From: Gammaproteobacteria bacterium
Lineage (GTDB): Bacteria; Pseudomonadota; Gammaproteobacteria; Eutrophobiales; Eutrophobiaceae
Direction of reading: 5' to 3'
DNA: 58,161 nt
Assembly: GCA_024278135.1 (NCBI GenBank)
Contig: JAJRTU010000113.1
Coordinates: forward strand, 1-58,161
The translations under genes were made by a program, and so were the position numbers. Shown piece after piece: positions 1 to 58,161 of the stretch (positions within the stretch are counted from its first letter, which is position 1; every line of letters starts with the position of its first letter). The notes under the pieces were generated by a model. It was not told the origin of the DNA. It saw only the letters and a list, made by a program, of their open reading frames with translations, and did not search any database.

Positions 1-3000
1 CGACGGGGCCAGGTTTTGTAAGGTATTACTAACTCTCCTAATGTCAGAATAATTAAAGTCCGCCTCACGTTTATTAGCCAATTGCTGAGATAAGGCAGCT
101 TGTAATGAATATTGCCATTTATCCAGTTTCTCATTTTCAAGTAGAACGTTTATTTCTTGCGTGGTCGACTCATCGGCGATTATTGCGAGTTTATTTATCA
201 TTAGCTGAATCAATTCAGATGCACGCATACTCGCTGTCACGGTGCCAACACGCTCTCCCCGATCATAAGGACGATAATATGTTCCCAATAAACATATTAG
301 TAGACTCAATGCTGTACCTGGCAATTTGTCCATCAATGATAATTGATCAATCCTGTAAGAAAGGAAACCCATCAGGTATTTAATGCGTGTTGCCCTGCCA
401 TTACAATACTCTATCAGTACCTGCCTGTAATCTGATGGAAAAAGAATAAAAGCGACTCCCAGCCAATGAGTCCGCTGAGCCACATTCATACTGCGTAACA
501 TAAGCTTCTTTTTGACTAATTTCTGAAACTGCTTAGGATCCGCATGTTGTAAGGCTGCCTTAAGAAGATAGTCGAGATATTCCAGTTGCTTGCTAGTACA
601 ACGTGCAGGGAAACCAGCCAGTAATTGAATGCTTGAATGCCGTGCAATTCTTTTATAATCCTCATCAAAGGCAAGTGAATAAATACCGGAGATATGTTCC
701 TTACCTGCACGTATCGCCATCAAACTATATTGAATAAATATTTCTGCGACCAGTTCGGGTTTTTCTTTTACCAGTTCCTTGTACCAGGCTGGTTCTTCTC
801 CTATATCATCAGCGAAATAAAAAGCTAAGGCCTTGCGAATCTTGTCGTCAGACAGTTGCAATATTTTCCTGTTATCGTCCTTGCTGACTTCTTCCAGGCC
901 TGCCCTGAAAGGGAAAGACAGGGGATAAATTTCACTATTATTCTGTATATTAAGCTGGAATATACTCTGTACTGCGGGGATATCCTTCCGCTCAAGACAG
1001 TTTTTGAAACCTGTCAATATCGATTCAACCAGGCTTTCATCATCGAAATAATTATTTAAACGCTTGTGAGGATTTTCACCTTCAAAATCTATAAAATAGC
1101 CAAAGTAGGCCATGCCCAAATTATGAAGAATACCTGAGTCCGCCGTACCCGCACGGATATCATTAATATTTTTCTTTATAAATTGAATATATTCCTGTTT
1201 TTGTTGTTGTTCTTTCGCTCTTCTTGCCTCTCGCTTTCTATTAAACTCCACTATTCCTAGGCTAATCGGTGGGTTTAGCATTTCATCCAACCAGTTATCC
1301 AGTTTAGGAATTTCTTGTACAGCCTGTTTTAAGATATCCAAAGATATATTTTGATTATCAGTTTCTAAATTACATACACGAAAGGCTTCGCCCAAAAAAT
1401 ATTTACTAACGGGTTCATTAGTTGATTGTTTGGCTTTATCTAAACACCATAAACCATAATCTATAGGTAACTTTGCATCATATAAGCGCTCCATCACTTT
1501 ACGCATGCACCAGTTAAAATTATCACTTTCTGCACAGTGTTTTACGTGTAATGCTATAATTGCTTTTTGACAATCTGGATGTAAACCAATCCAATCACGA
1601 ATTCGCTTAAGTTCATGTTCGTTGTCTATTGATACAAAGCCATATTCATCAAGACCCAGGCCAAGCCAGTCAGATAATCTTTTCTGGGTAACGGTTTCTC
1701 CATAATATTCCAGTCCAGTCGCAAGAAGCCTGCCGACCATTGAGCGAAAGGGTGTCTCATTGATTGTGACTGCCAGTTTTTCATGACGTAATACCAGATC
1801 ATCAAGCAACTGAAACAATTCTCCTTCCGAGGATTGTTCTTCTAAATGATACGACCAAAATTTCTGATATTTACCAATATAGTTGGCCTTTTTAGGCGTA
1901 TGTAAATAATCAAAAACCTCGGCTGGCTTAACTATAGCGGGATAAAGTTCTACTAACAGCTCTCCTGATAAGGCATCGTCCTGATCGGAAATGATATTGT
2001 TATTAATATCCAGGAGAAGTTGCATCAGTTTATTATTTTCATTCGGTTTGCCAGCAACAAGATGAATAAAGACATGGAGCGCCTGCCTGCGGATACCAGA
2101 CCATCGGCTTGAATCACGAACAATTTCCATCAAATAGTCAGTTAATTCCGTTAATCGTTCTCCATGCATCATCGCATCCAGAACACAATCAACGATGGCC
2201 TGTTGTGCATCACTGCGATCAGGAGACATCAGAATTTCTTTAAATATGGGTTCTATCTCAATGGTGCAGAGCGCCCCAAAAGGATGCCCTACCCAGTTAC
2301 CAGATCTAAAATAAGGATAACGCCTGGCTTCTTCCCTGAGTGCATCCAGGATCTTACGCTTATCCTCGACACTAAATAATTTAACATCACCGTACAGGAT
2401 AAGCCCTAATGGGTCCCGCTTTATCAATATGGCGCGTTCTGTTTCACACAGGGTCACCAGCCAGGCGAACAGGCCTCGCAGTGCAGTGACGGCGACGCCA
2501 TCTGTTCCGGTCATAAGAGCAAGTATGCGTCCTATGGGTAAACCATTTTCCATGATCTGTTTGTTCAGGTAATAAGCCGCTAGATATTCAGCGACCGTTC
2601 TATGGACATAAGTAGTACACTCACTATTTGTACTAAAGAGTTTTGTTTTCGTGACGGCATGTAGTAATACAGGTTCTTCGTATTCCAGATTATTTATAGA
2701 AAGGTATTCCTTTGTTGCAGCGAAGGCACTCAATGATAAACCTGGCTTATCGGACAGCAATAAAAGTGCGCAAAGAAAGCCGGCTGCTTCAAGTTGCTTT
2801 TCAATCGTCAGAGAACGATCACGCTGCGTGTCGCTATGTTCTGGATTATGCTCGATGACTAATATTCTGCGGCAGGCAAGCTCAAAAGTTTCCCGGCGGG
2901 AACCCGGCCACTGGCCACTGTCCGTTATGGCGGAAACCATCATATCCAGTATTTGAGGATTTTTGATTATGTCAAAAAGTCCCCGAGCTTTTGCTTCTTT

Positions 3001-3516
3001 TATAAATTCTAAGGGTATTTTAACTTCATCCGGATAATTCTTAACCAGGATTTCGTTGATATCGTCCTCGGTCAGCTCGTCCAGATGCAGCTCTTGAATT
3101 GTATTATTATCAGCCGCAACCATTTGTAACTGTTCCCTGTCACTACTGCCCAGCCAATCTGCTTCCCGGCAGGACAAACGGAACCAGGGACGACCTAGTT
3201 TTTCCAGACATCTTCGTATAGCGTCAAATGGACCTCTGGCATCCTGTGTTCCGGCCCTGACTTCATCCAGACCATCTATGAATAATATTTTATCCTGCCA
3301 TTCCGCATTACGCTCAAGAGTGATTAAGTTACGGGCAGTTATATAAACTGAACCTTGTTGCTGTTTGCTTTCTTGTTCAAAGGCTTTAGTTTTTCCCATA
3401 CCCGGTTCACCCAACAATACATAGGCAGGGCTATCTCTATAACGGTCCAGAGGAAGAGAGACCTGTTTCTGATCTTTAATAATAGTCGTACAGGTTCGTG
3501 GTACCAGGAATGTCAC
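1..3516 (-). CDS. Large STAND/NACHT-type P-loop NTPase (Avs/NLR-like), 3' end beyond window
   Basis: Not in the ORF track because there is no stop inside the window. Hand-translated segments from GTG at 3516: TFLVPRTC...YVLLGEPGMGKT (Walker A), ILFIDGLDEVRAG (Walker B), FRLSCREADW, KNPQILDMM, WPGSRRETFELAC, YVHRTVAEYLAA, RDPLGLILYGD. The same frame is open at the window edge (...KREADFNYSDIRRVSNTLQNLAPS). GTG overlaps the TGA of the upstream gene. Confidence 0.85.
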   Translation of the reverse strand, partial: MTFLVPRTCTTIIKDQKQVSLPLDRYRDSPAYVLLGEPGMGKTKAFEQESKQQQGSVYITARNLITLERNAEWQDKILFIDGLDEVRAGTQDARGPFDAIRRCLEKLGRPWFRLSCREADWLGSSDREQLQMVAADNNTIQELHLDELTEDDINEILVKNYPDEVKIPLEFIKEAKARGLFDIIKNPQILDMMVSAITDSGQWPGSRRETFELACRRILVIEHNPEHSDTQRDRSLTIEKQLEAAGFLCALLLLSDKPGLSLSAFAATKEYLSINNLEYEEPVLLHAVTKTKLFSTNSECTTYVHRTVAEYLAAYYLNKQIMENGLPIGRILALMTGTDGVAVTALRGLFAWLVTLCETERAILIKRDPLGLILYGDVKLFSVEDKRKILDALREEARRYPYFRSGNWVGHPFGALCTIEIEPIFKEILMSPDRSDAQQAIVDCVLDAMMHGERLTELTDYLMEIVRDSSRWSGIRRQALHVFIHLVAGKPNENNKLMQLLLDINNNIISDQDDALSGELLVELYPAIVKPAEVFDYLHTPKKANYIGKYQKFWSYHLEEQSSEGELFQLLDDLVLRHEKLAVTINETPFRSMVGRLLATGLEYYGETVTQKRLSDWLGLGLDEYGFVSIDNEHELKRIRDWIGLHPDCQKAIIALHVKHCAESDNFNWCMRKVMERLYDAKLPIDYGLWCLDKAKQSTNEPVSKYFLGEAFRVCNLETDNQNISLDILKQAVQEIPKLDNWLDEMLNPPISLGIVEFNRKREARRAKEQQQKQEYIQFIKKNINDIRAGTADSGILHNLGMAYFGYFIDFEGENPHKRLNNYFDDESLVESILTGFKNCLERKDIPAVQSIFQLNIQNNSEIYPLSFPFRAGLEEVSKDDNRKILQLSDDKIRKALAFYFADDIGEEPAWYKELVKEKPELVAEIFIQYSLMAIRAGKEHISGIYSLAFDEDYKRIARHSSIQLLAGFPARCTSKQLEYLDYLLKAALQHADPKQFQKLVKKKLMLRSMNVAQRTHWLGVAFILFPSDYRQVLIEYCNGRATRIKYLMGFLSYRIDQLSLMDKLPGTALSLLICLLGTYYRPYDRGERVGTVTASMRASELIQLMINKLAIIADESTTQEINVLLENEKLDKWQYSLQAALSQQLANKREADFNYSDIRRVSNTLQNLAPS

Positions 3517-4775
3517 TGTTCACCAAACCAGTCATCCGGGCCAGAGGAGAGAAACAGCTCCAGTGGTTCACCCTGCCCACCCACCAATATCGTACGCTGC
3601 GGTTTGAAACGCTCGTTAAATTTTTCCAGACCACGGCGGCTACCATCTCCCGTAGCACTTTTCACTTCAATCGCGACCCGCATACTGCCCTTTTCAATAA
3701 TAAAATCCACTTCATTATTACCATCCCGCCAGTAATAAAGCCTGACATCAGGAATTCCCCTGTTATATAAATGTGCACCCACCGCGCTCTCTACCAGGTG
3801 TCCCCAGAAAGTTCGGTCTGCCCTGGCCTGTTCATAGGTATAACCTGACATAGCAGTCATCAGTGCCGTATTCAATACATTAAGCTTCGGTGGCGATGCC
3901 CGTCGGCGATGCTGTTGATTGGCAAACTTTTGCAAGCCGGTAAGTAGCCCGGCATTGGTCAACAGGTTTATATAACCGGCGAGCGTCGTTTCATTACCGG
4001 CATTGTCCAGGCGCCCTTTCATTTTATTCAATGAAAGTTCCCGTCCCGAATAATGACAAGCGAGCTCAAACAGCTGTTTGAGTAGTGCAGGTTTATCTAC
4101 ACGAGTCATCATAAGAATGTCTTTTTCAATATTCGGCTCGATAAGCGATGAACGTACATAATCCGCCCAACGACTTTGTTCAGTAACATATTCGGCCGCA
4201 CCTGGATAACCACCGAAATATAGATAGCCCGGTAGATCAAGATTAAAAGCCTCACTCATTTCTAGAAATGACCAATGGGTATTGCGTATTAGCTCAAATC
4301 TACCCGCAAGACTTTCAGTCAGACCCTGCTGCATCAACAATGGAGCCGAACCCAGTAATACGACATGTAATGGTCTATTCAATGCCCGGTCCGCATCCCA
4401 TAGTCCTTTCACCACCTCTGACCATTGCGGGATCTTCTGTATTTCATCCAGAACCAGTATAAAGCCACGCTCAAGTTCAGGATTGTCAGCCGCTTTACGC
4501 GCTTTTCCCCACTGCATCGTTATCCATTCGATATCAGGTTTTCTAATCCCGGCTACTGTGTAGGTGACCTGATCAGTCATGGACGTGTAGGGAGACGGTA
4601 CAGTAAGCTCATCCAGGGCTAGATAACTATATTCGGCAGGTGAACGCTCACGTTGCAGGATCTTCCGTACGAGGGTAGTTTTTCCCGTTTGACGGGGACC
4701 GGCTACTACAATTAGTCGGCTTACGGGTTCATCTAATCGAGCAATTAATGTTTGAGCATGTTCACGTATATACAT
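3513..4775 (-). CDS. AAA+ ATPase, AAA_14 + DUF4143 family, with C-terminal PD-(D/E)XK-like motif
   Basis: Walker A GPRQTGKT, Walker B LVLDEIQ, LGSA...ESLAGRF, GGYP, and C-terminal YYWRDGNNEVDFII...AIEVKS. Confidence 0.9.
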   Translation of the reverse strand: MYIREHAQTLIARLDEPVSRLIVVAGPRQTGKTTLVRKILQRERSPAEYSYLALDELTVPSPYTSMTDQVTYTVAGIRKPDIEWITMQWGKARKAADNPELERGFILVLDEIQKIPQWSEVVKGLWDADRALNRPLHVVLLGSAPLLMQQGLTESLAGRFELIRNTHWSFLEMSEAFNLDLPGYLYFGGYPGAAEYVTEQSRWADYVRSSLIEPNIEKDILMMTRVDKPALLKQLFELACHYSGRELSLNKMKGRLDNAGNETTLAGYINLLTNAGLLTGLQKFANQQHRRRASPPKLNVLNTALMTAMSGYTYEQARADRTFWGHLVESAVGAHLYNRGIPDVRLYYWRDGNNEVDFIIEKGSMRVAIEVKSATGDGSRRGLEKFNERFKPQRTILVGGQGEPLELFLSSGPDDWFGEQ

Positions 4776-4784
4776 GGCGCATGT

Positions 4785-4824
4785 ATATTACATCATTGAG
4801 TAAAATTACTCAATGATGTAATAT
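4785..4824. promoter_or_regulatory. Perfect inverted repeat (19-bp arms, 2-bp spacer) containing a sigma70-like promoter on both strands; candidate operator
   Basis: ATATTACATCATTGAGTAA-AA-TTACTCAATGATGTAATAT. It reads TTGAGT-N17-TAATAT on each strand and ends 9 nt before the ATG at 4775. Confidence 0.7.
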
Positions 4825-4878
4825 CAAATTGTTATTTTTAATTTCTTTTTAAATATCAAAAAGATAGAGAATAATCTA

Positions 4879-6873
4879 TTAAGGACTGTACCAAATCGCC
4901 GAAGACCATGCCCTTTCCTGAATGATGGGATCGACATTGTCAAACGGCTTTTTACCCTCACGCAGGGCTTCATAGCTGCTCCAGCGGCAGCCGGGGTTTT
5001 CCAGTACACGGGCATAGTAAAAGGCACGTTGGGCGGGTTCAAAATCCGGATCCTGCCACATGCCTTTCAGCTCTATTGCCCCTTTATCGGCACTGACACT
5101 GCAATCCGCCATATTCACTTCTGCGCCATTATCGGGACAACGATGACTGTCTGTATCGGGCAGCAATCCATCTGAACAGACAACATCGAAGGTTTGTTCT
5201 TTGCTTTCTCCTGCCTCCAGCCAGCCTTTTATGATTTGCACACGCTGTAGTTTGATGCCATCACCCGCCTTCATCGCCCAGACCATGAATCTCGGCACGT
5301 GACCGGCTTCAGTGGGAGGTAAGTCACCACCCATGGGTACACCGTGCCGGTAGGCAAGTTCAAGCAAGTTACTTTGTTCATCCAAATTTTCCGGATAGTC
5401 CCAACCGGCAAAGAAACGAAGAATGATACGAGTACCGCTGGTACCGAATGTTTCTTTACGCTTCAGCGCGGCAAAGATACTGTCCCGGGTATTGTCTTCC
5501 GCCCAGACACCGGCCAGACCACCGGAACCTTTCATTCTTTGCGGGGTAAAGACTTTTATTTCCGGCAGGGCCGCTCTGGCAGCAGGTGAACCGTCCTCTA
5601 CGCCATGATGTCCAAGGTAATTGCTTTCATCAGTGGCACCGGGCGTACCATTGTGTGTATCAGTACTGCCTATTACACCGAACTTATAGGGGTTGATACC
5701 GGTGCTCGCTTCCGCCTCGAGTCCATATTTCAAGGTATTGCGTATGTAATTATTGGCCTGGACACAGCCCTCCGGTCGACCCTGTGCATCACAAAGAACG
5801 GTGCAGTCTGACAAGCCCGTATCAGGACTCCCGGCACAGACCGGTCGGCGTTCCAGTTTTTCAAAATTACAGAATTCATCCGCCGTACCGAAACCGGTTT
5901 GACATTCCGAATCACCCTTGGCCTGTATAATCTCTACCAGGGGTTCCAGTTCACTGCGCAACCTGGCCAGTTCCAGCGAGAGCATGGAAGCATCTATCGC
6001 TGGAAACTGCTGACCATTACTCTGATTGGAGTTATGCGGAATGGAAACGAGTTCACAGGGTGCTTTGCAGTCATCCCGCAGTTGTTGCCAGAGTTTCGCC
6101 GGTGTATTCGCTTCAAAATAGCTGATCGGCAGCGGCAACACGTGTTGATTGCGAAATACGATGTTTCTATGCAAGTTGTTGCCCCGCGTATTACCTGTCC
6201 ATTCATAGGCAATAAATGTGGTGAAATCTCCAGGTTGATTGAAGTCATCGGCAATATCCTGCAACTCCTGCCAAATGCTGTGGGCACGTTCCAGACAATC
6301 ACGAGCCTCGCTTGAACACAGTTCTTTCTCTCGTTCAGGATCGGGAGAGAGTACGTCCCTGATGATCAGGGCCTTGAATATATATCGGATCAACGCCGCC
6401 TGTTTATCTTCATTACGTATGGCCCGGCACAATGCCTGATCATACTGCGCCGTGCTGTTATCCAGACACAGGGCAAGCTCTCCCAGGTATTCTCCATGTT
6501 CCGTGACTGCTGCAAAATCCAGCGGCTGCTTCAGTTTCAGTGTCCTGCCACCTGATAAAGTGACCTCTTCTCCCCGGGCGAAACGATAGGCCTCTCTCGG
6601 TCCTGCCGGGTTGAAATTAATATAGCTGTCCAGGGAGTAGGCTGTGTGAACATGGAGATCACCAAAATAGGGATGGCCTCCCGGCCCGGCAGTGGTTTTT
6701 TTTATCTCTTGCTGTACAGCATGTATTTCCTGCAGGTCTTGATTTGTACCGGGGATCTGAGCTTCCTCTTGCGTACAGGCACTGAAAACAAATCCTGAAA
6801 GAACAAGAAGGTATTTGATCAACTGCATTCCCGTATGCACCGGTATGAGGCCATTAGATGCCGTAACAGACAT
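4879..6873 (-). CDS. DUF3604 family protein (PHP-like metallohydrolase), predicted lipoprotein
   Basis: YFGDLHVHT, AAVTEH, YEWT, NLHRNIVFR, PHNSN, GSTDTHN, FYYARVLENP, QERAWSSAIWY; lipobox FVFSAC; TAATG overlap with the upstream paralog. Confidence 0.85.
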   Translation of the reverse strand: MSVTASNGLIPVHTGMQLIKYLLVLSGFVFSACTQEEAQIPGTNQDLQEIHAVQQEIKKTTAGPGGHPYFGDLHVHTAYSLDSYINFNPAGPREAYRFARGEEVTLSGGRTLKLKQPLDFAAVTEHGEYLGELALCLDNSTAQYDQALCRAIRNEDKQAALIRYIFKALIIRDVLSPDPEREKELCSSEARDCLERAHSIWQELQDIADDFNQPGDFTTFIAYEWTGNTRGNNLHRNIVFRNQHVLPLPISYFEANTPAKLWQQLRDDCKAPCELVSIPHNSNQSNGQQFPAIDASMLSLELARLRSELEPLVEIIQAKGDSECQTGFGTADEFCNFEKLERRPVCAGSPDTGLSDCTVLCDAQGRPEGCVQANNYIRNTLKYGLEAEASTGINPYKFGVIGSTDTHNGTPGATDESNYLGHHGVEDGSPAARAALPEIKVFTPQRMKGSGGLAGVWAEDNTRDSIFAALKRKETFGTSGTRIILRFFAGWDYPENLDEQSNLLELAYRHGVPMGGDLPPTEAGHVPRFMVWAMKAGDGIKLQRVQIIKGWLEAGESKEQTFDVVCSDGLLPDTDSHRCPDNGAEVNMADCSVSADKGAIELKGMWQDPDFEPAQRAFYYARVLENPGCRWSSYEALREGKKPFDNVDPIIQERAWSSAIWYSP

Positions 6874-8825
6874 TAATTGGGACTGTACCAGATGGGTGAT
6901 GACCAGGCGCGTTCCTGTATGATGGCGGGGGCATCTACAGGTGGTTCACGGCCCAGTCGTAATGCGTCATAGGTACTCCAGCGACAACCCGGGTTTTCAA
7001 GCACCCGCGCGTAATAAAATGCACCTTGTCCGGGATCGAAATCCGGATCTTCCCACAGGCCCTTCAGTTCTGTCGCGCCCCTGTCTCCTGTGACACTGCA
7101 ATCTTTCAAACTAACACCGGCACCATTGTCCGGGCAGCGCCTGCTGAGCGGGTTCGGTGTCAATCCATCCGAACACAGGACATCGTACACCCGTTCCCGG
7201 CTTTCTCCGTCCTCCCGCCAGCCTTTGATCACCTGCACCCGCTGCAGCTTGCGACCATCAACACCTTTTGCTGCCCACAGTAAAAAGCGTGGTGGCCCGT
7301 CATTATGATAGACAGGTAAATCGCCACCCATCGGCACACCCTTGTCGTAGCCAATAGCAGCCAGCTCCGTGCCCTGTTGCAGGGTCTCCGGAAAATCCCA
7401 GCCGGCAAAGAAGCGAAGCAGAATTCGGGTGCCACTGGTGGCAAAGGTTTCCCGGCGCTGCAGCGCAGCGAAGATGCTGTCGCGGGTGTTCTGCTCGGCC
7501 CAGACACCGGCCAGGGCACCGGGATTTTTGGGCAGCTGCTTGAAACCCGTCTTCAGCGCCAATTTCAGGCGATCATTGGCATCGGCATCCAGATAACCAA
7601 AATTGCCTTTGTAGTTGTCTTCCGCGGTATTGCCAGGATTGGCATTGTGGGTATCCGTACTGCCCAGCACGCCGAACTTATAGGGATTTGCTCCCGTTTT
7701 CTCTTCAAATTCCAGACCGATCTTCAGTGCGTTGCGAGTATAGTTCCTGGCCCAGACACAACCGTCCGGCCGGCCCTCGCTGTCACAGGCCGGGGCACAG
7801 ACCAGGGTGGAACCGGGCGGCGCTTTATCGGGACAAATCGGTCGCAGATCGTATTTTTCAAATTGACATAATTCATCTTCTGTCCCCAGGCCGAAACGGC
7901 ATTCAGACTCGCCTTTGAACTGCATGATTTCAACCAGGGGCTCATGGGCAGCTCGATAGCTGGCCTGTTCAGCGCTGAAGGGAGAACCATCGGGATTAAC
8001 ACCGGCAAATCTCAGCCCCTTGCTCTGGTTGGAATTATGGGAAATAGTCAGTACCTCACAAGGAGGCAGGCATTCTTCATCCAGTTTGCCCCAGAGCGCT
8101 TCTACCGTGGGCACTTCGATCATACTCCAGGGCGTTTTTGCCACGTTGTTGTTCCGAAAGATCACATTCCGATGACGGTTACCACCCTGCTCGCCTGTCC
8201 ATTCGTAGGCGATAAAAGTGGTGAACTCACCCGGCAGGTAAAACTCATCCGCAATTTCCTGGATCTCCTGCCAGCGGGTTCGGGAGGCGTTAATACAGTC
8301 TTCACCCTGATCTCCGCATATGGGCAATCGCTCAGGCCTGTCCGCCTTGAACACCTTCAGCAGGACATTGACAAAAGTACGATGTTCCAGGGCCGGATCC
8401 TGTTGTTCATTTCTCATATCCCTGCACATGTCCGTCGCATAGGCGGCACTATGGGGATCGGCACAAATCAGCGATTCCCCCAGAAACTCCGCATGCTCGG
8501 TAACGGCGGCAAAGTCCAGCGGCAGCGCCAGCTTCCTTGGATGCCGGTAAAAGTCTATTTCACCGCCGCGGGCGAAAATATAAGCATCACGGGGAGTAGT
8601 ACGATTAAAAATGATGTAGGCATCCAGTGAATAAGACGTATGCACATGCAAATCACCAAAGTACGGATTACGCGAAAGCATTGCCGGGGGGGCCGAACTA
8701 CTTTGCCCCTCGACGGTCTGCCTTGTCTTTACGCCCGATTCGGCTTTACTGTTTGCATCTCCCGGTGTATCGGAACAGGCTGCCAACAGGGTCAGACTCG
8801 TCAATAACATAATATTTTTCAGCAT
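6873..8825 (-). CDS. DUF3604 family protein, second tandem paralog, predicted lipoprotein
   Basis: Same motifs (GDLHVHT, AVTEH, EWT, HRNVIFR, HNSN, STDTHN, QERAWSSPIWY); lipobox LLAAC. Start placed at ATG 8825 (MLKNIMLL), just after the HupE stop. Confidence 0.85.
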   Translation of the reverse strand: MLKNIMLLTSLTLLAACSDTPGDANSKAESGVKTRQTVEGQSSSAPPAMLSRNPYFGDLHVHTSYSLDAYIIFNRTTPRDAYIFARGGEIDFYRHPRKLALPLDFAAVTEHAEFLGESLICADPHSAAYATDMCRDMRNEQQDPALEHRTFVNVLLKVFKADRPERLPICGDQGEDCINASRTRWQEIQEIADEFYLPGEFTTFIAYEWTGEQGGNRHRNVIFRNNNVAKTPWSMIEVPTVEALWGKLDEECLPPCEVLTISHNSNQSKGLRFAGVNPDGSPFSAEQASYRAAHEPLVEIMQFKGESECRFGLGTEDELCQFEKYDLRPICPDKAPPGSTLVCAPACDSEGRPDGCVWARNYTRNALKIGLEFEEKTGANPYKFGVLGSTDTHNANPGNTAEDNYKGNFGYLDADANDRLKLALKTGFKQLPKNPGALAGVWAEQNTRDSIFAALQRRETFATSGTRILLRFFAGWDFPETLQQGTELAAIGYDKGVPMGGDLPVYHNDGPPRFLLWAAKGVDGRKLQRVQVIKGWREDGESRERVYDVLCSDGLTPNPLSRRCPDNGAGVSLKDCSVTGDRGATELKGLWEDPDFDPGQGAFYYARVLENPGCRWSTYDALRLGREPPVDAPAIIQERAWSSPIWYSPN

Positions 8826-8835
8826 AACATTCACC

Positions 8836-9840
8836 CTAATAAAATCCGCTGACACGATCAAACAACCAGAAAGCGGCAATACTGCCTATCGCATAACTGC
8901 TTGCCAGTTCTATCTTGTCAAACCAGTCTCGTATGATCCGACGTAATAACTGCAACACGGCGATGGCAAAAATGACAAATAATACCTGTCCTGTTTCCAC
9001 ACCAAGGTTGAACATAAGCAATGCCAGAGGGATATCATCCTCAGGCAGGCCAATCTCTGACAATGCACCCGCGAACCCCAGACCGTGAACCAGACCGAAT
9101 ACCGCTGCGACCAGCCAGGGCAGTCGCCTGCTCAGGTTATGCTTATTTTCCCGCACCAGCTCACAGGCCAGAAATACAATACTCAGGGCAATAACGGCTT
9201 CCACCGGGGCAGAGGGCACATGAACATATCCAAGTATGGCCGCTATCAGGCTGATGCTGTGGGCCAAAGTGAAAGCGGTAATGGTTTTAATAACGTTCCA
9301 GAAACGTTGTATGAGCAGCAACAAACCCAGAATAAAAAGCAGATGATCGGCACCCTTAAGGATATGCTCTACACCCAGTTTGAAATAATAGGGGGCGATA
9401 TTTTTTATCGGCTCAGTGACAGAGGGAAATATAAAGACAGGATTTTTGTTGTCCAGCACGGACATGTGTACAGTACCGTCCCGGCTTTGGAATCTGAGCA
9501 AAACATCACTGATGGTATTGCTTAAACCGGCTATCGTAACTTCCTTGCCACTGAGTTCAGTCGCTCCGCAATCCATTACCCATTTCTCGTACATGAGACC
9601 CTGTAGTTGCCGGCCTGTATTCGCTCCGCCGGTACGACAGCTCTCAGGAAAAACCACCTGTATATTCAAAGCACGCTGTGCGCGTATGGGGCGTGTCCAG
9701 TTGATCTCCAGCAGACCGGCACTGCCTTCCTTTATTTCAAGGTAGGCGGGGCGTGACTCGTGAGCAAGGGCGGGAATGCTGCCCGTCAAAAGGAGCAGAC
9801 ACAGCAAGCTTGTTCGCCACAGAGCAAAACCCTCATTCAT
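8836..9840 (-). CDS. HupE/UreJ-family membrane protein with N-terminal periplasmic domain
   Basis: Signal peptide ending ALA-HESRP; LGVEHILKGADHLLF, AFTLAHSISL, VEAVIALSI, FGLVHGLGFAGAL, FNLGVETGQ. Confidence 0.88.
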   Translation of the reverse strand: MNEGFALWRTSLLCLLLLTGSIPALAHESRPAYLEIKEGSAGLLEINWTRPIRAQRALNIQVVFPESCRTGGANTGRQLQGLMYEKWVMDCGATELSGKEVTIAGLSNTISDVLLRFQSRDGTVHMSVLDNKNPVFIFPSVTEPIKNIAPYYFKLGVEHILKGADHLLFILGLLLLIQRFWNVIKTITAFTLAHSISLIAAILGYVHVPSAPVEAVIALSIVFLACELVRENKHNLSRRLPWLVAAVFGLVHGLGFAGALSEIGLPEDDIPLALLMFNLGVETGQVLFVIFAIAVLQLLRRIIRDWFDKIELASSYAIGSIAAFWLFDRVSGFY

Positions 9841-9842
9841 GA

Positions 9843-10700
9843 TCAGTTTGAGTTTTCATCAGCTTGATAAGCAACATCCACCTGGTAATGAGTACGCATT
9901 TCCTGATAGGTTTTTTCTTTTAGCGCCATGAGTTGCTCATTTATAACATCGTCCAGTATCCGCGTCCTGATGTCTGCAAAATCGGGAACAGTTGACTTTG
10001 TGACATGTTCAATACGCAGCAGATGCGCACCGTATTCAGACCATACCGGTCCTTGCCATTGCTCCGTTTTCATGGTGAACAGATCCCGTGCAAATTCGAC
10101 CCCAAATATTTGTGCGACCCGTTGCTGACTTCGCTCCCTGTAATCGTATTGCAGTATAAAATTATCTCCCCTTTCCGGTGCACGCAATGGCGTCGGAGCA
10201 ACTGACAGCATTTCAAGTTGCTCTTTGGCATCATCGAATACGGAGGCACCACGTTTCTCTTTACTGAAATAAATATGCGTAAAGCTTCGCTTCTCCGGTA
10301 CGCGGTATTGTTCCCTGTGCAATTTGAAATATTCGAGCAGTACCGCCTCGTCAGGTCTTTGCAATTGTGACAGGTTGGCGGAGAGAAATTCCATTTTTTG
10401 TATCAGTCGTCGCCGCACGATAGTGTCATTTTCGTCCAGACCCAGTCGCTTCGCCTCTCTCAACAATACTTCCTGATGGATGAGTGATTCCACCAGTTCG
10501 TCCAGTACTGCGCTGTCAGGTGTACTGCCATTTTGTCTTGTCCATTGTTGGCGTAATTTATTGACCGCTTCCGCAGTAATTTGGATATCATTATCATCTT
10601 TGAGAAAAGCATCTTTTGAGGTCAGCCCGTAGAGAGAAAACAACAAGGCGCCAATAAACATAAAATGGACGAAAGGATCACCTAAGCACTTCCGGAACAT
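9843..10700 (-). CDS. PpiC/parvulin-type peptidyl-prolyl isomerase-like protein, membrane anchored
   Basis: DPFVHFMFIGALLF anchor, EVLLREAKRLGLDENDTIVRRRLIQKMEF, SFTHIYFS, WQGPVWSEYGAHL. Start at ATG 10700 after a GAGGAG RBS. Confidence 0.85.
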   Translation of the reverse strand: MFRKCLGDPFVHFMFIGALLFSLYGLTSKDAFLKDDNDIQITAEAVNKLRQQWTRQNGSTPDSAVLDELVESLIHQEVLLREAKRLGLDENDTIVRRRLIQKMEFLSANLSQLQRPDEAVLLEYFKLHREQYRVPEKRSFTHIYFSKEKRGASVFDDAKEQLEMLSVAPTPLRAPERGDNFILQYDYRERSQQRVAQIFGVEFARDLFTMKTEQWQGPVWSEYGAHLLRIEHVTKSTVPDFADIRTRILDDVINEQLMALKEKTYQEMRTHYQVDVAYQADENSN

Positions 10701-10820
10701 CGCTAACTGCTCCTCATCGGACTGACAATGGCATGACAGTTCCTGAGCATGCTGCACTCGCTGGAATCGCCGGGCATTCAGAACGCGCTTTCCCTGTATT
10801 TATCATTATTGACAGACGAT

Positions 10821-12332
10821 TCAATCCAGTTGATAACCGGCCTCAAAGTCACTGAAGCGCTGTTCCAGGTTCCACTGCCAGGTGGCTTTTTCACTGCTTG
10901 CCAGAAATTTTCCACATTGCCGATCCGGCGTATCCCTGTCTGGTGAAGATGAAGCGCACTGCCCGACAAGTTGACCGCTGCCAGTGGATACGAACAAACT
11001 GTTACCGGCAAGAAAACTGTAGGCCAACGCATTGCGGGAGTAATATTTCAGATCCGCATAACTTAAATTATATGTGTCTACGGCGCGCTGATATTCGCGA
11101 GTCAGATCAATACGCGATACGCCTTCATCGTCCGTGGAAAATGCCATGGGAACCTTGTATTTACGGTAGGCATTGAATGGGTGCTCATTATCCTTGATAC
11201 CCAGTATAACTGCATTACTGCTGAGGTTGATTTCCACCATGATGTCCTGCTTTGCCATGTGCTACATCAGTGTCCGGGCGTTTTTGTCGTAAAATATGTC
11301 GATGCCATGGCCGATACGTCGGGCTCCGGCTACTTCTATGGCTGCACGAATATGCCAGCCCAGATCTTCCGGCGGTACCAGACCCATGACAATTTCGCCG
11401 GCATGCAGGGTGATGCCACGTTTCGCGGAAGGGAAAAACTCCGCCAGTCCACCAATCATTTTCATCTGCCAGTGATAATCGCGCAAGGACACCGGATGGT
11501 CTTCCGGCGCGACAAAATTAAGACCAACGTAACGCGGGTCTTTTTCTATCAGCCTGAATGCCAGCAGAGTTTGCGCCAGCACCTGTTCTCGCGGAAATAC
11601 CCGTATCACCTGTGCCAGATAACGAACAGGAACATCACAACCTGAATCGGCCTGCGGGCTGTCACAGGCGAGTTGCTCACGCCATTGCTGTTCTATACGA
11701 TCAAGTCTAGCCATAGTGCCGTCAACCAGTTGTTCAATATCAGGATTCTTTGCCACGACAGACAAGGGCACAGTCAAGGCAAAATCTTTGTTCCCTGCTG
11801 CCAGGCGGCGTGCTTTTGCCATGCCGTAAGACTGCATCAATTCCAGGTAAACGATATTCTGCCTGGCGGCCCGGGTACTCACTTCTGCCAGCATCTGTCC
11901 CTCATGTCCCAGACTTGCTTCAAAAAAACGTCTGAAAGTTGAAAAGAACTGATCATGTCCCGAGACAGATCGCTGTGCATAGTTACGCACAGACAGGGCA
12001 TCAATGATGGGGTTGACGATGGCGCTGTTGTATTGAATATCACGCAAGGCCGGTTTATCGGCCTCAGCATTGCAGGGTGGTGGCGCTATCCTGTAAGTTT
12101 CGAGATCGATACATTTCCCGTCCTCTGCCGCCCAGGCGATAAAATTTTCCGCATATATCGCCCCATCCAGATGATTATGCAGATCCCCCCCCTTGGGGAA
12201 GCTGTAAAGAAAATGTCTCAACAATGGGGGGTCGTGGCGAATTTCATTAAAGTAGGCTTCAGTTTCCTTTTCTCCTGCCATAGCAATGAAAGGCAACAGC
12301 AAAGCAAAAAGGACAGCGGATAATAAGGTCAT
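10821..12332 (-). pseudogene. Secreted-type adenosine deaminase interrupted by an in-frame TAG at 11262-11264
   Basis: The two track ORFs are in one frame: ...ARTLM*HMAKQDIMVEINLSSN. The N-part has PKGGDLHNHLDG, LHAGE and RIGHG; the C-part has STDDEG. Hydrophobic signal-like N-terminus. Could be a sequencing error. Confidence 0.8.
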
Positions 12333-12383
12333 AATATTAATCTTATTCTCATTAACAAGGATTCAATCCAGCCGGACAGGACC

Positions 12384-13412
12384 TCAGCCACTGCCGGTGA
12401 TCACCTGCACCAGCCTTTCCTCAAAGACCGGCAAATTTTTCCATCCCGTCGCACAGTGAACAATACGCCCGTTTTCTTCGTCAATAACAGTGTAAGCATC
12501 ATCGGTAACGCGCAAAGGCAGATCTTCCATTACCAGTAAATCCTGTGCATGAGCCATGTACACCGCCACCGTATCGAACAAAGTTGAACTCATTCTGGTC
12601 AGATCGGGTTTGGGAACCAGCCAGCTTGCCCTGGGTAACCATAGTGTATAGTTTTCAATGAGTGTCTTCATCCAGGTATCTTCGCTGCGATATACTTTCT
12701 GATAATTCTCTCCTTGCAGCCGCACCAGTCCACAGCTGTCAAGTGGCGTGATGGAACAATCCCAGGGCGCTGCAAATACGGCCTGCAGGGCCAAGGGATC
12801 CATTTTTACATTCCATTCCACTGCCTGCTTCGACTCACCATCATAACCGATACGCACAGAACCCTGCATACCGACAAAACGGGCATTTTCCGCAATCGAA
12901 GGATCACGCCGTAATGCCTCGGCAATGTTCGTCACGGGACCGATGCAGAGTAAAGTGACAGGTTCGGGAGATTGCTTAATCGACTCTATCATTGCCTGTA
13001 CACCATCCTGATAGACCGTGCCCGGATAGTCTTCCAGACGATAGTCACCCAACCATTCACTTTGGTTGCCGGGATTATCTGCTGGATCCAGTCCGATACC
13101 GATGGGAATATCAGTATGACCGAGAGTTTGTAATAATTTTGCCAGCAATCGTGAGCGATACCTGGTATTGCCGAAATCAGTCGTAATCAGCTTTACATCT
13201 ATCTCAGTTGAACGCAGTAACATCATCAATGCCCAGGTATCATCAAGATCATCGCCAATATCGGTATCCAGAATAAGCGGGATTGTGTTTTCCTGAGGTA
13301 TCTCCGGGGAGATGGCCGATTTTTCGGCGGCATCACTGACACGAAACAGGCCAGGCAGCGTCGAGAAAAGGGCCAGCGCACACTTATTGAAATATCTTCT
13401 GGTGAAAATCAC
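12384..13412 (-). CDS. Nucleoside hydrolase (IU-NH family), possible Tat substrate
   Basis: ILDTDIGDDLDD Ca-binding motif, IGPVTNIA, EWNVKMDP; N-terminal TRRYFNK. Start uncertain (GTG 13412 or TTG 13442). Confidence 0.85.
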   Translation of the reverse strand: MIFTRRYFNKCALALFSTLPGLFRVSDAAEKSAISPEIPQENTIPLILDTDIGDDLDDTWALMMLLRSTEIDVKLITTDFGNTRYRSRLLAKLLQTLGHTDIPIGIGLDPADNPGNQSEWLGDYRLEDYPGTVYQDGVQAMIESIKQSPEPVTLLCIGPVTNIAEALRRDPSIAENARFVGMQGSVRIGYDGESKQAVEWNVKMDPLALQAVFAAPWDCSITPLDSCGLVRLQGENYQKVYRSEDTWMKTLIENYTLWLPRASWLVPKPDLTRMSSTLFDTVAVYMAHAQDLLVMEDLPLRVTDDAYTVIDEENGRIVHCATGWKNLPVFEERLVQVITGSG

Positions 13413-13715
13413 GGATACTCTACCCTGTTCCAAAAAGATCAATTTTAATATAAAACGAGTTCAAAGATATGCAATTTCATTTTTAATATACCCCGTTCCC
13501 GGGAATATTTCACAAAACTGAAATCCATCTGAATATGACTATCAGCTTCGAAGGCCTTGTGGATATTGAAAGTAAAGTGACAAGCGTAAGCTGAACCGAG
13601 TATCACTATTCAGCGCAGTCTTGTTTTGAAGCAAAAACAGTCTCAGATCAGCAACTCACTGCGGCCGGAACCTGTTTCAGATTCCCCTGCCTGTTATTTT
13701 CCTGCGGCATTCGTT

Positions 13716-16208
13716 TCAGTACATTTCCTTCGTGGATTTCGTATTGCAATCATTGTTCACTGAACTTTGGAGCAGTTCATCAAACGGTAATGGTTTACCT
13801 ATACCATAGCCCTGAGCATAATTAACCCCGATCTCTTTCAGCATACCCTTTATGACATCATCTTCGACAAATTCGGCAATGGTCTGCATCCCCATTACCT
13901 GGCCAATCTCGTTAATTGATTTCACCATGGCACGATCAATGGGATCTTCAACGATGTCCTTGACAAATATCCCGTCGATCTTCAGATAATCCACCGGCAG
14001 ATTTTTCAGATACCCAAACGACGAAAGACCACTGCCGAAGTCATCCAGTGCAAACCGACAGCCCAGTTCCTTCAAGGTGATAATGAATTTGATTGCAGTA
14101 CCCAGGTTCGATATTGCCGCGGTTTCGGTAATTTCAAAACATACTTTCTCGCCAATAATTCCGGATGCCTCCAGTTTTGAACGAATAAAGTCCAGAAAGG
14201 CCAGATTGGCCAATGACTGCCCGGAGAGATTGATGGAGATAAAACAAATCTGCTTTTGAAACTCCGGGTTCTCCGCCAGCAAGGTAAAGGCCTTTTCAAT
14301 GACCCAGCGATCGAGTCGTTCTATAAGATTATAGCGCTCGGCGGCGGGCAAAAAGGCCCCCGGCGGAATAATCTCTCCTTGCTCATCCTCCATTCTGATG
14401 AGCAATTCGTAATGTTTATCGTCACGCTTGTCAAGCGGTTCAATGACTTGTGCATACAGACAAAAACGATCGTCTTCAAGGGCTTGATGAATGCGGGATA
14501 CCCATTGCATCTCACCGTGACGCCGAGTCAGTGCTTCATCTTCAGGGTGATAGACATGAATGCGATTACGCCCCAGGTCCTTGGCCATGTAACAGGCAGC
14601 ATCGGCCTGCTTCAACAACTCTGTCAAGCTGGGAATACTCTCGGTGATGGCCACCAGACCAATACTTACACCCACCCTGAAAGACTGTCCTTGCCAGGAA
14701 AATTGATAGTCCTGTACAACCGTTTGCAATGACGTTGCAACACGTTGGGCATGCTCCAGCGTACAGTGCTCCATCAATACGCCGAATTCATCCCCCCCCA
14801 GACGGGCCAGAGTATCGCGTTGTCTTACTACAGCCTGCAGTACCGATCCCAGTTGGCGCAGCATTTCATCCCCCGCCATATGACCACAGGTATCATTCAC
14901 CACCTTGAACTGATCCAGATCAAGAAAGCAGAGTGCATGATCTGTATTGTCCCGTTTTATCGTGGCAAGCAACCTCTCAGCCCGACGCTCAAACTCTCGA
15001 CGATTGATCAAGCCGGTCAGGGCATCATGGGAAACCTGATAGCTGAGCTGTTTCTCCGCCAGCTTGCGCTCTGTGATATCAATAGTAATACCCAACAAGC
15101 GATCCACCTTGCCATCGGTACCATTGATAGGGACAAAGTTAGCACGGAATTCGAGTCCCTCTGTGCTGCGAAACTCGAAATCCGCAAACTCACCTGACAA
15201 TGCGGAGTCCATCAGTCTGGAAACACTCTCCCGATCGTCGTCACAGACAAAGCTCAGATAAGCAAGACCGAGAATGGCGGATTCATCCTCTGCTTTAAGT
15301 ATCTGCAAGCCGGTACGATTCATCGATATAAACCTGCCTTTTGAGTCAATCTGATGAATGCAGTAGGGTGAGGATTCGACCAGAGTACGATATTTTTCTT
15401 CACTCTCCCGTAAGGCTTTTTCTGATTTCCTGCGTTCAGTAATATCACGACCAATAAAAACTATGCAGGCTGTATCACCAAAATGAATAATGCTGGACGA
15501 AACATCGACAAGAATAAGATCGCCGTTTTTCACTCGAAATTCTATTTCAAAATTACTGACCGCTCCATCTTTTTCCAGCAAGGCACGTAACTCATCCCGC
15601 TGATTGATGTCAGAGTACACATCTATTTCTGCAATGGATTTTCCAATCAGATCTTCCCGATGATAGCCGGTAACTGTTTCAAAATGGTGGTTGATATCAA
15701 GTATTCGGCCCTCTTTCAAAGTGCTGATCCATATGGCATCCCTGACCTCGTTAAATACACTGGTGAATTTTTCCTCAGACTTATGCATCGACATTTCCAG
15801 TTCGTTAATATGCTGTCTGTTATATTCATGGAGTGCGCTGTGTACCGCGCTCAATAAATTATCCGGCTTGCCAGCCTTCTCTACATAGGCAAAGGCGCCG
15901 AGGTTCAGAGCGTCTTTAGCACTTTCATAGGTGCCATAGCCGGTATGAATGACGATCTGGATCTTGTTGTCCTGGGCCTGCAGTTTTTCCAGCAGTTCAA
16001 TCCCGCTGCCGTTGGTAAGACGCAGATCGATCACCGCCACCTTGAATTGTTTTTCATGAACCTGTTGCATCACCTCCGAAATAGTCGCACAGGCGATGAC
16101 TGAGAAACCCTCATATTCCAGAATATCCTGCAAGGTCTGTAACTGTGAGCAATCATCGTCGACCAGCAACAAATTCGAAATCCGATCATGTTCATAGACA
16201 GACTGCAT
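13716..16208 (-). CDS. REC-PAS-PAS-GGDEF-EAL c-di-GMP signalling protein
   Basis: LLVDDD...VIDLRL receiver, two PAS ending DITERR/K, RQRDTLARLGGDEF (RxxD I-site present), ELLIR, EITE, DDFGSG. Confidence 0.93.
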   Translation of the reverse strand: MQSVYEHDRISNLLLVDDDCSQLQTLQDILEYEGFSVIACATISEVMQQVHEKQFKVAVIDLRLTNGSGIELLEKLQAQDNKIQIVIHTGYGTYESAKDALNLGAFAYVEKAGKPDNLLSAVHSALHEYNRQHINELEMSMHKSEEKFTSVFNEVRDAIWISTLKEGRILDINHHFETVTGYHREDLIGKSIAEIDVYSDINQRDELRALLEKDGAVSNFEIEFRVKNGDLILVDVSSSIIHFGDTACIVFIGRDITERRKSEKALRESEEKYRTLVESSPYCIHQIDSKGRFISMNRTGLQILKAEDESAILGLAYLSFVCDDDRESVSRLMDSALSGEFADFEFRSTEGLEFRANFVPINGTDGKVDRLLGITIDITERKLAEKQLSYQVSHDALTGLINRREFERRAERLLATIKRDNTDHALCFLDLDQFKVVNDTCGHMAGDEMLRQLGSVLQAVVRQRDTLARLGGDEFGVLMEHCTLEHAQRVATSLQTVVQDYQFSWQGQSFRVGVSIGLVAITESIPSLTELLKQADAACYMAKDLGRNRIHVYHPEDEALTRRHGEMQWVSRIHQALEDDRFCLYAQVIEPLDKRDDKHYELLIRMEDEQGEIIPPGAFLPAAERYNLIERLDRWVIEKAFTLLAENPEFQKQICFISINLSGQSLANLAFLDFIRSKLEASGIIGEKVCFEITETAAISNLGTAIKFIITLKELGCRFALDDFGSGLSSFGYLKNLPVDYLKIDGIFVKDIVEDPIDRAMVKSINEIGQVMGMQTIAEFVEDDVIKGMLKEIGVNYAQGYGIGKPLPFDELLQSSVNNDCNTKSTKEMY

Positions 16209-16214
16209 TTCAGG

Positions 16215-17000
16215 TCAATCCTGCGAAGTGGGCTTTCGGATATGATTCGAGACTCGCTGACGACTCAGCTTTTGCAGCATTTCCAGGATATAATCCATGT
16301 CCAGCGGTTTCCTGACTATTGTGTAGGCGGTTCGTTTTACCGCCTCTCTGGCAATTTTGGCGAACTCCCCTTCCATGCCGCTGATCATGATGGCAATAGA
16401 GCGGGGGCTTTTCTTTTTAATCGCAAGATAGAGATCCAGTCCGTTCATGGCTGATAATTCAACATCGATAAAAACCAGATCGTAGTGTATCTGCTCCGCC
16501 AGTTCGAGGGCATCATACGGTGACGCCACCAACGTCACCTTGTAGCCTTCATTTTTCAGGTTTGTTTGCAGAGATTCCGTCGTCTGTTCATCATCTGTCA
16601 CAATCAGGATGCCGGTATCTTTGGCTTCATCAATCAGCCTGATCACTTTTTCTATATTCAGCGGTTTGGGCAAAAAGGCGATGGCACCTTCGTTCAGGGC
16701 CCCCTCCTTCAACTCTTCAATACTGCAGGCACTCATCATAATGACTCTGACCCCTTCATGATGACGGCGTATGTGTAGGAAGGCCTCAATACCATCCATA
16801 CCCGGCATACGGACATCCATGAGGATGACATCGAATTTCTGTGATTCACACAGGGCCACCGCTTCTTCACCGGAGGCCGCCGTGTCAACTTCATAGGATT
16901 CATCACGCAGAATATCGGCCAGGGTGAGACGCATGTTTATCTCATCATCAACAATGAGGATGCGGTGTGCTTTACTTGTATGAATGTCAAATGACACCAA
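16215..17000 (-). CDS. Tandem double-receiver response regulator without output domain
   Basis: ILIVDDE...LMDVRMPGMDG...KP and ILIVTDDE...FIDVELSAMNG...KP. Confidence 0.9.
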   Translation of the reverse strand: MVSFDIHTSKAHRILIVDDEINMRLTLADILRDESYEVDTAASGEEAVALCESQKFDVILMDVRMPGMDGIEAFLHIRRHHEGVRVIMMSACSIEELKEGALNEGAIAFLPKPLNIEKVIRLIDEAKDTGILIVTDDEQTTESLQTNLKNEGYKVTLVASPYDALELAEQIHYDLVFIDVELSAMNGLDLYLAIKKKSPRSIAIMISGMEGEFAKIAREAVKRTAYTIVRKPLDMDYILEMLQKLSRQRVSNHIRKPTSQD

Positions 17001-17014
17001 ATATTTCCCTATAC

Positions 17015-20000
17015 TTATGTGCTGCTTGAATTTGTGCGCTGAGGTAGTTTAATCCGAAACATGGCGCCCCGTCCATCTTGTTCAACATATTCCAGTGTTC
17101 CTCCATTTTTTTCAATTATCTGCCTGCTGATCGTCAGACCAAGCCCGGTACCCTTGGCCTTGGTCGTGAACAGAGGTTCAAACAATCGGGTCTGCTGTTC
17201 AGCATCGATACCCGCGCCGGTATCCTGCACCGTAATAATATCCATACCATCGGCACGCTGCCCCCGGATAAAAATATCACCCTCAGCTTCAATAGATTGC
17301 AAAGCATTAACAAGCAGGTTGTCCAGCACCTGACGCAGTTGTGCGGGATCAACATTGACTACAAAAGGCTCTTCTTCAAATTGCAGATGACAGCGGATGG
17401 TATCGGCGGGCTTTACCCGTTCTATTCCCTCGGCCACCACGCTGCCCAGATTAACTTTCTGTTTGACCGGTTCTTTCGCACGCGTCATCTCCAGCAGATT
17501 GCTGATAATCCGGTCAGACACATCAATTTCCTGATCAATAATATCCAGATATTTGGCTATTTTCGGATTATCTCCAATCAGGCGTCGATTCATGTAATAG
17601 GCGGCATTACGTACAGCGCCGAGCGGATTTCGCAATTCGTGGGCGATGCTGGCGGCCACCTGACCTACCGCAGCCAGCCGTGTCTGAGTGACCAGTTTCT
17701 CTTTGAGCCTGTCCAGCTCCTTTTGCACCTGCTCTGTTTCTCCGCGCTTTTGCTCCACCAGTTGCTGATGCGCAATATTGACCTGTCGCTCGGCCTCGAA
17801 GCGCTGCAGTTCCGCTGCGGTTCGAATGGCAAACAACTGCAGAATGGCCATCATCGCTTCCGTCTGTTCTATTTCACCGGAATCCAGCACCACCAGCAGG
17901 CCGATGGATTCACCGTCCGGATTTCTCAGCGGAGAAGCCGCATAGCTGTCAACACCCATTTTCACCAGCAGCAGATCATCTGGAAATTTCGCCTGTACAT
18001 CTCTCGGATGGATGCAGGGCCCGCCGCTGATAATATTTTTACAGGGAGTCCCTTCAAGATCATAGGAAAAATTGTCGACATTCTCCCCCCGGGCCGAAAC
18101 TGCAATAGTCTGAATACGTGATTTGTCTTCACCCGCCAACAAACCGATGAAGGCATACTCCACATCAAAACCGATGGCAACATGCCGGACCAGCGATTGC
18201 AGAAACTCCTCACCGGTTTCCCCCATGACACCTTCCGCGACGTAGCGCATCAGTTTTTCCAGACGCTTGTGTTCGGTGATGTCCTGCAGGGTGCCGCCAA
18301 ACCGAACGACATTGTTTTTTTCATCTCGATAGACCTGGCCAATTGACTTCATTACCCATTCCCTGCCCGAATCATTGATAATTCTTACCACGACACTGTA
18401 AGGCTTGTCACCGTTTTCCATTGCCTCATTGAACGCATTCTGCCACCTCTCCACATCATCCGGATGCACCATCCGGATAAATGCATCAAAGCCGGGACTG
18501 AAACTGTACGGATCCTTGTCGAACAGTCGGTAAGCCTCTTCCGACCACTCCAGCTTCTGTGAAATGAGACTCATTTCCCAACTGCCCAGCCGGGCAATCT
18601 TCTGTGATTCAATCAGCTGTGATTCTCTTTTTGCAACGGTCTTTTCCGCCTGTTTACGTTCGGTGATGTCATTAACCACGCCCCAGGAACGTGTCAATTT
18701 TCCATTCTCGACAGTGCCGATCTCTGTATTTAAAAAGTATTTCTCAGTGCCGTCAGACAATATTTCACATGACTCCGTTGCTTTCAGTACATAGTTATTG
18801 GCGACATAGGCTTCGATCATTTCCAGTAATGCCGGTGTTTTCTTCTTTAATGCGACAGAGTGAGTCCCGATAACATCCTCCGCTTGACGGTATCCATACA
18901 TCCTCGCATATTGATCATTGCACTCACCCACTGTGGCTCTTTTTGTCAGCAATTCAACCTGCTCATCCACTGGCAGATCAATGGGGACACCGGGTTCAAT
19001 TTTGTACCAGCGTATGCCCTGAAAACTGTTCTCCACCAGAGAACGATAAAGATTCTCGCTTTCCCGCAGGGCATCCTCCATCTGTTTTCGTTCAGTAATA
19101 TCATTGATTAATGCCACCATGCACTCTTCACCGTCGACTTCAACCAGAGAAGCGGATATAAAAACCGGAAAAATTTTTCCATCCATACTCCGCAATCTGG
19201 TTTCAAAGTTTGCGACCTGTCCGTTTTCCCTGAGTTTTTTTATCAGTGTCATTCTGTCCTTCAGATTCACCCAGAAATCCATTGTCGTCATGCTGGAGAC
19301 ATCCTTCATCGGCAGATTGACAAGTTTTGCCAGCCCCGGATTGACATAGACCAACTGGCCATCCCGCAGACGGCTGATACCTACACCCTGAAGGGTGGCA
19401 TCAAATATCTTTGACAGCTTTTCCTCGCTTTCCCTCAGCTCCTTTTCCGCCCATTTTCGCTCGGTGATATCCCGCCATACACAATGGAGTATTTTTTTTC
19501 CCCGAACCGGAACGGCGGTCAGCAGTACTTCCGCCGGAAAGATTTCACCGTTTTTTCGTAAATGCATCCATTCAAAACGGTGACTGCCCTGTTCCAGGGC
19601 AATCGACATCATTTCATCCGCTTTTTCCAACGAACTTCTTCCGTCAACCTGTTTTGGCGGAGATAACTGATATGGCTGACAATTCAGAAATTCGTTCTTG
19701 CTTGCATAACACAGCATCTCGACAGCGGCCTGATTACAGTCTACGAACTTTCCGTCGTCAATAATGAGAATCGCATCGGCCGATTTCTCAAAAAGCACTC
19801 TGTACTTTTCCTCGCTTTCGCCCAGGGCCTGCTCCGCCCGTTTACGCTCGGTGGTGTCATTCACGACACCCCATGTTTGAATCAGTTTGCCGTTCTCAAC
19901 CGTGCCGCGTGCGGTGTTCAGAAAATATTTGACTGAACCATCAGAAAGAACTTCGCGTGACTCCGTGTCCTCCAGCATGTAACCACCCTTCACAAAGGAT

Positions 20001-21310
20001 TCGAGCATATCCAGCAGTTCCGGTGTCACTGTCGCCAAATCGGTGTAAGGGATATTCACTATCTCTGATACGTTTTCGTATCCATACATTTTTGCATACT
20101 GTTCGTTACACTCAATAATGGAGGCATGCTGAATCATCAGTTCGACCTGCTCCTTTACCGGCAGATCGGTCGGAATACCCTGCCTGTATCGGGTCAATCT
20201 TATACCGGCAAGACTACCCTCCACCAGTGAGCGGTAACGCTCTTCACTTTGCCGAAGTGCCATCTCCACCTGCTTGCGCTCGGTAATATCGAGAATAATG
20301 GCAACACAAGACGATTGTGATTGATAGGACAACAGTTGCAGGTAAATTTCGACGGAATAGCATGAACCATCCTTGCGTTCATGAATGGCTTCAAAATTGA
20401 CTTTTTCCTGTCGATCTGTCAGCAGCGGTTCAATTTTCTCCCTGAAGACTTCTTCCGTGAGCGTTGGCTTGATATCCAGCGGCGTCATCTCGCGCAGTTC
20501 CTCCATGGAATAACCCAGATTGTTTCTTGCTCCCTTGTTGACCTCCAGAAACTTCAGGCTGTCTGCAGCAAAAATATAAATCTCGTTTAATGATTCATCG
20601 ATTATCCGGCCAAGTGCCCTCTCTCTGATCTCCACTTGCTTGCGGTCAGTGATGTCTATGACAACAGACAAAGACTGGATCAACTTGCCGTTTTCAACAG
20701 TGCCCTGGGCATTATTTAAAAAATACTTCACTGTGCCATCGGGCAAGGTTTCCCGCACTTCCACATCCCTTGATGTATAGCCGTTACGCACATAAGATTC
20801 GAGTGTCTCCACCAACTCCGGCGTCATTTTCAATAATGCGGTGAGAGAGTTGCCTATTACATCTGCGGTTCGGGTATACCCGTACATTCTCGCAAACTGC
20901 TCGTTACACTCAACAATGGTTGTATTCTGGATGATCAAGCGGATCTGTTCTTCTACCGGTAGATCGACCGGTATTCCCGAACCGAAGGTGTTCCACCTGA
21001 TACCGGTCACGCTGTTCTCCACGAGGGAACGATAACGCCTTTCAATATCCTGCAAAGCATCATCCGTGCGTTGACAGCGATTCAGCAGCAGACCTCCCAG
21101 ATAACCAAAAATAATAAATAATGCGGAGATGATGGAGCGCATGTACATCTCATGGGCGCTCGGTTGCGTGAATTGCTGGTAGAAGCTCCCTTCCTGCAGC
21201 AGTACGACGTTGATGACAGGGCCAATCACCCAAACGAAAAGCGCCAGCACCAAACCCGTCAGGAAAAGAAAAGACCTTAGTGGTTTCAGCAAAATCGAAG
21301 TAGACATCAT
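17015..21310 (-). CDS. Membrane histidine kinase with about 7 PAS domains, GAF, HisKA and HATPase
   Basis: Two N-terminal TM segments, seven PAC-type ends (DITERK-like), GAF, IAHELRNPL, NLLVNA, DTGAG, FTTKAKGTGLGL. Start at ATG 21310 after a TAAGGA RBS. Confidence 0.92.
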   Translation of the reverse strand: MMSTSILLKPLRSFLFLTGLVLALFVWVIGPVINVVLLQEGSFYQQFTQPSAHEMYMRSIISALFIIFGYLGGLLLNRCQRTDDALQDIERRYRSLVENSVTGIRWNTFGSGIPVDLPVEEQIRLIIQNTTIVECNEQFARMYGYTRTADVIGNSLTALLKMTPELVETLESYVRNGYTSRDVEVRETLPDGTVKYFLNNAQGTVENGKLIQSLSVVIDITDRKQVEIRERALGRIIDESLNEIYIFAADSLKFLEVNKGARNNLGYSMEELREMTPLDIKPTLTEEVFREKIEPLLTDRQEKVNFEAIHERKDGSCYSVEIYLQLLSYQSQSSCVAIILDITERKQVEMALRQSEERYRSLVEGSLAGIRLTRYRQGIPTDLPVKEQVELMIQHASIIECNEQYAKMYGYENVSEIVNIPYTDLATVTPELLDMLESFVKGGYMLEDTESREVLSDGSVKYFLNTARGTVENGKLIQTWGVVNDTTERKRAEQALGESEEKYRVLFEKSADAILIIDDGKFVDCNQAAVEMLCYASKNEFLNCQPYQLSPPKQVDGRSSLEKADEMMSIALEQGSHRFEWMHLRKNGEIFPAEVLLTAVPVRGKKILHCVWRDITERKWAEKELRESEEKLSKIFDATLQGVGISRLRDGQLVYVNPGLAKLVNLPMKDVSSMTTMDFWVNLKDRMTLIKKLRENGQVANFETRLRSMDGKIFPVFISASLVEVDGEECMVALINDITERKQMEDALRESENLYRSLVENSFQGIRWYKIEPGVPIDLPVDEQVELLTKRATVGECNDQYARMYGYRQAEDVIGTHSVALKKKTPALLEMIEAYVANNYVLKATESCEILSDGTEKYFLNTEIGTVENGKLTRSWGVVNDITERKQAEKTVAKRESQLIESQKIARLGSWEMSLISQKLEWSEEAYRLFDKDPYSFSPGFDAFIRMVHPDDVERWQNAFNEAMENGDKPYSVVVRIINDSGREWVMKSIGQVYRDEKNNVVRFGGTLQDITEHKRLEKLMRYVAEGVMGETGEEFLQSLVRHVAIGFDVEYAFIGLLAGEDKSRIQTIAVSARGENVDNFSYDLEGTPCKNIISGGPCIHPRDVQAKFPDDLLLVKMGVDSYAASPLRNPDGESIGLLVVLDSGEIEQTEAMMAILQLFAIRTAAELQRFEAERQVNIAHQQLVEQKRGETEQVQKELDRLKEKLVTQTRLAAVGQVAASIAHELRNPLGAVRNAAYYMNRRLIGDNPKIAKYLDIIDQEIDVSDRIISNLLEMTRAKEPVKQKVNLGSVVAEGIERVKPADTIRCHLQFEEEPFVVNVDPAQLRQVLDNLLVNALQSIEAEGDIFIRGQRADGMDIITVQDTGAGIDAEQQTRLFEPLFTTKAKGTGLGLTISRQIIEKNGGTLEYVEQDGRGAMFRIKLPQRTNSSST
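18650..21037 (-). repeat. Three diverged intragenic copies of a ~402-bp (134-aa) PAS-variant unit
   Basis: Copies at about 20636-21037, 19838-20239 and 18650-19051 share YRSLVE-S--GIR, PxDLPVxEQ, ECNxQxAxMYGY, DGxxKYFLN and GTVENGKL. Confidence 0.8.
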
Positions 21311-21463
21311 GGGTTCCTTATAGCTGCCTATTTCCCGAACTCCAGGAGTATTAGTAGACAAAATATAGCGAATTTGTGGTGACAACGATAGTTTTTCCAT
21401 GGATAGAGGCTGGAAACTCCTGCCGCGCTCCAGAAAAAAGAAGACTTATCGGAACAGAAACAA

Positions 21464-23617
21464 CTAATTCGCCGACATTGAAGCAACCACTCGGAAAGGT
21501 TTTACCTTGCTTTGCACGGCTTTTCCGATTCCCATTGTCAGTAAGGATTCAAACTCCTCACCAGGCAAGGGTGGACTGGCCAAAAACCCCTGATATTCAT
21601 CACTGCCAAACTTTTCCAGGAAACGTAAATGATCTTCCGTCTCCACACCTTCGGAGACCACATGTAGATCCAGACTCTTGGCCATCGCAATGATCAATTT
21701 TGCCAGCTCGCCATTTTCCCCCCGGGCATTGATATCCTTTATGAAGGCCCGATCTATCTTCAAGGTATCGATTGGCATTTTGTCCAGATAACTCAGCGAG
21801 GAATAACCTGTACCGAAGTCATCAATGGATACCCTGACTCCCAGTGCCCGTACGTCATTCAGTATCTGAATCGTTTCATCAATATTATGCATCATGCAAC
21901 TCTCGGTCACTTCAAGTTCCAGACAACGGGGTTCCAGTCCGCTCCCTTTTAAGACTGACTTGACAATACTGACAAAAGTTTTCTGCCGGAATTGCATGGG
22001 AGACACATTGACGCTGACGCTCAATTGAGCGTAGCCCATACGATGCCATTCCGCCGTTTTTTGACAGGCTTCTTCCAGCACCCACCTGCCTATTCTCACG
22101 ATAATACCGGTTTCTTCTGCTATCGGAATAAAATCGAAGGGCGGTACCAGCCCACGTTCGGGGTGTTGCCACCTTACCAGGGCTTCCATACCCACTATCG
22201 TATCGGTTTTAATATCGACTTTAGGCTGGTAGTAGACCCGTAACTCGCTGTTATCCAGCGCTTTACGCAACTCATTTTCCAGCAACAATGACTGCAGAGA
22301 ACGAAGACGTATCTCCGAGGTGTAAAAACAATACTGATTTCCACCTCGTTCTTTTGCGTAGTACATCGCCTGATCAGCCTGCTGAATCAACTCATCAACA
22401 TCACTGCCATTCAACGGCGACATGGTCACACCTATGCTCGCTGTGCTGACCAGTTCGTTTCCTTCCAGAATATGCGGTCTGGCAAGTTCTTCGACCAGTT
22501 TCGCTGCAATCTTACAGGCATCTTCTCGCGAATTTATGTTCTCTGCGATAACAGCGAATTCATCCCCGCCGAGCCTGGCCAGCGTCTCTGTTTTTCGCAG
22601 GACGGTACTCATACGCTCGGCAACGGACCGGAGAAAGGCATCTCCGATCAAATGTCCCAGCGTATCATTAATATTTTTGAAACGATCAAAGTCAATAAAA
22701 AATATCGCCAGTTCACCGGGTTGACGCGTCAGGATATCCATGGCGTGACCCAGACGATCATGGAACAACATTCTGTTTGGTAAATCCGTCAGGTTGTCGT
22801 AATACGCCTGATGCGTGATCGTCTGTTGCGCAATATGCCGTTCGGTAATATCCTGGGCAACGCCCATCATGCGTATGGCCTTGCCACTGTCATCATTGAT
22901 CACTTCAGCATGCTCATGAACAACCAGTAATTTATCTTCCGGATGTCTCAGCCGGTGATCAATGTTAAACACCGTACCGAATTGCAGGGATTCGTTCAGA
23001 GCACGTTCCACTTTTTCCACATCATCAGGATGAATTCGGGCCATGAATGACTCATAGGTATTGTCAAAGCTGTCTTTTGAGACGGAAAATATTGTGTAAA
23101 CCTCATCTGACCAGTAAAAATTATCACTTTTGATATTCCAGTCCCAATAACCCAGCTTGGCCACCTTGTGGGCATGTTTCAGGCGAGACTGGTTTTGAAG
23201 AAGTTCCAGGCTCTTGTCTCTTTCAATGAGTGCATGTCGTACCCGTTGTTTGAATATCGGCAGATTGACCGGCTTGATGATAAAATCCGTTGCGCCGACG
23301 CTGAATGACTGCTCTATTGACTCCACATCATCCTTTGCTGTCAACATCAATATCGGTGTGGAAGTGGCCCCATCCTGTTTCTTTATGCTCTCACAGACGT
23401 CAATACCTGTCATTTTCGGCATCATCACATCCAGAATCAGCAGGTCCGGAGCCAGAGACTGATACAATTGCAAAGCAGCTTCACCGTCATCGGCCGTTTC
23501 GACATCATATCCTTCCTGCAGCAGAACGGTTTTCAGATACATCCTGATAACAGGATCATCGTCCACCACCAAGATTAGCGGTTTTCCCTTTTCCGGTACT
23601 TCAGTGCTGATGTGCAT
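21464..23617 (-). CDS. REC-PAS-GGDEF-EAL protein
   Basis: LVVDDD...ILDVMMP, PAS_3-like IHPDD, ARLGGDEF (I-site degenerate, RKTE), EALVR, EVTE, DDFGTGYSSL. Confidence 0.93.
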   Translation of the reverse strand: MHISTEVPEKGKPLILVVDDDPVIRMYLKTVLLQEGYDVETADDGEAALQLYQSLAPDLLILDVMMPKMTGIDVCESIKKQDGATSTPILMLTAKDDVESIEQSFSVGATDFIIKPVNLPIFKQRVRHALIERDKSLELLQNQSRLKHAHKVAKLGYWDWNIKSDNFYWSDEVYTIFSVSKDSFDNTYESFMARIHPDDVEKVERALNESLQFGTVFNIDHRLRHPEDKLLVVHEHAEVINDDSGKAIRMMGVAQDITERHIAQQTITHQAYYDNLTDLPNRMLFHDRLGHAMDILTRQPGELAIFFIDFDRFKNINDTLGHLIGDAFLRSVAERMSTVLRKTETLARLGGDEFAVIAENINSREDACKIAAKLVEELARPHILEGNELVSTASIGVTMSPLNGSDVDELIQQADQAMYYAKERGGNQYCFYTSEIRLRSLQSLLLENELRKALDNSELRVYYQPKVDIKTDTIVGMEALVRWQHPERGLVPPFDFIPIAEETGIIVRIGRWVLEEACQKTAEWHRMGYAQLSVSVNVSPMQFRQKTFVSIVKSVLKGSGLEPRCLELEVTESCMMHNIDETIQILNDVRALGVRVSIDDFGTGYSSLSYLDKMPIDTLKIDRAFIKDINARGENGELAKLIIAMAKSLDLHVVSEGVETEDHLRFLEKFGSDEYQGFLASPPLPGEEFESLLTMGIGKAVQSKVKPFRVVASMSAN

Positions 23618-26600
23618 ATTTTGCTCCGTTTGATTCCTGATTGAGCGCGTCTATCGTTTGATGAAAGACTGCTGTAATGCAATCAACCAGTTCGTGAATA
23701 TTTTCCACCTCACTGTTTCGACACCTGTTCTCCGCCTCGGTACACAGTTCAAACAGATGCTGAAACCCTAATGTGCCGCTGCTGCCCTTCAACGCATGCA
23801 AGTTTTCCCTGAGCTTCGCGTAATCATGTGTTTGCAGATTTGTTTCGAATTCAGTGAGTTTCGTCAGACCTAAGGATATAAAAGTCTCTGTCAACATGGC
23901 CATATGCTCACCCATTGTGTCCTTTGTTTCTTCAAATTTTATCGTATCAATCAGAGGCCCTGACGATCTCTCTTCAGTGATTTCAGACTGATGGCGCACA
24001 ACGGCCAACTCATCAACAGTTTGTAGTGATGTGTCCGATACCGGATCCCGGGCTGTTGCTGCCGTATCTGCAGGCAACCATTTTGCCAGCGTGGCGTGCA
24101 GTGATGTCAAAGTATAGGGTTTCGCCAGGTAATCATCCATACCGGCTGACAGACAGTCTTCTCGATCCCCTTCCATGGCATTCGCCGTTAACGCCACAAT
24201 TGTCTGTCTGGCCGACTGGCCCTTTTTTTCCTGCTCACGTATTTCCCGGGTGGCGGCAAAACCATCCATGACAGGCATTTGACAATCCATCAAAACAAGG
24301 TCGAAGTGCCCTCTGTTCAGCGCCTCCAGGGCTTGTACACCGTCGCCTGCGGTTTCGCAGCTTAAGCCGAGGCGGGACAACATCTCACAACAGACATGCT
24401 GGTTAACGAGGTTGTCATCCACAAAAAGTATGCTGCCTGTCAATTGCCCCACTGTCGCCGGCTCTGTCTCTGCTTCAGCGCCAACACTTTCACTGTTGTC
24501 CATGACCGTTGCTATTGCATCGAAAAGCACTCGCTGCCACACAGGTTTGCTCAGTACCATATCCACGTCCACGCGGGTTATATCATCAGGCACCCCCATT
24601 GAAGTGAGTAAAATTATTTTGACCTCTCCCAAATCCTCTATTTCGCGAACCCCGGCGGCGAATTCCAGACTGTCGACACCCGGCATCTGCATATCAAGCA
24701 GCAGTAAATCGAACGGCAAGCCCTTCCGGGCCGCGAGTTGCAATTTTTCGAAGGCCTGTTCATGGGTGGTGGCGCTGTCGTGCTTCAATACCTGATTTTG
24801 CAGGTATTGGTCTATGACGAAACAGTTGGTTTCGTTGTCATCAATCGTGAGCACACGAATATTGCCAATTGATAATGTGTGAAGCTGTTCTTTCGGGGAG
24901 ACGAGAAAAGGCAGTTCAAACCAGAACGTCGTACCTTTATCCGGGATACTGTTTAAACCGATATCTCCTCCCATCATCTGTACCAGTTGTTTTGAAATAG
25001 TCAGCCCCAGACCGGTTCCACCGTACTGCCGACTTGTCGACGTGTCGGCCTGGTTGAAAGCCTCAAACAGTTTTTGCTGCTTTTCGGCTGGAATCCCAAT
25101 ACCGGTATCTCTTATTTCAAAACGGAATAACTGCTCTGTCTCACTTTTTTCGGTGGCTGAAATACTGACCGCAATTTCTCCGGCATGCGTGAATTTGATG
25201 GCATTGCTGGTTAAATTTGACATGATTTGCTGCAAACGCATGACGTCCCCGGTCACGGAAGTATTCACATCAGGTGGAATCAAACACGATAACTCCAGAC
25301 CTTTTTCATGTGCCTGTCCGGCGAACAATGTAATGGTGTCCTGAATGGACTTGCCCAGATCAAAATCAATGGATTCTATTCTCAGCTTCCCTGATTCAAT
25401 TTTGGATATATCCAGGATGTCGTTTATCACTGTCAGCAACATGTTTGCCGAGCTATGTGCGACTTTCACATAGTTATTCGCTTTTTCACTCAAAGCTGAA
25501 CCTGCCAGCAGTTCCAGCATTCCCAGCACGCCGTTCATTGGTGTTCGAATTTCATGACTCATATTCGCCAGGAAATCCGCCTTGACTCTGGCAGCCTCTT
25601 CGGCATGTATTTTAGCCTGCTGCAGTTTTTCCTGTATTCGCTCATTGGCTATCGCCAGGCCAATTATCTCACCGATGAAACCCAGCACTTCCAGTCGCGA
25701 TGACTCCCGTGAAGGATAGGGATCGGTATACATAAATAATACACCCAGTACTTTACCAACGTTTTTAAGAGGCACAATGTAGTGACCGTGCGGGGTCATA
25801 CCGACAAAATTATGCTCGTGTCGTGGGTCACTGAAGCAATCATCCGAAATAATCAACTGCCCCGACAGGGCGACACGGCCGCACAGACAGCTGCCCAGTT
25901 TCACACATTTTTCACGAGATAAAAATTCATCCGTATACTCGCCGTGAGTTTCATACATCTCTAATTGACATGCACCCTCGGGAAGCAAAAACACACCCAG
26001 CTTGTTCTGAAGTTTAAGCCCGTGGAATCCAGCCAGGATCGTCAGAACGGATTTTATTCTACTTTTCAACGGGTCCTGCTCCTGGAGTTGTTGCGATACT
26101 TTGGCGCGTATCAGGGCGTCTTCCCGCTCACGAATACTTTTTTGCTCCAGCTGTTTTTGCTGTGTGATATCAGTAAGAATGGAAAAATATTGATAAGGCT
26201 TGCCGGTATTGTCCAAAAAAGGAACAATCGTCGCATTCACCCAATACAGGGAAGCATCCCTGGCTTTATTCATTATTTCACCGTGCCAGACTTTACCGCT
26301 GGAAATGGTCTGCCGCATACCGTCATAATATTCGTCAGAATGTTTCCCCGAGTTGATTATCCGATGATCACTGCCAATTAATTCTTCCCGGGAGTACTGA
26401 CTTACCTCGACAAATTTGTCATTGACATAAGTGATTTTCCCGTCAACATCCGCAATACTGACAACAGCATGCTGATCCAGGGCATATTGATGGGATTGCA
26501 GAGTATGTTCACGAAATTCCGATTCCAGTCTTAACAGGATGTTATCGGTATAATTTCTGTTCAGACGTCTGGCGCTGCCCAACAGGAAAAGAAAATAACC

Positions 26601-27155
26601 AAACATCAACGCCGCCAACAGAAGGGAAAACTCGGATCCTTCAAGTGGTAAACGTATCCAGGCGGGCATAAATGTAAGTACCAGAAAGCTTGTGATCATC
26701 CGCATATTGAATGACAAGGTTGACATCGCTGCAGAGGCGATTCCGGTCAACACCAGTGACAGGAATGCCTGATACTCCAGATTGTCAGCCGGAAATAACA
26801 TCCAGAAAGACAGACCCCAGATAATGGCTGCTGACAAAGTACCTGCTGCAAAGCGGTATAACCATTTTCCCGGGGATTCACCATGTTCAACAGCTTTAAA
26901 ATACTGTCTGGCGTCAAGCACCCGGCCCAGATGGATGAGCACCATCAGTATCAGCCAGGCATTGGCCGCTGACGGATCGGCCGCTTTGTCAAACAATACA
27001 AAATATATCATCGCCGACAACACGATAGTGGCCACACCGATAGTCGGTATACTCCGATACAGCGTATTGATCTGTTCTTCCTGGAGAGAGGCCAACGCCG
27101 CCTTATTCCTGTTTGATACCAATGATTTGCCCCTTTTTTTAAAAACGTAAGACAT
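23601..27155 (-). CDS. Hybrid histidine kinase (multi-TM, PAS, GAF, HisKA, HATPase, 2 REC, HPt)
   Basis: FLANMSHEIRTPMNG, NLTSNAIKFT, YGGTGLGL, LLDMQMP, LMDCQMP, HALKGSS. Start uncertain (ATG 27155 chosen; track gives 27245). Confidence 0.92.
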   Translation of the reverse strand: MSYVFKKRGKSLVSNRNKAALASLQEEQINTLYRSIPTIGVATIVLSAMIYFVLFDKAADPSAANAWLILMVLIHLGRVLDARQYFKAVEHGESPGKWLYRFAAGTLSAAIIWGLSFWMLFPADNLEYQAFLSLVLTGIASAAMSTLSFNMRMITSFLVLTFMPAWIRLPLEGSEFSLLLAALMFGYFLFLLGSARRLNRNYTDNILLRLESEFREHTLQSHQYALDQHAVVSIADVDGKITYVNDKFVEVSQYSREELIGSDHRIINSGKHSDEYYDGMRQTISSGKVWHGEIMNKARDASLYWVNATIVPFLDNTGKPYQYFSILTDITQQKQLEQKSIREREDALIRAKVSQQLQEQDPLKSRIKSVLTILAGFHGLKLQNKLGVFLLPEGACQLEMYETHGEYTDEFLSREKCVKLGSCLCGRVALSGQLIISDDCFSDPRHEHNFVGMTPHGHYIVPLKNVGKVLGVLFMYTDPYPSRESSRLEVLGFIGEIIGLAIANERIQEKLQQAKIHAEEAARVKADFLANMSHEIRTPMNGVLGMLELLAGSALSEKANNYVKVAHSSANMLLTVINDILDISKIESGKLRIESIDFDLGKSIQDTITLFAGQAHEKGLELSCLIPPDVNTSVTGDVMRLQQIMSNLTSNAIKFTHAGEIAVSISATEKSETEQLFRFEIRDTGIGIPAEKQQKLFEAFNQADTSTSRQYGGTGLGLTISKQLVQMMGGDIGLNSIPDKGTTFWFELPFLVSPKEQLHTLSIGNIRVLTIDDNETNCFVIDQYLQNQVLKHDSATTHEQAFEKLQLAARKGLPFDLLLLDMQMPGVDSLEFAAGVREIEDLGEVKIILLTSMGVPDDITRVDVDMVLSKPVWQRVLFDAIATVMDNSESVGAEAETEPATVGQLTGSILFVDDNLVNQHVCCEMLSRLGLSCETAGDGVQALEALNRGHFDLVLMDCQMPVMDGFAATREIREQEKKGQSARQTIVALTANAMEGDREDCLSAGMDDYLAKPYTLTSLHATLAKWLPADTAATARDPVSDTSLQTVDELAVVRHQSEITEERSSGPLIDTIKFEETKDTMGEHMAMLTETFISLGLTKLTEFETNLQTHDYAKLRENLHALKGSSGTLGFQHLFELCTEAENRCRNSEVENIHELVDCITAVFHQTIDALNQESNGAKYAHQH

Positions 27156-27305
27156 GTCGCCTGCTGTAAACAGCCCTTCATTCCAGGTATAGTTGTTGTC
27201 AGCCTGCGGTATCCGTCCCCGTAGGGTCGACCTTGTTACATGCACAGTCCGGCTGTCACAATTCGTAAGATATTCATTACCTTATGCCGCTATGAATCAT
27301 TTAAT

Positions 27306-27332
27306 GTATCGACATCTGTCGAACTTACTTTA
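27306..27332 (-). promoter_or_regulatory. sigma28 (FliA)-like promoter upstream of the signalling cluster
   Basis: Minus strand reads TAAA-GTAAGTTCGACAGAT (15 nt)-GTCGATAC, against consensus TAAA-N15-GCCGATAA. Confidence 0.55.
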
Positions 27333-27723
27333 CTGCCCGGAGAGACTGTCCGCGAACGTACTCGACTGACAGGTCGACGTATCAGGAAGTATTGTAGTTA
27401 AAAATCCGTATGTTGTTGTTTTTAAGCCAGTAAATATATTCTCATATCAAAAATAAATGTCGCTGACATCTGCGGGTATATTGATGAGGCATCAAGCGAT
27501 AAACCCTCTGTCCGATTTTTCTCAGCCTCAGGACAGGGACACAGGTCAGGAATACGAACGGTAAAAATTTTCGAACGCATCCGGGTCTGACGGCTTTTCA
27601 ACTCGCGGATGTAAAATAGTGGTGTCACCAATATGGTTTTAGTGGGTAGAATTCGTTCCGTGTTCGGATCACATTGAGCCGCTGCCGTTATTCATATTTT
27701 GTTGCTGTTATCTGGAGGGCCGG

Positions 27724-28671
27724 ATGGAATATAAAGATTATTACAAAATCATGGGGATTGCGCGTGATGCGACACAGGATGAAGTGAAACGCGCCTATCG
27801 TAAGCTGGCGCGCAAATATCATCCTGATGTGAGCAAGGAAACGGATGCGGAAAAAAAATTCAAGGAAGTGGGGGAGGCCTATGAAGTATTGAAAGATCCT
27901 GAAAAACGTGCCGCCTATGATCAGCTTGGTGCAAACTGGCAGAATGGACAGGACTTCCGGCCACCACCTGACTGGGATGACGGTTTTGAGTTCAGCGGTG
28001 GTGATCCCAATATGGACCCTGCTGCTTTCAGTGACTTCTTCGACTCATTGTTCGGCCATAATTTTCGATCGGCCGGAGTGAATAAAAGGCACGACCGCTT
28101 CCAGTCGCGCGGCGAAGACCACCACGCCAGAGTACTGATTAACATTGAAGACAGTTACCGGGGGGTGGAACAGCATATTGTCCTGAAAACACCGGAAGTC
28201 GATGCCAGTGGGCATGTCAGGCTGAAAGAACGCAGCCTCAATGTGAAAATTCCCAAAGGCATTAAACAGGGGCAGCAAATTCGCCTGAGCGGACAGGGCG
28301 CAGCCGGTATTGGCGGAGGTAAAACGGGGGATCTGTATCTGGAAATCGGCTTCAAACCACATCCCCTGTTTCGTGTTGAGGGCAGTGATGTCTATCTCGA
28401 CCTGCCCGTGACTCCCTGGGAAGCGGCGCTGGGCGGAAAAGTCAAAGTTCCGACACCGGACGGTACGGTGGAACTCAACATCCCGCCCAATACAAAAAAT
28501 GCTGGTAAATTACGCCTGAAAGGACGAGGTATCCCGGCAAAACCCGCCGGTGATCTGTATGTGACCCCGGTCATCACTTTGCCGCCGGCCAATACAAAAA
28601 ACGCCAGGGAACTCTATCAAAAAATGGAACGGGAGTTGTCGTTCAATCCACGCACAAAATTGGGGGTATAG
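27724..28671 (+). CDS. cbpA: Curved DNA-binding protein, DnaJ class B co-chaperone
   Basis: MEYKDYY J-domain with HPD, no zinc finger, DnaJ C-terminal domain (PWEAALG); GGAGG RBS; followed by cbpM. Confidence 0.92.
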   Translation: MEYKDYYKIMGIARDATQDEVKRAYRKLARKYHPDVSKETDAEKKFKEVGEAYEVLKDPEKRAAYDQLGANWQNGQDFRPPPDWDDGFEFSGGDPNMDPAAFSDFFDSLFGHNFRSAGVNKRHDRFQSRGEDHHARVLINIEDSYRGVEQHIVLKTPEVDASGHVRLKERSLNVKIPKGIKQGQQIRLSGQGAAGIGGGKTGDLYLEIGFKPHPLFRVEGSDVYLDLPVTPWEAALGGKVKVPTPDGTVELNIPPNTKNAGKLRLKGRGIPAKPAGDLYVTPVITLPPANTKNARELYQKMERELSFNPRTKLGV

Positions 28672-28675
28672 AGAG

Positions 28676-28969
28676 ATGACGGAACATATACATAGTGGCA
28701 TGCTGCTGGATGAACAAAATGAAATAAGCCTTGAAGAACTTATGCAGGCCTGTTCCTGTGACATTGAATGGGTCATTGAACTGGTGAATGAGGGTATTCT
28801 GGAGCCCATCGACAAAGACAGTCAGCAATGGTGTTTCAGCGGTGTCAGCTTGCTCAGAGCACACACCACCATGCGCCTGCAAAAGGATCTGGGTGTGAAT
28901 CTGGCAGGTGCAGCCCTGGCATTGGATTTGATGCTGGAAATCGAGACATTACGGGCCCGTATAAAATGA
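28676..28969 (+). CDS. cbpM: Chaperone modulator CbpM (MerR-like fold)
   Basis: ELVNEGILEP...RLQKDLGVNLAGAALALDL; directly after cbpA. Confidence 0.9.
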   Translation: MTEHIHSGMLLDEQNEISLEELMQACSCDIEWVIELVNEGILEPIDKDSQQWCFSGVSLLRAHTTMRLQKDLGVNLAGAALALDLMLEIETLRARIK

Positions 28970-29144
28970 TACTCAACAAGGCCTGAATACAGGCCTCAAC
29001 GAGAAACCAGCGTGCTTCATCGGCGCTGAAGCGAGCTGCTTTATCAAAAATTAGATACAATTTTCAGAATAATTGTGTACAATTTTTCTTCCGAACGTCC
29101 AGTCTTTACAGACTCCGTGGCAGGACAGTCAAATACGTCAATTT

Positions 29145-30344
29145 ATGAGAAAAGCAATTATTCTGGTGATGGATTCTCTGGGCATTGGTGCCACGGAGGA
29201 TGCATCCCGATTTGGTGATACCGGTGCCAATACTTTCCTGCATATTGCAGAAACCTGTCACCGGGAAAGGCCGGAACCCCTCTACCTGCCCAACCTGACT
29301 CGCCTGGGTTTATACCATGCCACAAAAGAGAGTTGCGGGTCTTACCCCGCTGAGTACGATACAAATATTAAACTGATTGCCGCTTATGCCCATGCAGCGG
29401 AACTGAGTACCGGCAAAGACACCCCCAGCGGTCACTGGGAAATGGCCGGTGTGCCGGTATTGTTTGACTGGGGCTATTTCACGGATGCCCTTGACACTTT
29501 TCCACAAATTCTTCTGGATGAATTAATACAACGCGCCGAACTGCCCGGGCTGCTGGGAAACTGCAAGGCCTCCGGTACAGAAATCATAGCGGAGCTGGGT
29601 GAAGAACATATGCGCACGGGAAAACCCATTGTCTACACCTCGGCAGACAGTGTCTTCCAGATTGCCTGTCATGAAGAGTGCTTCGGTCTGGAAAGACTGA
29701 TGGCACTGTGCGAGATTAGCCGGGAACTGGTCGATGAATACAACATCGGGCGCGTCATTGCCAGACCCTTCACTGGTGATAACAAAGATAACTTCGAGCG
29801 CACCGGCAACCGTCGTGATCTTGCTGTGCCTCCGCCTGCAGCAACCGTGCTGGACAAGCTGGCCGAAGCGGGTGGCGAAGTGATCAGTATTGGAAAAATT
29901 GCTGATATTTATGCCCATCGGGGCATTACAAAAAAAATCAGGGCCACCGGTAATGCTGAACTGTTTGATGCAACACTGCAGGCAGTAGTCTGCGCGCCGG
30001 ATCGCTCCCTCATCTTCACCAATTTCGTTGATTTCGATATGTTATACGGACATCGTCGTGATGCCCTCGGCTATGCTCAGGCCCTGGAATATTTTGACTC
30101 ACGCCTGCCGGCGTTAATCGAGCTGATGGAAGACGACAATCTATTGATCATCTGCGCCGATCATGGCTGCGATCCCACCTGGCCGGGAAGCGATCATACC
30201 CGTGAACATATTCCGGTACTGGTGTATGGAAGCAACATAACACCGGGGTCATTGGGCAGACGGGATACCTTTGCTGATATTGGGCAAAGCCTGGCGACGT
30301 ACTTTGGTCTGCCGGCCATGGATTATGGCAGCAGCTTCCTGTGA
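29145..30344 (+). CDS. deoB: Phosphopentomutase
   Basis: [60 protein letters not shown]. Start at ATG 29145. Confidence 0.96.
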
Positions 30345-30513
30345 ATCGGCATACACACAAATTTCTGCTATATAATCAGTCATACATTTTTCCATTACCA
30401 TGCACCAAAAACCCGGTATTCACACTGACTGCATGGACGTGCCGAATTCCCGTATATCAGCGTGAACCGGTTTATGGGTGCCGTTCAGGAAGCTTTATTT
30501 AGAGAAACTCACT

Positions 30514-31224
30514 ATGTCTTTACACATTAACGCACAAGCAGGCGATTTCGCAGAGACCATATTAATGCCCGGCGATCCTTTACGCGCCCGGTATATTGCT
30601 GAAAAATACCTGGGCAATATTCAACAGGTCAACGATGTACGTCATATGCTGGGGTTTACCGGAGAATATAAAGGCACCCGACTGTCCGTCATGGGCCATG
30701 GCATGGGTATCCCCTCCATATCCATTTACGCAACGGAATTGATTAAGGAATACGGCGTGAAAAATTTCATTCGTGTCGGCAGTTGTGGTGCTGTCAGCTC
30801 TTCTGTCCAGTTACGCGATATCGTTGTGGGTCTGGGGGCATCAACCGACTCCTCAGTCAATCGCATGCGTTTCAAAGGTTATGATTTAGCCGCACTTGCG
30901 GATTTTGAGCTGTTGGAAAATATAATGACAGCGGCCAGACATAAACAGATCAAGGTACAGGTCGGCAATATTTTTTCGGCCGATTTATTTTATACCCCTG
31001 ATCCGGACATGTTCGATATTATGGAAAAATACAACATCCTTGCTGTAGAGATGGAGGCCGCCGGTCTTTATGGCCTGGCCGCGGAGTTCGGTGCCAGGGC
31101 AGTGTGTATTTGTACGGTCAGCGATCATATTCGTAGCGGCGCGGCACTGTCCACCGAAGATCGGCAAACAACATTTGATGAAATGATCGAAATCGCTCTC
31201 GACTCGACAGTATCGGCAACCTGA
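30514..31224 (+). CDS. deoD: Purine nucleoside phosphorylase (hexameric DeoD type)
   Basis: [39 protein letters not shown]. Start at ATG 30514. Confidence 0.96.
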
Positions 31225-31234
31225 AGAGAAAATA

Positions 31235-31678
31235 ATGATGAACAACCTGATCTTAATCAGCACGATCGGTCTTATAGGCGGCCTGAGCATCGGCCTGCAG
31301 GCACCCCTGGCGCATATCATCAATCAACGTCTGGGCATACTGGAAAGCGTTTTTATCATCCACCTCGGCGGACTTGTTACCGTACTCGTCTTATTGTTGT
31401 TCAAGGGCGGCGGTAATCTCGGCCAATGGCAGCATGTCCCCTGGTATGCACTGCTGGGAGGTGTTTTAGGCGTCGCGCTGATCAGCGCACAGGTGTATAT
31501 CATCCCCAGTATCGGCATCGCCGCCACGCTCACGCTGATCATTGCCGGGCAATTATTGATGGCGACCTGTATTGATCACTTTGGTATATTCGAAATTGAA
31601 ACAATACGCCTGAGCGGGACAAGAGTATCAGGGCTGGCGATTGTCCTGCTCGGTGTTTGGTTGACGATCAAACAATAA
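31235..31678 (+). CDS. DMT superfamily transporter (YdcZ-like)
   Basis: 147 aa, about 5 TM; PWYALLGGVLG, IAGQLL...IDHFG. Confidence 0.85.
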   Translation: MMNNLILISTIGLIGGLSIGLQAPLAHIINQRLGILESVFIIHLGGLVTVLVLLLFKGGGNLGQWQHVPWYALLGGVLGVALISAQVYIIPSIGIAATLTLIIAGQLLMATCIDHFGIFEIETIRLSGTRVSGLAIVLLGVWLTIKQ

Positions 31679-31690
31679 GATAATAATTTA

Positions 31691-33097
31691 ATGTCTCAAT
31701 TCACGGGTCTCATCGGTATTGCTGTTATCTTTCTGGCGGTATTTCTCGCCTCCAACAACCGCCAGGCCATCAGTTGGCGACTGGTGATATGCGGTCTGAG
31801 CCTACAGCTCTTTCTGGCGATGTTCATCCTGAGAACGCCCTGGGGACAGCAGTTGTTTCAAATACTGGGTAATATGGTTGAAAAAATACTGGGCTTTGCC
31901 GATGCCGGCGCAGGCTTTGTCTTTGGCCCGCTGGTCTCGCAACCCGAAAAGATGATAGAAATATTCGGCCCCGCCGGCAGCTTTATTTTCGTCTTCAAAC
32001 TCGTGCCGGTATTTATCTTCGTCGCTGCACTGGCAGCACTGGCCTATCACTATGGGCTCATGCAACGCATAGTCGGCATGATGGCCTGGGCTATTTACCG
32101 CATCATGGGGGCCAGCGGCGCCGAGGCCACGTCCAACTCGGCCAGTGTTTTTGTGGGTCAGGTTGAAGCCCAGATTCTAATCAAACCCTTCCTGGCCAGC
32201 GCCACAAAATCAGAATTACTGGCCATCATGGCGGGTTCCATGGCCTGTATTTCCGGTGGCATCATGGCCGTCTATATCAAGATGGGCATTCCTGCCAATT
32301 ATCTTATGACGGCCAGCATCATGGCCGTGCCGGGGGCACTGGTGATATCCAAAATGCTCTATCCGGAGGTGGAGGATTCTGTCACCAAAGGCACGATCAA
32401 ACTGAACCTGGAAAAAAAGTCTGTTAACGCTATTGACGCTGTCGTCATTGGCGCAGGCGATGGGCTGAAGGTCGGGCTGGTGGTCACCGCGATGTTGATT
32501 GCCATTATCTCGATTATCACCATGCTCGATTACATGCTGGGCAAGGCAGGCGTCTATCTGGCGAGTGTGCTGTTTGAAGCCGGTAAAGAGGCCGTTTTCT
32601 TTCATCTGGATTTGAATAACCTCACTATCAGCAGTGTGCTGGGTGCTTTATTCTACTATCTCGCCATGCTGATGGGCGTACCGGTTCAGGATGCCGCGGC
32701 CGTTGGCGGTTTGATGGGCACCAAATTAATCATTAATGAATTCGTCGCCTACAGTCAACTGGGACCGATGATAGAGGCAGGCAGTATGAGTCCGAAATCC
32801 ATACTCATCGCTACTTTTGCTTTATGCGGTTTTGCCAATTTCAGCTCGGTGGCCATGCTGATTGGCGGTATCAGCGAAATGGTCCCTGAACGTAAACATG
32901 AACTGGCAAAACTGGGGATACCGGCAATGATATGCGGCACACTGGCTTCCTATCTCTCAGCAACACTGGCCGGCATCCTTTATCTGCAGCCGGGATCCAG
33001 TCTCAATAACTCCATCATGTTGCCGGTAATCGTGATGTTGATGACCGTTGCGATCATTATTGTCTTCAATAAATTAAGCAAAACAGGGTCCGGGTAG
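31691..33097 (+). CDS. Concentrative nucleoside transporter (CNT/NupC family)
   Basis: FVGQVEA, KLIINEFVAY, FALCGFANFSS, GTLASYLSATLAG. Confidence 0.93.
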   Translation: MSQFTGLIGIAVIFLAVFLASNNRQAISWRLVICGLSLQLFLAMFILRTPWGQQLFQILGNMVEKILGFADAGAGFVFGPLVSQPEKMIEIFGPAGSFIFVFKLVPVFIFVAALAALAYHYGLMQRIVGMMAWAIYRIMGASGAEATSNSASVFVGQVEAQILIKPFLASATKSELLAIMAGSMACISGGIMAVYIKMGIPANYLMTASIMAVPGALVISKMLYPEVEDSVTKGTIKLNLEKKSVNAIDAVVIGAGDGLKVGLVVTAMLIAIISIITMLDYMLGKAGVYLASVLFEAGKEAVFFHLDLNNLTISSVLGALFYYLAMLMGVPVQDAAAVGGLMGTKLIINEFVAYSQLGPMIEAGSMSPKSILIATFALCGFANFSSVAMLIGGISEMVPERKHELAKLGIPAMICGTLASYLSATLAGILYLQPGSSLNNSIMLPVIVMLMTVAIIIVFNKLSKTGSG

Positions 33098-33143
33098 CGG
33101 CAGATCAGACGACGGCTCCCGAGACATACCACAGGATGCGGAT

Positions 33144-34019
33144 ATGGGAAAAAAATACAAGAGCACACCGGAAGATATTCAATACTACTTCCATAAAGCC
33201 CTGACTGAAAACGGGGAAAAAGTCCGGTGTACCATTGTTTTTGTACATGGCTTGCGTGACCATGCCAGTACACACAAGTTCTTTTTTGAACAACTCAACC
33301 GGGAAGGCTGCCATATACTGAGTTTCGACTTGCTGGGTCACGGCTACAGCACAGGAGAACGTTGCAGTATCGACGATTACAGACAGCATGTCGTCGTCGT
33401 ATGGCACAGCATTATTCGCGCCCTGCGGGAACATATCCCGCAGGGAATACCCGTGGTTATTATGGGTTACTCCTATGGGTTTTCCCTGGTGGTGCACGCC
33501 TTGCACGAACTCATCACAAAAAACATCAGTATAGAAAGAATTATACAAAAACGGGTGACCCTGGTCGTGGGTCTGAGCCCGGCCTTCAAGGTGGGGCATA
33601 CGGCTTCACCGATTGTGCGCTTCTTCGCACCCGTACTGGCCCTGCTCTCGCGCTATATTAGGAATATTCCCATGATGCCCCTTCAGCCTGAAAAGATAAC
33701 CGATGATGAGGAAATCCTCAAAGTGATAGAGACCGACCCGCAGGTATTCAAAGGTCGTATCAATATACAAACAGCCCGTAATGTACATGTTGCCGGAAAA
33801 TCCGCCCTGCGCCTGTTACCCACAATCAAGTTACCCTTCCTGTTGATATTTGGCAGTGAAGACTTCGTTCAGCCCATCAGCAAAGAAGAAATAGAGAAGC
33901 GTGAAGATATTCAGATTCGCATCATTCCGGGTGGCAAACACAATATTTTTGATGGCGATAATCTCTATGCCGGTCGGACGCTGGAGTCCATCATGCGCGC
34001 AATAGAGCAATATTGTTAA
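33144..34019 (+). CDS. Alpha/beta hydrolase (lysophospholipase/monoacylglycerol lipase-like)
   Basis: FVHGLRDH, FDLLGHGYS, GYSYG nucleophile elbow, GSEDF (Asp), GGKH (His). Confidence 0.85.
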   Translation: MGKKYKSTPEDIQYYFHKALTENGEKVRCTIVFVHGLRDHASTHKFFFEQLNREGCHILSFDLLGHGYSTGERCSIDDYRQHVVVVWHSIIRALREHIPQGIPVVIMGYSYGFSLVVHALHELITKNISIERIIQKRVTLVVGLSPAFKVGHTASPIVRFFAPVLALLSRYIRNIPMMPLQPEKITDDEEILKVIETDPQVFKGRINIQTARNVHVAGKSALRLLPTIKLPFLLIFGSEDFVQPISKEEIEKREDIQIRIIPGGKHNIFDGDNLYAGRTLESIMRAIEQYC

Positions 34020-34164
34020 ACACGAAACGTGATATTGCACCAGATCTTATGCTGTCTGAATGGTCTTGTTGATTGCGGTAAAACAAACCTGATAAATTGG
34101 CACAGTAAAAAAGCCCGGATCACTATTACACGACTTGATGAAAATCAGACGGCGTGAACCTGCG

Positions 34165-34860
34165 CTAATAACTGTCTGCAGCGGCTTCAGCCCCGGCACC
34201 GACAATAATCAAACCGGCACTTGTACCCAGACGACTGGCCCCGGCTTCCACCATGTCACAGGCTGTACGGTAATCTCTGATACCGCCGCTGGCCTTCACT
34301 CCTGTATCCGGTCCCACTGTTTCACGCAACAAACGTACATCCACCACTGTAGCACCCCCGCTGGAAAAGCCGGTGGATGTCTTGACAAAATGTGCGCCTG
34401 CTTCAACACAGGTCGTACAGGCCTGTATTTTTTCTTCATTACTTAACAGGCAGGTTTCCAGGATGACTTTCACTGTACGTCCCTGGGCGGCATCGACAAC
34501 AGCAACAATATCTGCTTTCATCTGCGCCAGCCCGGCAGATTTCAACAGGCCGATATTCAGCACCATATCAATCTCATCCGCCCCCTGCTCTACTGCAATG
34601 CGGGTCTCCGTCGCTTTGACCCGGGATACCGAAGCCCCGAGAGGGAAAGCAATGACCGTACCTACTTTTACCTCCGAATGCTTCAACAATGCCACCGCCT
34701 GAGTAACAAAGGTCGGCAAGATGCAAACGGAGTAAAAATGATGTGTCATTGCCTCCGTACACAGTTGTTCCACCATGGCCGGCGTCGACTCGGGTTTTAA
34801 CAGCGTATGATCAATGAGCATCGCCAGTGCTTTTCTGTTTCTCATTTTTCTGTTTTCCAT
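34165..34860 (-). CDS. deoC: Deoxyribose-phosphate aldolase
   Basis: IDHTLLKP, FPLG, GADEIDMV, VKVILET, FVKTSTGF, VKASGGIR, RLGTS. Confidence 0.96.
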   Translation of the reverse strand: MENRKMRNRKALAMLIDHTLLKPESTPAMVEQLCTEAMTHHFYSVCILPTFVTQAVALLKHSEVKVGTVIAFPLGASVSRVKATETRIAVEQGADEIDMVLNIGLLKSAGLAQMKADIVAVVDAAQGRTVKVILETCLLSNEEKIQACTTCVEAGAHFVKTSTGFSSGGATVVDVRLLRETVGPDTGVKASGGIRDYRTACDMVEAGASRLGTSAGLIIVGAGAEAAADSY

Positions 34861-34873
34861 TTTTATCTGCCCG

Positions 34874-36100
34874 CTATTGCGACCAGGTTATCGGTAAAGA
34901 TTTTAAACCCCTGCTGCTCAGTCCAATTCGATACTCCGCTTCGTCAACGGCCGGCGCAATGTCGGGAAGTCGTTGTAACAGGGTGGTAAACATGATATCC
35001 ATGTTCAATCGCGCCAGGTGATTGCCAAGACAAAAATGTGCGCCTGTACCAAAAGCCAAATGCCGGTTTGGCGTTCGGCTTACATCAAAATCATCAGGCC
35101 GGGAAAACCGGGCCGGATCGCGATTGGCCGAAGCATACAGAACGCCGAATTTAGTACCCTTCGGAAAAAAATGTCCCTTGTACTCGATGTCTTCCAGTGC
35201 CAGACGATGGAAGAAAGGTAATGGGGGGTCGTAACGAAACATTTCCTGCACCGCGCTTTGTATCAAGGCCGGCTGTGCCCGGAGTTTTTCCATTTCCTGC
35301 CGGTGTTGCAACAGGGCCAGCATACCGTTACCGGAGGCGTCAATCGTTGATCCATGACCAGCTATCAGGATAATCATACAGGTTGAAATCAGCTCATCTC
35401 TACTGAGTCTGGCCTGTGCCTCGGCAACAAGGAGTTCCGATATCAAATCATCCTCCGGACTTTCGCGACGCTGCTCTGCCAGCCTGACAAGATATTCGGC
35501 AAACTCCCCGCTCGCCTCCTCTGCCTTTTGTATGTCAGCATCCGTTCTCTCCGGTTCAAAGAACTGCACAATATGTTCCGACCACTGACGTAGTCGCGAC
35601 CGATCCTGCGTCGCTACCCCCAGTAACTTGCCTATGACAAACCCGGGAATGGGTGCGACAAAGTCTTCAATAAAGTCCATCTTCCCTTTGCCGACAAGGG
35701 CACTCAGTCGTTCATCTACCAGGGCCTGTACACTGCCACGAAGTGCGTTCACTCGCTTTGGTGTGAATATCCGGAAGACCAGATTACGCAGACGATCATG
35801 TAACTCGCCTTCACTGTCCAGAATATTAACGCGCACATAACGACTGATATCGGGCGTGGCCGGCCAATTTTCCGCTTGTCGTTTGACAGCCAGTTCTGCC
35901 TCTGTCATGACGTGCTCCAGGCTGCGCACAAGACGCGGGTCGTTGACCAAGGTGAGAATATCCTCGTATGTGGACAATAAGAACATATCCCACTTTTTAT
36001 AATAATAGATGGGATGTTCGTCACGCATCTGCTTGTAAATCACATAAGGATCACGGGCAAATTCCGTAGTAAAAGGTTGAAATGAGAATGTCTTTTGCAT
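34874..36100 (-). CDS. Cytochrome P450
   Basis: HLAFGTGAHFCLG haem motif, EMFR (ExxR), SANRDP, I-helix AGHGST. Confidence 0.94.
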   Translation of the reverse strand: MQKTFSFQPFTTEFARDPYVIYKQMRDEHPIYYYKKWDMFLLSTYEDILTLVNDPRLVRSLEHVMTEAELAVKRQAENWPATPDISRYVRVNILDSEGELHDRLRNLVFRIFTPKRVNALRGSVQALVDERLSALVGKGKMDFIEDFVAPIPGFVIGKLLGVATQDRSRLRQWSEHIVQFFEPERTDADIQKAEEASGEFAEYLVRLAEQRRESPEDDLISELLVAEAQARLSRDELISTCMIILIAGHGSTIDASGNGMLALLQHRQEMEKLRAQPALIQSAVQEMFRYDPPLPFFHRLALEDIEYKGHFFPKGTKFGVLYASANRDPARFSRPDDFDVSRTPNRHLAFGTGAHFCLGNHLARLNMDIMFTTLLQRLPDIAPAVDEAEYRIGLSSRGLKSLPITWSQ

Positions 36101-36255
36101 CGGCTATTCATTCAAGGTGGTATTGGTCTCTCCTTGTGCCTGCCGACAAATTCCTTTGGGTGAAATAGTGTTCTTTGCACCATTCTTCACTGTATTAAGC
36201 ACACCGGACATTGTACATTGATTGTCTATTGATGTGGATGAAAGACTGACTCACT

Positions 36256-36870
36256 ATGAATGCTCAAATAAAACGACTGTGTGTGTTTTCCGGCTCCAGC
36301 CCGGGACATCAACCTGAATACGCTGAAGCAGCAGGCCAATTGGGTCGTGCTTTGGTAAAAAATAATATTACACTGGTTTATGGCGGCGGTGATGTCGGCT
36401 TAATGGGTGTTATCGCTGATACAGTCATGTCTGCAGGTGGTGAGGTGATTGGCGTTATACCGGAGTTCCTTGCCAAAAAAGAAGTCGCCCATAATGAAAT
36501 AACTGATCTTCGTATTGTTCAGTCAATGCACGAACGCAAGGCTTTGATGTCCGAGCTGTCTGATGGTTTTATCGCCCTGCCGGGCGGCCTGGGGACTTTT
36601 GAAGAATTATTTGAAGTATTGACCTGGCAACAACTGGGGATCCAGTCGAAGCCATGTGCGCTGCTGAACACCTGCAGTTATTTTGAGCCCTTATTGAAAT
36701 TACTGGATCACGCTGTTACAGAGAGATTTCTGAAACCCGTGCACCGGGCGATGTTACTCACAGGCCAGACACCTGCTTTGCTCATAGAACAGTTGATGAA
36801 ATACAAGCCTCGACCAACAGATAAATGGATGGACGGGGACGACATTGTTGATTCAGGCAAGGTGATATAA
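36256..36870 (+). CDS. LOG family nucleotide phosphoribohydrolase (TIGR00730-like)
   Basis: LVYGGGDVGLMG, MHERKALM, ALPGGLGTFEE. Confidence 0.93.
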   Translation: MNAQIKRLCVFSGSSPGHQPEYAEAAGQLGRALVKNNITLVYGGGDVGLMGVIADTVMSAGGEVIGVIPEFLAKKEVAHNEITDLRIVQSMHERKALMSELSDGFIALPGGLGTFEELFEVLTWQQLGIQSKPCALLNTCSYFEPLLKLLDHAVTERFLKPVHRAMLLTGQTPALLIEQLMKYKPRPTDKWMDGDDIVDSGKVI

Positions 36871-37038
36871 GTCGGATAGACGAATCGGGTGCAAGCGTGC
36901 TGGACAGTTCCCCGCATGGGGCGCTCTTTCAAGCCTTTTCTGAATTCATTGGCTGTGTATTCGCAGGCCGTCCCGAACTGTATCGTTCCGCAAAAAACTG
37001 AACTATGGCCCGCAGATGTTTAGCTGATGCCGATTATA

Positions 37039-37335
37039 TCAATTAAGTTGAACGAGGCCGACCTTATCTATAAACACCACCGGATTCGAATGCTTTGTGG
37101 GTAAGGGACAGGATTGGCCCACAACCATTTCATCGGCGTTTTCAGCATACCAGTCATCCTGAAAAGCCTGCATATGCCCCTGTTGATAGCCTTCAGCATA
37201 GGCTGCCCGTCCCAACAGCAGCCATCGCCGGGCTTTCGCATTACTGTAACCATCATAATAGCCACTTTCATGATCAGCGCAGGATACTGTAAATAATATT
37301 ATGCACAACACCGGAAAGAGTCTGGCGCCGGACAA
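37039..37335 (-). CDS. Small hypothetical lipoprotein
   Basis: TTG at 37335 lies 1 nt after the stop of the upstream gene; hydrophobic stretch ending FTVSC; repeated GY motifs. Confidence 0.5.
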   Translation of the reverse strand: MSGARLFPVLCIILFTVSCADHESGYYDGYSNAKARRWLLLGRAAYAEGYQQGHMQAFQDDWYAENADEMVVGQSCPLPTKHSNPVVFIDKVGLVQLN

Positions 37336-37336
37336 T

Positions 37337-38221
37337 TTAACCTGCCACTGTTTTAACACGCTCTCTCTCACCAAATATATCCCTGTGTTGTTGAACAAAT
37401 GACCTGAATGACCGGGGTGCCCTGCCACATAATTCACGACAGGTATCTGTGACCGAGGCTGCTGTATCCTGCGCCATTAATTCAAATAACGCCATCACCG
37501 CATTGACGTACCAGTCACTGGAACCCCAGTTCAGCAACTGACTCCTGAATTCCTGTGCTGGAAGATCCACATAAGTGATCTTTCGCCCCAGCACTTCGGA
37601 CATCTGTTCGGCCAGATCGTAAAAGGAAAGAATTTCCGGTCCGGTAATATAATATGTCTGCCCTTTGTGGCCTGATTCCGTCAGCACAGTGACCACTACA
37701 TCGGCCACATCGGCTACGTCAATAATCCCGGTCCGCCCCTCCCCCAGAGGCAGGTAAAAGCGGTCCTCTGCAACAATGGAAGCGGCGCAATGCAATATAT
37801 TCTGCATGAAAAAATTGGGGCGTATATGAGTATAGTTCATACCGGACCGGGCCAGATACTCTTCAGCCTCACCGTGAACTCTTTTTAACAGAGCGGATGA
37901 TTTTACATCAGCACCCGATGCCGAGAGCTTGACCAGATGCGAGACTTCCCGTCTTTTGGCAACATCAATAAAGCGTTTCTCATTGGCGAGTTGCTGCTCC
38001 GAATTGGCCATAACCAGGAAGGCCCTGTCAACTCCTTGCAGGGCTGATTCAATAGACGATTCATCTTCCAGATCACCCTGAACAATCTCAAGCCCCGGCA
38101 TAGACAGGTCCGTGACCTTATCGAGATCCCGCACCAGAGCACGAACGGGGATTTGCCGTTCACCGAGCACAGTCAATATCGCTCTGCCGCATGTGCCGGT
38201 AATACCCGTCAGCAAAATCAT
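37337..38221 (-). CDS. NmrA-like atypical SDR NAD(P)-binding oxidoreductase
   Basis: MILLTGITGTCG Rossmann motif, IRPNFFMQN, IDVADVA, YYITGPE. Start at ATG 38221. Confidence 0.9.
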   Translation of the reverse strand: MILLTGITGTCGRAILTVLGERQIPVRALVRDLDKVTDLSMPGLEIVQGDLEDESSIESALQGVDRAFLVMANSEQQLANEKRFIDVAKRREVSHLVKLSASGADVKSSALLKRVHGEAEEYLARSGMNYTHIRPNFFMQNILHCAASIVAEDRFYLPLGEGRTGIIDVADVADVVVTVLTESGHKGQTYYITGPEILSFYDLAEQMSEVLGRKITYVDLPAQEFRSQLLNWGSSDWYVNAVMALFELMAQDTAASVTDTCRELCGRAPRSFRSFVQQHRDIFGERERVKTVAG

Positions 38222-38366
38222 GTTATACTTTCCGCTCCGTGTTTCATTATTATTTCCAAAGCAAAATTGCCTCACCAATATCTGCCAAATCCAGCCGCAT
38301 TAATTTCCGGGCTGCGGTAAACTCATAATCGTCTACGAGTATAACCTGTAAATTATTTGATGCTAC

Positions 38367-39143
38367 ATGAAAAAACTTGTCACACCACTGCTGCTGTTAC
38401 TGTTCACCAACGTCACCCTGGCGGCGGATGCCCCCCACATGGCAGTCGCCTCGAATATGTTCCAGGCCATGACGGATATTGCCCGGTCTTTTCGACAGGA
38501 CACGAATATTGACGTCAGGTTGATCTTTGGTTCGTCCGGTAATTTTGCACGACAGATAATACAAGGCGCACCGTTCAGGCTCTTTCTCAGCGCAGACAGG
38601 AAATATGTCGACTTGCTGAAAGAAAACGGTCTTACCCTGCTGGCCGATATCAAATACGCACGGGGACGCATCGGTCTGTTTATTCCTGATGGTTCAACAA
38701 TGTCAGTCAGTAAGGATTTGAGTTCGGCAATGAAAAAACTGTTCCATGGGAAATACAAACGCCTCACCATTGCCAACCCCGAACATGCACCCTATGGCAT
38801 CGCCGCACAACAGGCCCTGCAAAATGCGGGCCTGTGGGTGGTGGAGAAACACCGTTTGTTACTCGCCGAGAATGCAGCCCAGGCAGCGCAAATTGCGCTC
38901 AGCGGCAATGTGGATGTGGGGATCATTCCCGCCTCATTTACATATTTACCGGTGTTTCAGAACAAAGGTAAATTTTTCCTGATTCCTGAACAATGGCATC
39001 AACCCCTGCAACAACACCTGGTTTTGCTGGAGGGGGCAAACAGTATCGAAAAACAGTTTTTTGAATACATGCAGGAAGCGAAGGCACGGCGTATTGTTCA
39101 AAAGTACGGTTATGCCATGACGCTACCAGACAGCCGGCGCTGA
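38367..39143 (+). CDS. modA: Molybdate ABC transporter substrate-binding protein
   Basis: Signal peptide, AVASN, FGSSG, GAPFRLFLSAD, IANPEHAPYG. Confidence 0.92.
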   Translation: MKKLVTPLLLLLFTNVTLAADAPHMAVASNMFQAMTDIARSFRQDTNIDVRLIFGSSGNFARQIIQGAPFRLFLSADRKYVDLLKENGLTLLADIKYARGRIGLFIPDGSTMSVSKDLSSAMKKLFHGKYKRLTIANPEHAPYGIAAQQALQNAGLWVVEKHRLLLAENAAQAAQIALSGNVDVGIIPASFTYLPVFQNKGKFFLIPEQWHQPLQQHLVLLEGANSIEKQFFEYMQEAKARRIVQKYGYAMTLPDSRR

Positions 39144-39814
39144 TGGACTGGCAGGCACTTCAACTTTCCTTCTCACTGGGGCTGTGGACCGTTGTCCTGC
39201 TTATCCCGGCAGGGGTGATCCTGGCCAGAATACTCGCCTGGCGACATTTCCCGGGCCGGAATTTCCTGCAAACCCTGCTGGCGCTGCCCCTGTTGTTGCC
39301 GCCGACGGTACTGGGTTTTTACCTCTTGATGATGATGGGCAACCGATCTGTTATCGGTCGAAGTTATGAAGCCCTCATCGGCGAGCCACTGGTTTTTTCC
39401 TTTCAGGGTTTATTGCTGGCTTCACTCATATTCAATATCCCCTTTGCCATTCAGCCTATGCAACGGGCCTTCGAATCCATTTCCATTTCAATACGTGAAG
39501 CCGCCTGGTGCAGTGGTCTGAGTCCATGGCAAACATTCTGGAAAATTGAATTGCCCCTGGCCTGGCCCGGTATTCTGTCGGCAGGCATTCTCACTTTTGC
39601 CCACACGCTCGGAGAATTCGGCGTGATACTGATGGTCGGTGGCAATATTCACGGTGAAACCCGCACCATTGCCATTTCAATATATGACCGGGTCCAGGCC
39701 TTCGATAATCAAAGTGCAGCAATTATGTCAGGCGCACTTTTATTGATTGCCTTTGTCGCCATCACCAGCATCTATGTACTTAACGACAAACTGGGCAGGG
39801 CGCATGAGCGATAA
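39143..39814 (+). CDS. modB: Molybdate ABC transporter permease
   Basis: LPLLLPPTVLGFYLL, FAHTLGEFGVILMVGGNI; TGATG overlap with modA. Confidence 0.94.
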   Translation: MDWQALQLSFSLGLWTVVLLIPAGVILARILAWRHFPGRNFLQTLLALPLLLPPTVLGFYLLMMMGNRSVIGRSYEALIGEPLVFSFQGLLLASLIFNIPFAIQPMQRAFESISISIREAAWCSGLSPWQTFWKIELPLAWPGILSAGILTFAHTLGEFGVILMVGGNIHGETRTIAISIYDRVQAFDNQSAAIMSGALLLIAFVAITSIYVLNDKLGRAHER

Positions 39815-40913
39815 GGCCATTGATGTCAGTCTGCAGCAGAATTCACCCATCCCCCTGGATGTGAACTTCTCCTGCAATACCGGTGAAATACTGGTCATAC
39901 TCGGGCCCTCCGGCAGTGGCAAAACCACCATTCTCAGAAGCATTGCCGGTTTATATACGCCCCGGACAGGAAGGATTCGAAGCAACGGTGAAATCTGGTT
40001 TGACTCGGCACATGGCAGGAAACTGGCGATACAGCAACGTCGAACCGGCATGGTGTTTCAACACTATGCCCTGTTTCCACATTTGAGCGCATTAAAAAAT
40101 ATTACCGCTGCACTGTCTCATCTTGACAAAGCAAAACGGATGGCAAGGGCTGAAGAATTACTGGCACGGGTAAATATGCAGGGTCTGGGATCACGCTACC
40201 CGCATCAGTTGTCAGGCGGGCAGCAGCAACGTATTGCCCTGGCACGGGCATTGGCACGGGATCCGAAAGTCCTGCTGCTGGATGAACCCTTCTCTGCCGT
40301 TGATCAACAAACACGCCGCAAACTGGTGCGCGAACTGGTACAACTGCGCAGCCGCCTTGCGATCCCGATTATACATGTGACGCATGATCTGAATGAGGCC
40401 AGACGCATTGCCAACAGAATATGTATTATCCACCACGGCAAAACCTTGCAGATTGATACGCCCAAAAACATCATGTCGCAACCGCTGAACAGAAATGTGG
40501 CCTTTCTGGTGGGGCACTACAATGTCTTCAGCGCCACCATCGAAAAACATGATAATGAAAACAGAAAAACCTATATAAAATGGTTCAACCACATGCTGGA
40601 AACTCCCTACCGACCCGAACTGGACGCCGGCATGGAGATTGACTGGGTGATACCGGCTGAAAACCTGATTCTACATCGTCGTGACCGGCCCTCCAAAGGC
40701 GAAAAAGAAAATCCCGTCAGTGGTGATATAGAGGAATTCATTCCATTGGGCGAAACCTCTTCCGTTACCATAAAAGCACACGGGACTGAGCAGTTATTGA
40801 CCATGAGTGTGTCCAGTCATGTGGCCCGGCGCAACGGACTGGGGAAAGGAGGTATCCTGTCCCTGTCCCTGCTCAGTAAGGGAATCCACCTGATGGCACG
40901 ACAGGTAGTGTAA
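39804..40913 (+). CDS. modC: Molybdate ABC transporter ATPase with TOBE-like C-terminus
   Basis: GPSGSGKT, LSGGQQQR, LLLDEPF, VTHD. Start at ATG 39804. Confidence 0.88.
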   Translation: MSDKAIDVSLQQNSPIPLDVNFSCNTGEILVILGPSGSGKTTILRSIAGLYTPRTGRIRSNGEIWFDSAHGRKLAIQQRRTGMVFQHYALFPHLSALKNITAALSHLDKAKRMARAEELLARVNMQGLGSRYPHQLSGGQQQRIALARALARDPKVLLLDEPFSAVDQQTRRKLVRELVQLRSRLAIPIIHVTHDLNEARRIANRICIIHHGKTLQIDTPKNIMSQPLNRNVAFLVGHYNVFSATIEKHDNENRKTYIKWFNHMLETPYRPELDAGMEIDWVIPAENLILHRRDRPSKGEKENPVSGDIEEFIPLGETSSVTIKAHGTEQLLTMSVSSHVARRNGLGKGGILSLSLLSKGIHLMARQVV

Positions 40914-40920
40914 TCCCTGG

Positions 40921-40967
40921 TTTTCCTTTATCTGCCATCGTGGATGGCGGCCATAAGGTAAAGAAAA
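40921..40967. terminator. Possible bidirectional terminator between convergent modC and apcE
   Basis: GCCATC-GTG-GATGGC hairpin (40934-40948) flanked by TTTTCCTTTA and TAAAGAAAA. Confidence 0.35.
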
Positions 40968-40977
40968 TATGTGCTCG

Positions 40978-41880
40978 TCAGACCTGGTACAGCTGGCCGC
41001 GAATACGCCGACAGGCAGCATGCAACTCCGGAATGTCACTGGCGGGAGGGAGTTCACCCGCTGTCGTCACCAAACACGGCTGAGTACCTGACACGTCCCA
41101 GTCATCCGGTGTTACCGACAGAATTTGTCCCCCCAGGCGCTTGTCGTTCATGACAGGGTTTGAGCAGATGAGCAGATTCCCGGGGGCCAGACCGGAAAAG
41201 GCCTGCACCTGTTCATAGCTCATCTCTGTCGGCAATAACACCGGCAGAGCGTTATAGAAGCGAGTCACATTGACAGCCGGCAACAATGCTGCCGCCCATT
41301 CTTCATATTCCAGCGCTGTGACTTTCTCTTCGACGATGATGATATCGGCACCCGCTTCACCAAAAACACGAACAGCCTCACTCACTATTCTGCCACATTG
41401 TTCCAAATTTACCGCTTCACCCATTTGTGCCGCCAGCGTTGCCGGTCCTGTCACCAGCAACGCAAACAGGACATCATCTGTGACAGTTGTACCCAGACGT
41501 TTCAACACCTCAACACCTGTCCTGATTCTGACATGCGCCCGCAGTTGATCTGCAATATTTTCAGGAATCGCCTGACCGGGTTTGGCCCTGATCTTCGGCG
41601 GGTAGCAAGCCCAGTCCAGTTGCGCGCCAAGCGCCTCTGCCATCGCGCCAGCATCGACAAAACAAAGCATCGCATCGAGATCCAGAGATTGCTGCAGCGC
41701 TGTCAGACATTTTGACAACTTCGTTGCATCACTGAGAAACTCCCGTACTTCAAGGCCTTCAATTTGTGCCGCCACCGTGTGGACTATTGGCATCAGCAGT
41801 GCGTGAGAGGGAGACTCACCACGCTTGACCAGTCTGCGACAACGTCGCCGCGGACTCTCTCGTTTTGACGAAGCACTCAT
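40978..41880 (-). CDS. apcE: Probable acetophenone carboxylase epsilon subunit (URO-D-like fold)
   Basis: 300 aa, fifth gene of the apc-like operon; AEALGA and TGPATLA resemble the URO-D/MtaA family. The assignment is largely positional. Confidence 0.65.
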   Translation of the reverse strand: MSASSKRESPRRRCRRLVKRGESPSHALLMPIVHTVAAQIEGLEVREFLSDATKLSKCLTALQQSLDLDAMLCFVDAGAMAEALGAQLDWACYPPKIRAKPGQAIPENIADQLRAHVRIRTGVEVLKRLGTTVTDDVLFALLVTGPATLAAQMGEAVNLEQCGRIVSEAVRVFGEAGADIIIVEEKVTALEYEEWAAALLPAVNVTRFYNALPVLLPTEMSYEQVQAFSGLAPGNLLICSNPVMNDKRLGGQILSVTPDDWDVSGTQPCLVTTAGELPPASDIPELHAACRRIRGQLYQV

Positions 41881-41896
41881 TCCCCTGTCTGCCGTG

Positions 41897-43957
41897 TCAG
41901 GGGCGCATCAGAGGTACTGTCATTTCGGCATCGGGCCAGCTGCCGTAGTGCTTGAGTATGGCCTCCGGTGGCCTTTTTTTCAGCCACGCGGTTTCAAACT
42001 CATCATAAGGTTTGCCACGGGCAAGTCGATCAGCACAGGTGGCTGAGCGAAGTTCATCCGTTGCCTCAGCATCCACCAGCTCAGTCCCGGCATCAATTAC
42101 CACACGATAGATGTTACGGGCGACCGCCGGGGAAATGGTGCCTTTGTCGATATCGCTGAGTACCGCCTGCGGATCGCGTTCAATCGGATCACCATAGCCG
42201 GTGCCACCGGTTGAGAAGGCAAAGGTAATGATGTCGCCGCACTCATAGGACCGTACACTGCGACCCTGAAATTCAGCGATAAACTCACCCTGAATAGTCT
42301 GATTTTCCAGAATGTCCTGGGTATCCAGACTCAGATTTTCAGCACCCTCGGCCAGCTTGTTCATGATGTCCGGTTTGCGCACACTGATCCCGGGGATGGT
42401 ACAGGGTGCATAGCCTCCGAACAGCGGCTGCGGTGTCTGAATCTTGCTGTTATCCGCAATGGCCATCATGTAGATCTCGGGTACGTGATGCGCCACCCAT
42501 AACTGTGAAGTCCCGACACCGCCACGCAACTTGCCGTGTCCACATGAGTCCTTCCAGTGTTGTGACAGCGGCACCAGTAAGGGAAACTCGTTTTCCACCA
42601 GTTCAACATCCGGCGCCCGCCCGAATACACACCACGGAAAACCGAACGCATCCATACCGTCCATTGTCGGTCGGGCACCCTGACCTTCGGTATTAATGGA
42701 ATAGGCGAGCATATCGGCAAAGGGCATGTCCCACTGCGACAGTCCGGCCAGTACCAGTGCGTTGCCGCCATTTCCCTGCGAGGCACCGGTTTGCTGCCAT
42801 TGCCCCGTGGCAAACATGGCCTTGCCGACACAATTGTGCACGGCACTCATGACACCCGTGGAGATCATCACCGAGTTACTGGTGGCGGCACGCACATCAG
42901 GCGACAAACAGGTATTAGGAGGAAACAGAAAATCGATCCGGGCAAAAGTACCGTTGCTGATGGGAAAATCGTGGAACAGATATTCGTAGATATAATTTGA
43001 AAAGTGACCGATGGCCGCCTGTGGATGTGCATTGTAGGAGGATGCCGTTTCGGGTCCGGTACCGGTAAAATCAACCAGTAAATGATCGTTATCTTTCTCA
43101 ATCGTCATGTAACAGGAACGGATCAGGCCCTGTTCCAGGCCGACAGCATCGGCAAAGGTGACACAACGATATTTACCATCCGGCCACAGCTGAATACGTT
43201 TGCCCGCTCCCTGTTCTGCGGTGATCAGCATCTTGCGAAACAGGCCCTTGATATAATCTGCGCCTTCACGTTCTGCCAGCTCAACCAGACGCCGGCGTAC
43301 CCGATCTGCCGTGGTACAACGGGCCTTCAGATCCACCGTGATCATCTGCGGGGCACGAATACCAAAGGCCGCAAACATTTCTTCTATGTCCGCACGCAGT
43401 TCGAAGTTCTCGCCAATCTTGATCGGCGGCAGGTTCATACCCTCTTCAAAACGTGATTTGGCCGACACCGGCATGCCCCCCGGTTCGGTCGAGCCGGTTT
43501 CGGTCGTGTGTACCAGTGCAACCGTCCAGGCAATGAGTTCACCCTCATGGAAGACCGGCATCGCCACCATCTGGTCCGGGTTGTGAATACCGCCATACAC
43601 GGCATCGTTGCAAAACCACAGATCGCCGTCCCGGATTCCCGGGTTCCCGGCGTAGGTCTGCATGATATATTTGATGATCATCGGCGGAATCACCGCATGC
43701 AGATAGGTACCACAGGAACCGTTCACCATATCACCTGCCGCGGTCATGATCCCCACCAGGGAGTCACCCGCCACCCCCATGGCACTGCGGCAGGAACGCA
43801 CGAAGACCTCCATGCCTTCATCAAGAATATCATTGGTACGTTGAAAACCGATCTCATATTGTCCCAGCCCGATTTTCTCCACACAGGCCAGCTCCTCTGC
43901 CGTGGGTGGCACCGGTTTCAACCACTGCATCTTTTGTTCAATTGTAGGAATAGGCAT
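41897..43957 (-). CDS. apcD: Acetophenone carboxylase subunit (hydantoinase B/oxoprolinase family)
   Basis: MPIPTIEQK..WLKP, EIGFQRTNDILDEG, NDAVYGGIHNPDQ, LVHTTETG and FGFPWCVFGRAP match my recollection of the Aromatoleum ApcD sequence; 686 aa. Confidence 0.88.
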   Translation of the reverse strand: MPIPTIEQKMQWLKPVPPTAEELACVEKIGLGQYEIGFQRTNDILDEGMEVFVRSCRSAMGVAGDSLVGIMTAAGDMVNGSCGTYLHAVIPPMIIKYIMQTYAGNPGIRDGDLWFCNDAVYGGIHNPDQMVAMPVFHEGELIAWTVALVHTTETGSTEPGGMPVSAKSRFEEGMNLPPIKIGENFELRADIEEMFAAFGIRAPQMITVDLKARCTTADRVRRRLVELAEREGADYIKGLFRKMLITAEQGAGKRIQLWPDGKYRCVTFADAVGLEQGLIRSCYMTIEKDNDHLLVDFTGTGPETASSYNAHPQAAIGHFSNYIYEYLFHDFPISNGTFARIDFLFPPNTCLSPDVRAATSNSVMISTGVMSAVHNCVGKAMFATGQWQQTGASQGNGGNALVLAGLSQWDMPFADMLAYSINTEGQGARPTMDGMDAFGFPWCVFGRAPDVELVENEFPLLVPLSQHWKDSCGHGKLRGGVGTSQLWVAHHVPEIYMMAIADNSKIQTPQPLFGGYAPCTIPGISVRKPDIMNKLAEGAENLSLDTQDILENQTIQGEFIAEFQGRSVRSYECGDIITFAFSTGGTGYGDPIERDPQAVLSDIDKGTISPAVARNIYRVVIDAGTELVDAEATDELRSATCADRLARGKPYDEFETAWLKKRPPEAILKHYGSWPDAEMTVPLMRP

Positions 43958-43966
43958 GACTGTTAT

Positions 43967-46234
43967 TTACTCGTTCTCGTTTCCAATGGGGGAAATGGCG
44001 GTTTCATCTTCACTGCGAACACCGGCACGGACTGACACCATTCGACCTGGCTGTACCTGTGCCCCGGTATCTGTTGACGCACCTTCCAGCACACCCAGAC
44101 CATGACAGTCGATGCTAAAGGTCTGACCGGGGGCAACGACGACCGTTGTCAACTCCGCATCGATCACTGCAGGCCCGGTAACCATGTCCCCGGGCAGCAA
44201 TTTGCTGAAATCATAGACAGGCGTCTCGACGAAATTGCCGATTTCGGGCCAGTATGCAGAACGCGTCCCTGTTTGAGCAGCGCCGGCTTCACTATCTCGC
44301 ATCTCCAGTTCAGCCAGCTGATGCCTGGGGGTCGGCACACTCACCCGCAAAATAAAACTGTCGAGATACACCCCTCCCGGTTTGTTGACCACCAGTGGAC
44401 TGAAGGCCTCCGAGAATTCCAGTTCGAAGGCCTCGTAAACCGCCTGTGCATCCTTTTCGGAGTGAATATACAACAATGGCGAGGCCATACGTTTTACATT
44501 CACCTGACCGCCGTAAAGCATGTCCAGTTCCAGTGAGAATTCCGCCTGCTCAAGCGACAGCCCTTCCGAGAGAAGATCCTGTCTGGCACGCTCCACCAGC
44601 GATTCGACGACCTGGTTGAACAGAGTGTACTCGCTAGTCAGTGTTTCGGTGATCGCCTGCATGAACACCATGCGTCGTGATACTTCGTAGAGATGAACGA
44701 TGTCCATCACCGATGCACCCATGGCACAAAATACCGGCGAAGCCGGGAAAATAATGGCTTTGTCAATATCGCCTCTGAACCCGCTCACATGCGTCGGGCC
44801 GGCGCCACCAAAAGCAAACAAAACAAATTCCTCCGGCTTGTATCCGCGCAGGTGAACTTCCCGCTTGATGGCTGACGCCATATTTTGATCCACGACGTGG
44901 CGGATCAGGGCAGCCGCTTCCGCTACGCTGATACCGAGTGGGTCGGCAATACTGACCTTAATGGCCTGCTCAGCTTTCGCTTTATTCAAGGGCATTCGCC
45001 CGCCGAAATAATTTTCGGCACTGAGATAACCGAGTACCAGATCGGCATCGGTCACCGTCGGCTCGACACCCCCGAGGTCGTAGCATACCGGTCCCGGCAT
45101 GGAACCTGCACTCTGTGGTCCAACATCCAGACGCTTGCCCATCAGTGTATTCAATGAAGCAATGGAACCACCGCCTGCGCCGATGGAAATGGTCTGTATC
45201 ATGGTCACACCCACCATCCAGGTATCAATAACCGGTCGGAACTCATAGTTACGGACACTGGATTCAACCACCAGGCCGACATCGAAGCTGGTACCGCCCA
45301 TATCGCAGGCCACCACGTTACTGTAACCGAGCTGGGCAGCGAAATGTACCGCGCCCATCAGTCCGGCCACGGGCCCGCCATTAAAGGTTCGGCATGCCGT
45401 TGTCTTGAACAACTCGGCACTGCCGCCCGAGTTGTGGATCATCAGAAAACTGCCGCTGAACCCCTCGCCACGCACCCTGTCCCAGGTGGCCGACAGTTCT
45501 ATTTGCATGATTTGCTGCAGATAGGCATCCAGTACCGTGGTCATGGTGCGTTCGTATTCTCCTATCTTGGCCACCACCTCGCTGGATAACACCGCCGGCA
45601 GATAACCAATGTGATACTCCTTGTACTCATCACGGATAATTTCTTTGATCCGATGTTCGTGTTCCGGGTTGGCAAAAGACCAGAGCAGTGAAACCACGAT
45701 CACTCTGGCACCCTTATCCACCAGTTTTTGCAACTGGCGGCGAACATCGTTCTCATCCAGGGGGCGAATGACGGTACCGGTGGAATCAATCCTCTCCCTG
45801 ACACCCACGATCATGCTGCGCGAAATCAAAGGCGTAGGTTTGGATTGCACGGCAAGATTGCGTCGTTGTGCCACCCGCTTGCCATCCACCCATTGCGCAC
45901 CACGGCCGATTAGGATGGCATCTTCGTGGCCCTCGGTCGTCATCATGCCGATTCGCGGCCCCAGTCTCTGGATTAAGCGGTTCAGTGCCACCGTGGTGGA
46001 GTAACGAATGATTTTTATTTTTGGCAGTAATCCTGACACATCCAGATCCACCTCATCCGCCGCCTCCTCCACAGCATTCATGAAGCAAATGGATAAATCG
46101 TGTGGTGTGGTGGGTGACTTGACGATGCTACGCTCACCATCCAGCGTCATCACCAGATCACAAAAGGTACCGCCGATATCAACATCAATGGAATTGAGTG
46201 CCCGGATCTCTCCCCTGTCCATCTTACCCGCCAC
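43967..46234 (-). CDS. apcC: Acetophenone carboxylase subunit (hydantoinase A-type ATPase)
   Basis: DVDIGGTFCD, YSTTVALN, FNGGPVAG, DMGGTSFDV, SIGAGGGS, GPVCY, AFGGAGP. Confidence 0.85.
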   Translation of the reverse strand: MAGKMDRGEIRALNSIDVDIGGTFCDLVMTLDGERSIVKSPTTPHDLSICFMNAVEEAADEVDLDVSGLLPKIKIIRYSTTVALNRLIQRLGPRIGMMTTEGHEDAILIGRGAQWVDGKRVAQRRNLAVQSKPTPLISRSMIVGVRERIDSTGTVIRPLDENDVRRQLQKLVDKGARVIVVSLLWSFANPEHEHRIKEIIRDEYKEYHIGYLPAVLSSEVVAKIGEYERTMTTVLDAYLQQIMQIELSATWDRVRGEGFSGSFLMIHNSGGSAELFKTTACRTFNGGPVAGLMGAVHFAAQLGYSNVVACDMGGTSFDVGLVVESSVRNYEFRPVIDTWMVGVTMIQTISIGAGGGSIASLNTLMGKRLDVGPQSAGSMPGPVCYDLGGVEPTVTDADLVLGYLSAENYFGGRMPLNKAKAEQAIKVSIADPLGISVAEAAALIRHVVDQNMASAIKREVHLRGYKPEEFVLFAFGGAGPTHVSGFRGDIDKAIIFPASPVFCAMGASVMDIVHLYEVSRRMVFMQAITETLTSEYTLFNQVVESLVERARQDLLSEGLSLEQAEFSLELDMLYGGQVNVKRMASPLLYIHSEKDAQAVYEAFELEFSEAFSPLVVNKPGGVYLDSFILRVSVPTPRHQLAELEMRDSEAGAAQTGTRSAYWPEIGNFVETPVYDFSKLLPGDMVTGPAVIDAELTTVVVAPGQTFSIDCHGLGVLEGASTDTGAQVQPGRMVSVRAGVRSEDETAISPIGNENE

Positions 46235-46610
46235 CTTCTTCGGCCAGATACAAATGACCCTGTCGGATGATCAGTTCACCCTTGTTCACGCGCGCTTTCA
46301 GCCTGGCGACATCCACTTCAATATCATGGGTGATGGGATGGCCGGGAGGCAGATACTCCGTCTCTATCTGACGCCCGCATTTCGGGCAGTAAAATTCAAG
46401 TATACGCACCCACTCGGGATCGGGAGAAAAAGTATATTCTCCTTCTATTACCGGCTGATGTATCTCGGCGGGATCACGCTCGTAAACCAGGCAACCACGT
46501 TTGTAATTTTCATGGGCCGAAATCAGTTTGTGCCCGCATTGAAAACAATACCAGCATTCATCATCAAGGTTCAGTTGCAGATACTCGGTAAATTGTATTC
46601 TGTCCATCAT
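46224..46610 (-). CDS. apcB: Acetophenone carboxylase small subunit (acetone carboxylase gamma-like, Zn ribbon)
   Basis: WYCFQCG and EFYCPKCG, ETEYLPPGHP; 128 aa. Confidence 0.87.
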   Translation of the reverse strand: MMDRIQFTEYLQLNLDDECWYCFQCGHKLISAHENYKRGCLVYERDPAEIHQPVIEGEYTFSPDPEWVRILEFYCPKCGRQIETEYLPPGHPITHDIEVDVARLKARVNKGELIIRQGHLYLAEEGGG

Positions 46611-46623
46611 TAGCTCTCACATC

Positions 46624-48579
46624 TCAGTGCGATAACAAACCGTTACCGTATTCATCCACTCTCATTTGCCAGCCCTCAGTCACCATGCACGTCAGGTTGT
46701 CACCCGATACAATGGCCGGGCCGATAACCACATTGTTTGCCCGGAGTTTTGTATAATCGTAAATCGGCACTCTGCTGGCAGTTTCATCGAAGAACACCTG
46801 ACGATGATCCATCACGGCATGGTCGGCGTTCGCCTCCCCCTGTTCCAGCAACAGAGGTTCGTAGCTGCTCAGTTTACTTTCAGCCCGTAATCGAAGGATG
46901 CCGCTGCTGATATCGGACAGATCGCTGCCCGACTGTACAGGAACAGGTTCGCCCTCTTCCGGTTCCACTTCAGCATGAAACGTCGCCTCATCCACCTGGA
47001 AGCCCTCAGCTTCCAGATCACGACAGGCCCGCGCGCGTAATGAATCCAGAATCTCTCCGAAGGCAGCGGCAGTATTGGAGTCATTGGCCACAATCCTGTG
47101 CTCGTAGACGTGGGCCACATCGGAGATCGCTGTACCAAAGGCACTGAAGATGGGTCCCAGCGAGAATGAAATATGGACGCGCCGGATATTCAGAATATCC
47201 GCCACCAGCGTCGCCAATAAGGGTCCGTTACCGCCGTAGGCGAACATTTGCAGTGCTTCCAAATCCAGCTTCGCTTCTGCGGCCGTCTTTTTAATCAGCG
47301 TACCAATCAGAACAGCAGTACAGTCACGGGCGAGCAATGCTGCTTTTTCGACACTTAATCCCAGCGGCTCGGCAACATGTCGTGTCATCGCCTCCCGGGC
47401 ACGTTCTGCATCCAGTTTCCGTTGGCCGCCCTGAAAACCTTCAGGATCGATATAAGCCAGTGTGACAAAGCAATCTGTCACTGTTGCTTCGTTCCCCCCC
47501 AGTGCGTAACAGGCCGGCCCGGGAGAGGCACCCATACTTCCCGGACCCACCTGTACTCTCATGGAGGCTTCCGGATCAGACTTGACGATGCTGCCGCCGC
47601 CAATCGCAATGGAACGTAACAACTGCATTGGGGTGGCCAGCGGGATACCGAACAGCTCGCCGTTTTTCTGTTGTACCGGTTTACCCTCACGCACCAGACT
47701 GCATTTTGCCGTTGTACCACCCACGTCCAGACATAACATATTGTCGAAACCGTATTCACGGGCGAAATAGGCACCGGCATACGTGCCGAATATCGGCCCG
47801 GATTCAATCGTGTCAACCGCCTTGGTCTTGCCGATCCGTGCCATACCACCGTTGGTGTGTCCTGCCAGCAGCAGGCCTTTCCAGCCCAGCTCATATTTCA
47901 GGCGGTCTTACGCCTTGAACAGTGATGAGGCCAGTGCCGGATGCACATATGCGTTGATCAGGGCGCAGTGGGTGCGCGTCATATCATCCTCTGTTTGTGC
48001 CATTTCATGACCCAGCAGCACGGGCACCGAACCCATATAATGATCAGGATACTGTTTATGTATGATTTGCTTGATCCGGTTTTCCTGCCCGGGGTCGGTA
48101 AATGAGCCTGCAAAACTTACACAAATCCGACGTACGCCCGCCTCCAGCAATTGGCGGGCAACACCAGGCACGCTCTGATCTGCATCATCACCCGCTGTCA
48201 GTCCAATCACGTTATTCGGATCAATGATCCGGTCCAGAACCGGAGAACGACCTGCACCGTACAGATTTTCTTCTGCGCCGGCGTCGACTAACAGGCCAAG
48301 CGAAGGTCCGCGTTGTTCTGCCAGCGCATTGGAGGTAACGGTCGAAGACCAGCGGATCACATAGACATCAGTCAGAAACGCAGTGACATTTTCATAATTC
48401 AACAGGCCGGCCGCCTGCTGTAACAGCGCCAGCATCGCTACAGTGAGATCGTGGGGAGTGGAGTCGACCTTGATGATCAGTGACATACCCTTACCCAGGA
48501 TCAAGCCGTCGGTCATGGTTCCGCCGGCGTCGATATTGACCGTGTACTTCCCCTCGCCGACAGTATTGCTTGTATGCAT
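46624..48579 (-). pseudogene. apcA: Acetophenone carboxylase subunit (hydantoinase A-type) interrupted by an in-frame TAA at 47908-47910
   Basis: Both track ORFs are in frame: ...ASSLFKA*DRLKYELGWKGLLLAGHTNGGMARIG. Motifs IDAGGTMTD, ESGP, DVGGTT, GPACY and YGGNGP. Joined length is 651 codons from ATG 48579. Confidence 0.82.
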
Positions 48580-48613
48580 GCGCGTAATATAGCGCTTGAA
48601 TTTAATTCCCTCC

Positions 48614-48630
48614 CCTATCTTTCGATAGTG
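48614..48630. promoter_or_regulatory. Palindromic operator CTATC-N4-GATAG in the divergent apcA/TonB receptor promoter
   Basis: CCTATCTTTCGATAGTG, identical to 56770-56786. TATTCT lies 22 nt downstream on + (48651-48656) and TATATT 23 nt away on - (48591-48586). Confidence 0.75.
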
Positions 48631-48774
48631 CATATTCATTGATACGAACTTATTCTTTAGTCTCCAATTTAATGAGTGCGTTCACTGTTTACAGTGGTTC
48701 ACCGCTCTGGCGGAAAATTAACTAGCGGTTAAATATCATGTTTTGCGGTTTCTGATCATGGGGAGATTATTGAG

Positions 48775-51057
48775 ATGAAGAAATATTATCAACGCGCCAT
48801 TGGTGGACTGCCTTTTCTTGTTCTAATTTTAATAACACTTGCAACAACCCTTGCAAACGGGGCAACACTGGAAGAAGTCGTGGTAACCGCCCAACGACGT
48901 ACTGAGAAATTAAGTGATGTGGGAATTGCAATCGCTGCTTTTGACGGTGACAGGCTGAAACAACAGGGAATGACGACCAGTACCGAGATTGCTTTGTTAA
49001 CACCCGGTATCACACTGTCCGGCACTTATGGCGGCCAAAGTGTTCAGTTCTCCATCCGCGGCGTTACCCAGAGTGACTTTAACGATGCGATTGAGGCTCC
49101 TGTCGCTGTCTATGTCGACGATGTCTATATTGCCTCCCAGCAAGGGCAAAGCATGGCGCTGTTTGATATCGAACGCGTCGAAGCCTTAAAAGGACCACAA
49201 GGCACGCTGTTTGGAAGAAATGCGACCGGCGGACTGGTTCACTTCGTTGTCAAAAAACCGCTTGTTGATAAAGTCAGTGGATATGTAGATGTCGGTTATG
49301 CCACTTTCAACACAAAAAAAATTGAAGCTGGGTTGAATTTACCGCTTGGGGACAAAGTGGCCATGCGTATTTCGGGTATCTGGAACAGTAATGATTCGAT
49401 TTGGGACAATGTTTTTCCTGAAAATTCGTCCGCTGACATATCACCGAGCGGCCAGGATATAGGCGATCAGGAAACGTTTGCCGGGCGTCTGCAGTTTTTG
49501 TATCAGGCGTCTGACACACTTGATTTTCGCCTTTCACTATCGAAGGCTGATCAGAACCTCTCGGAATCTCCCTGGACATCTCTCGGTGCTACCGTCGGAA
49601 CCGATGGATCGGGGCGAGTAATCGGCTCGGAATTCACCCCGGCCACCGTTTTTGGTTATGTGCCGGTCAGCATTGATGATCGTAAAGTTTCAAAGGATTT
49701 TGCATTGAGTGATCTGAATCGGTTTGACACTGATGGCGCCACACTGCACATCAATAAGGAATGGAATCAAGTCAGTCTTGCCTCTGTCACTTCTTACGCG
49801 AATTATGAAAAGACCTTTATGCTTGATGTGGATTCCTCTCCTGTCAATTTCAGCGCCTTTGGCAATGTGTCCGATACCGAAACGTTCTCTCAGGAAATCA
49901 GGCTCAGTGGTGCCGGTGACAGCCTTTCCTGGACCGTAGGTCTCTACTATCTGGATATCACTGCAAAAAACGCGCACGGTATCCTCGGGCCAAGAGGTTC
50001 GATATTTGCCGGCTTGTTTGGCCTCGGTGCAAGCGGGGTCGATCCTCTTGCAGTGTTCAAACTGAAGACAAAATCAACATCCGTTTTTGGCCAGGCATCC
50101 TATGATTTTACATCCGAATGGCGGCTTGTTGCGGGCGTGCGTGTTATTTATGAAAAGCAGGATTATGATTATTTCACGGCACTTTTCCAGAACCTTGATG
50201 ATTACACAGTGGATGCCGATGCACCGATACTTTCTATGGGGCCACACCCGGCCTTTAACGACAGGCGTTCGGACTATTTATGGGCAGGCAAATTCCAGTT
50301 GGAATTTCGACCAAGTGACAGCATGTTGATTTATCTGGGGCTGAATCGTGGTGTTAAAGGTGGCAGCTATACCGGACAATATTTTGATGGTACTGCAGCG
50401 CTCAGTCCGTCCGAAATTCCCTATGATCCGGAGACGCTGATATCCCTGGAAGGCGGATTCAAATATACCGATCCCGACAATCTTTACGCGATTAATATGG
50501 CGATGTTTTACTATGATTACGCTGACTACCAGTCATTTCTTTTTTCCACTTTATCGGGCAGCGTGGAGAATTACGATGCGAACTCGATTGGTGTCGAATT
50601 TGATGCCAGCGTAAATATTGGCAGTGGTTTTCGTCTTACTGCGACAGGGGCATATATTAATGCGGAAGTCGAAGATTTCGTCATTGCCCCGGGGATAATT
50701 ACCAATACCGAACCTACCTATACGCCGGAATTCTCTGCAGGTTTGCGCCTGAACTATTCAGTATACGATGTGCTGGGAGGTGATCTTGATACAGGGGTAT
50801 CCGTCAATTACCAATCGAAGATTTTTCACAATGCCAGAAACTTCAATGCCAGTGTGATTCCCGGTCGTACAGTGACTGGCCTCTATGCGAACTTTCTTTT
50901 CAAAGGAGGCAGGTACAGCATTGGCGCGTACGCCAGGAATGTCTTCGATGAGCGTTATGCTGTTGTCGGACTGGATTTATCACAGGCCTGCGGTTGTAAC
51001 CTGGAGGCTTATGGCCAGCCTCGGACTCTGGGTATTCAGGCAGGTTATCGTTTTTAA
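48775..51057 (+). CDS. TonB-dependent outer membrane receptor
   Basis: Signal peptide, LEEVVVTAQRR, IRG, VAVYVDDVY, ERVEALKGPQGTLFGRNATGG, NVFDERY, C-terminal YRF. Confidence 0.95.
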   Translation: MKKYYQRAIGGLPFLVLILITLATTLANGATLEEVVVTAQRRTEKLSDVGIAIAAFDGDRLKQQGMTTSTEIALLTPGITLSGTYGGQSVQFSIRGVTQSDFNDAIEAPVAVYVDDVYIASQQGQSMALFDIERVEALKGPQGTLFGRNATGGLVHFVVKKPLVDKVSGYVDVGYATFNTKKIEAGLNLPLGDKVAMRISGIWNSNDSIWDNVFPENSSADISPSGQDIGDQETFAGRLQFLYQASDTLDFRLSLSKADQNLSESPWTSLGATVGTDGSGRVIGSEFTPATVFGYVPVSIDDRKVSKDFALSDLNRFDTDGATLHINKEWNQVSLASVTSYANYEKTFMLDVDSSPVNFSAFGNVSDTETFSQEIRLSGAGDSLSWTVGLYYLDITAKNAHGILGPRGSIFAGLFGLGASGVDPLAVFKLKTKSTSVFGQASYDFTSEWRLVAGVRVIYEKQDYDYFTALFQNLDDYTVDADAPILSMGPHPAFNDRRSDYLWAGKFQLEFRPSDSMLIYLGLNRGVKGGSYTGQYFDGTAALSPSEIPYDPETLISLEGGFKYTDPDNLYAINMAMFYYDYADYQSFLFSTLSGSVENYDANSIGVEFDASVNIGSGFRLTATGAYINAEVEDFVIAPGIITNTEPTYTPEFSAGLRLNYSVYDVLGGDLDTGVSVNYQSKIFHNARNFNASVIPGRTVTGLYANFLFKGGRYSIGAYARNVFDERYAVVGLDLSQACGCNLEAYGQPRTLGIQAGYRF

Positions 51058-51366
51058 AGTCTATAGCACTCTGTGCTATGCAGGGGCAGGTAAACTTGTC
51101 GTTTTAGCTCCTGATGCTCCTGGTATTTTAATTTGCCGGCCTGATCCAGTAAGACGAAGAGCGGAATTTTCTTATCACTGGTAAAGAAAAGACACACCTT
51201 CACAGGAATGACACCAACGCAGCAAACTGCGGGGAGTAGTGGCGCAAGGACGCACCGTTAACGAAGCTAAGGATGCAATTAAACCCAAATAGATTAGCAA
51301 TGAGTATGATTACCTTTTACAGAGGTTTATCACGCTTCCGGCAAGCAAATCAGCTGGAATATTACC

Positions 51367-53307
51367 ATGGGATGGAGCGAGCTGATGGATGATTACCCAA
51401 AGAAAAATATGTCCTGCTTTGATTCCTGGACAGTGCTCTTTCGCATCGTTTTCATGAGTTTCCTCGTGGGAGTAGCGCCGATCTCCAGCAGTGCCGAACA
51501 AGTATCGGAAATTTTCGGTGCCAACGCGTTGTCGGCCGGCGCAAGCCTGTTTCGCGAAAGATGCCTTGCCTGTCACGGTCTCGGGGTTTTCATCCCGACG
51601 GTTGCCGGTCTGGCAAATCTGTCTCGGGACAGGATATACAAAACCATGCGCATCGGGATCATGCGGGATCCCGCCTCGGGACTGAATAATGATCAATTAG
51701 GTGCCATTGCAGACTACATAACGAGCCTCAGATCAAATCAACCATTAACTTCCGCACGACCATCACAAGCCAGCCTTTGTAAGCAGGCATTGCCCCTGGT
51801 AAAAGGTACTTCAGGCGAATGGACAGGCTGGGCGCCGGATAATACAAATACCCGCTTCCTGAGTGATAACAAATCAGGTTCAAAGCAGGTACGCGGTCTG
51901 CAACTGAAATGGGCATTCGTATTTCCGGATACCGCCACGACACTGTCCAGTGAGAATCAGCCGACGGTCTCCAACGGCCGACTCTATATCAGCAGTCGCG
52001 CCGGTATCGTTTATGCGCTGGATGCCGAGAGTGGCTGTATCCACTGGTCCTTTGAGGCCGCTGCCGGTATTCGTTCCGCGATCGTCGTTACCGGCAAGAA
52101 GATCGTATTCGGGGATTTCCAGGCGGCTGTTTATGCTCTCGATGCAAACAACGGCGAGTTAATTTGGAAGAAGACTGTCGATTATCAGGCAACGGCACGG
52201 GTGAGCGGAAATATAACTGTTTATGCAGACAGGGTATTCGTTCCAGTTTCGGGCATGCAGGAGACTTACGGAGCTCACAAGAAGCTTCCCTGCTGTCTGT
52301 TCAGGGGTAGTGTGGTTGCCCTCGATCTGGGTACCGGACAACAGATCTGGAAGACCTACATGATCGATACCTCCCCCACCGAGATCGGTACAACGATATT
52401 GGGGATTAAGCGCTACGGTCCTTCCGGCGTTGCGGTGTGGTCGGTCCCAACCATCGACGCCAGGCGTAATTTGCTCTACATCAGTACTGGCAACCAGTAC
52501 ACAGAACCTGTCGTTGAGGAATCGGATGCCATTGTGGCACTCAATCTTGAAACCGGTAAAAAACATTGGGTCAAAAACTTTGCGCCCGAGCACATGAACA
52601 ATCAGGATATCTATCACTTCGGTTGTGAGGTCTGGGTGGACGATACAAGATCAACCTGCTCGCCACTCAACCCGAAAGGACAGGGTGATCGTGAATTCGG
52701 CGCACCAGTGGTATTAACTGCGCTGGCCGACGGCTCAGATATACTGCTGGCCGGATCCAAAGACGGTATGTTGTACGCACTCGATCCTGATCGGAACGGT
52801 GAACTTATCTGGAAAAAACGGCTGGGGCGTGGCGGAGAACTGGGTGGTATTCAGTTTGGCTTTGCCACAGACGGCACACGGGCCTTTATTCCTATCGCCG
52901 ATGTCAACGCGGACTTCAAGGCAGATGGTGCTCTGATATCCCTGGAAGTGAAAAGCGGCAAGATTATTTGGCGTGTACCCGCGCCAGGAGATACTTGTGT
53001 TGGCAAACCGATGCCCTGCAATAACGCACTAACGGCCGCGGTCACATTAACTCCGCATATCGTATTTACCGGATCAATAGATGGTTACCTGAGGGCCTAC
53101 AATACCCGCAATGGACAATTGATATGGGAGTACGATACGACACAGATGGTGGAAGGTGTGAACGGATTGCGGGGTCACGGCGGATCAATCGGGACTGCGG
53201 GTCCGACAATTATTGATAATATGCTTTATCAGACATCGGGCTATGCAGGGATTCTGGCTGGAATGCCCGGCAATGTCCTGTTGGCTTTCGAGTTCCCACC
53301 TGAATAA
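51367..53307 (+). CDS. PQQ-dependent quinohaemoprotein dehydrogenase with N-terminal cytochrome c (PVA-dehydrogenase-like architecture)
   Basis: CLACHG haem motif, LKWAFVFP, repeated ALDAxxGxxxW propeller motifs, CCLFRGSVVALD, STGNQY, GNVLLAF. Start uncertain. Confidence 0.87.
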   Translation: MGWSELMDDYPKKNMSCFDSWTVLFRIVFMSFLVGVAPISSSAEQVSEIFGANALSAGASLFRERCLACHGLGVFIPTVAGLANLSRDRIYKTMRIGIMRDPASGLNNDQLGAIADYITSLRSNQPLTSARPSQASLCKQALPLVKGTSGEWTGWAPDNTNTRFLSDNKSGSKQVRGLQLKWAFVFPDTATTLSSENQPTVSNGRLYISSRAGIVYALDAESGCIHWSFEAAAGIRSAIVVTGKKIVFGDFQAAVYALDANNGELIWKKTVDYQATARVSGNITVYADRVFVPVSGMQETYGAHKKLPCCLFRGSVVALDLGTGQQIWKTYMIDTSPTEIGTTILGIKRYGPSGVAVWSVPTIDARRNLLYISTGNQYTEPVVEESDAIVALNLETGKKHWVKNFAPEHMNNQDIYHFGCEVWVDDTRSTCSPLNPKGQGDREFGAPVVLTALADGSDILLAGSKDGMLYALDPDRNGELIWKKRLGRGGELGGIQFGFATDGTRAFIPIADVNADFKADGALISLEVKSGKIIWRVPAPGDTCVGKPMPCNNALTAAVTLTPHIVFTGSIDGYLRAYNTRNGQLIWEYDTTQMVEGVNGLRGHGGSIGTAGPTIIDNMLYQTSGYAGILAGMPGNVLLAFEFPPE

Positions 53308-53388
53308 GCCGTTATGTAAAAGCCCAAATGAGCGATCAATTGAAGACAAATTTATCCCGATAACAACCAGGTATGAGGGAGTAAAGAA

Positions 53389-53787
53389 TTGAACAGCAAA
53401 ATACAGACAATGAACATTAACGAGAGCATAGAGAAAGGATATGGTTTTTCCGCTGCGGCCCGTGCGGGCGATACGCTGTATATCGGCGGACTGGTGAGTT
53501 GGGATGAGCAGGGAGAAGTTGTCGGACCCAACGATGCGAAGGCCCAGGCCAATAACATCTACGGCCAGATCAGGAAAATCCTGGCTGCACACGATGCCTC
53601 CTTCAACAACGTGGCAAGTGAAACCATTTACATTACCGATTGGGAGGCGGCAGAACCTGCTTTTGAAGTTCGTAACCGGTACTACGAAGCAGATGGGACA
53701 AGCTATCCATCTGCAGCCGCCATCCAGGTCACGTCACTGGTCAAAGAAGGCCTGCTCATCGAAGTACAGATGGTTGCACATCTTTAG
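53389..53787 (+). CDS. Rid (YjgF/YER057c/UK114) family protein
   Basis: FSAAARAGDTLYIGG, YPSAAAIQVTSL...LIEVQ; GAGGGAG RBS. The catalytic Arg of true RidA is not evident. Confidence 0.85.
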   Translation: MNSKIQTMNINESIEKGYGFSAAARAGDTLYIGGLVSWDEQGEVVGPNDAKAQANNIYGQIRKILAAHDASFNNVASETIYITDWEAAEPAFEVRNRYYEADGTSYPSAAAIQVTSLVKEGLLIEVQMVAHL

Positions 53788-53893
53788 CTGTTAACTTGAA
53801 TCTGACCGTTGATATCTTTAATCAAATCACTTGCAATGATCTGCTCAATCACGATCTTCCACCGGCCGGTACAGTATTACAAACCAATAACGC

Positions 53894-56641
53894 TCAGCGG
53901 ATAAAACCCAGATCCCGTGCACGCTGTACAACCAGGGCACGACGACGTATTCCCACTTTGTCGTAGATTTGTTGTAAGTGCCATTTCACTGAACCTTCCG
54001 TCAAACTCAGCGAGTCCGCGATTTCCCGGTTCAGCAGTCCGTGCGCCACCAACTGCAGAATTTCCCTTTCCCGCTCACTGATGGGCTCAGCGGGTAAATC
54101 TGACAGCGCTGTGTCTACACACGAAGATGAAATTGGAATTTTACCGCCGCATTCAACTGCAATGATTTCAAGCAGCCTGGTGGCGAGCGTCAATGCCGGA
54201 TCGTCCATTGTGTGTTGTCCCTGCACAAATCGGCTGAGCAGGATTAGGCTGTTTTCCATTTCGTCAACAATAGTCCGGATGAACCCACCCGGTATCGCGG
54301 CCATCAGCGCATGGCGTAAAGCCCGCATAGACGCACGTGACTCACCCGACTCATGCAATATATGCGCAAGCAGTACATTAAACTGTATTTCCGTTCTGAC
54401 GGCATTTCTCTTCCTGGCAAAACGGATCCATTTACTACACACGAGTGAGGCCGCATCCAGCAGACCTTCTGCCCTTGCAAGTCGACACCAGATAAGTGCC
54501 CTTGTGGCATTGCAACGAGTCGCACGATACCCCGGATAAAGACTATCGGCCTGAGTATGTCTGAACAGATCTTGAAACATGCGCCTGGCGATTTTGGAAT
54601 CGCCTGTTATGAAGGCCTGACGGGCCAGTTCCGCATCGATATTTATACCAAATCGCTCGAAACCTCGCTTGATACCCAGCTCCTCTGCTTTTTTCAGAAC
54701 ACGTTTGGATTCCTTGTCGTCACCGGCGGCGATCAGAAGACGTGCCCGACAGATATACCCCGCAATCAGCTGATCTACAAAGCCGATCCGGTCTGCCAGC
54801 GGCAGGTATTGCTCCAGTAAACGTTCCGCCTCATCAAGTTGATGACGTTCGTAGAATACTTCCCCCAGCAGTATTCCGGGCATGGCCGCCAGTGGAGACA
54901 GTTCGCCGCTGATTTCAGACGCTATTGAACGCGCCAGCACAAGCGACTCCTCAGCCCTGTCGAGCTTACCCCGTTCAAGCTCGGTCGGCCCGAGAATCGA
55001 ATAGTGCCATATCAGGACGAAACGACTGTTCGCCTCCTCATAGAGCCGCAAAGACAGCGCATCAAATCTGTTCACATTGCTGAAGTCGAACATCTCCCGT
55101 TGGGCATAGATGCGGCAGGTGTACAGGTTGCCTCTGAGATAAGGATCCGCTCCGGGAAAATCGTCCAGCATTTCCGCGCTTAAACGTTCTACCGGCGGCA
55201 TATCATCGCTGAACAATGCGTACATCATCTCTCGATGCTTCAGCATGGAACGGAGAAAGACAAGTTCAGATCCTGAATCGTTCCTTGCCGCCTTTTCCTT
55301 CAATATCACACCCACATCGTCAAGCATCCGGCGGGCAAGCGCAAATTTCCATTCAAGAATGATCGACCATGCCTGGTCAAGAAGAATCCTGGGATAGTGG
55401 CGCAGATACGCTTCGGGAATCTGTTTATACCACTCTGACAGAGTACTCAGACGGCCGCTGTAGAAGAGATCATCACAGGCCTCATTAAGGAGTCCGGCAG
55501 CTCTTTCCATATCCTTTCCCGCCATTGCATGCTGGATGGCTTCGTCGACGCATCCCTGCCTGGCAAACCATTCGCTGGCACGTATGTGGAGCTGCCCGAC
55601 ATGATCCGAATTTTCAGCATGGTAATGTTTTCTCAGAAATTCTGAAAATAAATGGTGATAGCGATACCATTCTCTTTCACTATCAAGCGAGAAAAGAAAT
55701 AAACCTCTCGATTCGAGAATATCCAGCATACGACGACCATTATCGGCAGCCCTTATTTCGTCGCACAGCGAGGGGCACAGACGTTCCAGAATGGATGTTT
55801 GCAGCAAGAATTCGCGCGTTTCCTTATCCTGGCGCTGCAACACATCTTCAGCCAAAAAGTCTGCCACCTCCCTGTGGTTGCCGGAAAATGCCTCGATAAA
55901 CTCTTCCACATCATCGCGGTTTGAAAGAGAAATCGAGGCCAGTTGCAGACCTGCAGCCCAACCTTCAGTATGTTTTTCCAGGGCATGGAGCTGAGCCGCA
56001 GACAGCCCTGTGTGACCGGCCAAAGACAGGAAAGACCCGGTTTCCAGACCACGAAAACGGAGTTCATCACTCGTTATTTCCACCACCCTGCCAAGGGCAC
56101 GCAGCCTGCCCAGAGGCAGTTGCGGTGTCTCACGACTGACAACAAGTAAACGCAGATTGGCCGGGGCCTTGTCAATAATCAAACCCATTGCATCAATAAT
56201 ATCGGTGTTGTTAAGCAGATGAAAATCATCCAGGACAATATTGACCCGCCTGTCCAACATGGCAATTTCATTGAGAAATGCACCGCTCAACGAAGCGGAA
56301 ACCAGTCGAACACCTGCTTTCAACTGGCCAAGAACAGTGGCGCCGAAATCCTTCACCTGCATGCGCAGGCTCGCAACGAGATAAGTGAAGAATCGACCGG
56401 GATCGTTGTCTGCCGCATCAAGACTGTACCAGGCACCGAGATCAGTACCGGGTGCAAGGGCGGCTAACCACTGGCCTGCCAGCGTGGTCTTGCCGTAACC
56501 GGCGGGGGCCCTGACTAAAATGACGCTGCGATCGAGCGAGCTGGAGAGCCGGAGCAGAAGACGATCTCGAGCGACAAGACCGGAGTCTCTGACAGGCGGA
56601 ATGAGTTTGGTGCGGATAACTACCGGATCACCGTTGACCAT
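53894..56641 (-). CDS. MalT-like (LAL) ATP-dependent LuxR-family transcriptional regulator
   Basis: RTKLIPP, APAGYGKT, VLDDFH, TEGWAAGL, WYRYHHLF, C-terminal HTH (ISEREREIL...NREIA...VKWHL). Confidence 0.94.
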   Translation of the reverse strand: MVNGDPVVIRTKLIPPVRDSGLVARDRLLLRLSSSLDRSVILVRAPAGYGKTTLAGQWLAALAPGTDLGAWYSLDAADNDPGRFFTYLVASLRMQVKDFGATVLGQLKAGVRLVSASLSGAFLNEIAMLDRRVNIVLDDFHLLNNTDIIDAMGLIIDKAPANLRLLVVSRETPQLPLGRLRALGRVVEITSDELRFRGLETGSFLSLAGHTGLSAAQLHALEKHTEGWAAGLQLASISLSNRDDVEEFIEAFSGNHREVADFLAEDVLQRQDKETREFLLQTSILERLCPSLCDEIRAADNGRRMLDILESRGLFLFSLDSEREWYRYHHLFSEFLRKHYHAENSDHVGQLHIRASEWFARQGCVDEAIQHAMAGKDMERAAGLLNEACDDLFYSGRLSTLSEWYKQIPEAYLRHYPRILLDQAWSIILEWKFALARRMLDDVGVILKEKAARNDSGSELVFLRSMLKHREMMYALFSDDMPPVERLSAEMLDDFPGADPYLRGNLYTCRIYAQREMFDFSNVNRFDALSLRLYEEANSRFVLIWHYSILGPTELERGKLDRAEESLVLARSIASEISGELSPLAAMPGILLGEVFYERHQLDEAERLLEQYLPLADRIGFVDQLIAGYICRARLLIAAGDDKESKRVLKKAEELGIKRGFERFGINIDAELARQAFITGDSKIARRMFQDLFRHTQADSLYPGYRATRCNATRALIWCRLARAEGLLDAASLVCSKWIRFARKRNAVRTEIQFNVLLAHILHESGESRASMRALRHALMAAIPGGFIRTIVDEMENSLILLSRFVQGQHTMDDPALTLATRLLEIIAVECGGKIPISSSCVDTALSDLPAEPISEREREILQLVAHGLLNREIADSLSLTEGSVKWHLQQIYDKVGIRRRALVVQRARDLGFIR

Positions 56642-56769
56642 GAATATTTCACTTGCTCTAAAGAATCACTGTTAAGCCGGGCGCCTGTTTTTATCAAGAA
56701 ACACTCTGGTGTCAATCCGAATGGAAGTATACAGTCAAGATTGGCCTGCAGAAGTTACACTGTCATATA

Positions 56770-56786
56770 CCTATCTTTCGATAGTG
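56770..56786. promoter_or_regulatory. Second copy of the CTATC-N4-GATAG operator, upstream of the aminotransferase
   Basis: CCTATCTTTCGATAGTG, with TAGAAT (56807-56812) 22 nt after the palindrome, the same spacing as in the first copy. Confidence 0.75.
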
Positions 56787-56911
56787 TTTCCGCCCATACC
56801 TTTGTTTAGAATATAAATTCGATGTTACGATAAATCTGTATATACGTCTATTTTCAACGCTGCCGACCAATGAATGACTGTTAACAACGACCAACTATCT
56901 GGATATCTCCC

Positions 56912-58161
56912 ATGACCAGGATTACACTCGAGAACGCTACCCGATCCTTTAAGGAAAAATTTCAAAAATCCGCTGAACTTCGCGAGTCCGGCAGTCAGTA
57001 CATCCCCGGCGGCTACAGTCGAAACAGCCTCACATTCGGCCCGCATGCCATTTATGTGGAGCGGGGAGAAGGGCAGTATATCTATTCTGTCGAGGGTGAA
57101 TGTTTACTGGACTTCCATAACAACTTCAGTTGCAGCATCACCGGTCACAACCACCCGAAGATCCGCGAAGCAATACAGGAGTTGATGCCCAAAGGGTTCT
57201 CGTTCGGCAATCCGATGGCACATGAACACCGTCTGGCACAAATCCTGTGTGAGCGAATTGAGGCGGTCGAAAAAGTTATTTTTTCCTGTTCCGCCAGCGA
57301 GTCCGCATTGAGTGCCATCCGCATCGCACGCGCCAATACCGGTAAAAACAAAATTGCAAAATTCGAAGGCGGCTACCATGGCCTCGGTGATGAGTTCATG
57401 ATGTCTCTACACCCTTTCACCGAACAATTCCCGGGGCCGGCCACCCATCCGATCCCGATACCGAATACGGCGGGGATCCCCCGGCACACACAGCAAAATG
57501 TAATCGTACTGCCGCAAAACGATCTGGAAAGCTGTGAACGGATACTCCGGGCCAATGCTTGCGAGCTGGCCGGAGTCATCATGGAGTTGCAGACCGGTGC
57601 AGGCGGAGTGATTGTTCTGAACAAAGATTTTGTACAGGGTATTCGGGCGCTGACACAAGAGCTCGGAATTCTTATGATTATCGATGAAACCATTACCTTG
57701 CGTGCCGGATATCACGGTATGCAAGGTTTATACGATATCAGACCGGATCTGGTCGTTCTTGGAAAAATTATCGGCGGTGGTCTGCCGATAGGTGCTGTCG
57801 CCGGGTGGGCAAAATACTTCGAAATGGGCGATCAGGGACTCGTTTATCACTCGGGAACCCACCACGGTCATCCACTGGCCACGATCGCCGGCACTGCCTG
57901 TATGGAAATCATGGATGAGAAGACCTATACACGGCTGAATGGATATGCCGCGAAAATAAAGAATGAACTGACGAAATGGGCCGACGACAACAGCTATCCG
58001 TTCAGCATCTATGGCATCGGATCGCATCTGGGCTATGAATTCACCGACAAACCCGGTCGGGTTTATACCTCCTGCCGTGACATGCTCATGTATTCAAACG
58101 AGGAATATATGCAGACATTCGCGTTTGAGATGGCTAACCGGGGGATCTTTCCGATGTATCG
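56912..58161 (+). CDS. Class III PLP aminotransferase (HemL/GSA-aminomutase-like clade), 3' end beyond window
   Basis: Not in the ORF track. Hand translation: MTRITLENA...YIPGGYSR, LDFHNNF...GHNHP, KFEGGYHG, IIDETIT, PDLVVLGKIIGGGLPIGA, HSGTHHGHP. Confidence 0.92.
   Translation, partial: MTRITLENATRSFKEKFQKSAELRESGSQYIPGGYSRNSLTFGPHAIYVERGEGQYIYSVEGECLLDFHNNFSCSITGHNHPKIREAIQELMPKGFSFGNPMAHEHRLAQILCERIEAVEKVIFSCSASESALSAIRIARANTGKNKIAKFEGGYHGLGDEFMMSLHPFTEQFPGPATHPIPIPNTAGIPRHTQQNVIVLPQNDLESCERILRANACELAGVIMELQTGAGGVIVLNKDFVQGIRALTQELGILMIIDETITLRAGYHGMQGLYDIRPDLVVLGKIIGGGLPIGAVAGWAKYFEMGDQGLVYHSGTHHGHPLATIAGTACMEIMDEKTYTRLNGYAAKIKNELTKWADDNSYPFSIYGIGSHLGYEFTDKPGRVYTSCRDMLMYSNEEYMQTFAFEMANRGIFPMY

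What the first reader, a model, noticed from the sequence alone, without database searches (positions are those of the whole stretch)
1..4775. Translationally coupled DUF4143 ATPase + giant STAND NTPase: candidate two-gene defence module, half of it absent from the ORF track
Seen: a frame of more than 1170 codons with NACHT/STAND Walker motifs begins at a GTG overlapping the TGA of the AAA_14-DUF4143 gene. The NTPase sits at the very N-terminus with no N-terminal effector, and the DNA is visibly AT-richer than the rest of the window. Established: large STAND ATPases (Avs, bacterial NACHT) act as phage pattern sensors, and DUF4143 proteins end in a PD-(D/E)XK-like fold. Inference: this is a horizontally acquired sensor/nuclease pair with any STAND effector at the C-terminus, just outside the window. 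I do not recognise this pairing as a named system.
Basis: partly seen in the sequence, partly recalled or inferred. Interest (0 to 1): 0.72.

Follow-up and report, generated by a model that had tools for sequence, protein, structure and literature searches.

The report
Phage sensor coupled to self-regulating ATPase
A known type of bacterial virus-sensing protein (Erebus/Avs10-like, with its own nuclease-type tail) is here locked behind a second ATPase-nuclease gene that likely controls the shared promoter; the pair has co-evolved across many bacteria, which points to a likely two-gene version of a defence so far described as one gene.

Summary
The STAND frame is open for 1172 codons, overlaps the DUF4143 stop (GTGA) and is cut only by the contig end; contig C143 overlaps by 141 bases and adds 183 residues ending in a PD-(D/E)xK nuclease fold (about 1355 aa). 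Both parts are catalogued: the STAND matches NCBIfam EruA (Erebus/Avs10, a capsid sensor) end to end, and the ATPase is PADLOC candidate PDC-S01. The pairing is nonetheless real: 66 of 76 assessable homologous loci carry the ATPase directly upstream. One ATPase clade, marked by a ~20-residue insert, had the STAND downstream in 11 of 11 unbiased cases (0 of 24 without the insert), and the two trees co-diverge (Mantel r 0.82). A palindromic operator (4785-4824) follows the ATPase, not the STAND, and changes with its winged-helix recognition helix, suggesting autoregulation. Canonical EruA lacks the partner, and the STAND lost it about eight times. I found no paper on the pair; this scan noted it before on other genomes. 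Verdict: new variant of a known kind.

The parts
1..3516 (-). First 1172 codons of an EruA/Avs10-like STAND (NACHT-type) NTPase: N-terminal NBD (Walker A G36-T43, Walker B F79-E85) followed by a long sensor region. It continues on contig G000:C143 (stop at C143:30949-30951) into a PD-(D/E)xK nuclease domain; about 1355 aa in all.
   Evidence: NF058535 772.5 bits, profile 1-1143; 242.7 bits, profile 1099-1317
3513..3516 (-). GTGA overlap of the ATPase stop and the STAND start (translational-coupling signature)
   Evidence: 35 of 66 paired metagenome loci overlap by 4 or 1 bases, 57 of 66 lie within -20..+10
3513..4775 (-). PDC-S01-type AAA_14 ATPase - winged helix - DUF4143 PD-(D/E)xK nuclease, 420 aa; Walker A/B and E329, E355, D357, E370, K372 intact
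   Evidence: (PDLC04791 528 bits)
4536..4607 (-). Insert of about 20 residues (about 57-80) in the ATPase domain, specific to the STAND-paired clade; low confidence (pLDDT <50 at 59-75) in the monomer model
3954..3992 (-). Predicted recognition helix (residues 262-274) of the ATPase's winged-helix region
   Evidence: assignment as recognition helix is inferred from position and recalled wHTH anatomy
4785..4824 (.). Perfect inverted repeat (19-base arms, 2-base spacer) 9 bases upstream of the ATPase start; core TGAGTAA-NN-TTACTCA at 4797-4812; putative operator
   Evidence: (only such site in the 3.7-Mb genome)

Best explanation
This is a two-gene operon in which an Erebus/Avs10-like sensor-nuclease is translated directly after a PDC-S01 ATPase-winged-helix-nuclease that likely binds the palindromic operator and so likely controls expression of both genes. 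On infection the STAND protein likely binds the phage major capsid protein (inferred from Avs10), likely oligomerises with ATP and would activate its own C-terminal PD-(D/E)xK nuclease to degrade DNA and abort infection. The ATPase is an accessory, probably regulatory partner and possibly a second nuclease effector; it is not the sensor's only killing domain. Shown: anatomy, intact motifs, linkage, co-divergence, and the operator tracking the ATPase. Inferred: operator binding, capsid sensing, nuclease activity, phage defence.
For: End-to-end EruA match. The 20 full-length relatives scanned score 890-1090 bits around the 1000-bit cut-off; the six closest score 980-1031. Avs10 (Erebus/Hypnos/bNACHT64) senses major capsid proteins (PMC13581612, passages). 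The C-terminal model matches restriction-endonuclease folds (Can2 Z 8.2, rmsd 2.7, 114 aligned; BamHI Z 8.1, rmsd 4.5, 148 aligned), and E, D, E, K are invariant in 49 of 49 paired and 9 of 9 unpaired full-length STANDs. Linkage: 66 of 76 assessable metagenome loci, and 7 of 9 class-survey genomes with a visible N-terminus. Converse: 11 of 11 insert-bearing ATPases found by ATPase-first genome searches have the STAND downstream, 0 of 24 insert-less ones. Paired ATPases form one clade (SH-aLRT 100, insert columns removed). Trees co-diverge: Mantel r 0.82, 0 of 2000 permutations as high; 18 of 24 strong splits shared. Operator dyad (3 mismatches or fewer) in 62 of 67 paired loci, 11 of 20 stand-alone ATPases and 0 of 13 partner-less STANDs; unique in the genome. 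Among stand-alone ATPases the dyad is present in 16 of 19 with the D-[A/V]-G-N-x-T-T-L-A helix and in 0 of 5 with a changed helix; two of those five carry TGATAG/CTATCA repeats instead.
Against: No activity was measured. The whole protein could not be scored against the EruA cut-off (pieces give 772 and 243 bits with a 45-position overlap), and it is only 31% identical over the first ~400 residues and 23% over the distal sensor to the best-scoring EruA found (L085), so the ligand may differ. The STAND lacks the partner in 10 of 76 loci (about 8 changes on the tree), and 4 of those partner-less genes are full length. Helix-operator covariation rests on 5 divergent proteins and is confounded by overall divergence; L032 has a changed helix (EAKH-TVTLAD) yet keeps the operator. 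The metagenome set was picked by an alignment of close homologues and holds near-duplicates. Four of the 24 insert-less ATPases have under 340 bases of downstream DNA.
Confidence: 0.55

Rival explanations
1. Promoter capture without protein cross-talk: an EruA-like gene once landed behind a PDC-S01 gene and has travelled with it since. The two act as independent defences sharing a transcript, and the insert is an incidental clade marker.
For: The operator predates the pairing (present in stand-alone ATPases). Both proteins keep full catalytic sets. The partner was lost repeatedly. Basal EruA homologues (L085, L086) and four plasmid homologues show no such partner within the flank read. Linked genes co-diverge whether or not they interact.
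Against: No insert-bearing ATPase was found without the STAND (0 of 11). Tight overlap is kept across loci of 37-67% GC. Partner-less STANDs are more often broken: 3 of 7 against 4 of 49 (Fisher p 0.035; small, and assembly errors are possible).
Confidence: 0.25
2. Paired-NLR-like unit: the sensor-less ATPase-nuclease co-assembles with, or is switched on by, the capsid-bound STAND (helper), or holds it off until infection (guard or antitoxin), using the clade-specific insert as the contact.
For: The ATPase folds like the archaeal ATPases PAB2304 and SSO1545 (Z 16.8 and 16.3), with NLR resistosomes and AVAST5 lower in the list. It has no large sensor. The insert is confined to the paired clade and has low confidence in the monomer model. 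Coupling suits fixed stoichiometry. Partner-less STANDs are enriched for breaks.
Against: The STAND has its own intact nuclease, and intact partner-less copies exist (L022, L023, L033, L068). The insert is poorly conserved in sequence. EhAvs10 was cloned as a family representative and responded to capsid proteins in E. coli, with no partner gene mentioned in the passages read (PMC13581612).
Confidence: 0.17
3. The operon is not anti-phage but a selfish or anti-plasmid nuclease module.
For: It sits among ordinary metabolic and transport genes with no integrase, tRNA or other defence gene seen nearby. PDC candidates were untested when described, and validation is reported as pending for most (10.1101/2024.01.29.577857 and PMC12988326, passages).
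Against: Full-length homology to an experimentally validated anti-phage family.
Confidence: 0.03

Closest known systems
Erebus / EruA (NCBIfam NF058535), grouped as Avs10 (Erebus/Hypnos/bNACHT64) in PMC13581612
   Same: N-terminal NACHT with no N-terminal effector, a long sensor region and a C-terminal nuclease-fold domain; the profile is covered from position 1 to 1317 of 1318; similar length.
   Different: Score at or just under the equivalog cut-off. It belongs to a subclade (V-x-R-T-C N-terminus) that mostly follows a PDC-S01 gene, whereas the best-scoring EruA found (L085, 1318 bits) and L086 stand alone. In the passages read Avs10 is handled as a single gene.
PDC-S01 (PADLOC PDLC04791; Pfam AAA_14 + DUF4143)
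   Same: 528 bits over residues 1-417; ATPase plus PD-(D/E)xK nuclease; shares the TGAGTAA operator with close stand-alone relatives.
   Different: PADLOC treats it as a single-gene candidate. This clade has a ~20-residue insert and was found upstream of an EruA-like gene in every unbiased case (11 of 11).
Hypnos / HyoA (NF058534)
   Same: Related NACHT sensor-nuclease
   Different: Much weaker match (108 and 42 bits against a 1200 cut-off)
Plant paired NLRs (sensor/helper, such as RRS1/RPS4) and autorepressed defence operons (CapW, BrxR) - recalled, not tested
   Same: Two linked NTPase immune genes; a DNA-binding regulator heading a toxic defence gene
   Different: No interaction or repression is shown here; the putative regulator is itself an ATPase-nuclease, not a WYL protein

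Membership tests
EruA / Erebus / Avs10 | Full-length match to NF058535 | tested here: met
   profile 1-1143 and 1099-1317
EruA / Erebus / Avs10 | Score of at least 1000 bits (equivalog cut-off) | tested here: inconclusive
   gene split over two contigs: 772.5 and 242.7 bits, overlapping; six closest full-length relatives 980-1031
EruA / Erebus / Avs10 | N-terminal NACHT with intact Walker A/B | tested here: met
   (weak Pfam NACHT, E 0.002)
EruA / Erebus / Avs10 | C-terminal PD-(D/E)xK-type nuclease domain (NucS/SfsA-like per the review PMC13276650) | tested here: met
   (restriction-endonuclease folds fill the list, best Z about 8)
EruA / Erebus / Avs10 | Activation by phage major capsid protein and anti-phage activity | not testable with these tools
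   inferred from PMC13581612 only
EruA / Erebus / Avs10 | Single-gene architecture | tested here: not met
   coupled to PDC-S01 here and in 66 of 76 homologous loci; lowers 'typical Erebus', not 'works like Erebus'
PDC-S01 | PADLOC PDC-S01 profile match; ATPase + PD-(D/E)xK | tested here: met
PDC-S01 | Stand-alone defence activity | not testable with these tools
   PDCs were untested candidates when described
HyoA / Hypnos | NF058534 score near the 1200 cut-off | tested here: not met
   108 and 42 bits
Paired NLR (sensor-helper) | Physical and functional interaction of the two NTPases | tested here: inconclusive
   only indirect genomic signs (insert, co-divergence); needs pull-down and epistasis tests

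The most novel reading that the evidence does not exclude
A bacterial paired-NLR unit with built-in gene control: the capsid-sensing Avs10-like STAND recruits or releases a sensor-less ATPase-nuclease through its clade-specific insert, and the same ATPase doubles as the operon's autorepressor, so that sensing both triggers DNA cutting and de-represses the operon. This would also give the very common PDC-S01 family a function as self-regulating DNA-binding nucleases.
Probability: 0.17. Interest if true: 0.78.

Novelty: new variant of a known kind. Interest (0 to 1): 0.45.

Why it matters
Avs10 proteins have been studied as single genes. A widespread subclade with a co-evolved, translationally coupled ATPase-nuclease partner would show how toxic NLR-like sensors are regulated or helped in bacteria. 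It also offers a concrete handle on PDC-S01, reported as the fourth most common predicted defence gene in prokaryotes, with validation pending for most PDCs (PMC12988326, passages): a defined operator, a candidate recognition helix, and a partner with a known class of trigger make it directly testable.

Tried and rejected
Internal stops or a pseudogene: rejected. Effector-less STAND that needs DUF4143 as its nuclease: rejected as a requirement, since the STAND's own motif is invariant. Operator as a host regulon site: rejected, it is unique in the genome. Operator as a feature of the pair: rejected, it follows the ATPase. The complex prediction of STAND residues 1-575 with the ATPase returned 'no answer' (score 0.00); it is not evidence either way, and the distal sensor and nuclease were not included. 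The single-protein pattern scan of genome contigs gave only 2 marginal hits. Pfam at E 0.01 and PADLOC 2.0 have no model for the STAND. The sequence search of solved structures found no relative. Viral contigs gave 2 loci, one paired (L144) and one not (L145); the operator pattern was not found there. No clean empty site, flanking repeat, tRNA or integrase was found; same-genus genomes keep some flanking genes in another order. Literature searches returned no description of the pair in the listings and passages I read. The original Erebus paper is not held, two large supplements of PMC13581612 could not be read, and DefenseFinder was not available; any of these could mention the neighbour gene.

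Full report
Observation. The window is the first 58,161 bases of contig C35 of a 3.7-Mb draft genome. Two minus-strand genes fill 1-4775: a 420-aa AAA_14-DUF4143 protein (3513-4775) and a frame of 1172 codons without a stop (1-3516) whose GTG overlaps the first gene's TGA. The last 141 bases of contig C143 equal window 1-141. The frame continues there for 183 more residues to a stop, giving about 1355 aa, the length of the homologues. The STAND part has 41.5% GC against 50.4% genome-wide, and 2 of 878 windows of 3.5 kb are as low. None of 5 same-genus genomes (84-98% complete) gave an EruA match, and none had a close ATPase homologue (best 24-27% identity in one). Horizontal gain is likely, but no empty site, repeat, tRNA or integrase was found.

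What the genes are. The large protein matches NCBIfam NF058535, 'NACHT domain-containing antiphage protein EruA', at 772.5 bits over profile 1-1143, and the C143 piece at 242.7 bits over 1099-1317. The cut-off is 1000; 20 full-length relatives scored 890-1090 and the six closest 980-1031. HyoA is far weaker. That EruA names Erebus is my reading of the label. PMC13581612 (passages and supplement list read) groups Erebus/Hypnos/bNACHT64 as Avs10 and reports activation by major capsid proteins; a review (PMC13276650, passages) describes the original Pseudomonas proteins as NACHT proteins named for NucS and SfsA. The C-terminal model (pLDDT 90.6) matches restriction-endonuclease folds (Can2 Z 8.2, BamHI Z 8.1, PaqCI Z 8.0). 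These Z values are middling, but the class fills the list, and E-D-E-K are invariant in 58 of 58 full-length homologues. The small protein matches PADLOC PDC-S01 (528 bits), a single-gene candidate from 10.1101/2024.01.29.577857 (passages) and PMC12988326 (passages). Its model (pLDDT 91.4) is closest to the archaeal ATPases PAB2304 and SSO1545 (Z 16.8 and 16.3). Both catalytic sets are conserved in paired and stand-alone copies.

Is the pairing real? I dropped one duplicate (L016). 66 of the 78 have the ATPase directly upstream on the same strand at 46-70% identity, and 2 of the 12 without it have under 40 bases upstream, so 66 of 76. 57 of 66 gaps lie within -20..+10 bases and 35 are 4- or 1-base overlaps. 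In 400 genomes of the class, 9 other genomes had a strong EruA match with the N-terminus visible and 7 were paired; the two exceptions (L085, 1318 bits; L086) branch outside the paired clade. Four plasmid homologues at 26-33% identity also lack the partner. Starting from the ATPase instead: the class search gave 27 other matches, 7 with the STAND downstream; the phylum search gave 11, 4 with it. All 11 paired ones carry an insert after the second strand, and none of the 24 measurable unpaired ones does (3 broken or partial genes not measured; 4 have under 340 bases downstream). Over all loci in the alignment the segment is 23-37 residues in 67 of 68 paired proteins and 10-11 in 17 of 17 unpaired. 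With the insert columns removed, paired ATPases are one clade (SH-aLRT 100). Patristic distances of the two genes correlate (r 0.82, 67 pairs, 0 of 2000 permutations as high); 18 of 24 strong ATPase splits recur in the STAND tree and 21 of 24 are compatible with it. This shows long joint inheritance, not interaction. The dependence is asymmetric: the STAND lost the partner several times (8 changes). Four partner-less copies are intact, though breaks are commoner among them (3 of 7 against 4 of 49; p 0.035).

Operator. Earlier notes of this scan on other genomes mentioned a conserved palindrome, so I tested it. Window 4785-4824 is a perfect 19-base-arm inverted repeat 9 bases before the ATPase start. 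Its core TGAGTAA-NN-TTACTCA occurs once in the genome, and within 3 mismatches in 62 of 67 paired loci, 11 of 20 stand-alone ATPases and 0 of 13 partner-less STANDs (shuffles 1.5% or less). It therefore belongs to the ATPase gene and predates the pairing. Among stand-alone ATPases with upstream DNA, 16 of 19 with the D-[A/V]-G-N-x-T-T-L-A helix have the dyad and 0 of 5 with a changed helix do; L127 and L128 carry TGATAG/CTATCA repeats at the same place. This is what autoregulation by the winged helix predicts, but n is small, overall divergence confounds it, and L032 is an exception. A sigma-70 scan found nothing above chance.

Mechanism. Most likely (0.55) the ATPase represses its own promoter and, through translational coupling, sets the level of a toxic Avs10-like protein that binds capsid protein, oligomerises and cuts DNA with its own nuclease; the ATPase's nuclease may add a second effector. 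Operator binding, ligand and activity are inferred. Rivals are independent co-transcribed defences (0.25), a helper or guard pair that interacts through the insert (0.17), and a non-phage role (0.03).

Novelty. Both parts are catalogued. The dedicated pairing, the clade-specific insert and the helix-operator covariation did not appear in nine literature searches, within the limit that the original Erebus paper and two large supplements were not readable. This scan had noted the same pair on at least five other genomes; those notes are leads, not evidence, and their claim of many phyla was not tested here (my named homologues and genome surveys lie within one phylum). Verdict: new variant of a known kind, interest 0.45.

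Noticed in passing
window 10821-12332 (-): Two in-frame ORFs (356 aa and 145 aa) separated by one stop codon look like the halves of an adenosine-deaminase-like gene (HxH, HAGE, RIGHG, TDD motifs recalled; no Pfam hit at 1e-5 for the first half). Possibly a pseudogene or an assembly error.
   Followed up: partly
window 4879-10757 (-): Tandem DUF3604 genes with HupE/UreJ and PpiC-type genes; same-genus genomes hold 3-6 DUF3604 copies each and keep the PPIase-HupE-DUF3604 order.
   Followed up: partly
L113-L125, L136-L142: Stand-alone PDC-S01 genes carry the operator as tandem dyads of up to six half-sites (L120) directly before the start, while most paired loci have one central dyad with weaker outer half-sites.
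   Followed up: partly
L126, L127, L128, L130, L132: More distant PDC-S01 subfamilies have their own repeated upstream motifs (CTAG-, TGATAG-, TTGAAC-based), suggesting family-wide autoregulation with changing specificity.
   Followed up: partly
L047, L050, L063: Paired loci in which the ATPase frame is broken while the STAND frame stays open; could be sequencing errors or early partner loss.
   Followed up: no
L113, L115, L117 downstream: Some stand-alone PDC-S01 genes are followed by other defence-like genes: an ABC-type ATPase, a type I restriction subunit-like gene and a second AAA_14-like ATPase (judged by eye from N-termini).
   Followed up: no
window 13716-27245 (-): Cluster of large PAS/histidine-kinase/GGDEF-EAL signalling genes; ordinary.
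   Followed up: no

Follow-up and report, generated by a model that had tools for sequence, protein, structure and literature searches.

On balance, the right-hand part (positions 40978-58161) of a contig from a marine gammaproteobacterium is probably one regulon under a MalT-like activator, which would carry aryl methyl ketones through ATP-dependent carboxylation to benzoyl-CoA. The whole window of 58,161 nt is contig C35 of a 3.7-Mb assembly in 360 contigs, and this part of it carries an apc set together with receptor, periplasmic dehydrogenase, regulator and aminotransferase genes. apcE, D, C, B and A lie on the minus strand, divergent from the genes for a TonB-dependent receptor, a haem-c/PQQ protein and a Rid-like protein; beyond the Rid-like gene stand a MalT-like regulator and a class III aminotransferase that reaches the contig end. 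Every gene named in an earlier note on this DNA was found at the place given there, by profile matches and ORF translations. Among the ORFs scanned in the window, none was recognised as an AMP-binding ligase, a thiolase or a molybdopterin enzyme, and promoter and terminator scans gave nothing exceeding chance. The note's statement that the window is free of two-component genes holds near apc, but hybrid kinases and response regulators are present at 13716-27245, at least 13.7 kb off.

Carboxylase subunits and the apcA stop codon

Judged by profile and structure-database matches, the carboxylase is of the Apc branch, grouping with Aromatoleum Apc (5L9W, 9FOU) rather than with acetone carboxylase, hydantoinases or lactamases. 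NCBIfam Apc models were the top match for 5/5 genes, although all five subunits score below the curated equivalog cut-offs. apcE (40978..41880, minus strand, 300 aa), the Apc epsilon-like subunit, had AcphenoCarb_ApcE as its best NCBIfam match over the full length (130.4 bits, cut-off 450) and 9FOU, the Aromatoleum Apc epsilon, as its sole PDB match (E 1.1e-26); the epsilon branch is used in PMC13677872 to tell Apc from acetone-carboxylating homologues. apcD (41897..43957, minus strand, 686 aa; Apc beta, hydantoinase-B type) reached 1250.9 bits with NCBIfam ApcD (cut-off 1500) against 170.5 with the caprolactamase beta model, and 1162 bits with 5L9W_A, acetone carboxylase alpha being next at 179. 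For apcC (43967..46234, minus strand, 755 aa; Apc alpha) the scores were 1240 bits with NCBIfam ApcC, 1138 with 5L9W_B and 332 with the next-best PDB match, acetone carboxylase. The small Zn-ribbon subunit apcB (46224..46610, minus strand, 128 aa; Pfam Acetone_carb_G) scored 222 bits with NCBIfam ApcB (cut-off 250) and 196.7 with 5L9W_C, acetone carboxylase following at 39. When the 5L9W alignments were read against the residues given in PMC5214803, all four beta metal ligands (D65, H123, D126, H148), all four gamma cysteines (Cys22, 25, 75, 78) and 7/7 residues of the predicted acetophenone pocket in ApcC were kept. The earlier note had been ready to drop its reading if the subunits grouped with hydantoinases or lactamases; Apc models and 5L9W/9FOU scored highest, and with the carboxylase in the Apc branch the note's own refutation test fails.

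apcA (46624..48579, minus strand, about 651 codons; Apc alpha') carries an in-frame TAA at 47908-47910, which had been overlooked in the earlier note. The gene therefore appears as two ORFs in one frame, matching ApcA profile positions 2-212 and 236-527. Glu or Asp occupies the stop position in 8/8 relatives, GAA is read there in both run contigs that cover the site (runs X1, X4), and apart from this one codon the DxGGT, DVGGT and PGP motifs are kept. Apc alpha' binds nucleotide and has been proposed to act in bicarbonate activation (PMC5214803), so truncation should inactivate the enzyme; the nonsense codon, which close relatives lack, may leave the carboxylase inactive in the sequenced strain.

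The closest known system is apc-bal of Aromatoleum aromaticum EbN1, which has the five genes in identical order, gives the top PDB and NCBIfam match for every subunit, and has in common the Zn-ribbon cysteines, beta-subunit metal ligands and predicted acetophenone pocket. It differs in carrying bal (benzoylacetate-CoA ligase) in the operon, where the window has no bal after apcE; the window subunits also score below the equivalog cut-offs, and apcA has a stop in this assembly. Neither the ethylbenzene dehydrogenase, the NAD-dependent phenylethanol dehydrogenase nor the AdiRS-type two-component system described for Aromatoleum in PMC4729919 adjoins the window apc, which has a MalT-like regulator and a palindromic operator instead. 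The arrangement is unlike the apc-bal, ebd-ped and two-component layout, as had been noted earlier.

Regulator, operator and recurrence in relatives

The regulator (53894..56641, minus strand, 915 aa; Pfam TPR_MalT and GerE) resembles E. coli MalT and the large ATP-binding LuxR-family regulators in length class, P-loop (Walker-A-like GYGKT), MalT-type TPR region and C-terminal GerE helix-turn-helix. It stays below the NCBIfam MalT cut-off (404 vs 537 bits), and the genes regulated are unrelated to maltose. The MalT box is GGA(T/G)GA, which the operator at the apc locus does not resemble.

The shared operator of the earlier note is real: the 17-mer CCTATCTTTCGATAGTG has exactly two copies in the assembly, upstream of apcA and between regulator and aminotransferase. 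These comprise the palindrome CTATCTTTCGATAG with flanks, at 48614..48630 in the apcA / receptor divergent region and at 56770..56786 in the centre of the regulator / aminotransferase divergent region (129 nt to the regulator ATG, 127 nt to the aminotransferase ATG). A window scan allowing up to 3 mismatches returned these 2 matches against 0.17 expected, and the core 14-mer has exactly two perfect copies in the genome, both at the apc locus. The 14-bp palindrome is invariant at six sites (two in the window, one each in congener G003 and metagenome contigs L055, L058 and L059), while the flanks diverge; such invariance across diverged contexts argues for selection. In G003 the identical 14-mer, plus TGCATAT, stands at the same place as copy 1, and this homologous locus held the sole perfect copy among 5 relatives searched. 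In L055 and L058 about 100 nt separate the 14-mer from the aminotransferase orthologue downstream of it, and in L059 it adjoins the regulator orthologue; the copy in G022 has one mismatch.

The synteny check proposed earlier found the module again in the congener and in metagenome contigs. On G003 contig C407, apcA is divergent from a receptor gene, followed by the PQQ protein (80% identity), Rid (82%) and the regulator (69%). The G003 receptor is only 31.6% identical to that of the window; alleles of apc and of the receptor have been exchanged there, with an apcA remnant left, and the fact that a second apc lineage took the place of the first behind the same promoter suggests that the function was kept. 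In G003, G022 and L059 a regulator orthologue adjoins apcA or the operator: in G022 (47%) together with genes for a Zn-ADH, an amidohydrolase, a FadB-like protein and an ApcA-like protein, and in L059 (57%) with the operator and an aminotransferase remnant adjoining an rve integrase. In L055 and L058 the operator and the aminotransferase (76-78%) stand with what is left of apcA, which is joined to a CobW_C fragment. Elsewhere, the closest apc locus is that of L001 (ApcD 80%), where apcA is divergent from the gene for a type II quinohaemoprotein ADH, and three unrelated alcohol dehydrogenase types adjoin apc or apcA-like genes in different genomes. Within 10 kb of 20 apc loci of other genomes (E <= 1e-10, coverage > 0.5), no homologues of the receptor, Rid, regulator or aminotransferase were found, and one of the 20 had a PQQ-type match at 22% identity.

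Related apc loci encode PaaK-like or FadD-like CoA ligases plus thiolases, not acetoacetate enzymes. The earlier note proposed to look for a CoA ligase or thiolase to the right of the window; the contig ends there, no other contig overlaps its right end, and neither enzyme is linked. Contig C58 carries the best candidates, a thiolase with 55-60% and a ligase with 44% identity to apc-linked ones, in a different operon without a perfect operator. Elsewhere in the genome boxB (836.4 bits) and pqqC (362.6 bits) were found above their cut-offs.

Receptor, dehydrogenase and aminotransferase

The TonB-dependent outer-membrane receptor (48775..51057, plus strand, 760 aa; Pfam Plug and TonB_dep_Rec_b-barrel) has a signal peptide and a C-terminal Phe in its translation, and reached no specific NCBIfam equivalog. 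The PQQ protein (51367..53307, plus strand), with a signal-peptide-like N-terminus and one CLACH motif, combines Cytochrome_CBB3 (54-118) with PQQ repeats; it scored 119.6 bits with the methanol/ethanol PQQ-dehydrogenase model (cut-off 480). Its homologues (42-80% identity) carry the name polyvinyl alcohol dehydrogenase (cytochrome), an automatic JGI annotation. The order of an N-terminal haem-c domain and a PQQ propeller and the predicted periplasmic location fit that family, a likeness drawn from the JGI name of homologues; no oxidised-PVA hydrolase gene was seen at the apc locus. The Rid/YjgF-family protein (53389..53787, plus strand; Pfam Ribonuc_L-PSP, NCBIfam RutC 55 bits, cut-off 169) reads PSA instead of PAR in 3/3 printed alignments, with Ala at the arginine conserved in RidA, RutC and PH0854. 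As the RidA arginine is replaced, the imine-handling role given to the protein earlier is doubtful.

The aminotransferase (56912..58161, plus strand; Pfam Aminotran_3) extends about 33 codons beyond the contig end, and a full-length orthologue of 449 aa is present in L055. Its sequence places it with the beta/omega-amino-acid enzymes of the GSAM / beta-transaminase group. It scored 295.8 bits with the hemL model (cut-off 527). Its best PDB match was 6K8H (228.9 bits), StoTA, a Sphaerobacter omega-transaminase active on aromatic beta-amino acids (PMC10589169); 4AO9 (Variovorax paradoxus beta-phenylalanine aminotransferase), 2YKU (Mesorhizobium beta-transaminase) and 6IZ9 followed at 153-163 bits, and entries titled plain 'TRANSAMINASE' (5G09, 5G2P) gave about 79. 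StoTA and the Variovorax and Mesorhizobium enzymes are the best solved relatives. The similarity to aromatic beta-amino-acid transaminases is only moderate by sequence (229 bits to 6K8H); in common are the spacing of PGG-x-x-R, the context GKIIGGG of the catalytic Lys and an aromatic residue that follows the Asn. PGGYS-R is spaced as PGGNTR of the 6K8H enzyme (R36, proposed carboxylate binder), and the true HemL of the same genome reads PGGVNSPVR. Of the four motif positions reported in PMC9850050, the Arg is present, Phe stands in place of Tyr and the Asn agrees with StoTA; the Variovorax-numbered Val43 and Glu75 are Ser and Asn here. The grouping and the kept carboxylate-binding arginine rule against a 1-phenylethylamine-type amine transaminase, as which the enzyme had first been read. 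No orthologues were found in 40 relatives, including congener G003 (84% complete), or in 399 other genomes of the class.

Alternative readings and proposed route

We consider it unlikely that the locus serves beta-aryl-beta-amino acids, with the aminotransferase turning, for example, beta-phenylalanine into benzoylacetate (3-oxo-3-phenylpropanoate) that decarboxylates spontaneously to acetophenone, the PQQ protein and receptor acting on the precursor, and Apc re-carboxylating the escaped ketone so that carbon is not lost. This chemistry, which would link the window aminotransferase to Apc, is reported for Paraburkholderia BS115 and PsJN, in which the beta-keto acid from beta-phenylalanine transamination decays to acetophenone; the strains excrete it, and the available text of PMC6150868 discusses removal by oxygenase or reductase and describes no carboxylase. 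The PDB ranking and activity of 6K8H, the PGG spacing unlike that of HemL, the motif Arg, Asn and Phe, and the operator upstream of the aminotransferase in 4 contigs agree with it. However, 2/4 motif positions are unmatched, G003 has the rest of the module with no aminotransferase orthologue found there, the periplasmic dehydrogenase is left without an obvious role, and the GSAM-like group spans many specificities (e.g. D-phenylglycine aminotransferase, ForI). That the ketone is aliphatic (acetone, butanone, longer methyl ketones) or ring-substituted, the module degrading a non-aromatic polyol or amino-alcohol under a misleading Apc label, appears improbable. Acr of the aerobe Rhodococcus aetherivorans, a heterodecameric acetone carboxylase of five-subunit Apc-like architecture (PMC13677872, 2026), uses acetone and longer aliphatic ketones but not acetophenone as substrates, so that activity on acetophenone cannot be assumed for every Apc-like operon. 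By the account in PMC5214803, the substrate sites of Apc, Acx and Hyd cannot be told apart by a consensus sequence, and the Apc branch has only one characterised enzyme; the equivalog scores and the polyvinyl alcohol name also leave room for another ketone. Yet Acr epsilon has no detectable identity to Apc epsilon (PMC13677872, section 2.6), whereas the window epsilon matches the Aromatoleum one pairwise (E 1e-26), and the kept pocket, the ligases and thiolases of related apc loci and boxB weigh against it; Acr operons continue, in the same source, with acetoacetate-converting genes, none of which was seen at the window locus.

Very improbable is a decaying or mosaic locus, in which gene flux made neighbours by accident, the operator serves the regulator and one promoter only, and apc is a recent pseudogene in this strain with no pathway behind it. 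The apcA stop, the remnants in L055, L058 and L059, the allele swap in G003 and the unlinked ligase and thiolase would fit this; the stop is, however, absent in 2/2 related contigs, apcA otherwise keeps its motifs, the remaining four apc genes have open frames and high conservation, and the operator invariance and lineage swap speak for selection and a kept function.

The gene identities, the operator with its conservation and the return of the module in relatives are observed in the sequences. For the single regulon feeding aryl methyl ketones to Apc, the route that we infer, including the operator-binding protein, all substrates and the order of steps, would run as follows. The MalT-like activator probably binds the palindrome as a dimer, at the apcA promoter and in the centre of the regulator / aminotransferase region. 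A substrate would be taken up by the receptor, a secondary (aryl)alcohol oxidised in the periplasm by the haem-c/PQQ dehydrogenase, and transamination carried out in the cytoplasm by the aminotransferase. The five-subunit carboxylase would then convert acetophenone or a close aryl methyl ketone, with bicarbonate and ATP, to benzoylacetate, which a CoA ligase and thiolase encoded elsewhere may activate and cleave for the aerobic benzoyl-CoA (Box) pathway encoded in the genome. The earlier sequence of amine or alcohol, aryl methyl ketone and carboxylation is thereby retained in part: the Apc branch, the operator, the recurrence and the alcohol dehydrogenases by apc favour it, and the aminotransferase type, the Rid role, the apcA stop and the aminotransferase orthologue not found in the 84%-complete G003 count against it. 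We take the locus as pointing to a so far undescribed route that feeds a known ketone pathway.

Gene content and identity of the carboxylase

The locus at 40978-58161 is a regulon for a carboxylase of the acetophenone carboxylase (Apc) branch, in a new regulatory and feeder context. The assembly (G000) comprises 360 contigs and 3.74 Mb (88% complete, 5.6% contaminated), and the window takes in the whole of contig C35, 58,161 bases. Genes were called by ORF listing with Pfam and NCBIfam scans, and the full gene set described in the earlier note was recovered. The minus strand carries apcE (40978-41880), with which modABC is convergent, apcD (41897-43957), apcC (43967-46234), apcB (46224-46610) and apcA (46624-48579), the last as two ORFs in one frame split by a TAA. 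These are followed on the plus strand by genes for a TonB-dependent receptor (48775-51057), for a protein in which an N-terminal cytochrome c domain is joined to a PQQ beta-propeller (51367-53307) and for a member of the Rid/YjgF family (53389-53787), and then by a MalT-like regulator of 915 residues (53894-56641, minus) and a class III aminotransferase (56912 onward, plus). About 33 codons before the stop of the aminotransferase gene are lost at the contig end (full orthologues have 449 residues), and no other assembly contig shares 20-141 bases with the last bases of the window.

The remainder of the window is unrelated and encodes signalling proteins, nucleoside catabolism and a DUF3604 pair. 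The two neighbouring DUF3604 proteins (4879-8879, ~650 bits each) adjoin a HupE/UreJ-type membrane protein, and five successive signalling genes at 13716-27245 on the minus strand encode two large PAS-rich hybrid histidine kinases, a double-receiver protein and two receiver-PAS-GGDEF-EAL proteins. At the left end (1-141), at least the first 55 bases, the longest stretch tried, equal contig C143 from base 31501; as 141 bases lie between the start of this match and the end of C143, the window and C143 probably adjoin. A scan for promoter-like sites (10 vs. 18.4 expected) and terminator-like sites (16 vs. 14.5 expected) was uninformative.

The defining reaction of acetophenone carboxylase is the conversion of acetophenone, HCO3- and 2 ATP to benzoylacetate. 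Two HyuA-type paralogues, one HyuB-type protein, a small Zn-ribbon protein and an epsilon subunit, the composition of an Apc, are encoded in the order apcA-B-C-D-E given for the five genes in PMC5214803. Against the PDB, ApcD matched Aromatoleum Apc (5L9W_A) at 1162 bits vs. 179 for acetone carboxylase alpha and 132 for hydantoinase, ApcC matched 5L9W_B at 1138 bits vs. 332 for acetone carboxylase beta, and ApcB scored 197 bits with Apc vs. 39 with acetone carboxylase. The sole PDB match of ApcE was the Aromatoleum epsilon subunit (9FOU, E 1.1e-26, aligned over 11-296). Residues named in the Apc structure paper (PMC5214803) were all kept: the predicted acetophenone pocket of the alpha subunit (L81, F281, N282, P285, I333, Q344, T345; 7/7), the beta metal ligands (D65, H123, D126, H148; 4/4) and the cysteines of the small gamma subunit (C22, C25, C75, C78; 4/4). 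The top NCBIfam model for each of the five genes was its Apc model, with scores below the equivalog cut-offs (ApcD 1250.9/1500, ApcC 1240/1500, ApcB 222/250, ApcE 130.4/450, and ApcA in two pieces of 267.9 and 403.4 bits vs. 1250).

The epsilon result is informative because, as excerpted from PMC13677872 (2026), epsilon subunits separate the Apc (acetophenone) branch from the Acr (acetone) branch; a five-subunit Apc homologue of Rhodococcus is described there as carboxylating acetone, not acetophenone, and its epsilon subunit as having no detectable identity to that of Apc. The window ApcE matches the Aromatoleum epsilon subunit, whereas the Rhodococcus Acr epsilon does not. As far as sequence can tell, the window carboxylase is an Apc; a grouping with hydantoinases or lactamases, which the earlier note had named as fatal to its proposal, was not seen in the PDB scores or the epsilon match. 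The family is large, with at least 120 protein clusters of >=70% identity to ApcD, and equal-scoring matches suggest an estimated identity of ~71-72% between the window ApcD and that of Aromatoleum. A second, more distant Apc-type pair lies on another contig of the genome (G000:C68, locus L033, 470-8859; ApcC model 634 bits, ApcD model 408 bits), followed by a 154-aa ORF, a thiolase-domain protein and another TonB-dependent receptor.

The in-frame TAA of apcA lies at 47908-47910, so that one subunit gene is interrupted in the assembly, with ATP-binding motifs intact on either side. At this position, within a conserved LFKAED segment, all 8 aligned relatives carry an acidic residue (Glu 7, Asp 1). 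Among contigs of four public sequencing runs (X1-X4), the site was covered in X1 and X4, not X2 or X3, and both have C at plus-strand 47910, which gives GAA. These populations are 98-99% identical to the window (X1, depth 8.3, 19 differences in 1843 bases; X4, depth 3.2), and the stop is thus either peculiar to the strain of this assembly or an error. The alpha' subunit of Apc, which binds nucleotide, has a proposed role in bicarbonate activation (PMC5214803), and the stop, if real, should therefore inactivate the enzyme in this strain.

A shared operator and its candidate regulator

The sequence CCTATCTTTCGATAGTG occurs at 48614-48630 and 56770-56786. The first copy is 146 nt from the receptor ATG and, if the most upstream plausible start of apcA is taken, 35 nt ahead of that gene, and the second is 129 nt from the regulator ATG and 127 nt from the aminotransferase ATG. 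Within the genome, the palindromic core of this sequence, CTATC-TTTC-GATAG, is perfectly matched at these two sites only. The core is invariant and its flanks diverged at sites in the congener G003 (84% complete) and in the metagenome contigs L055, L058 and L059, and the shared operator proposed from the sequence is accordingly real. In the apcA/receptor intergenic region of G003 the core is kept, and 21 bases including TGCATAT are identical to the window. In L055 and L058 the core precedes aminotransferase orthologues by ~100 nt, and in L059 it is flanked by a regulator orthologue (57%) and the remnant of an aminotransferase gene. With one mismatch it also occurs in G022, a genome of another genus of the family, where it precedes by 60 nt a gene for a Zn-dependent alcohol dehydrogenase that adjoins a regulator orthologue (47%).

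In a pattern search of five relatives, the sole perfect core was the G003 copy, and other one-mismatch sites were at the level of the control. One-mismatch sites in G004, a relative, equalled the reversed-pattern control in number and were rejected as regulon members. Those of G000 on C83 (inside an ORF) and C206 were likewise rejected, ~0.6 chance matches being estimated. The C206 copy (CTATCTTTCGATAT, locus L075, position 7345) lies between divergent genes for a TonB-dependent receptor and a PLP-dependent decarboxylase.

The MalT-like regulator co-occurs with the operator in 4/4 contexts long enough to hold both (G000, G003, G022, L059). LuxR-type helix-turn-helix dimers bind palindromes, and on these two grounds the operator is assigned to this regulator as its putative site. 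The protein has the family architecture (Pfam TPR_MalT 103 bits, GerE 47 bits, a weak AAA_22 match and a GYGKT motif) and is not an equivalog of E. coli MalT (NF003420, 404 bits vs. a cut-off of 537).

Recurrence of the module and other apc loci

The synteny search proposed in the earlier note found the module again in G003, and in part in G022, L055, L058 and L059. Contig G003:C407 (locus L046) carries apcA, the divergent receptor, the PQQ protein (80%), the Rid-like protein (82%) and the regulator (69%, cut at the contig end), with ApcD (70%) and ApcE on a separate short contig. A maximum likelihood tree of ApcD was built by a quick method from 60 of the 120 homologues listed (every second one), 18 locus proteins, the partial G003 protein and one outgroup. 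No Aromatoleum-labelled row was among these 120 homologues, and the tree accordingly gives relative placement only. The ApcD proteins of G003 and the window fell in different well-supported clades, the partial G003 sequence on a long branch. A decayed 5' remnant of a window-type apcA, of ~60 codons, was found at L046 1237-1434 (minus strand), between the operator and the present G003 apcA of a different lineage, and looks like the footprint of apc cassette replacement behind the same promoter.

The receptors (window 48775-51057, L046 1465-3897) share 31.6% identity, with a conserved 5' leader and neighbouring genes at 69-82%, and the receptor gene appears to have been swapped. Regulator, operator, PQQ protein and Rid-like protein therefore form the stable core in this genus, and alleles of the carboxylase and receptor have been exchanged. 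In L055 (3-1000) and L058 (56-1656), an apcA-like gene is cut short (358 aa in L058) and gives way to a 175-aa ORF with a CobW C-terminal domain only, with the operator and the aminotransferase orthologue next to it. In L057, a receptor gene comes after the aminotransferase gene. In L059 (3220-4251), the aminotransferase remnant (54 residues matched) adjoins an rve integrase gene, the regulator orthologue and a perfect operator, and the gene seems to have been disrupted by an insertion element.

At 20 apc loci from other genomes, no homologue of the receptor, Rid-like protein, regulator or aminotransferase was found within 10 kb (E <= 1e-10, coverage > 0.5), and one locus had a 22%-identical PQQ-type match. 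Titles and abstract openings of 30 of 39 papers that mention acetophenone carboxylase gave no description of this gene context. Flanks were annotated at 12/20 loci (134 ORFs), and mostly held CoA ligases and thiolases (L002, L004, L006, L009, L016, L019, L020), which fits activation and cleavage of benzoylacetate. At the closest locus, L001 (ApcD 80%), a type II quinohaemoprotein alcohol dehydrogenase and a Rieske oxygenase are divergent from apcA.

Feeder enzymes and pathway readings

In different lineages, apc or apcA-like genes stand beside genes for alcohol dehydrogenases, of three unrelated kinds in all, which supports a step from alcohol to ketone feeding the carboxylase. The window PQQ protein has a signal-peptide-like N-terminus, an N-terminal haem-c domain (one CLACH) and a PQQ propeller, the architecture of the PVA dehydrogenase-like family, whose defining reaction is the oxidation of polyvinyl alcohol or other secondary alcohols. 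JGI automatic annotation gives homologues of the window protein the name polyvinyl alcohol dehydrogenase (cytochrome), and no PVADH chain was among its PDB matches. Cofactor supply is indicated by pqqC in the genome. Paralogues (47-51%) in G003 and G004 directly follow a class I/II aminotransferase gene (L049, G003:C192; L047, G004:C6), and the window is thus not alone in combining a dehydrogenase of this type with an aminotransferase. The neighbourhood of these paralogues holds genes for molybdopterin and Fe-S oxidoreductases, TetR, a MalT-like regulator, receptors, a UbiD-type decarboxylase and methylamine-dehydrogenase-like proteins.

Downstream of carboxylation, no AMP-binding gene was present among the window ORFs scanned, which bears out the observation from sequence that the window lacks a benzoylacetate-CoA ligase. 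The strongest candidates for a ligase and a thiolase to complete the pathway are on G000:C58, inside another operon (L029/L030) that encodes a caprolactamase-like alpha/beta pair, a methylmalonyl-CoA-mutase-like protein with MeaB, two CoA ligases, an acyl-CoA dehydrogenase and a thiolase. The C58 thiolase shares 55-60% identity with its apc-linked counterparts in other genomes; as this operon is a separate caprolactamase-like/mutase one, the set was rejected as the missing genes and stays a candidate only. The genome carries boxB, a component of the aerobic benzoyl-CoA oxygenase, over the cut-off, and benzoyl-CoA from the pathway would thus have an outlet. In G000, pqqC and boxB are at most 2 kb apart (C297, 4058-8005, on a 9.3 kb contig).

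The aminotransferase is not HemL (295.8 bits vs. a cut-off of 527.3); C217 carries the genuine hemL (618 bits), and the window protein has a 3-residue deletion in the PGGVNSPVR segment of HemL. Its best solved relative was the Sphaerobacter thermophilus omega-transaminase StoTA (6K8H, 229 bits), followed in the PDB by GSAMs, ForI, beta-phenylalanine and beta-transaminases (153-163 bits) and then D-phenylglycine aminotransferase, with entries titled simply 'transaminase' at ~79 bits. StoTA is described in PMC10589169 as used on aromatic beta-amino acids. The window PGGYSR segment aligns with PGGNTR of StoTA, in which R36 is the proposed carboxylate binder. Of the aromatic beta-amino-acid transaminase motif (Variovorax R41, Val43, Glu75 and Tyr76; PMC9850050), Arg is kept (R37), Val43 is replaced by Ser, Glu75 by Asn as in StoTA, and Tyr76 by Phe. 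This evidence points to a substrate that likely bears a carboxylate, and not to the 1-phenylethylamine that the earlier note had suggested. In the Rid-like protein, the PAR segment of three solved relatives (PH0854, RutC and a RidA protein) reads PSA, with Ala in place of the conserved Arg. In RidA this arginine is required for activity, and a RidA-type imine deaminase role for the protein is therefore doubtful. The observation of the earlier note was confirmed and its interpretation supported in part: the Apc-branch carboxylase stood, the 1-phenylethylamine-type transaminase was not supported, and imine handling by the Rid-like protein became doubtful.

The main rival reading has the aminotransferase feeding Apc chemistry by a beta-amino-acid route. 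According to PMC6150868, transamination of beta-phenylalanine gives 3-oxo-3-phenylpropanoate, which spontaneously decarboxylates to acetophenone, and since this oxo acid is also the product of Apc, the two ends of the locus would be tied by direct chemistry. The gene itself is rare, however, with no orthologue in 40 relatives or 399 other genomes of the class, and none was found in G003 at its 84% completeness. In its extended form, the locus would serve catabolism of beta-aryl-beta-amino acids, or of precursors imported via the receptor, with Apc as a carbon-salvage enzyme under the MalT-type regulator; we consider this form unlikely. The transaminase would make benzoylacetate, which would lose CO2 spontaneously to give volatile acetophenone, Apc would re-carboxylate the acetophenone and so let a CoA ligase trap the product, and the regulator would sense the ketone and act via the one palindromic operator. 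The parts of the literature on Apc and beta-phenylalanine covered here made no mention of a ketone carboxylase undoing a spontaneous decarboxylation.

Characterised Apc serves anaerobic ethylbenzene degradation. It has been characterised in one organism only, according to PMC5214803. The present locus places an Apc-branch enzyme in an aerobic-type marine gammaproteobacterium, with close relatives in hydrothermal-vent metagenomes, and the congener G003 shows one apc lineage exchanged for another at the same promoter. It offers a defined candidate operator and regulator, potentially testable directly or usable as a sensor, and suggests periplasmic quinohaemoprotein oxidation and beta-amino-acid transamination as feeder reactions new to the pathway. 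If the link to beta-amino acids is true, it would explain the fate of acetophenone that is otherwise lost by beta-phenylalanine degraders.
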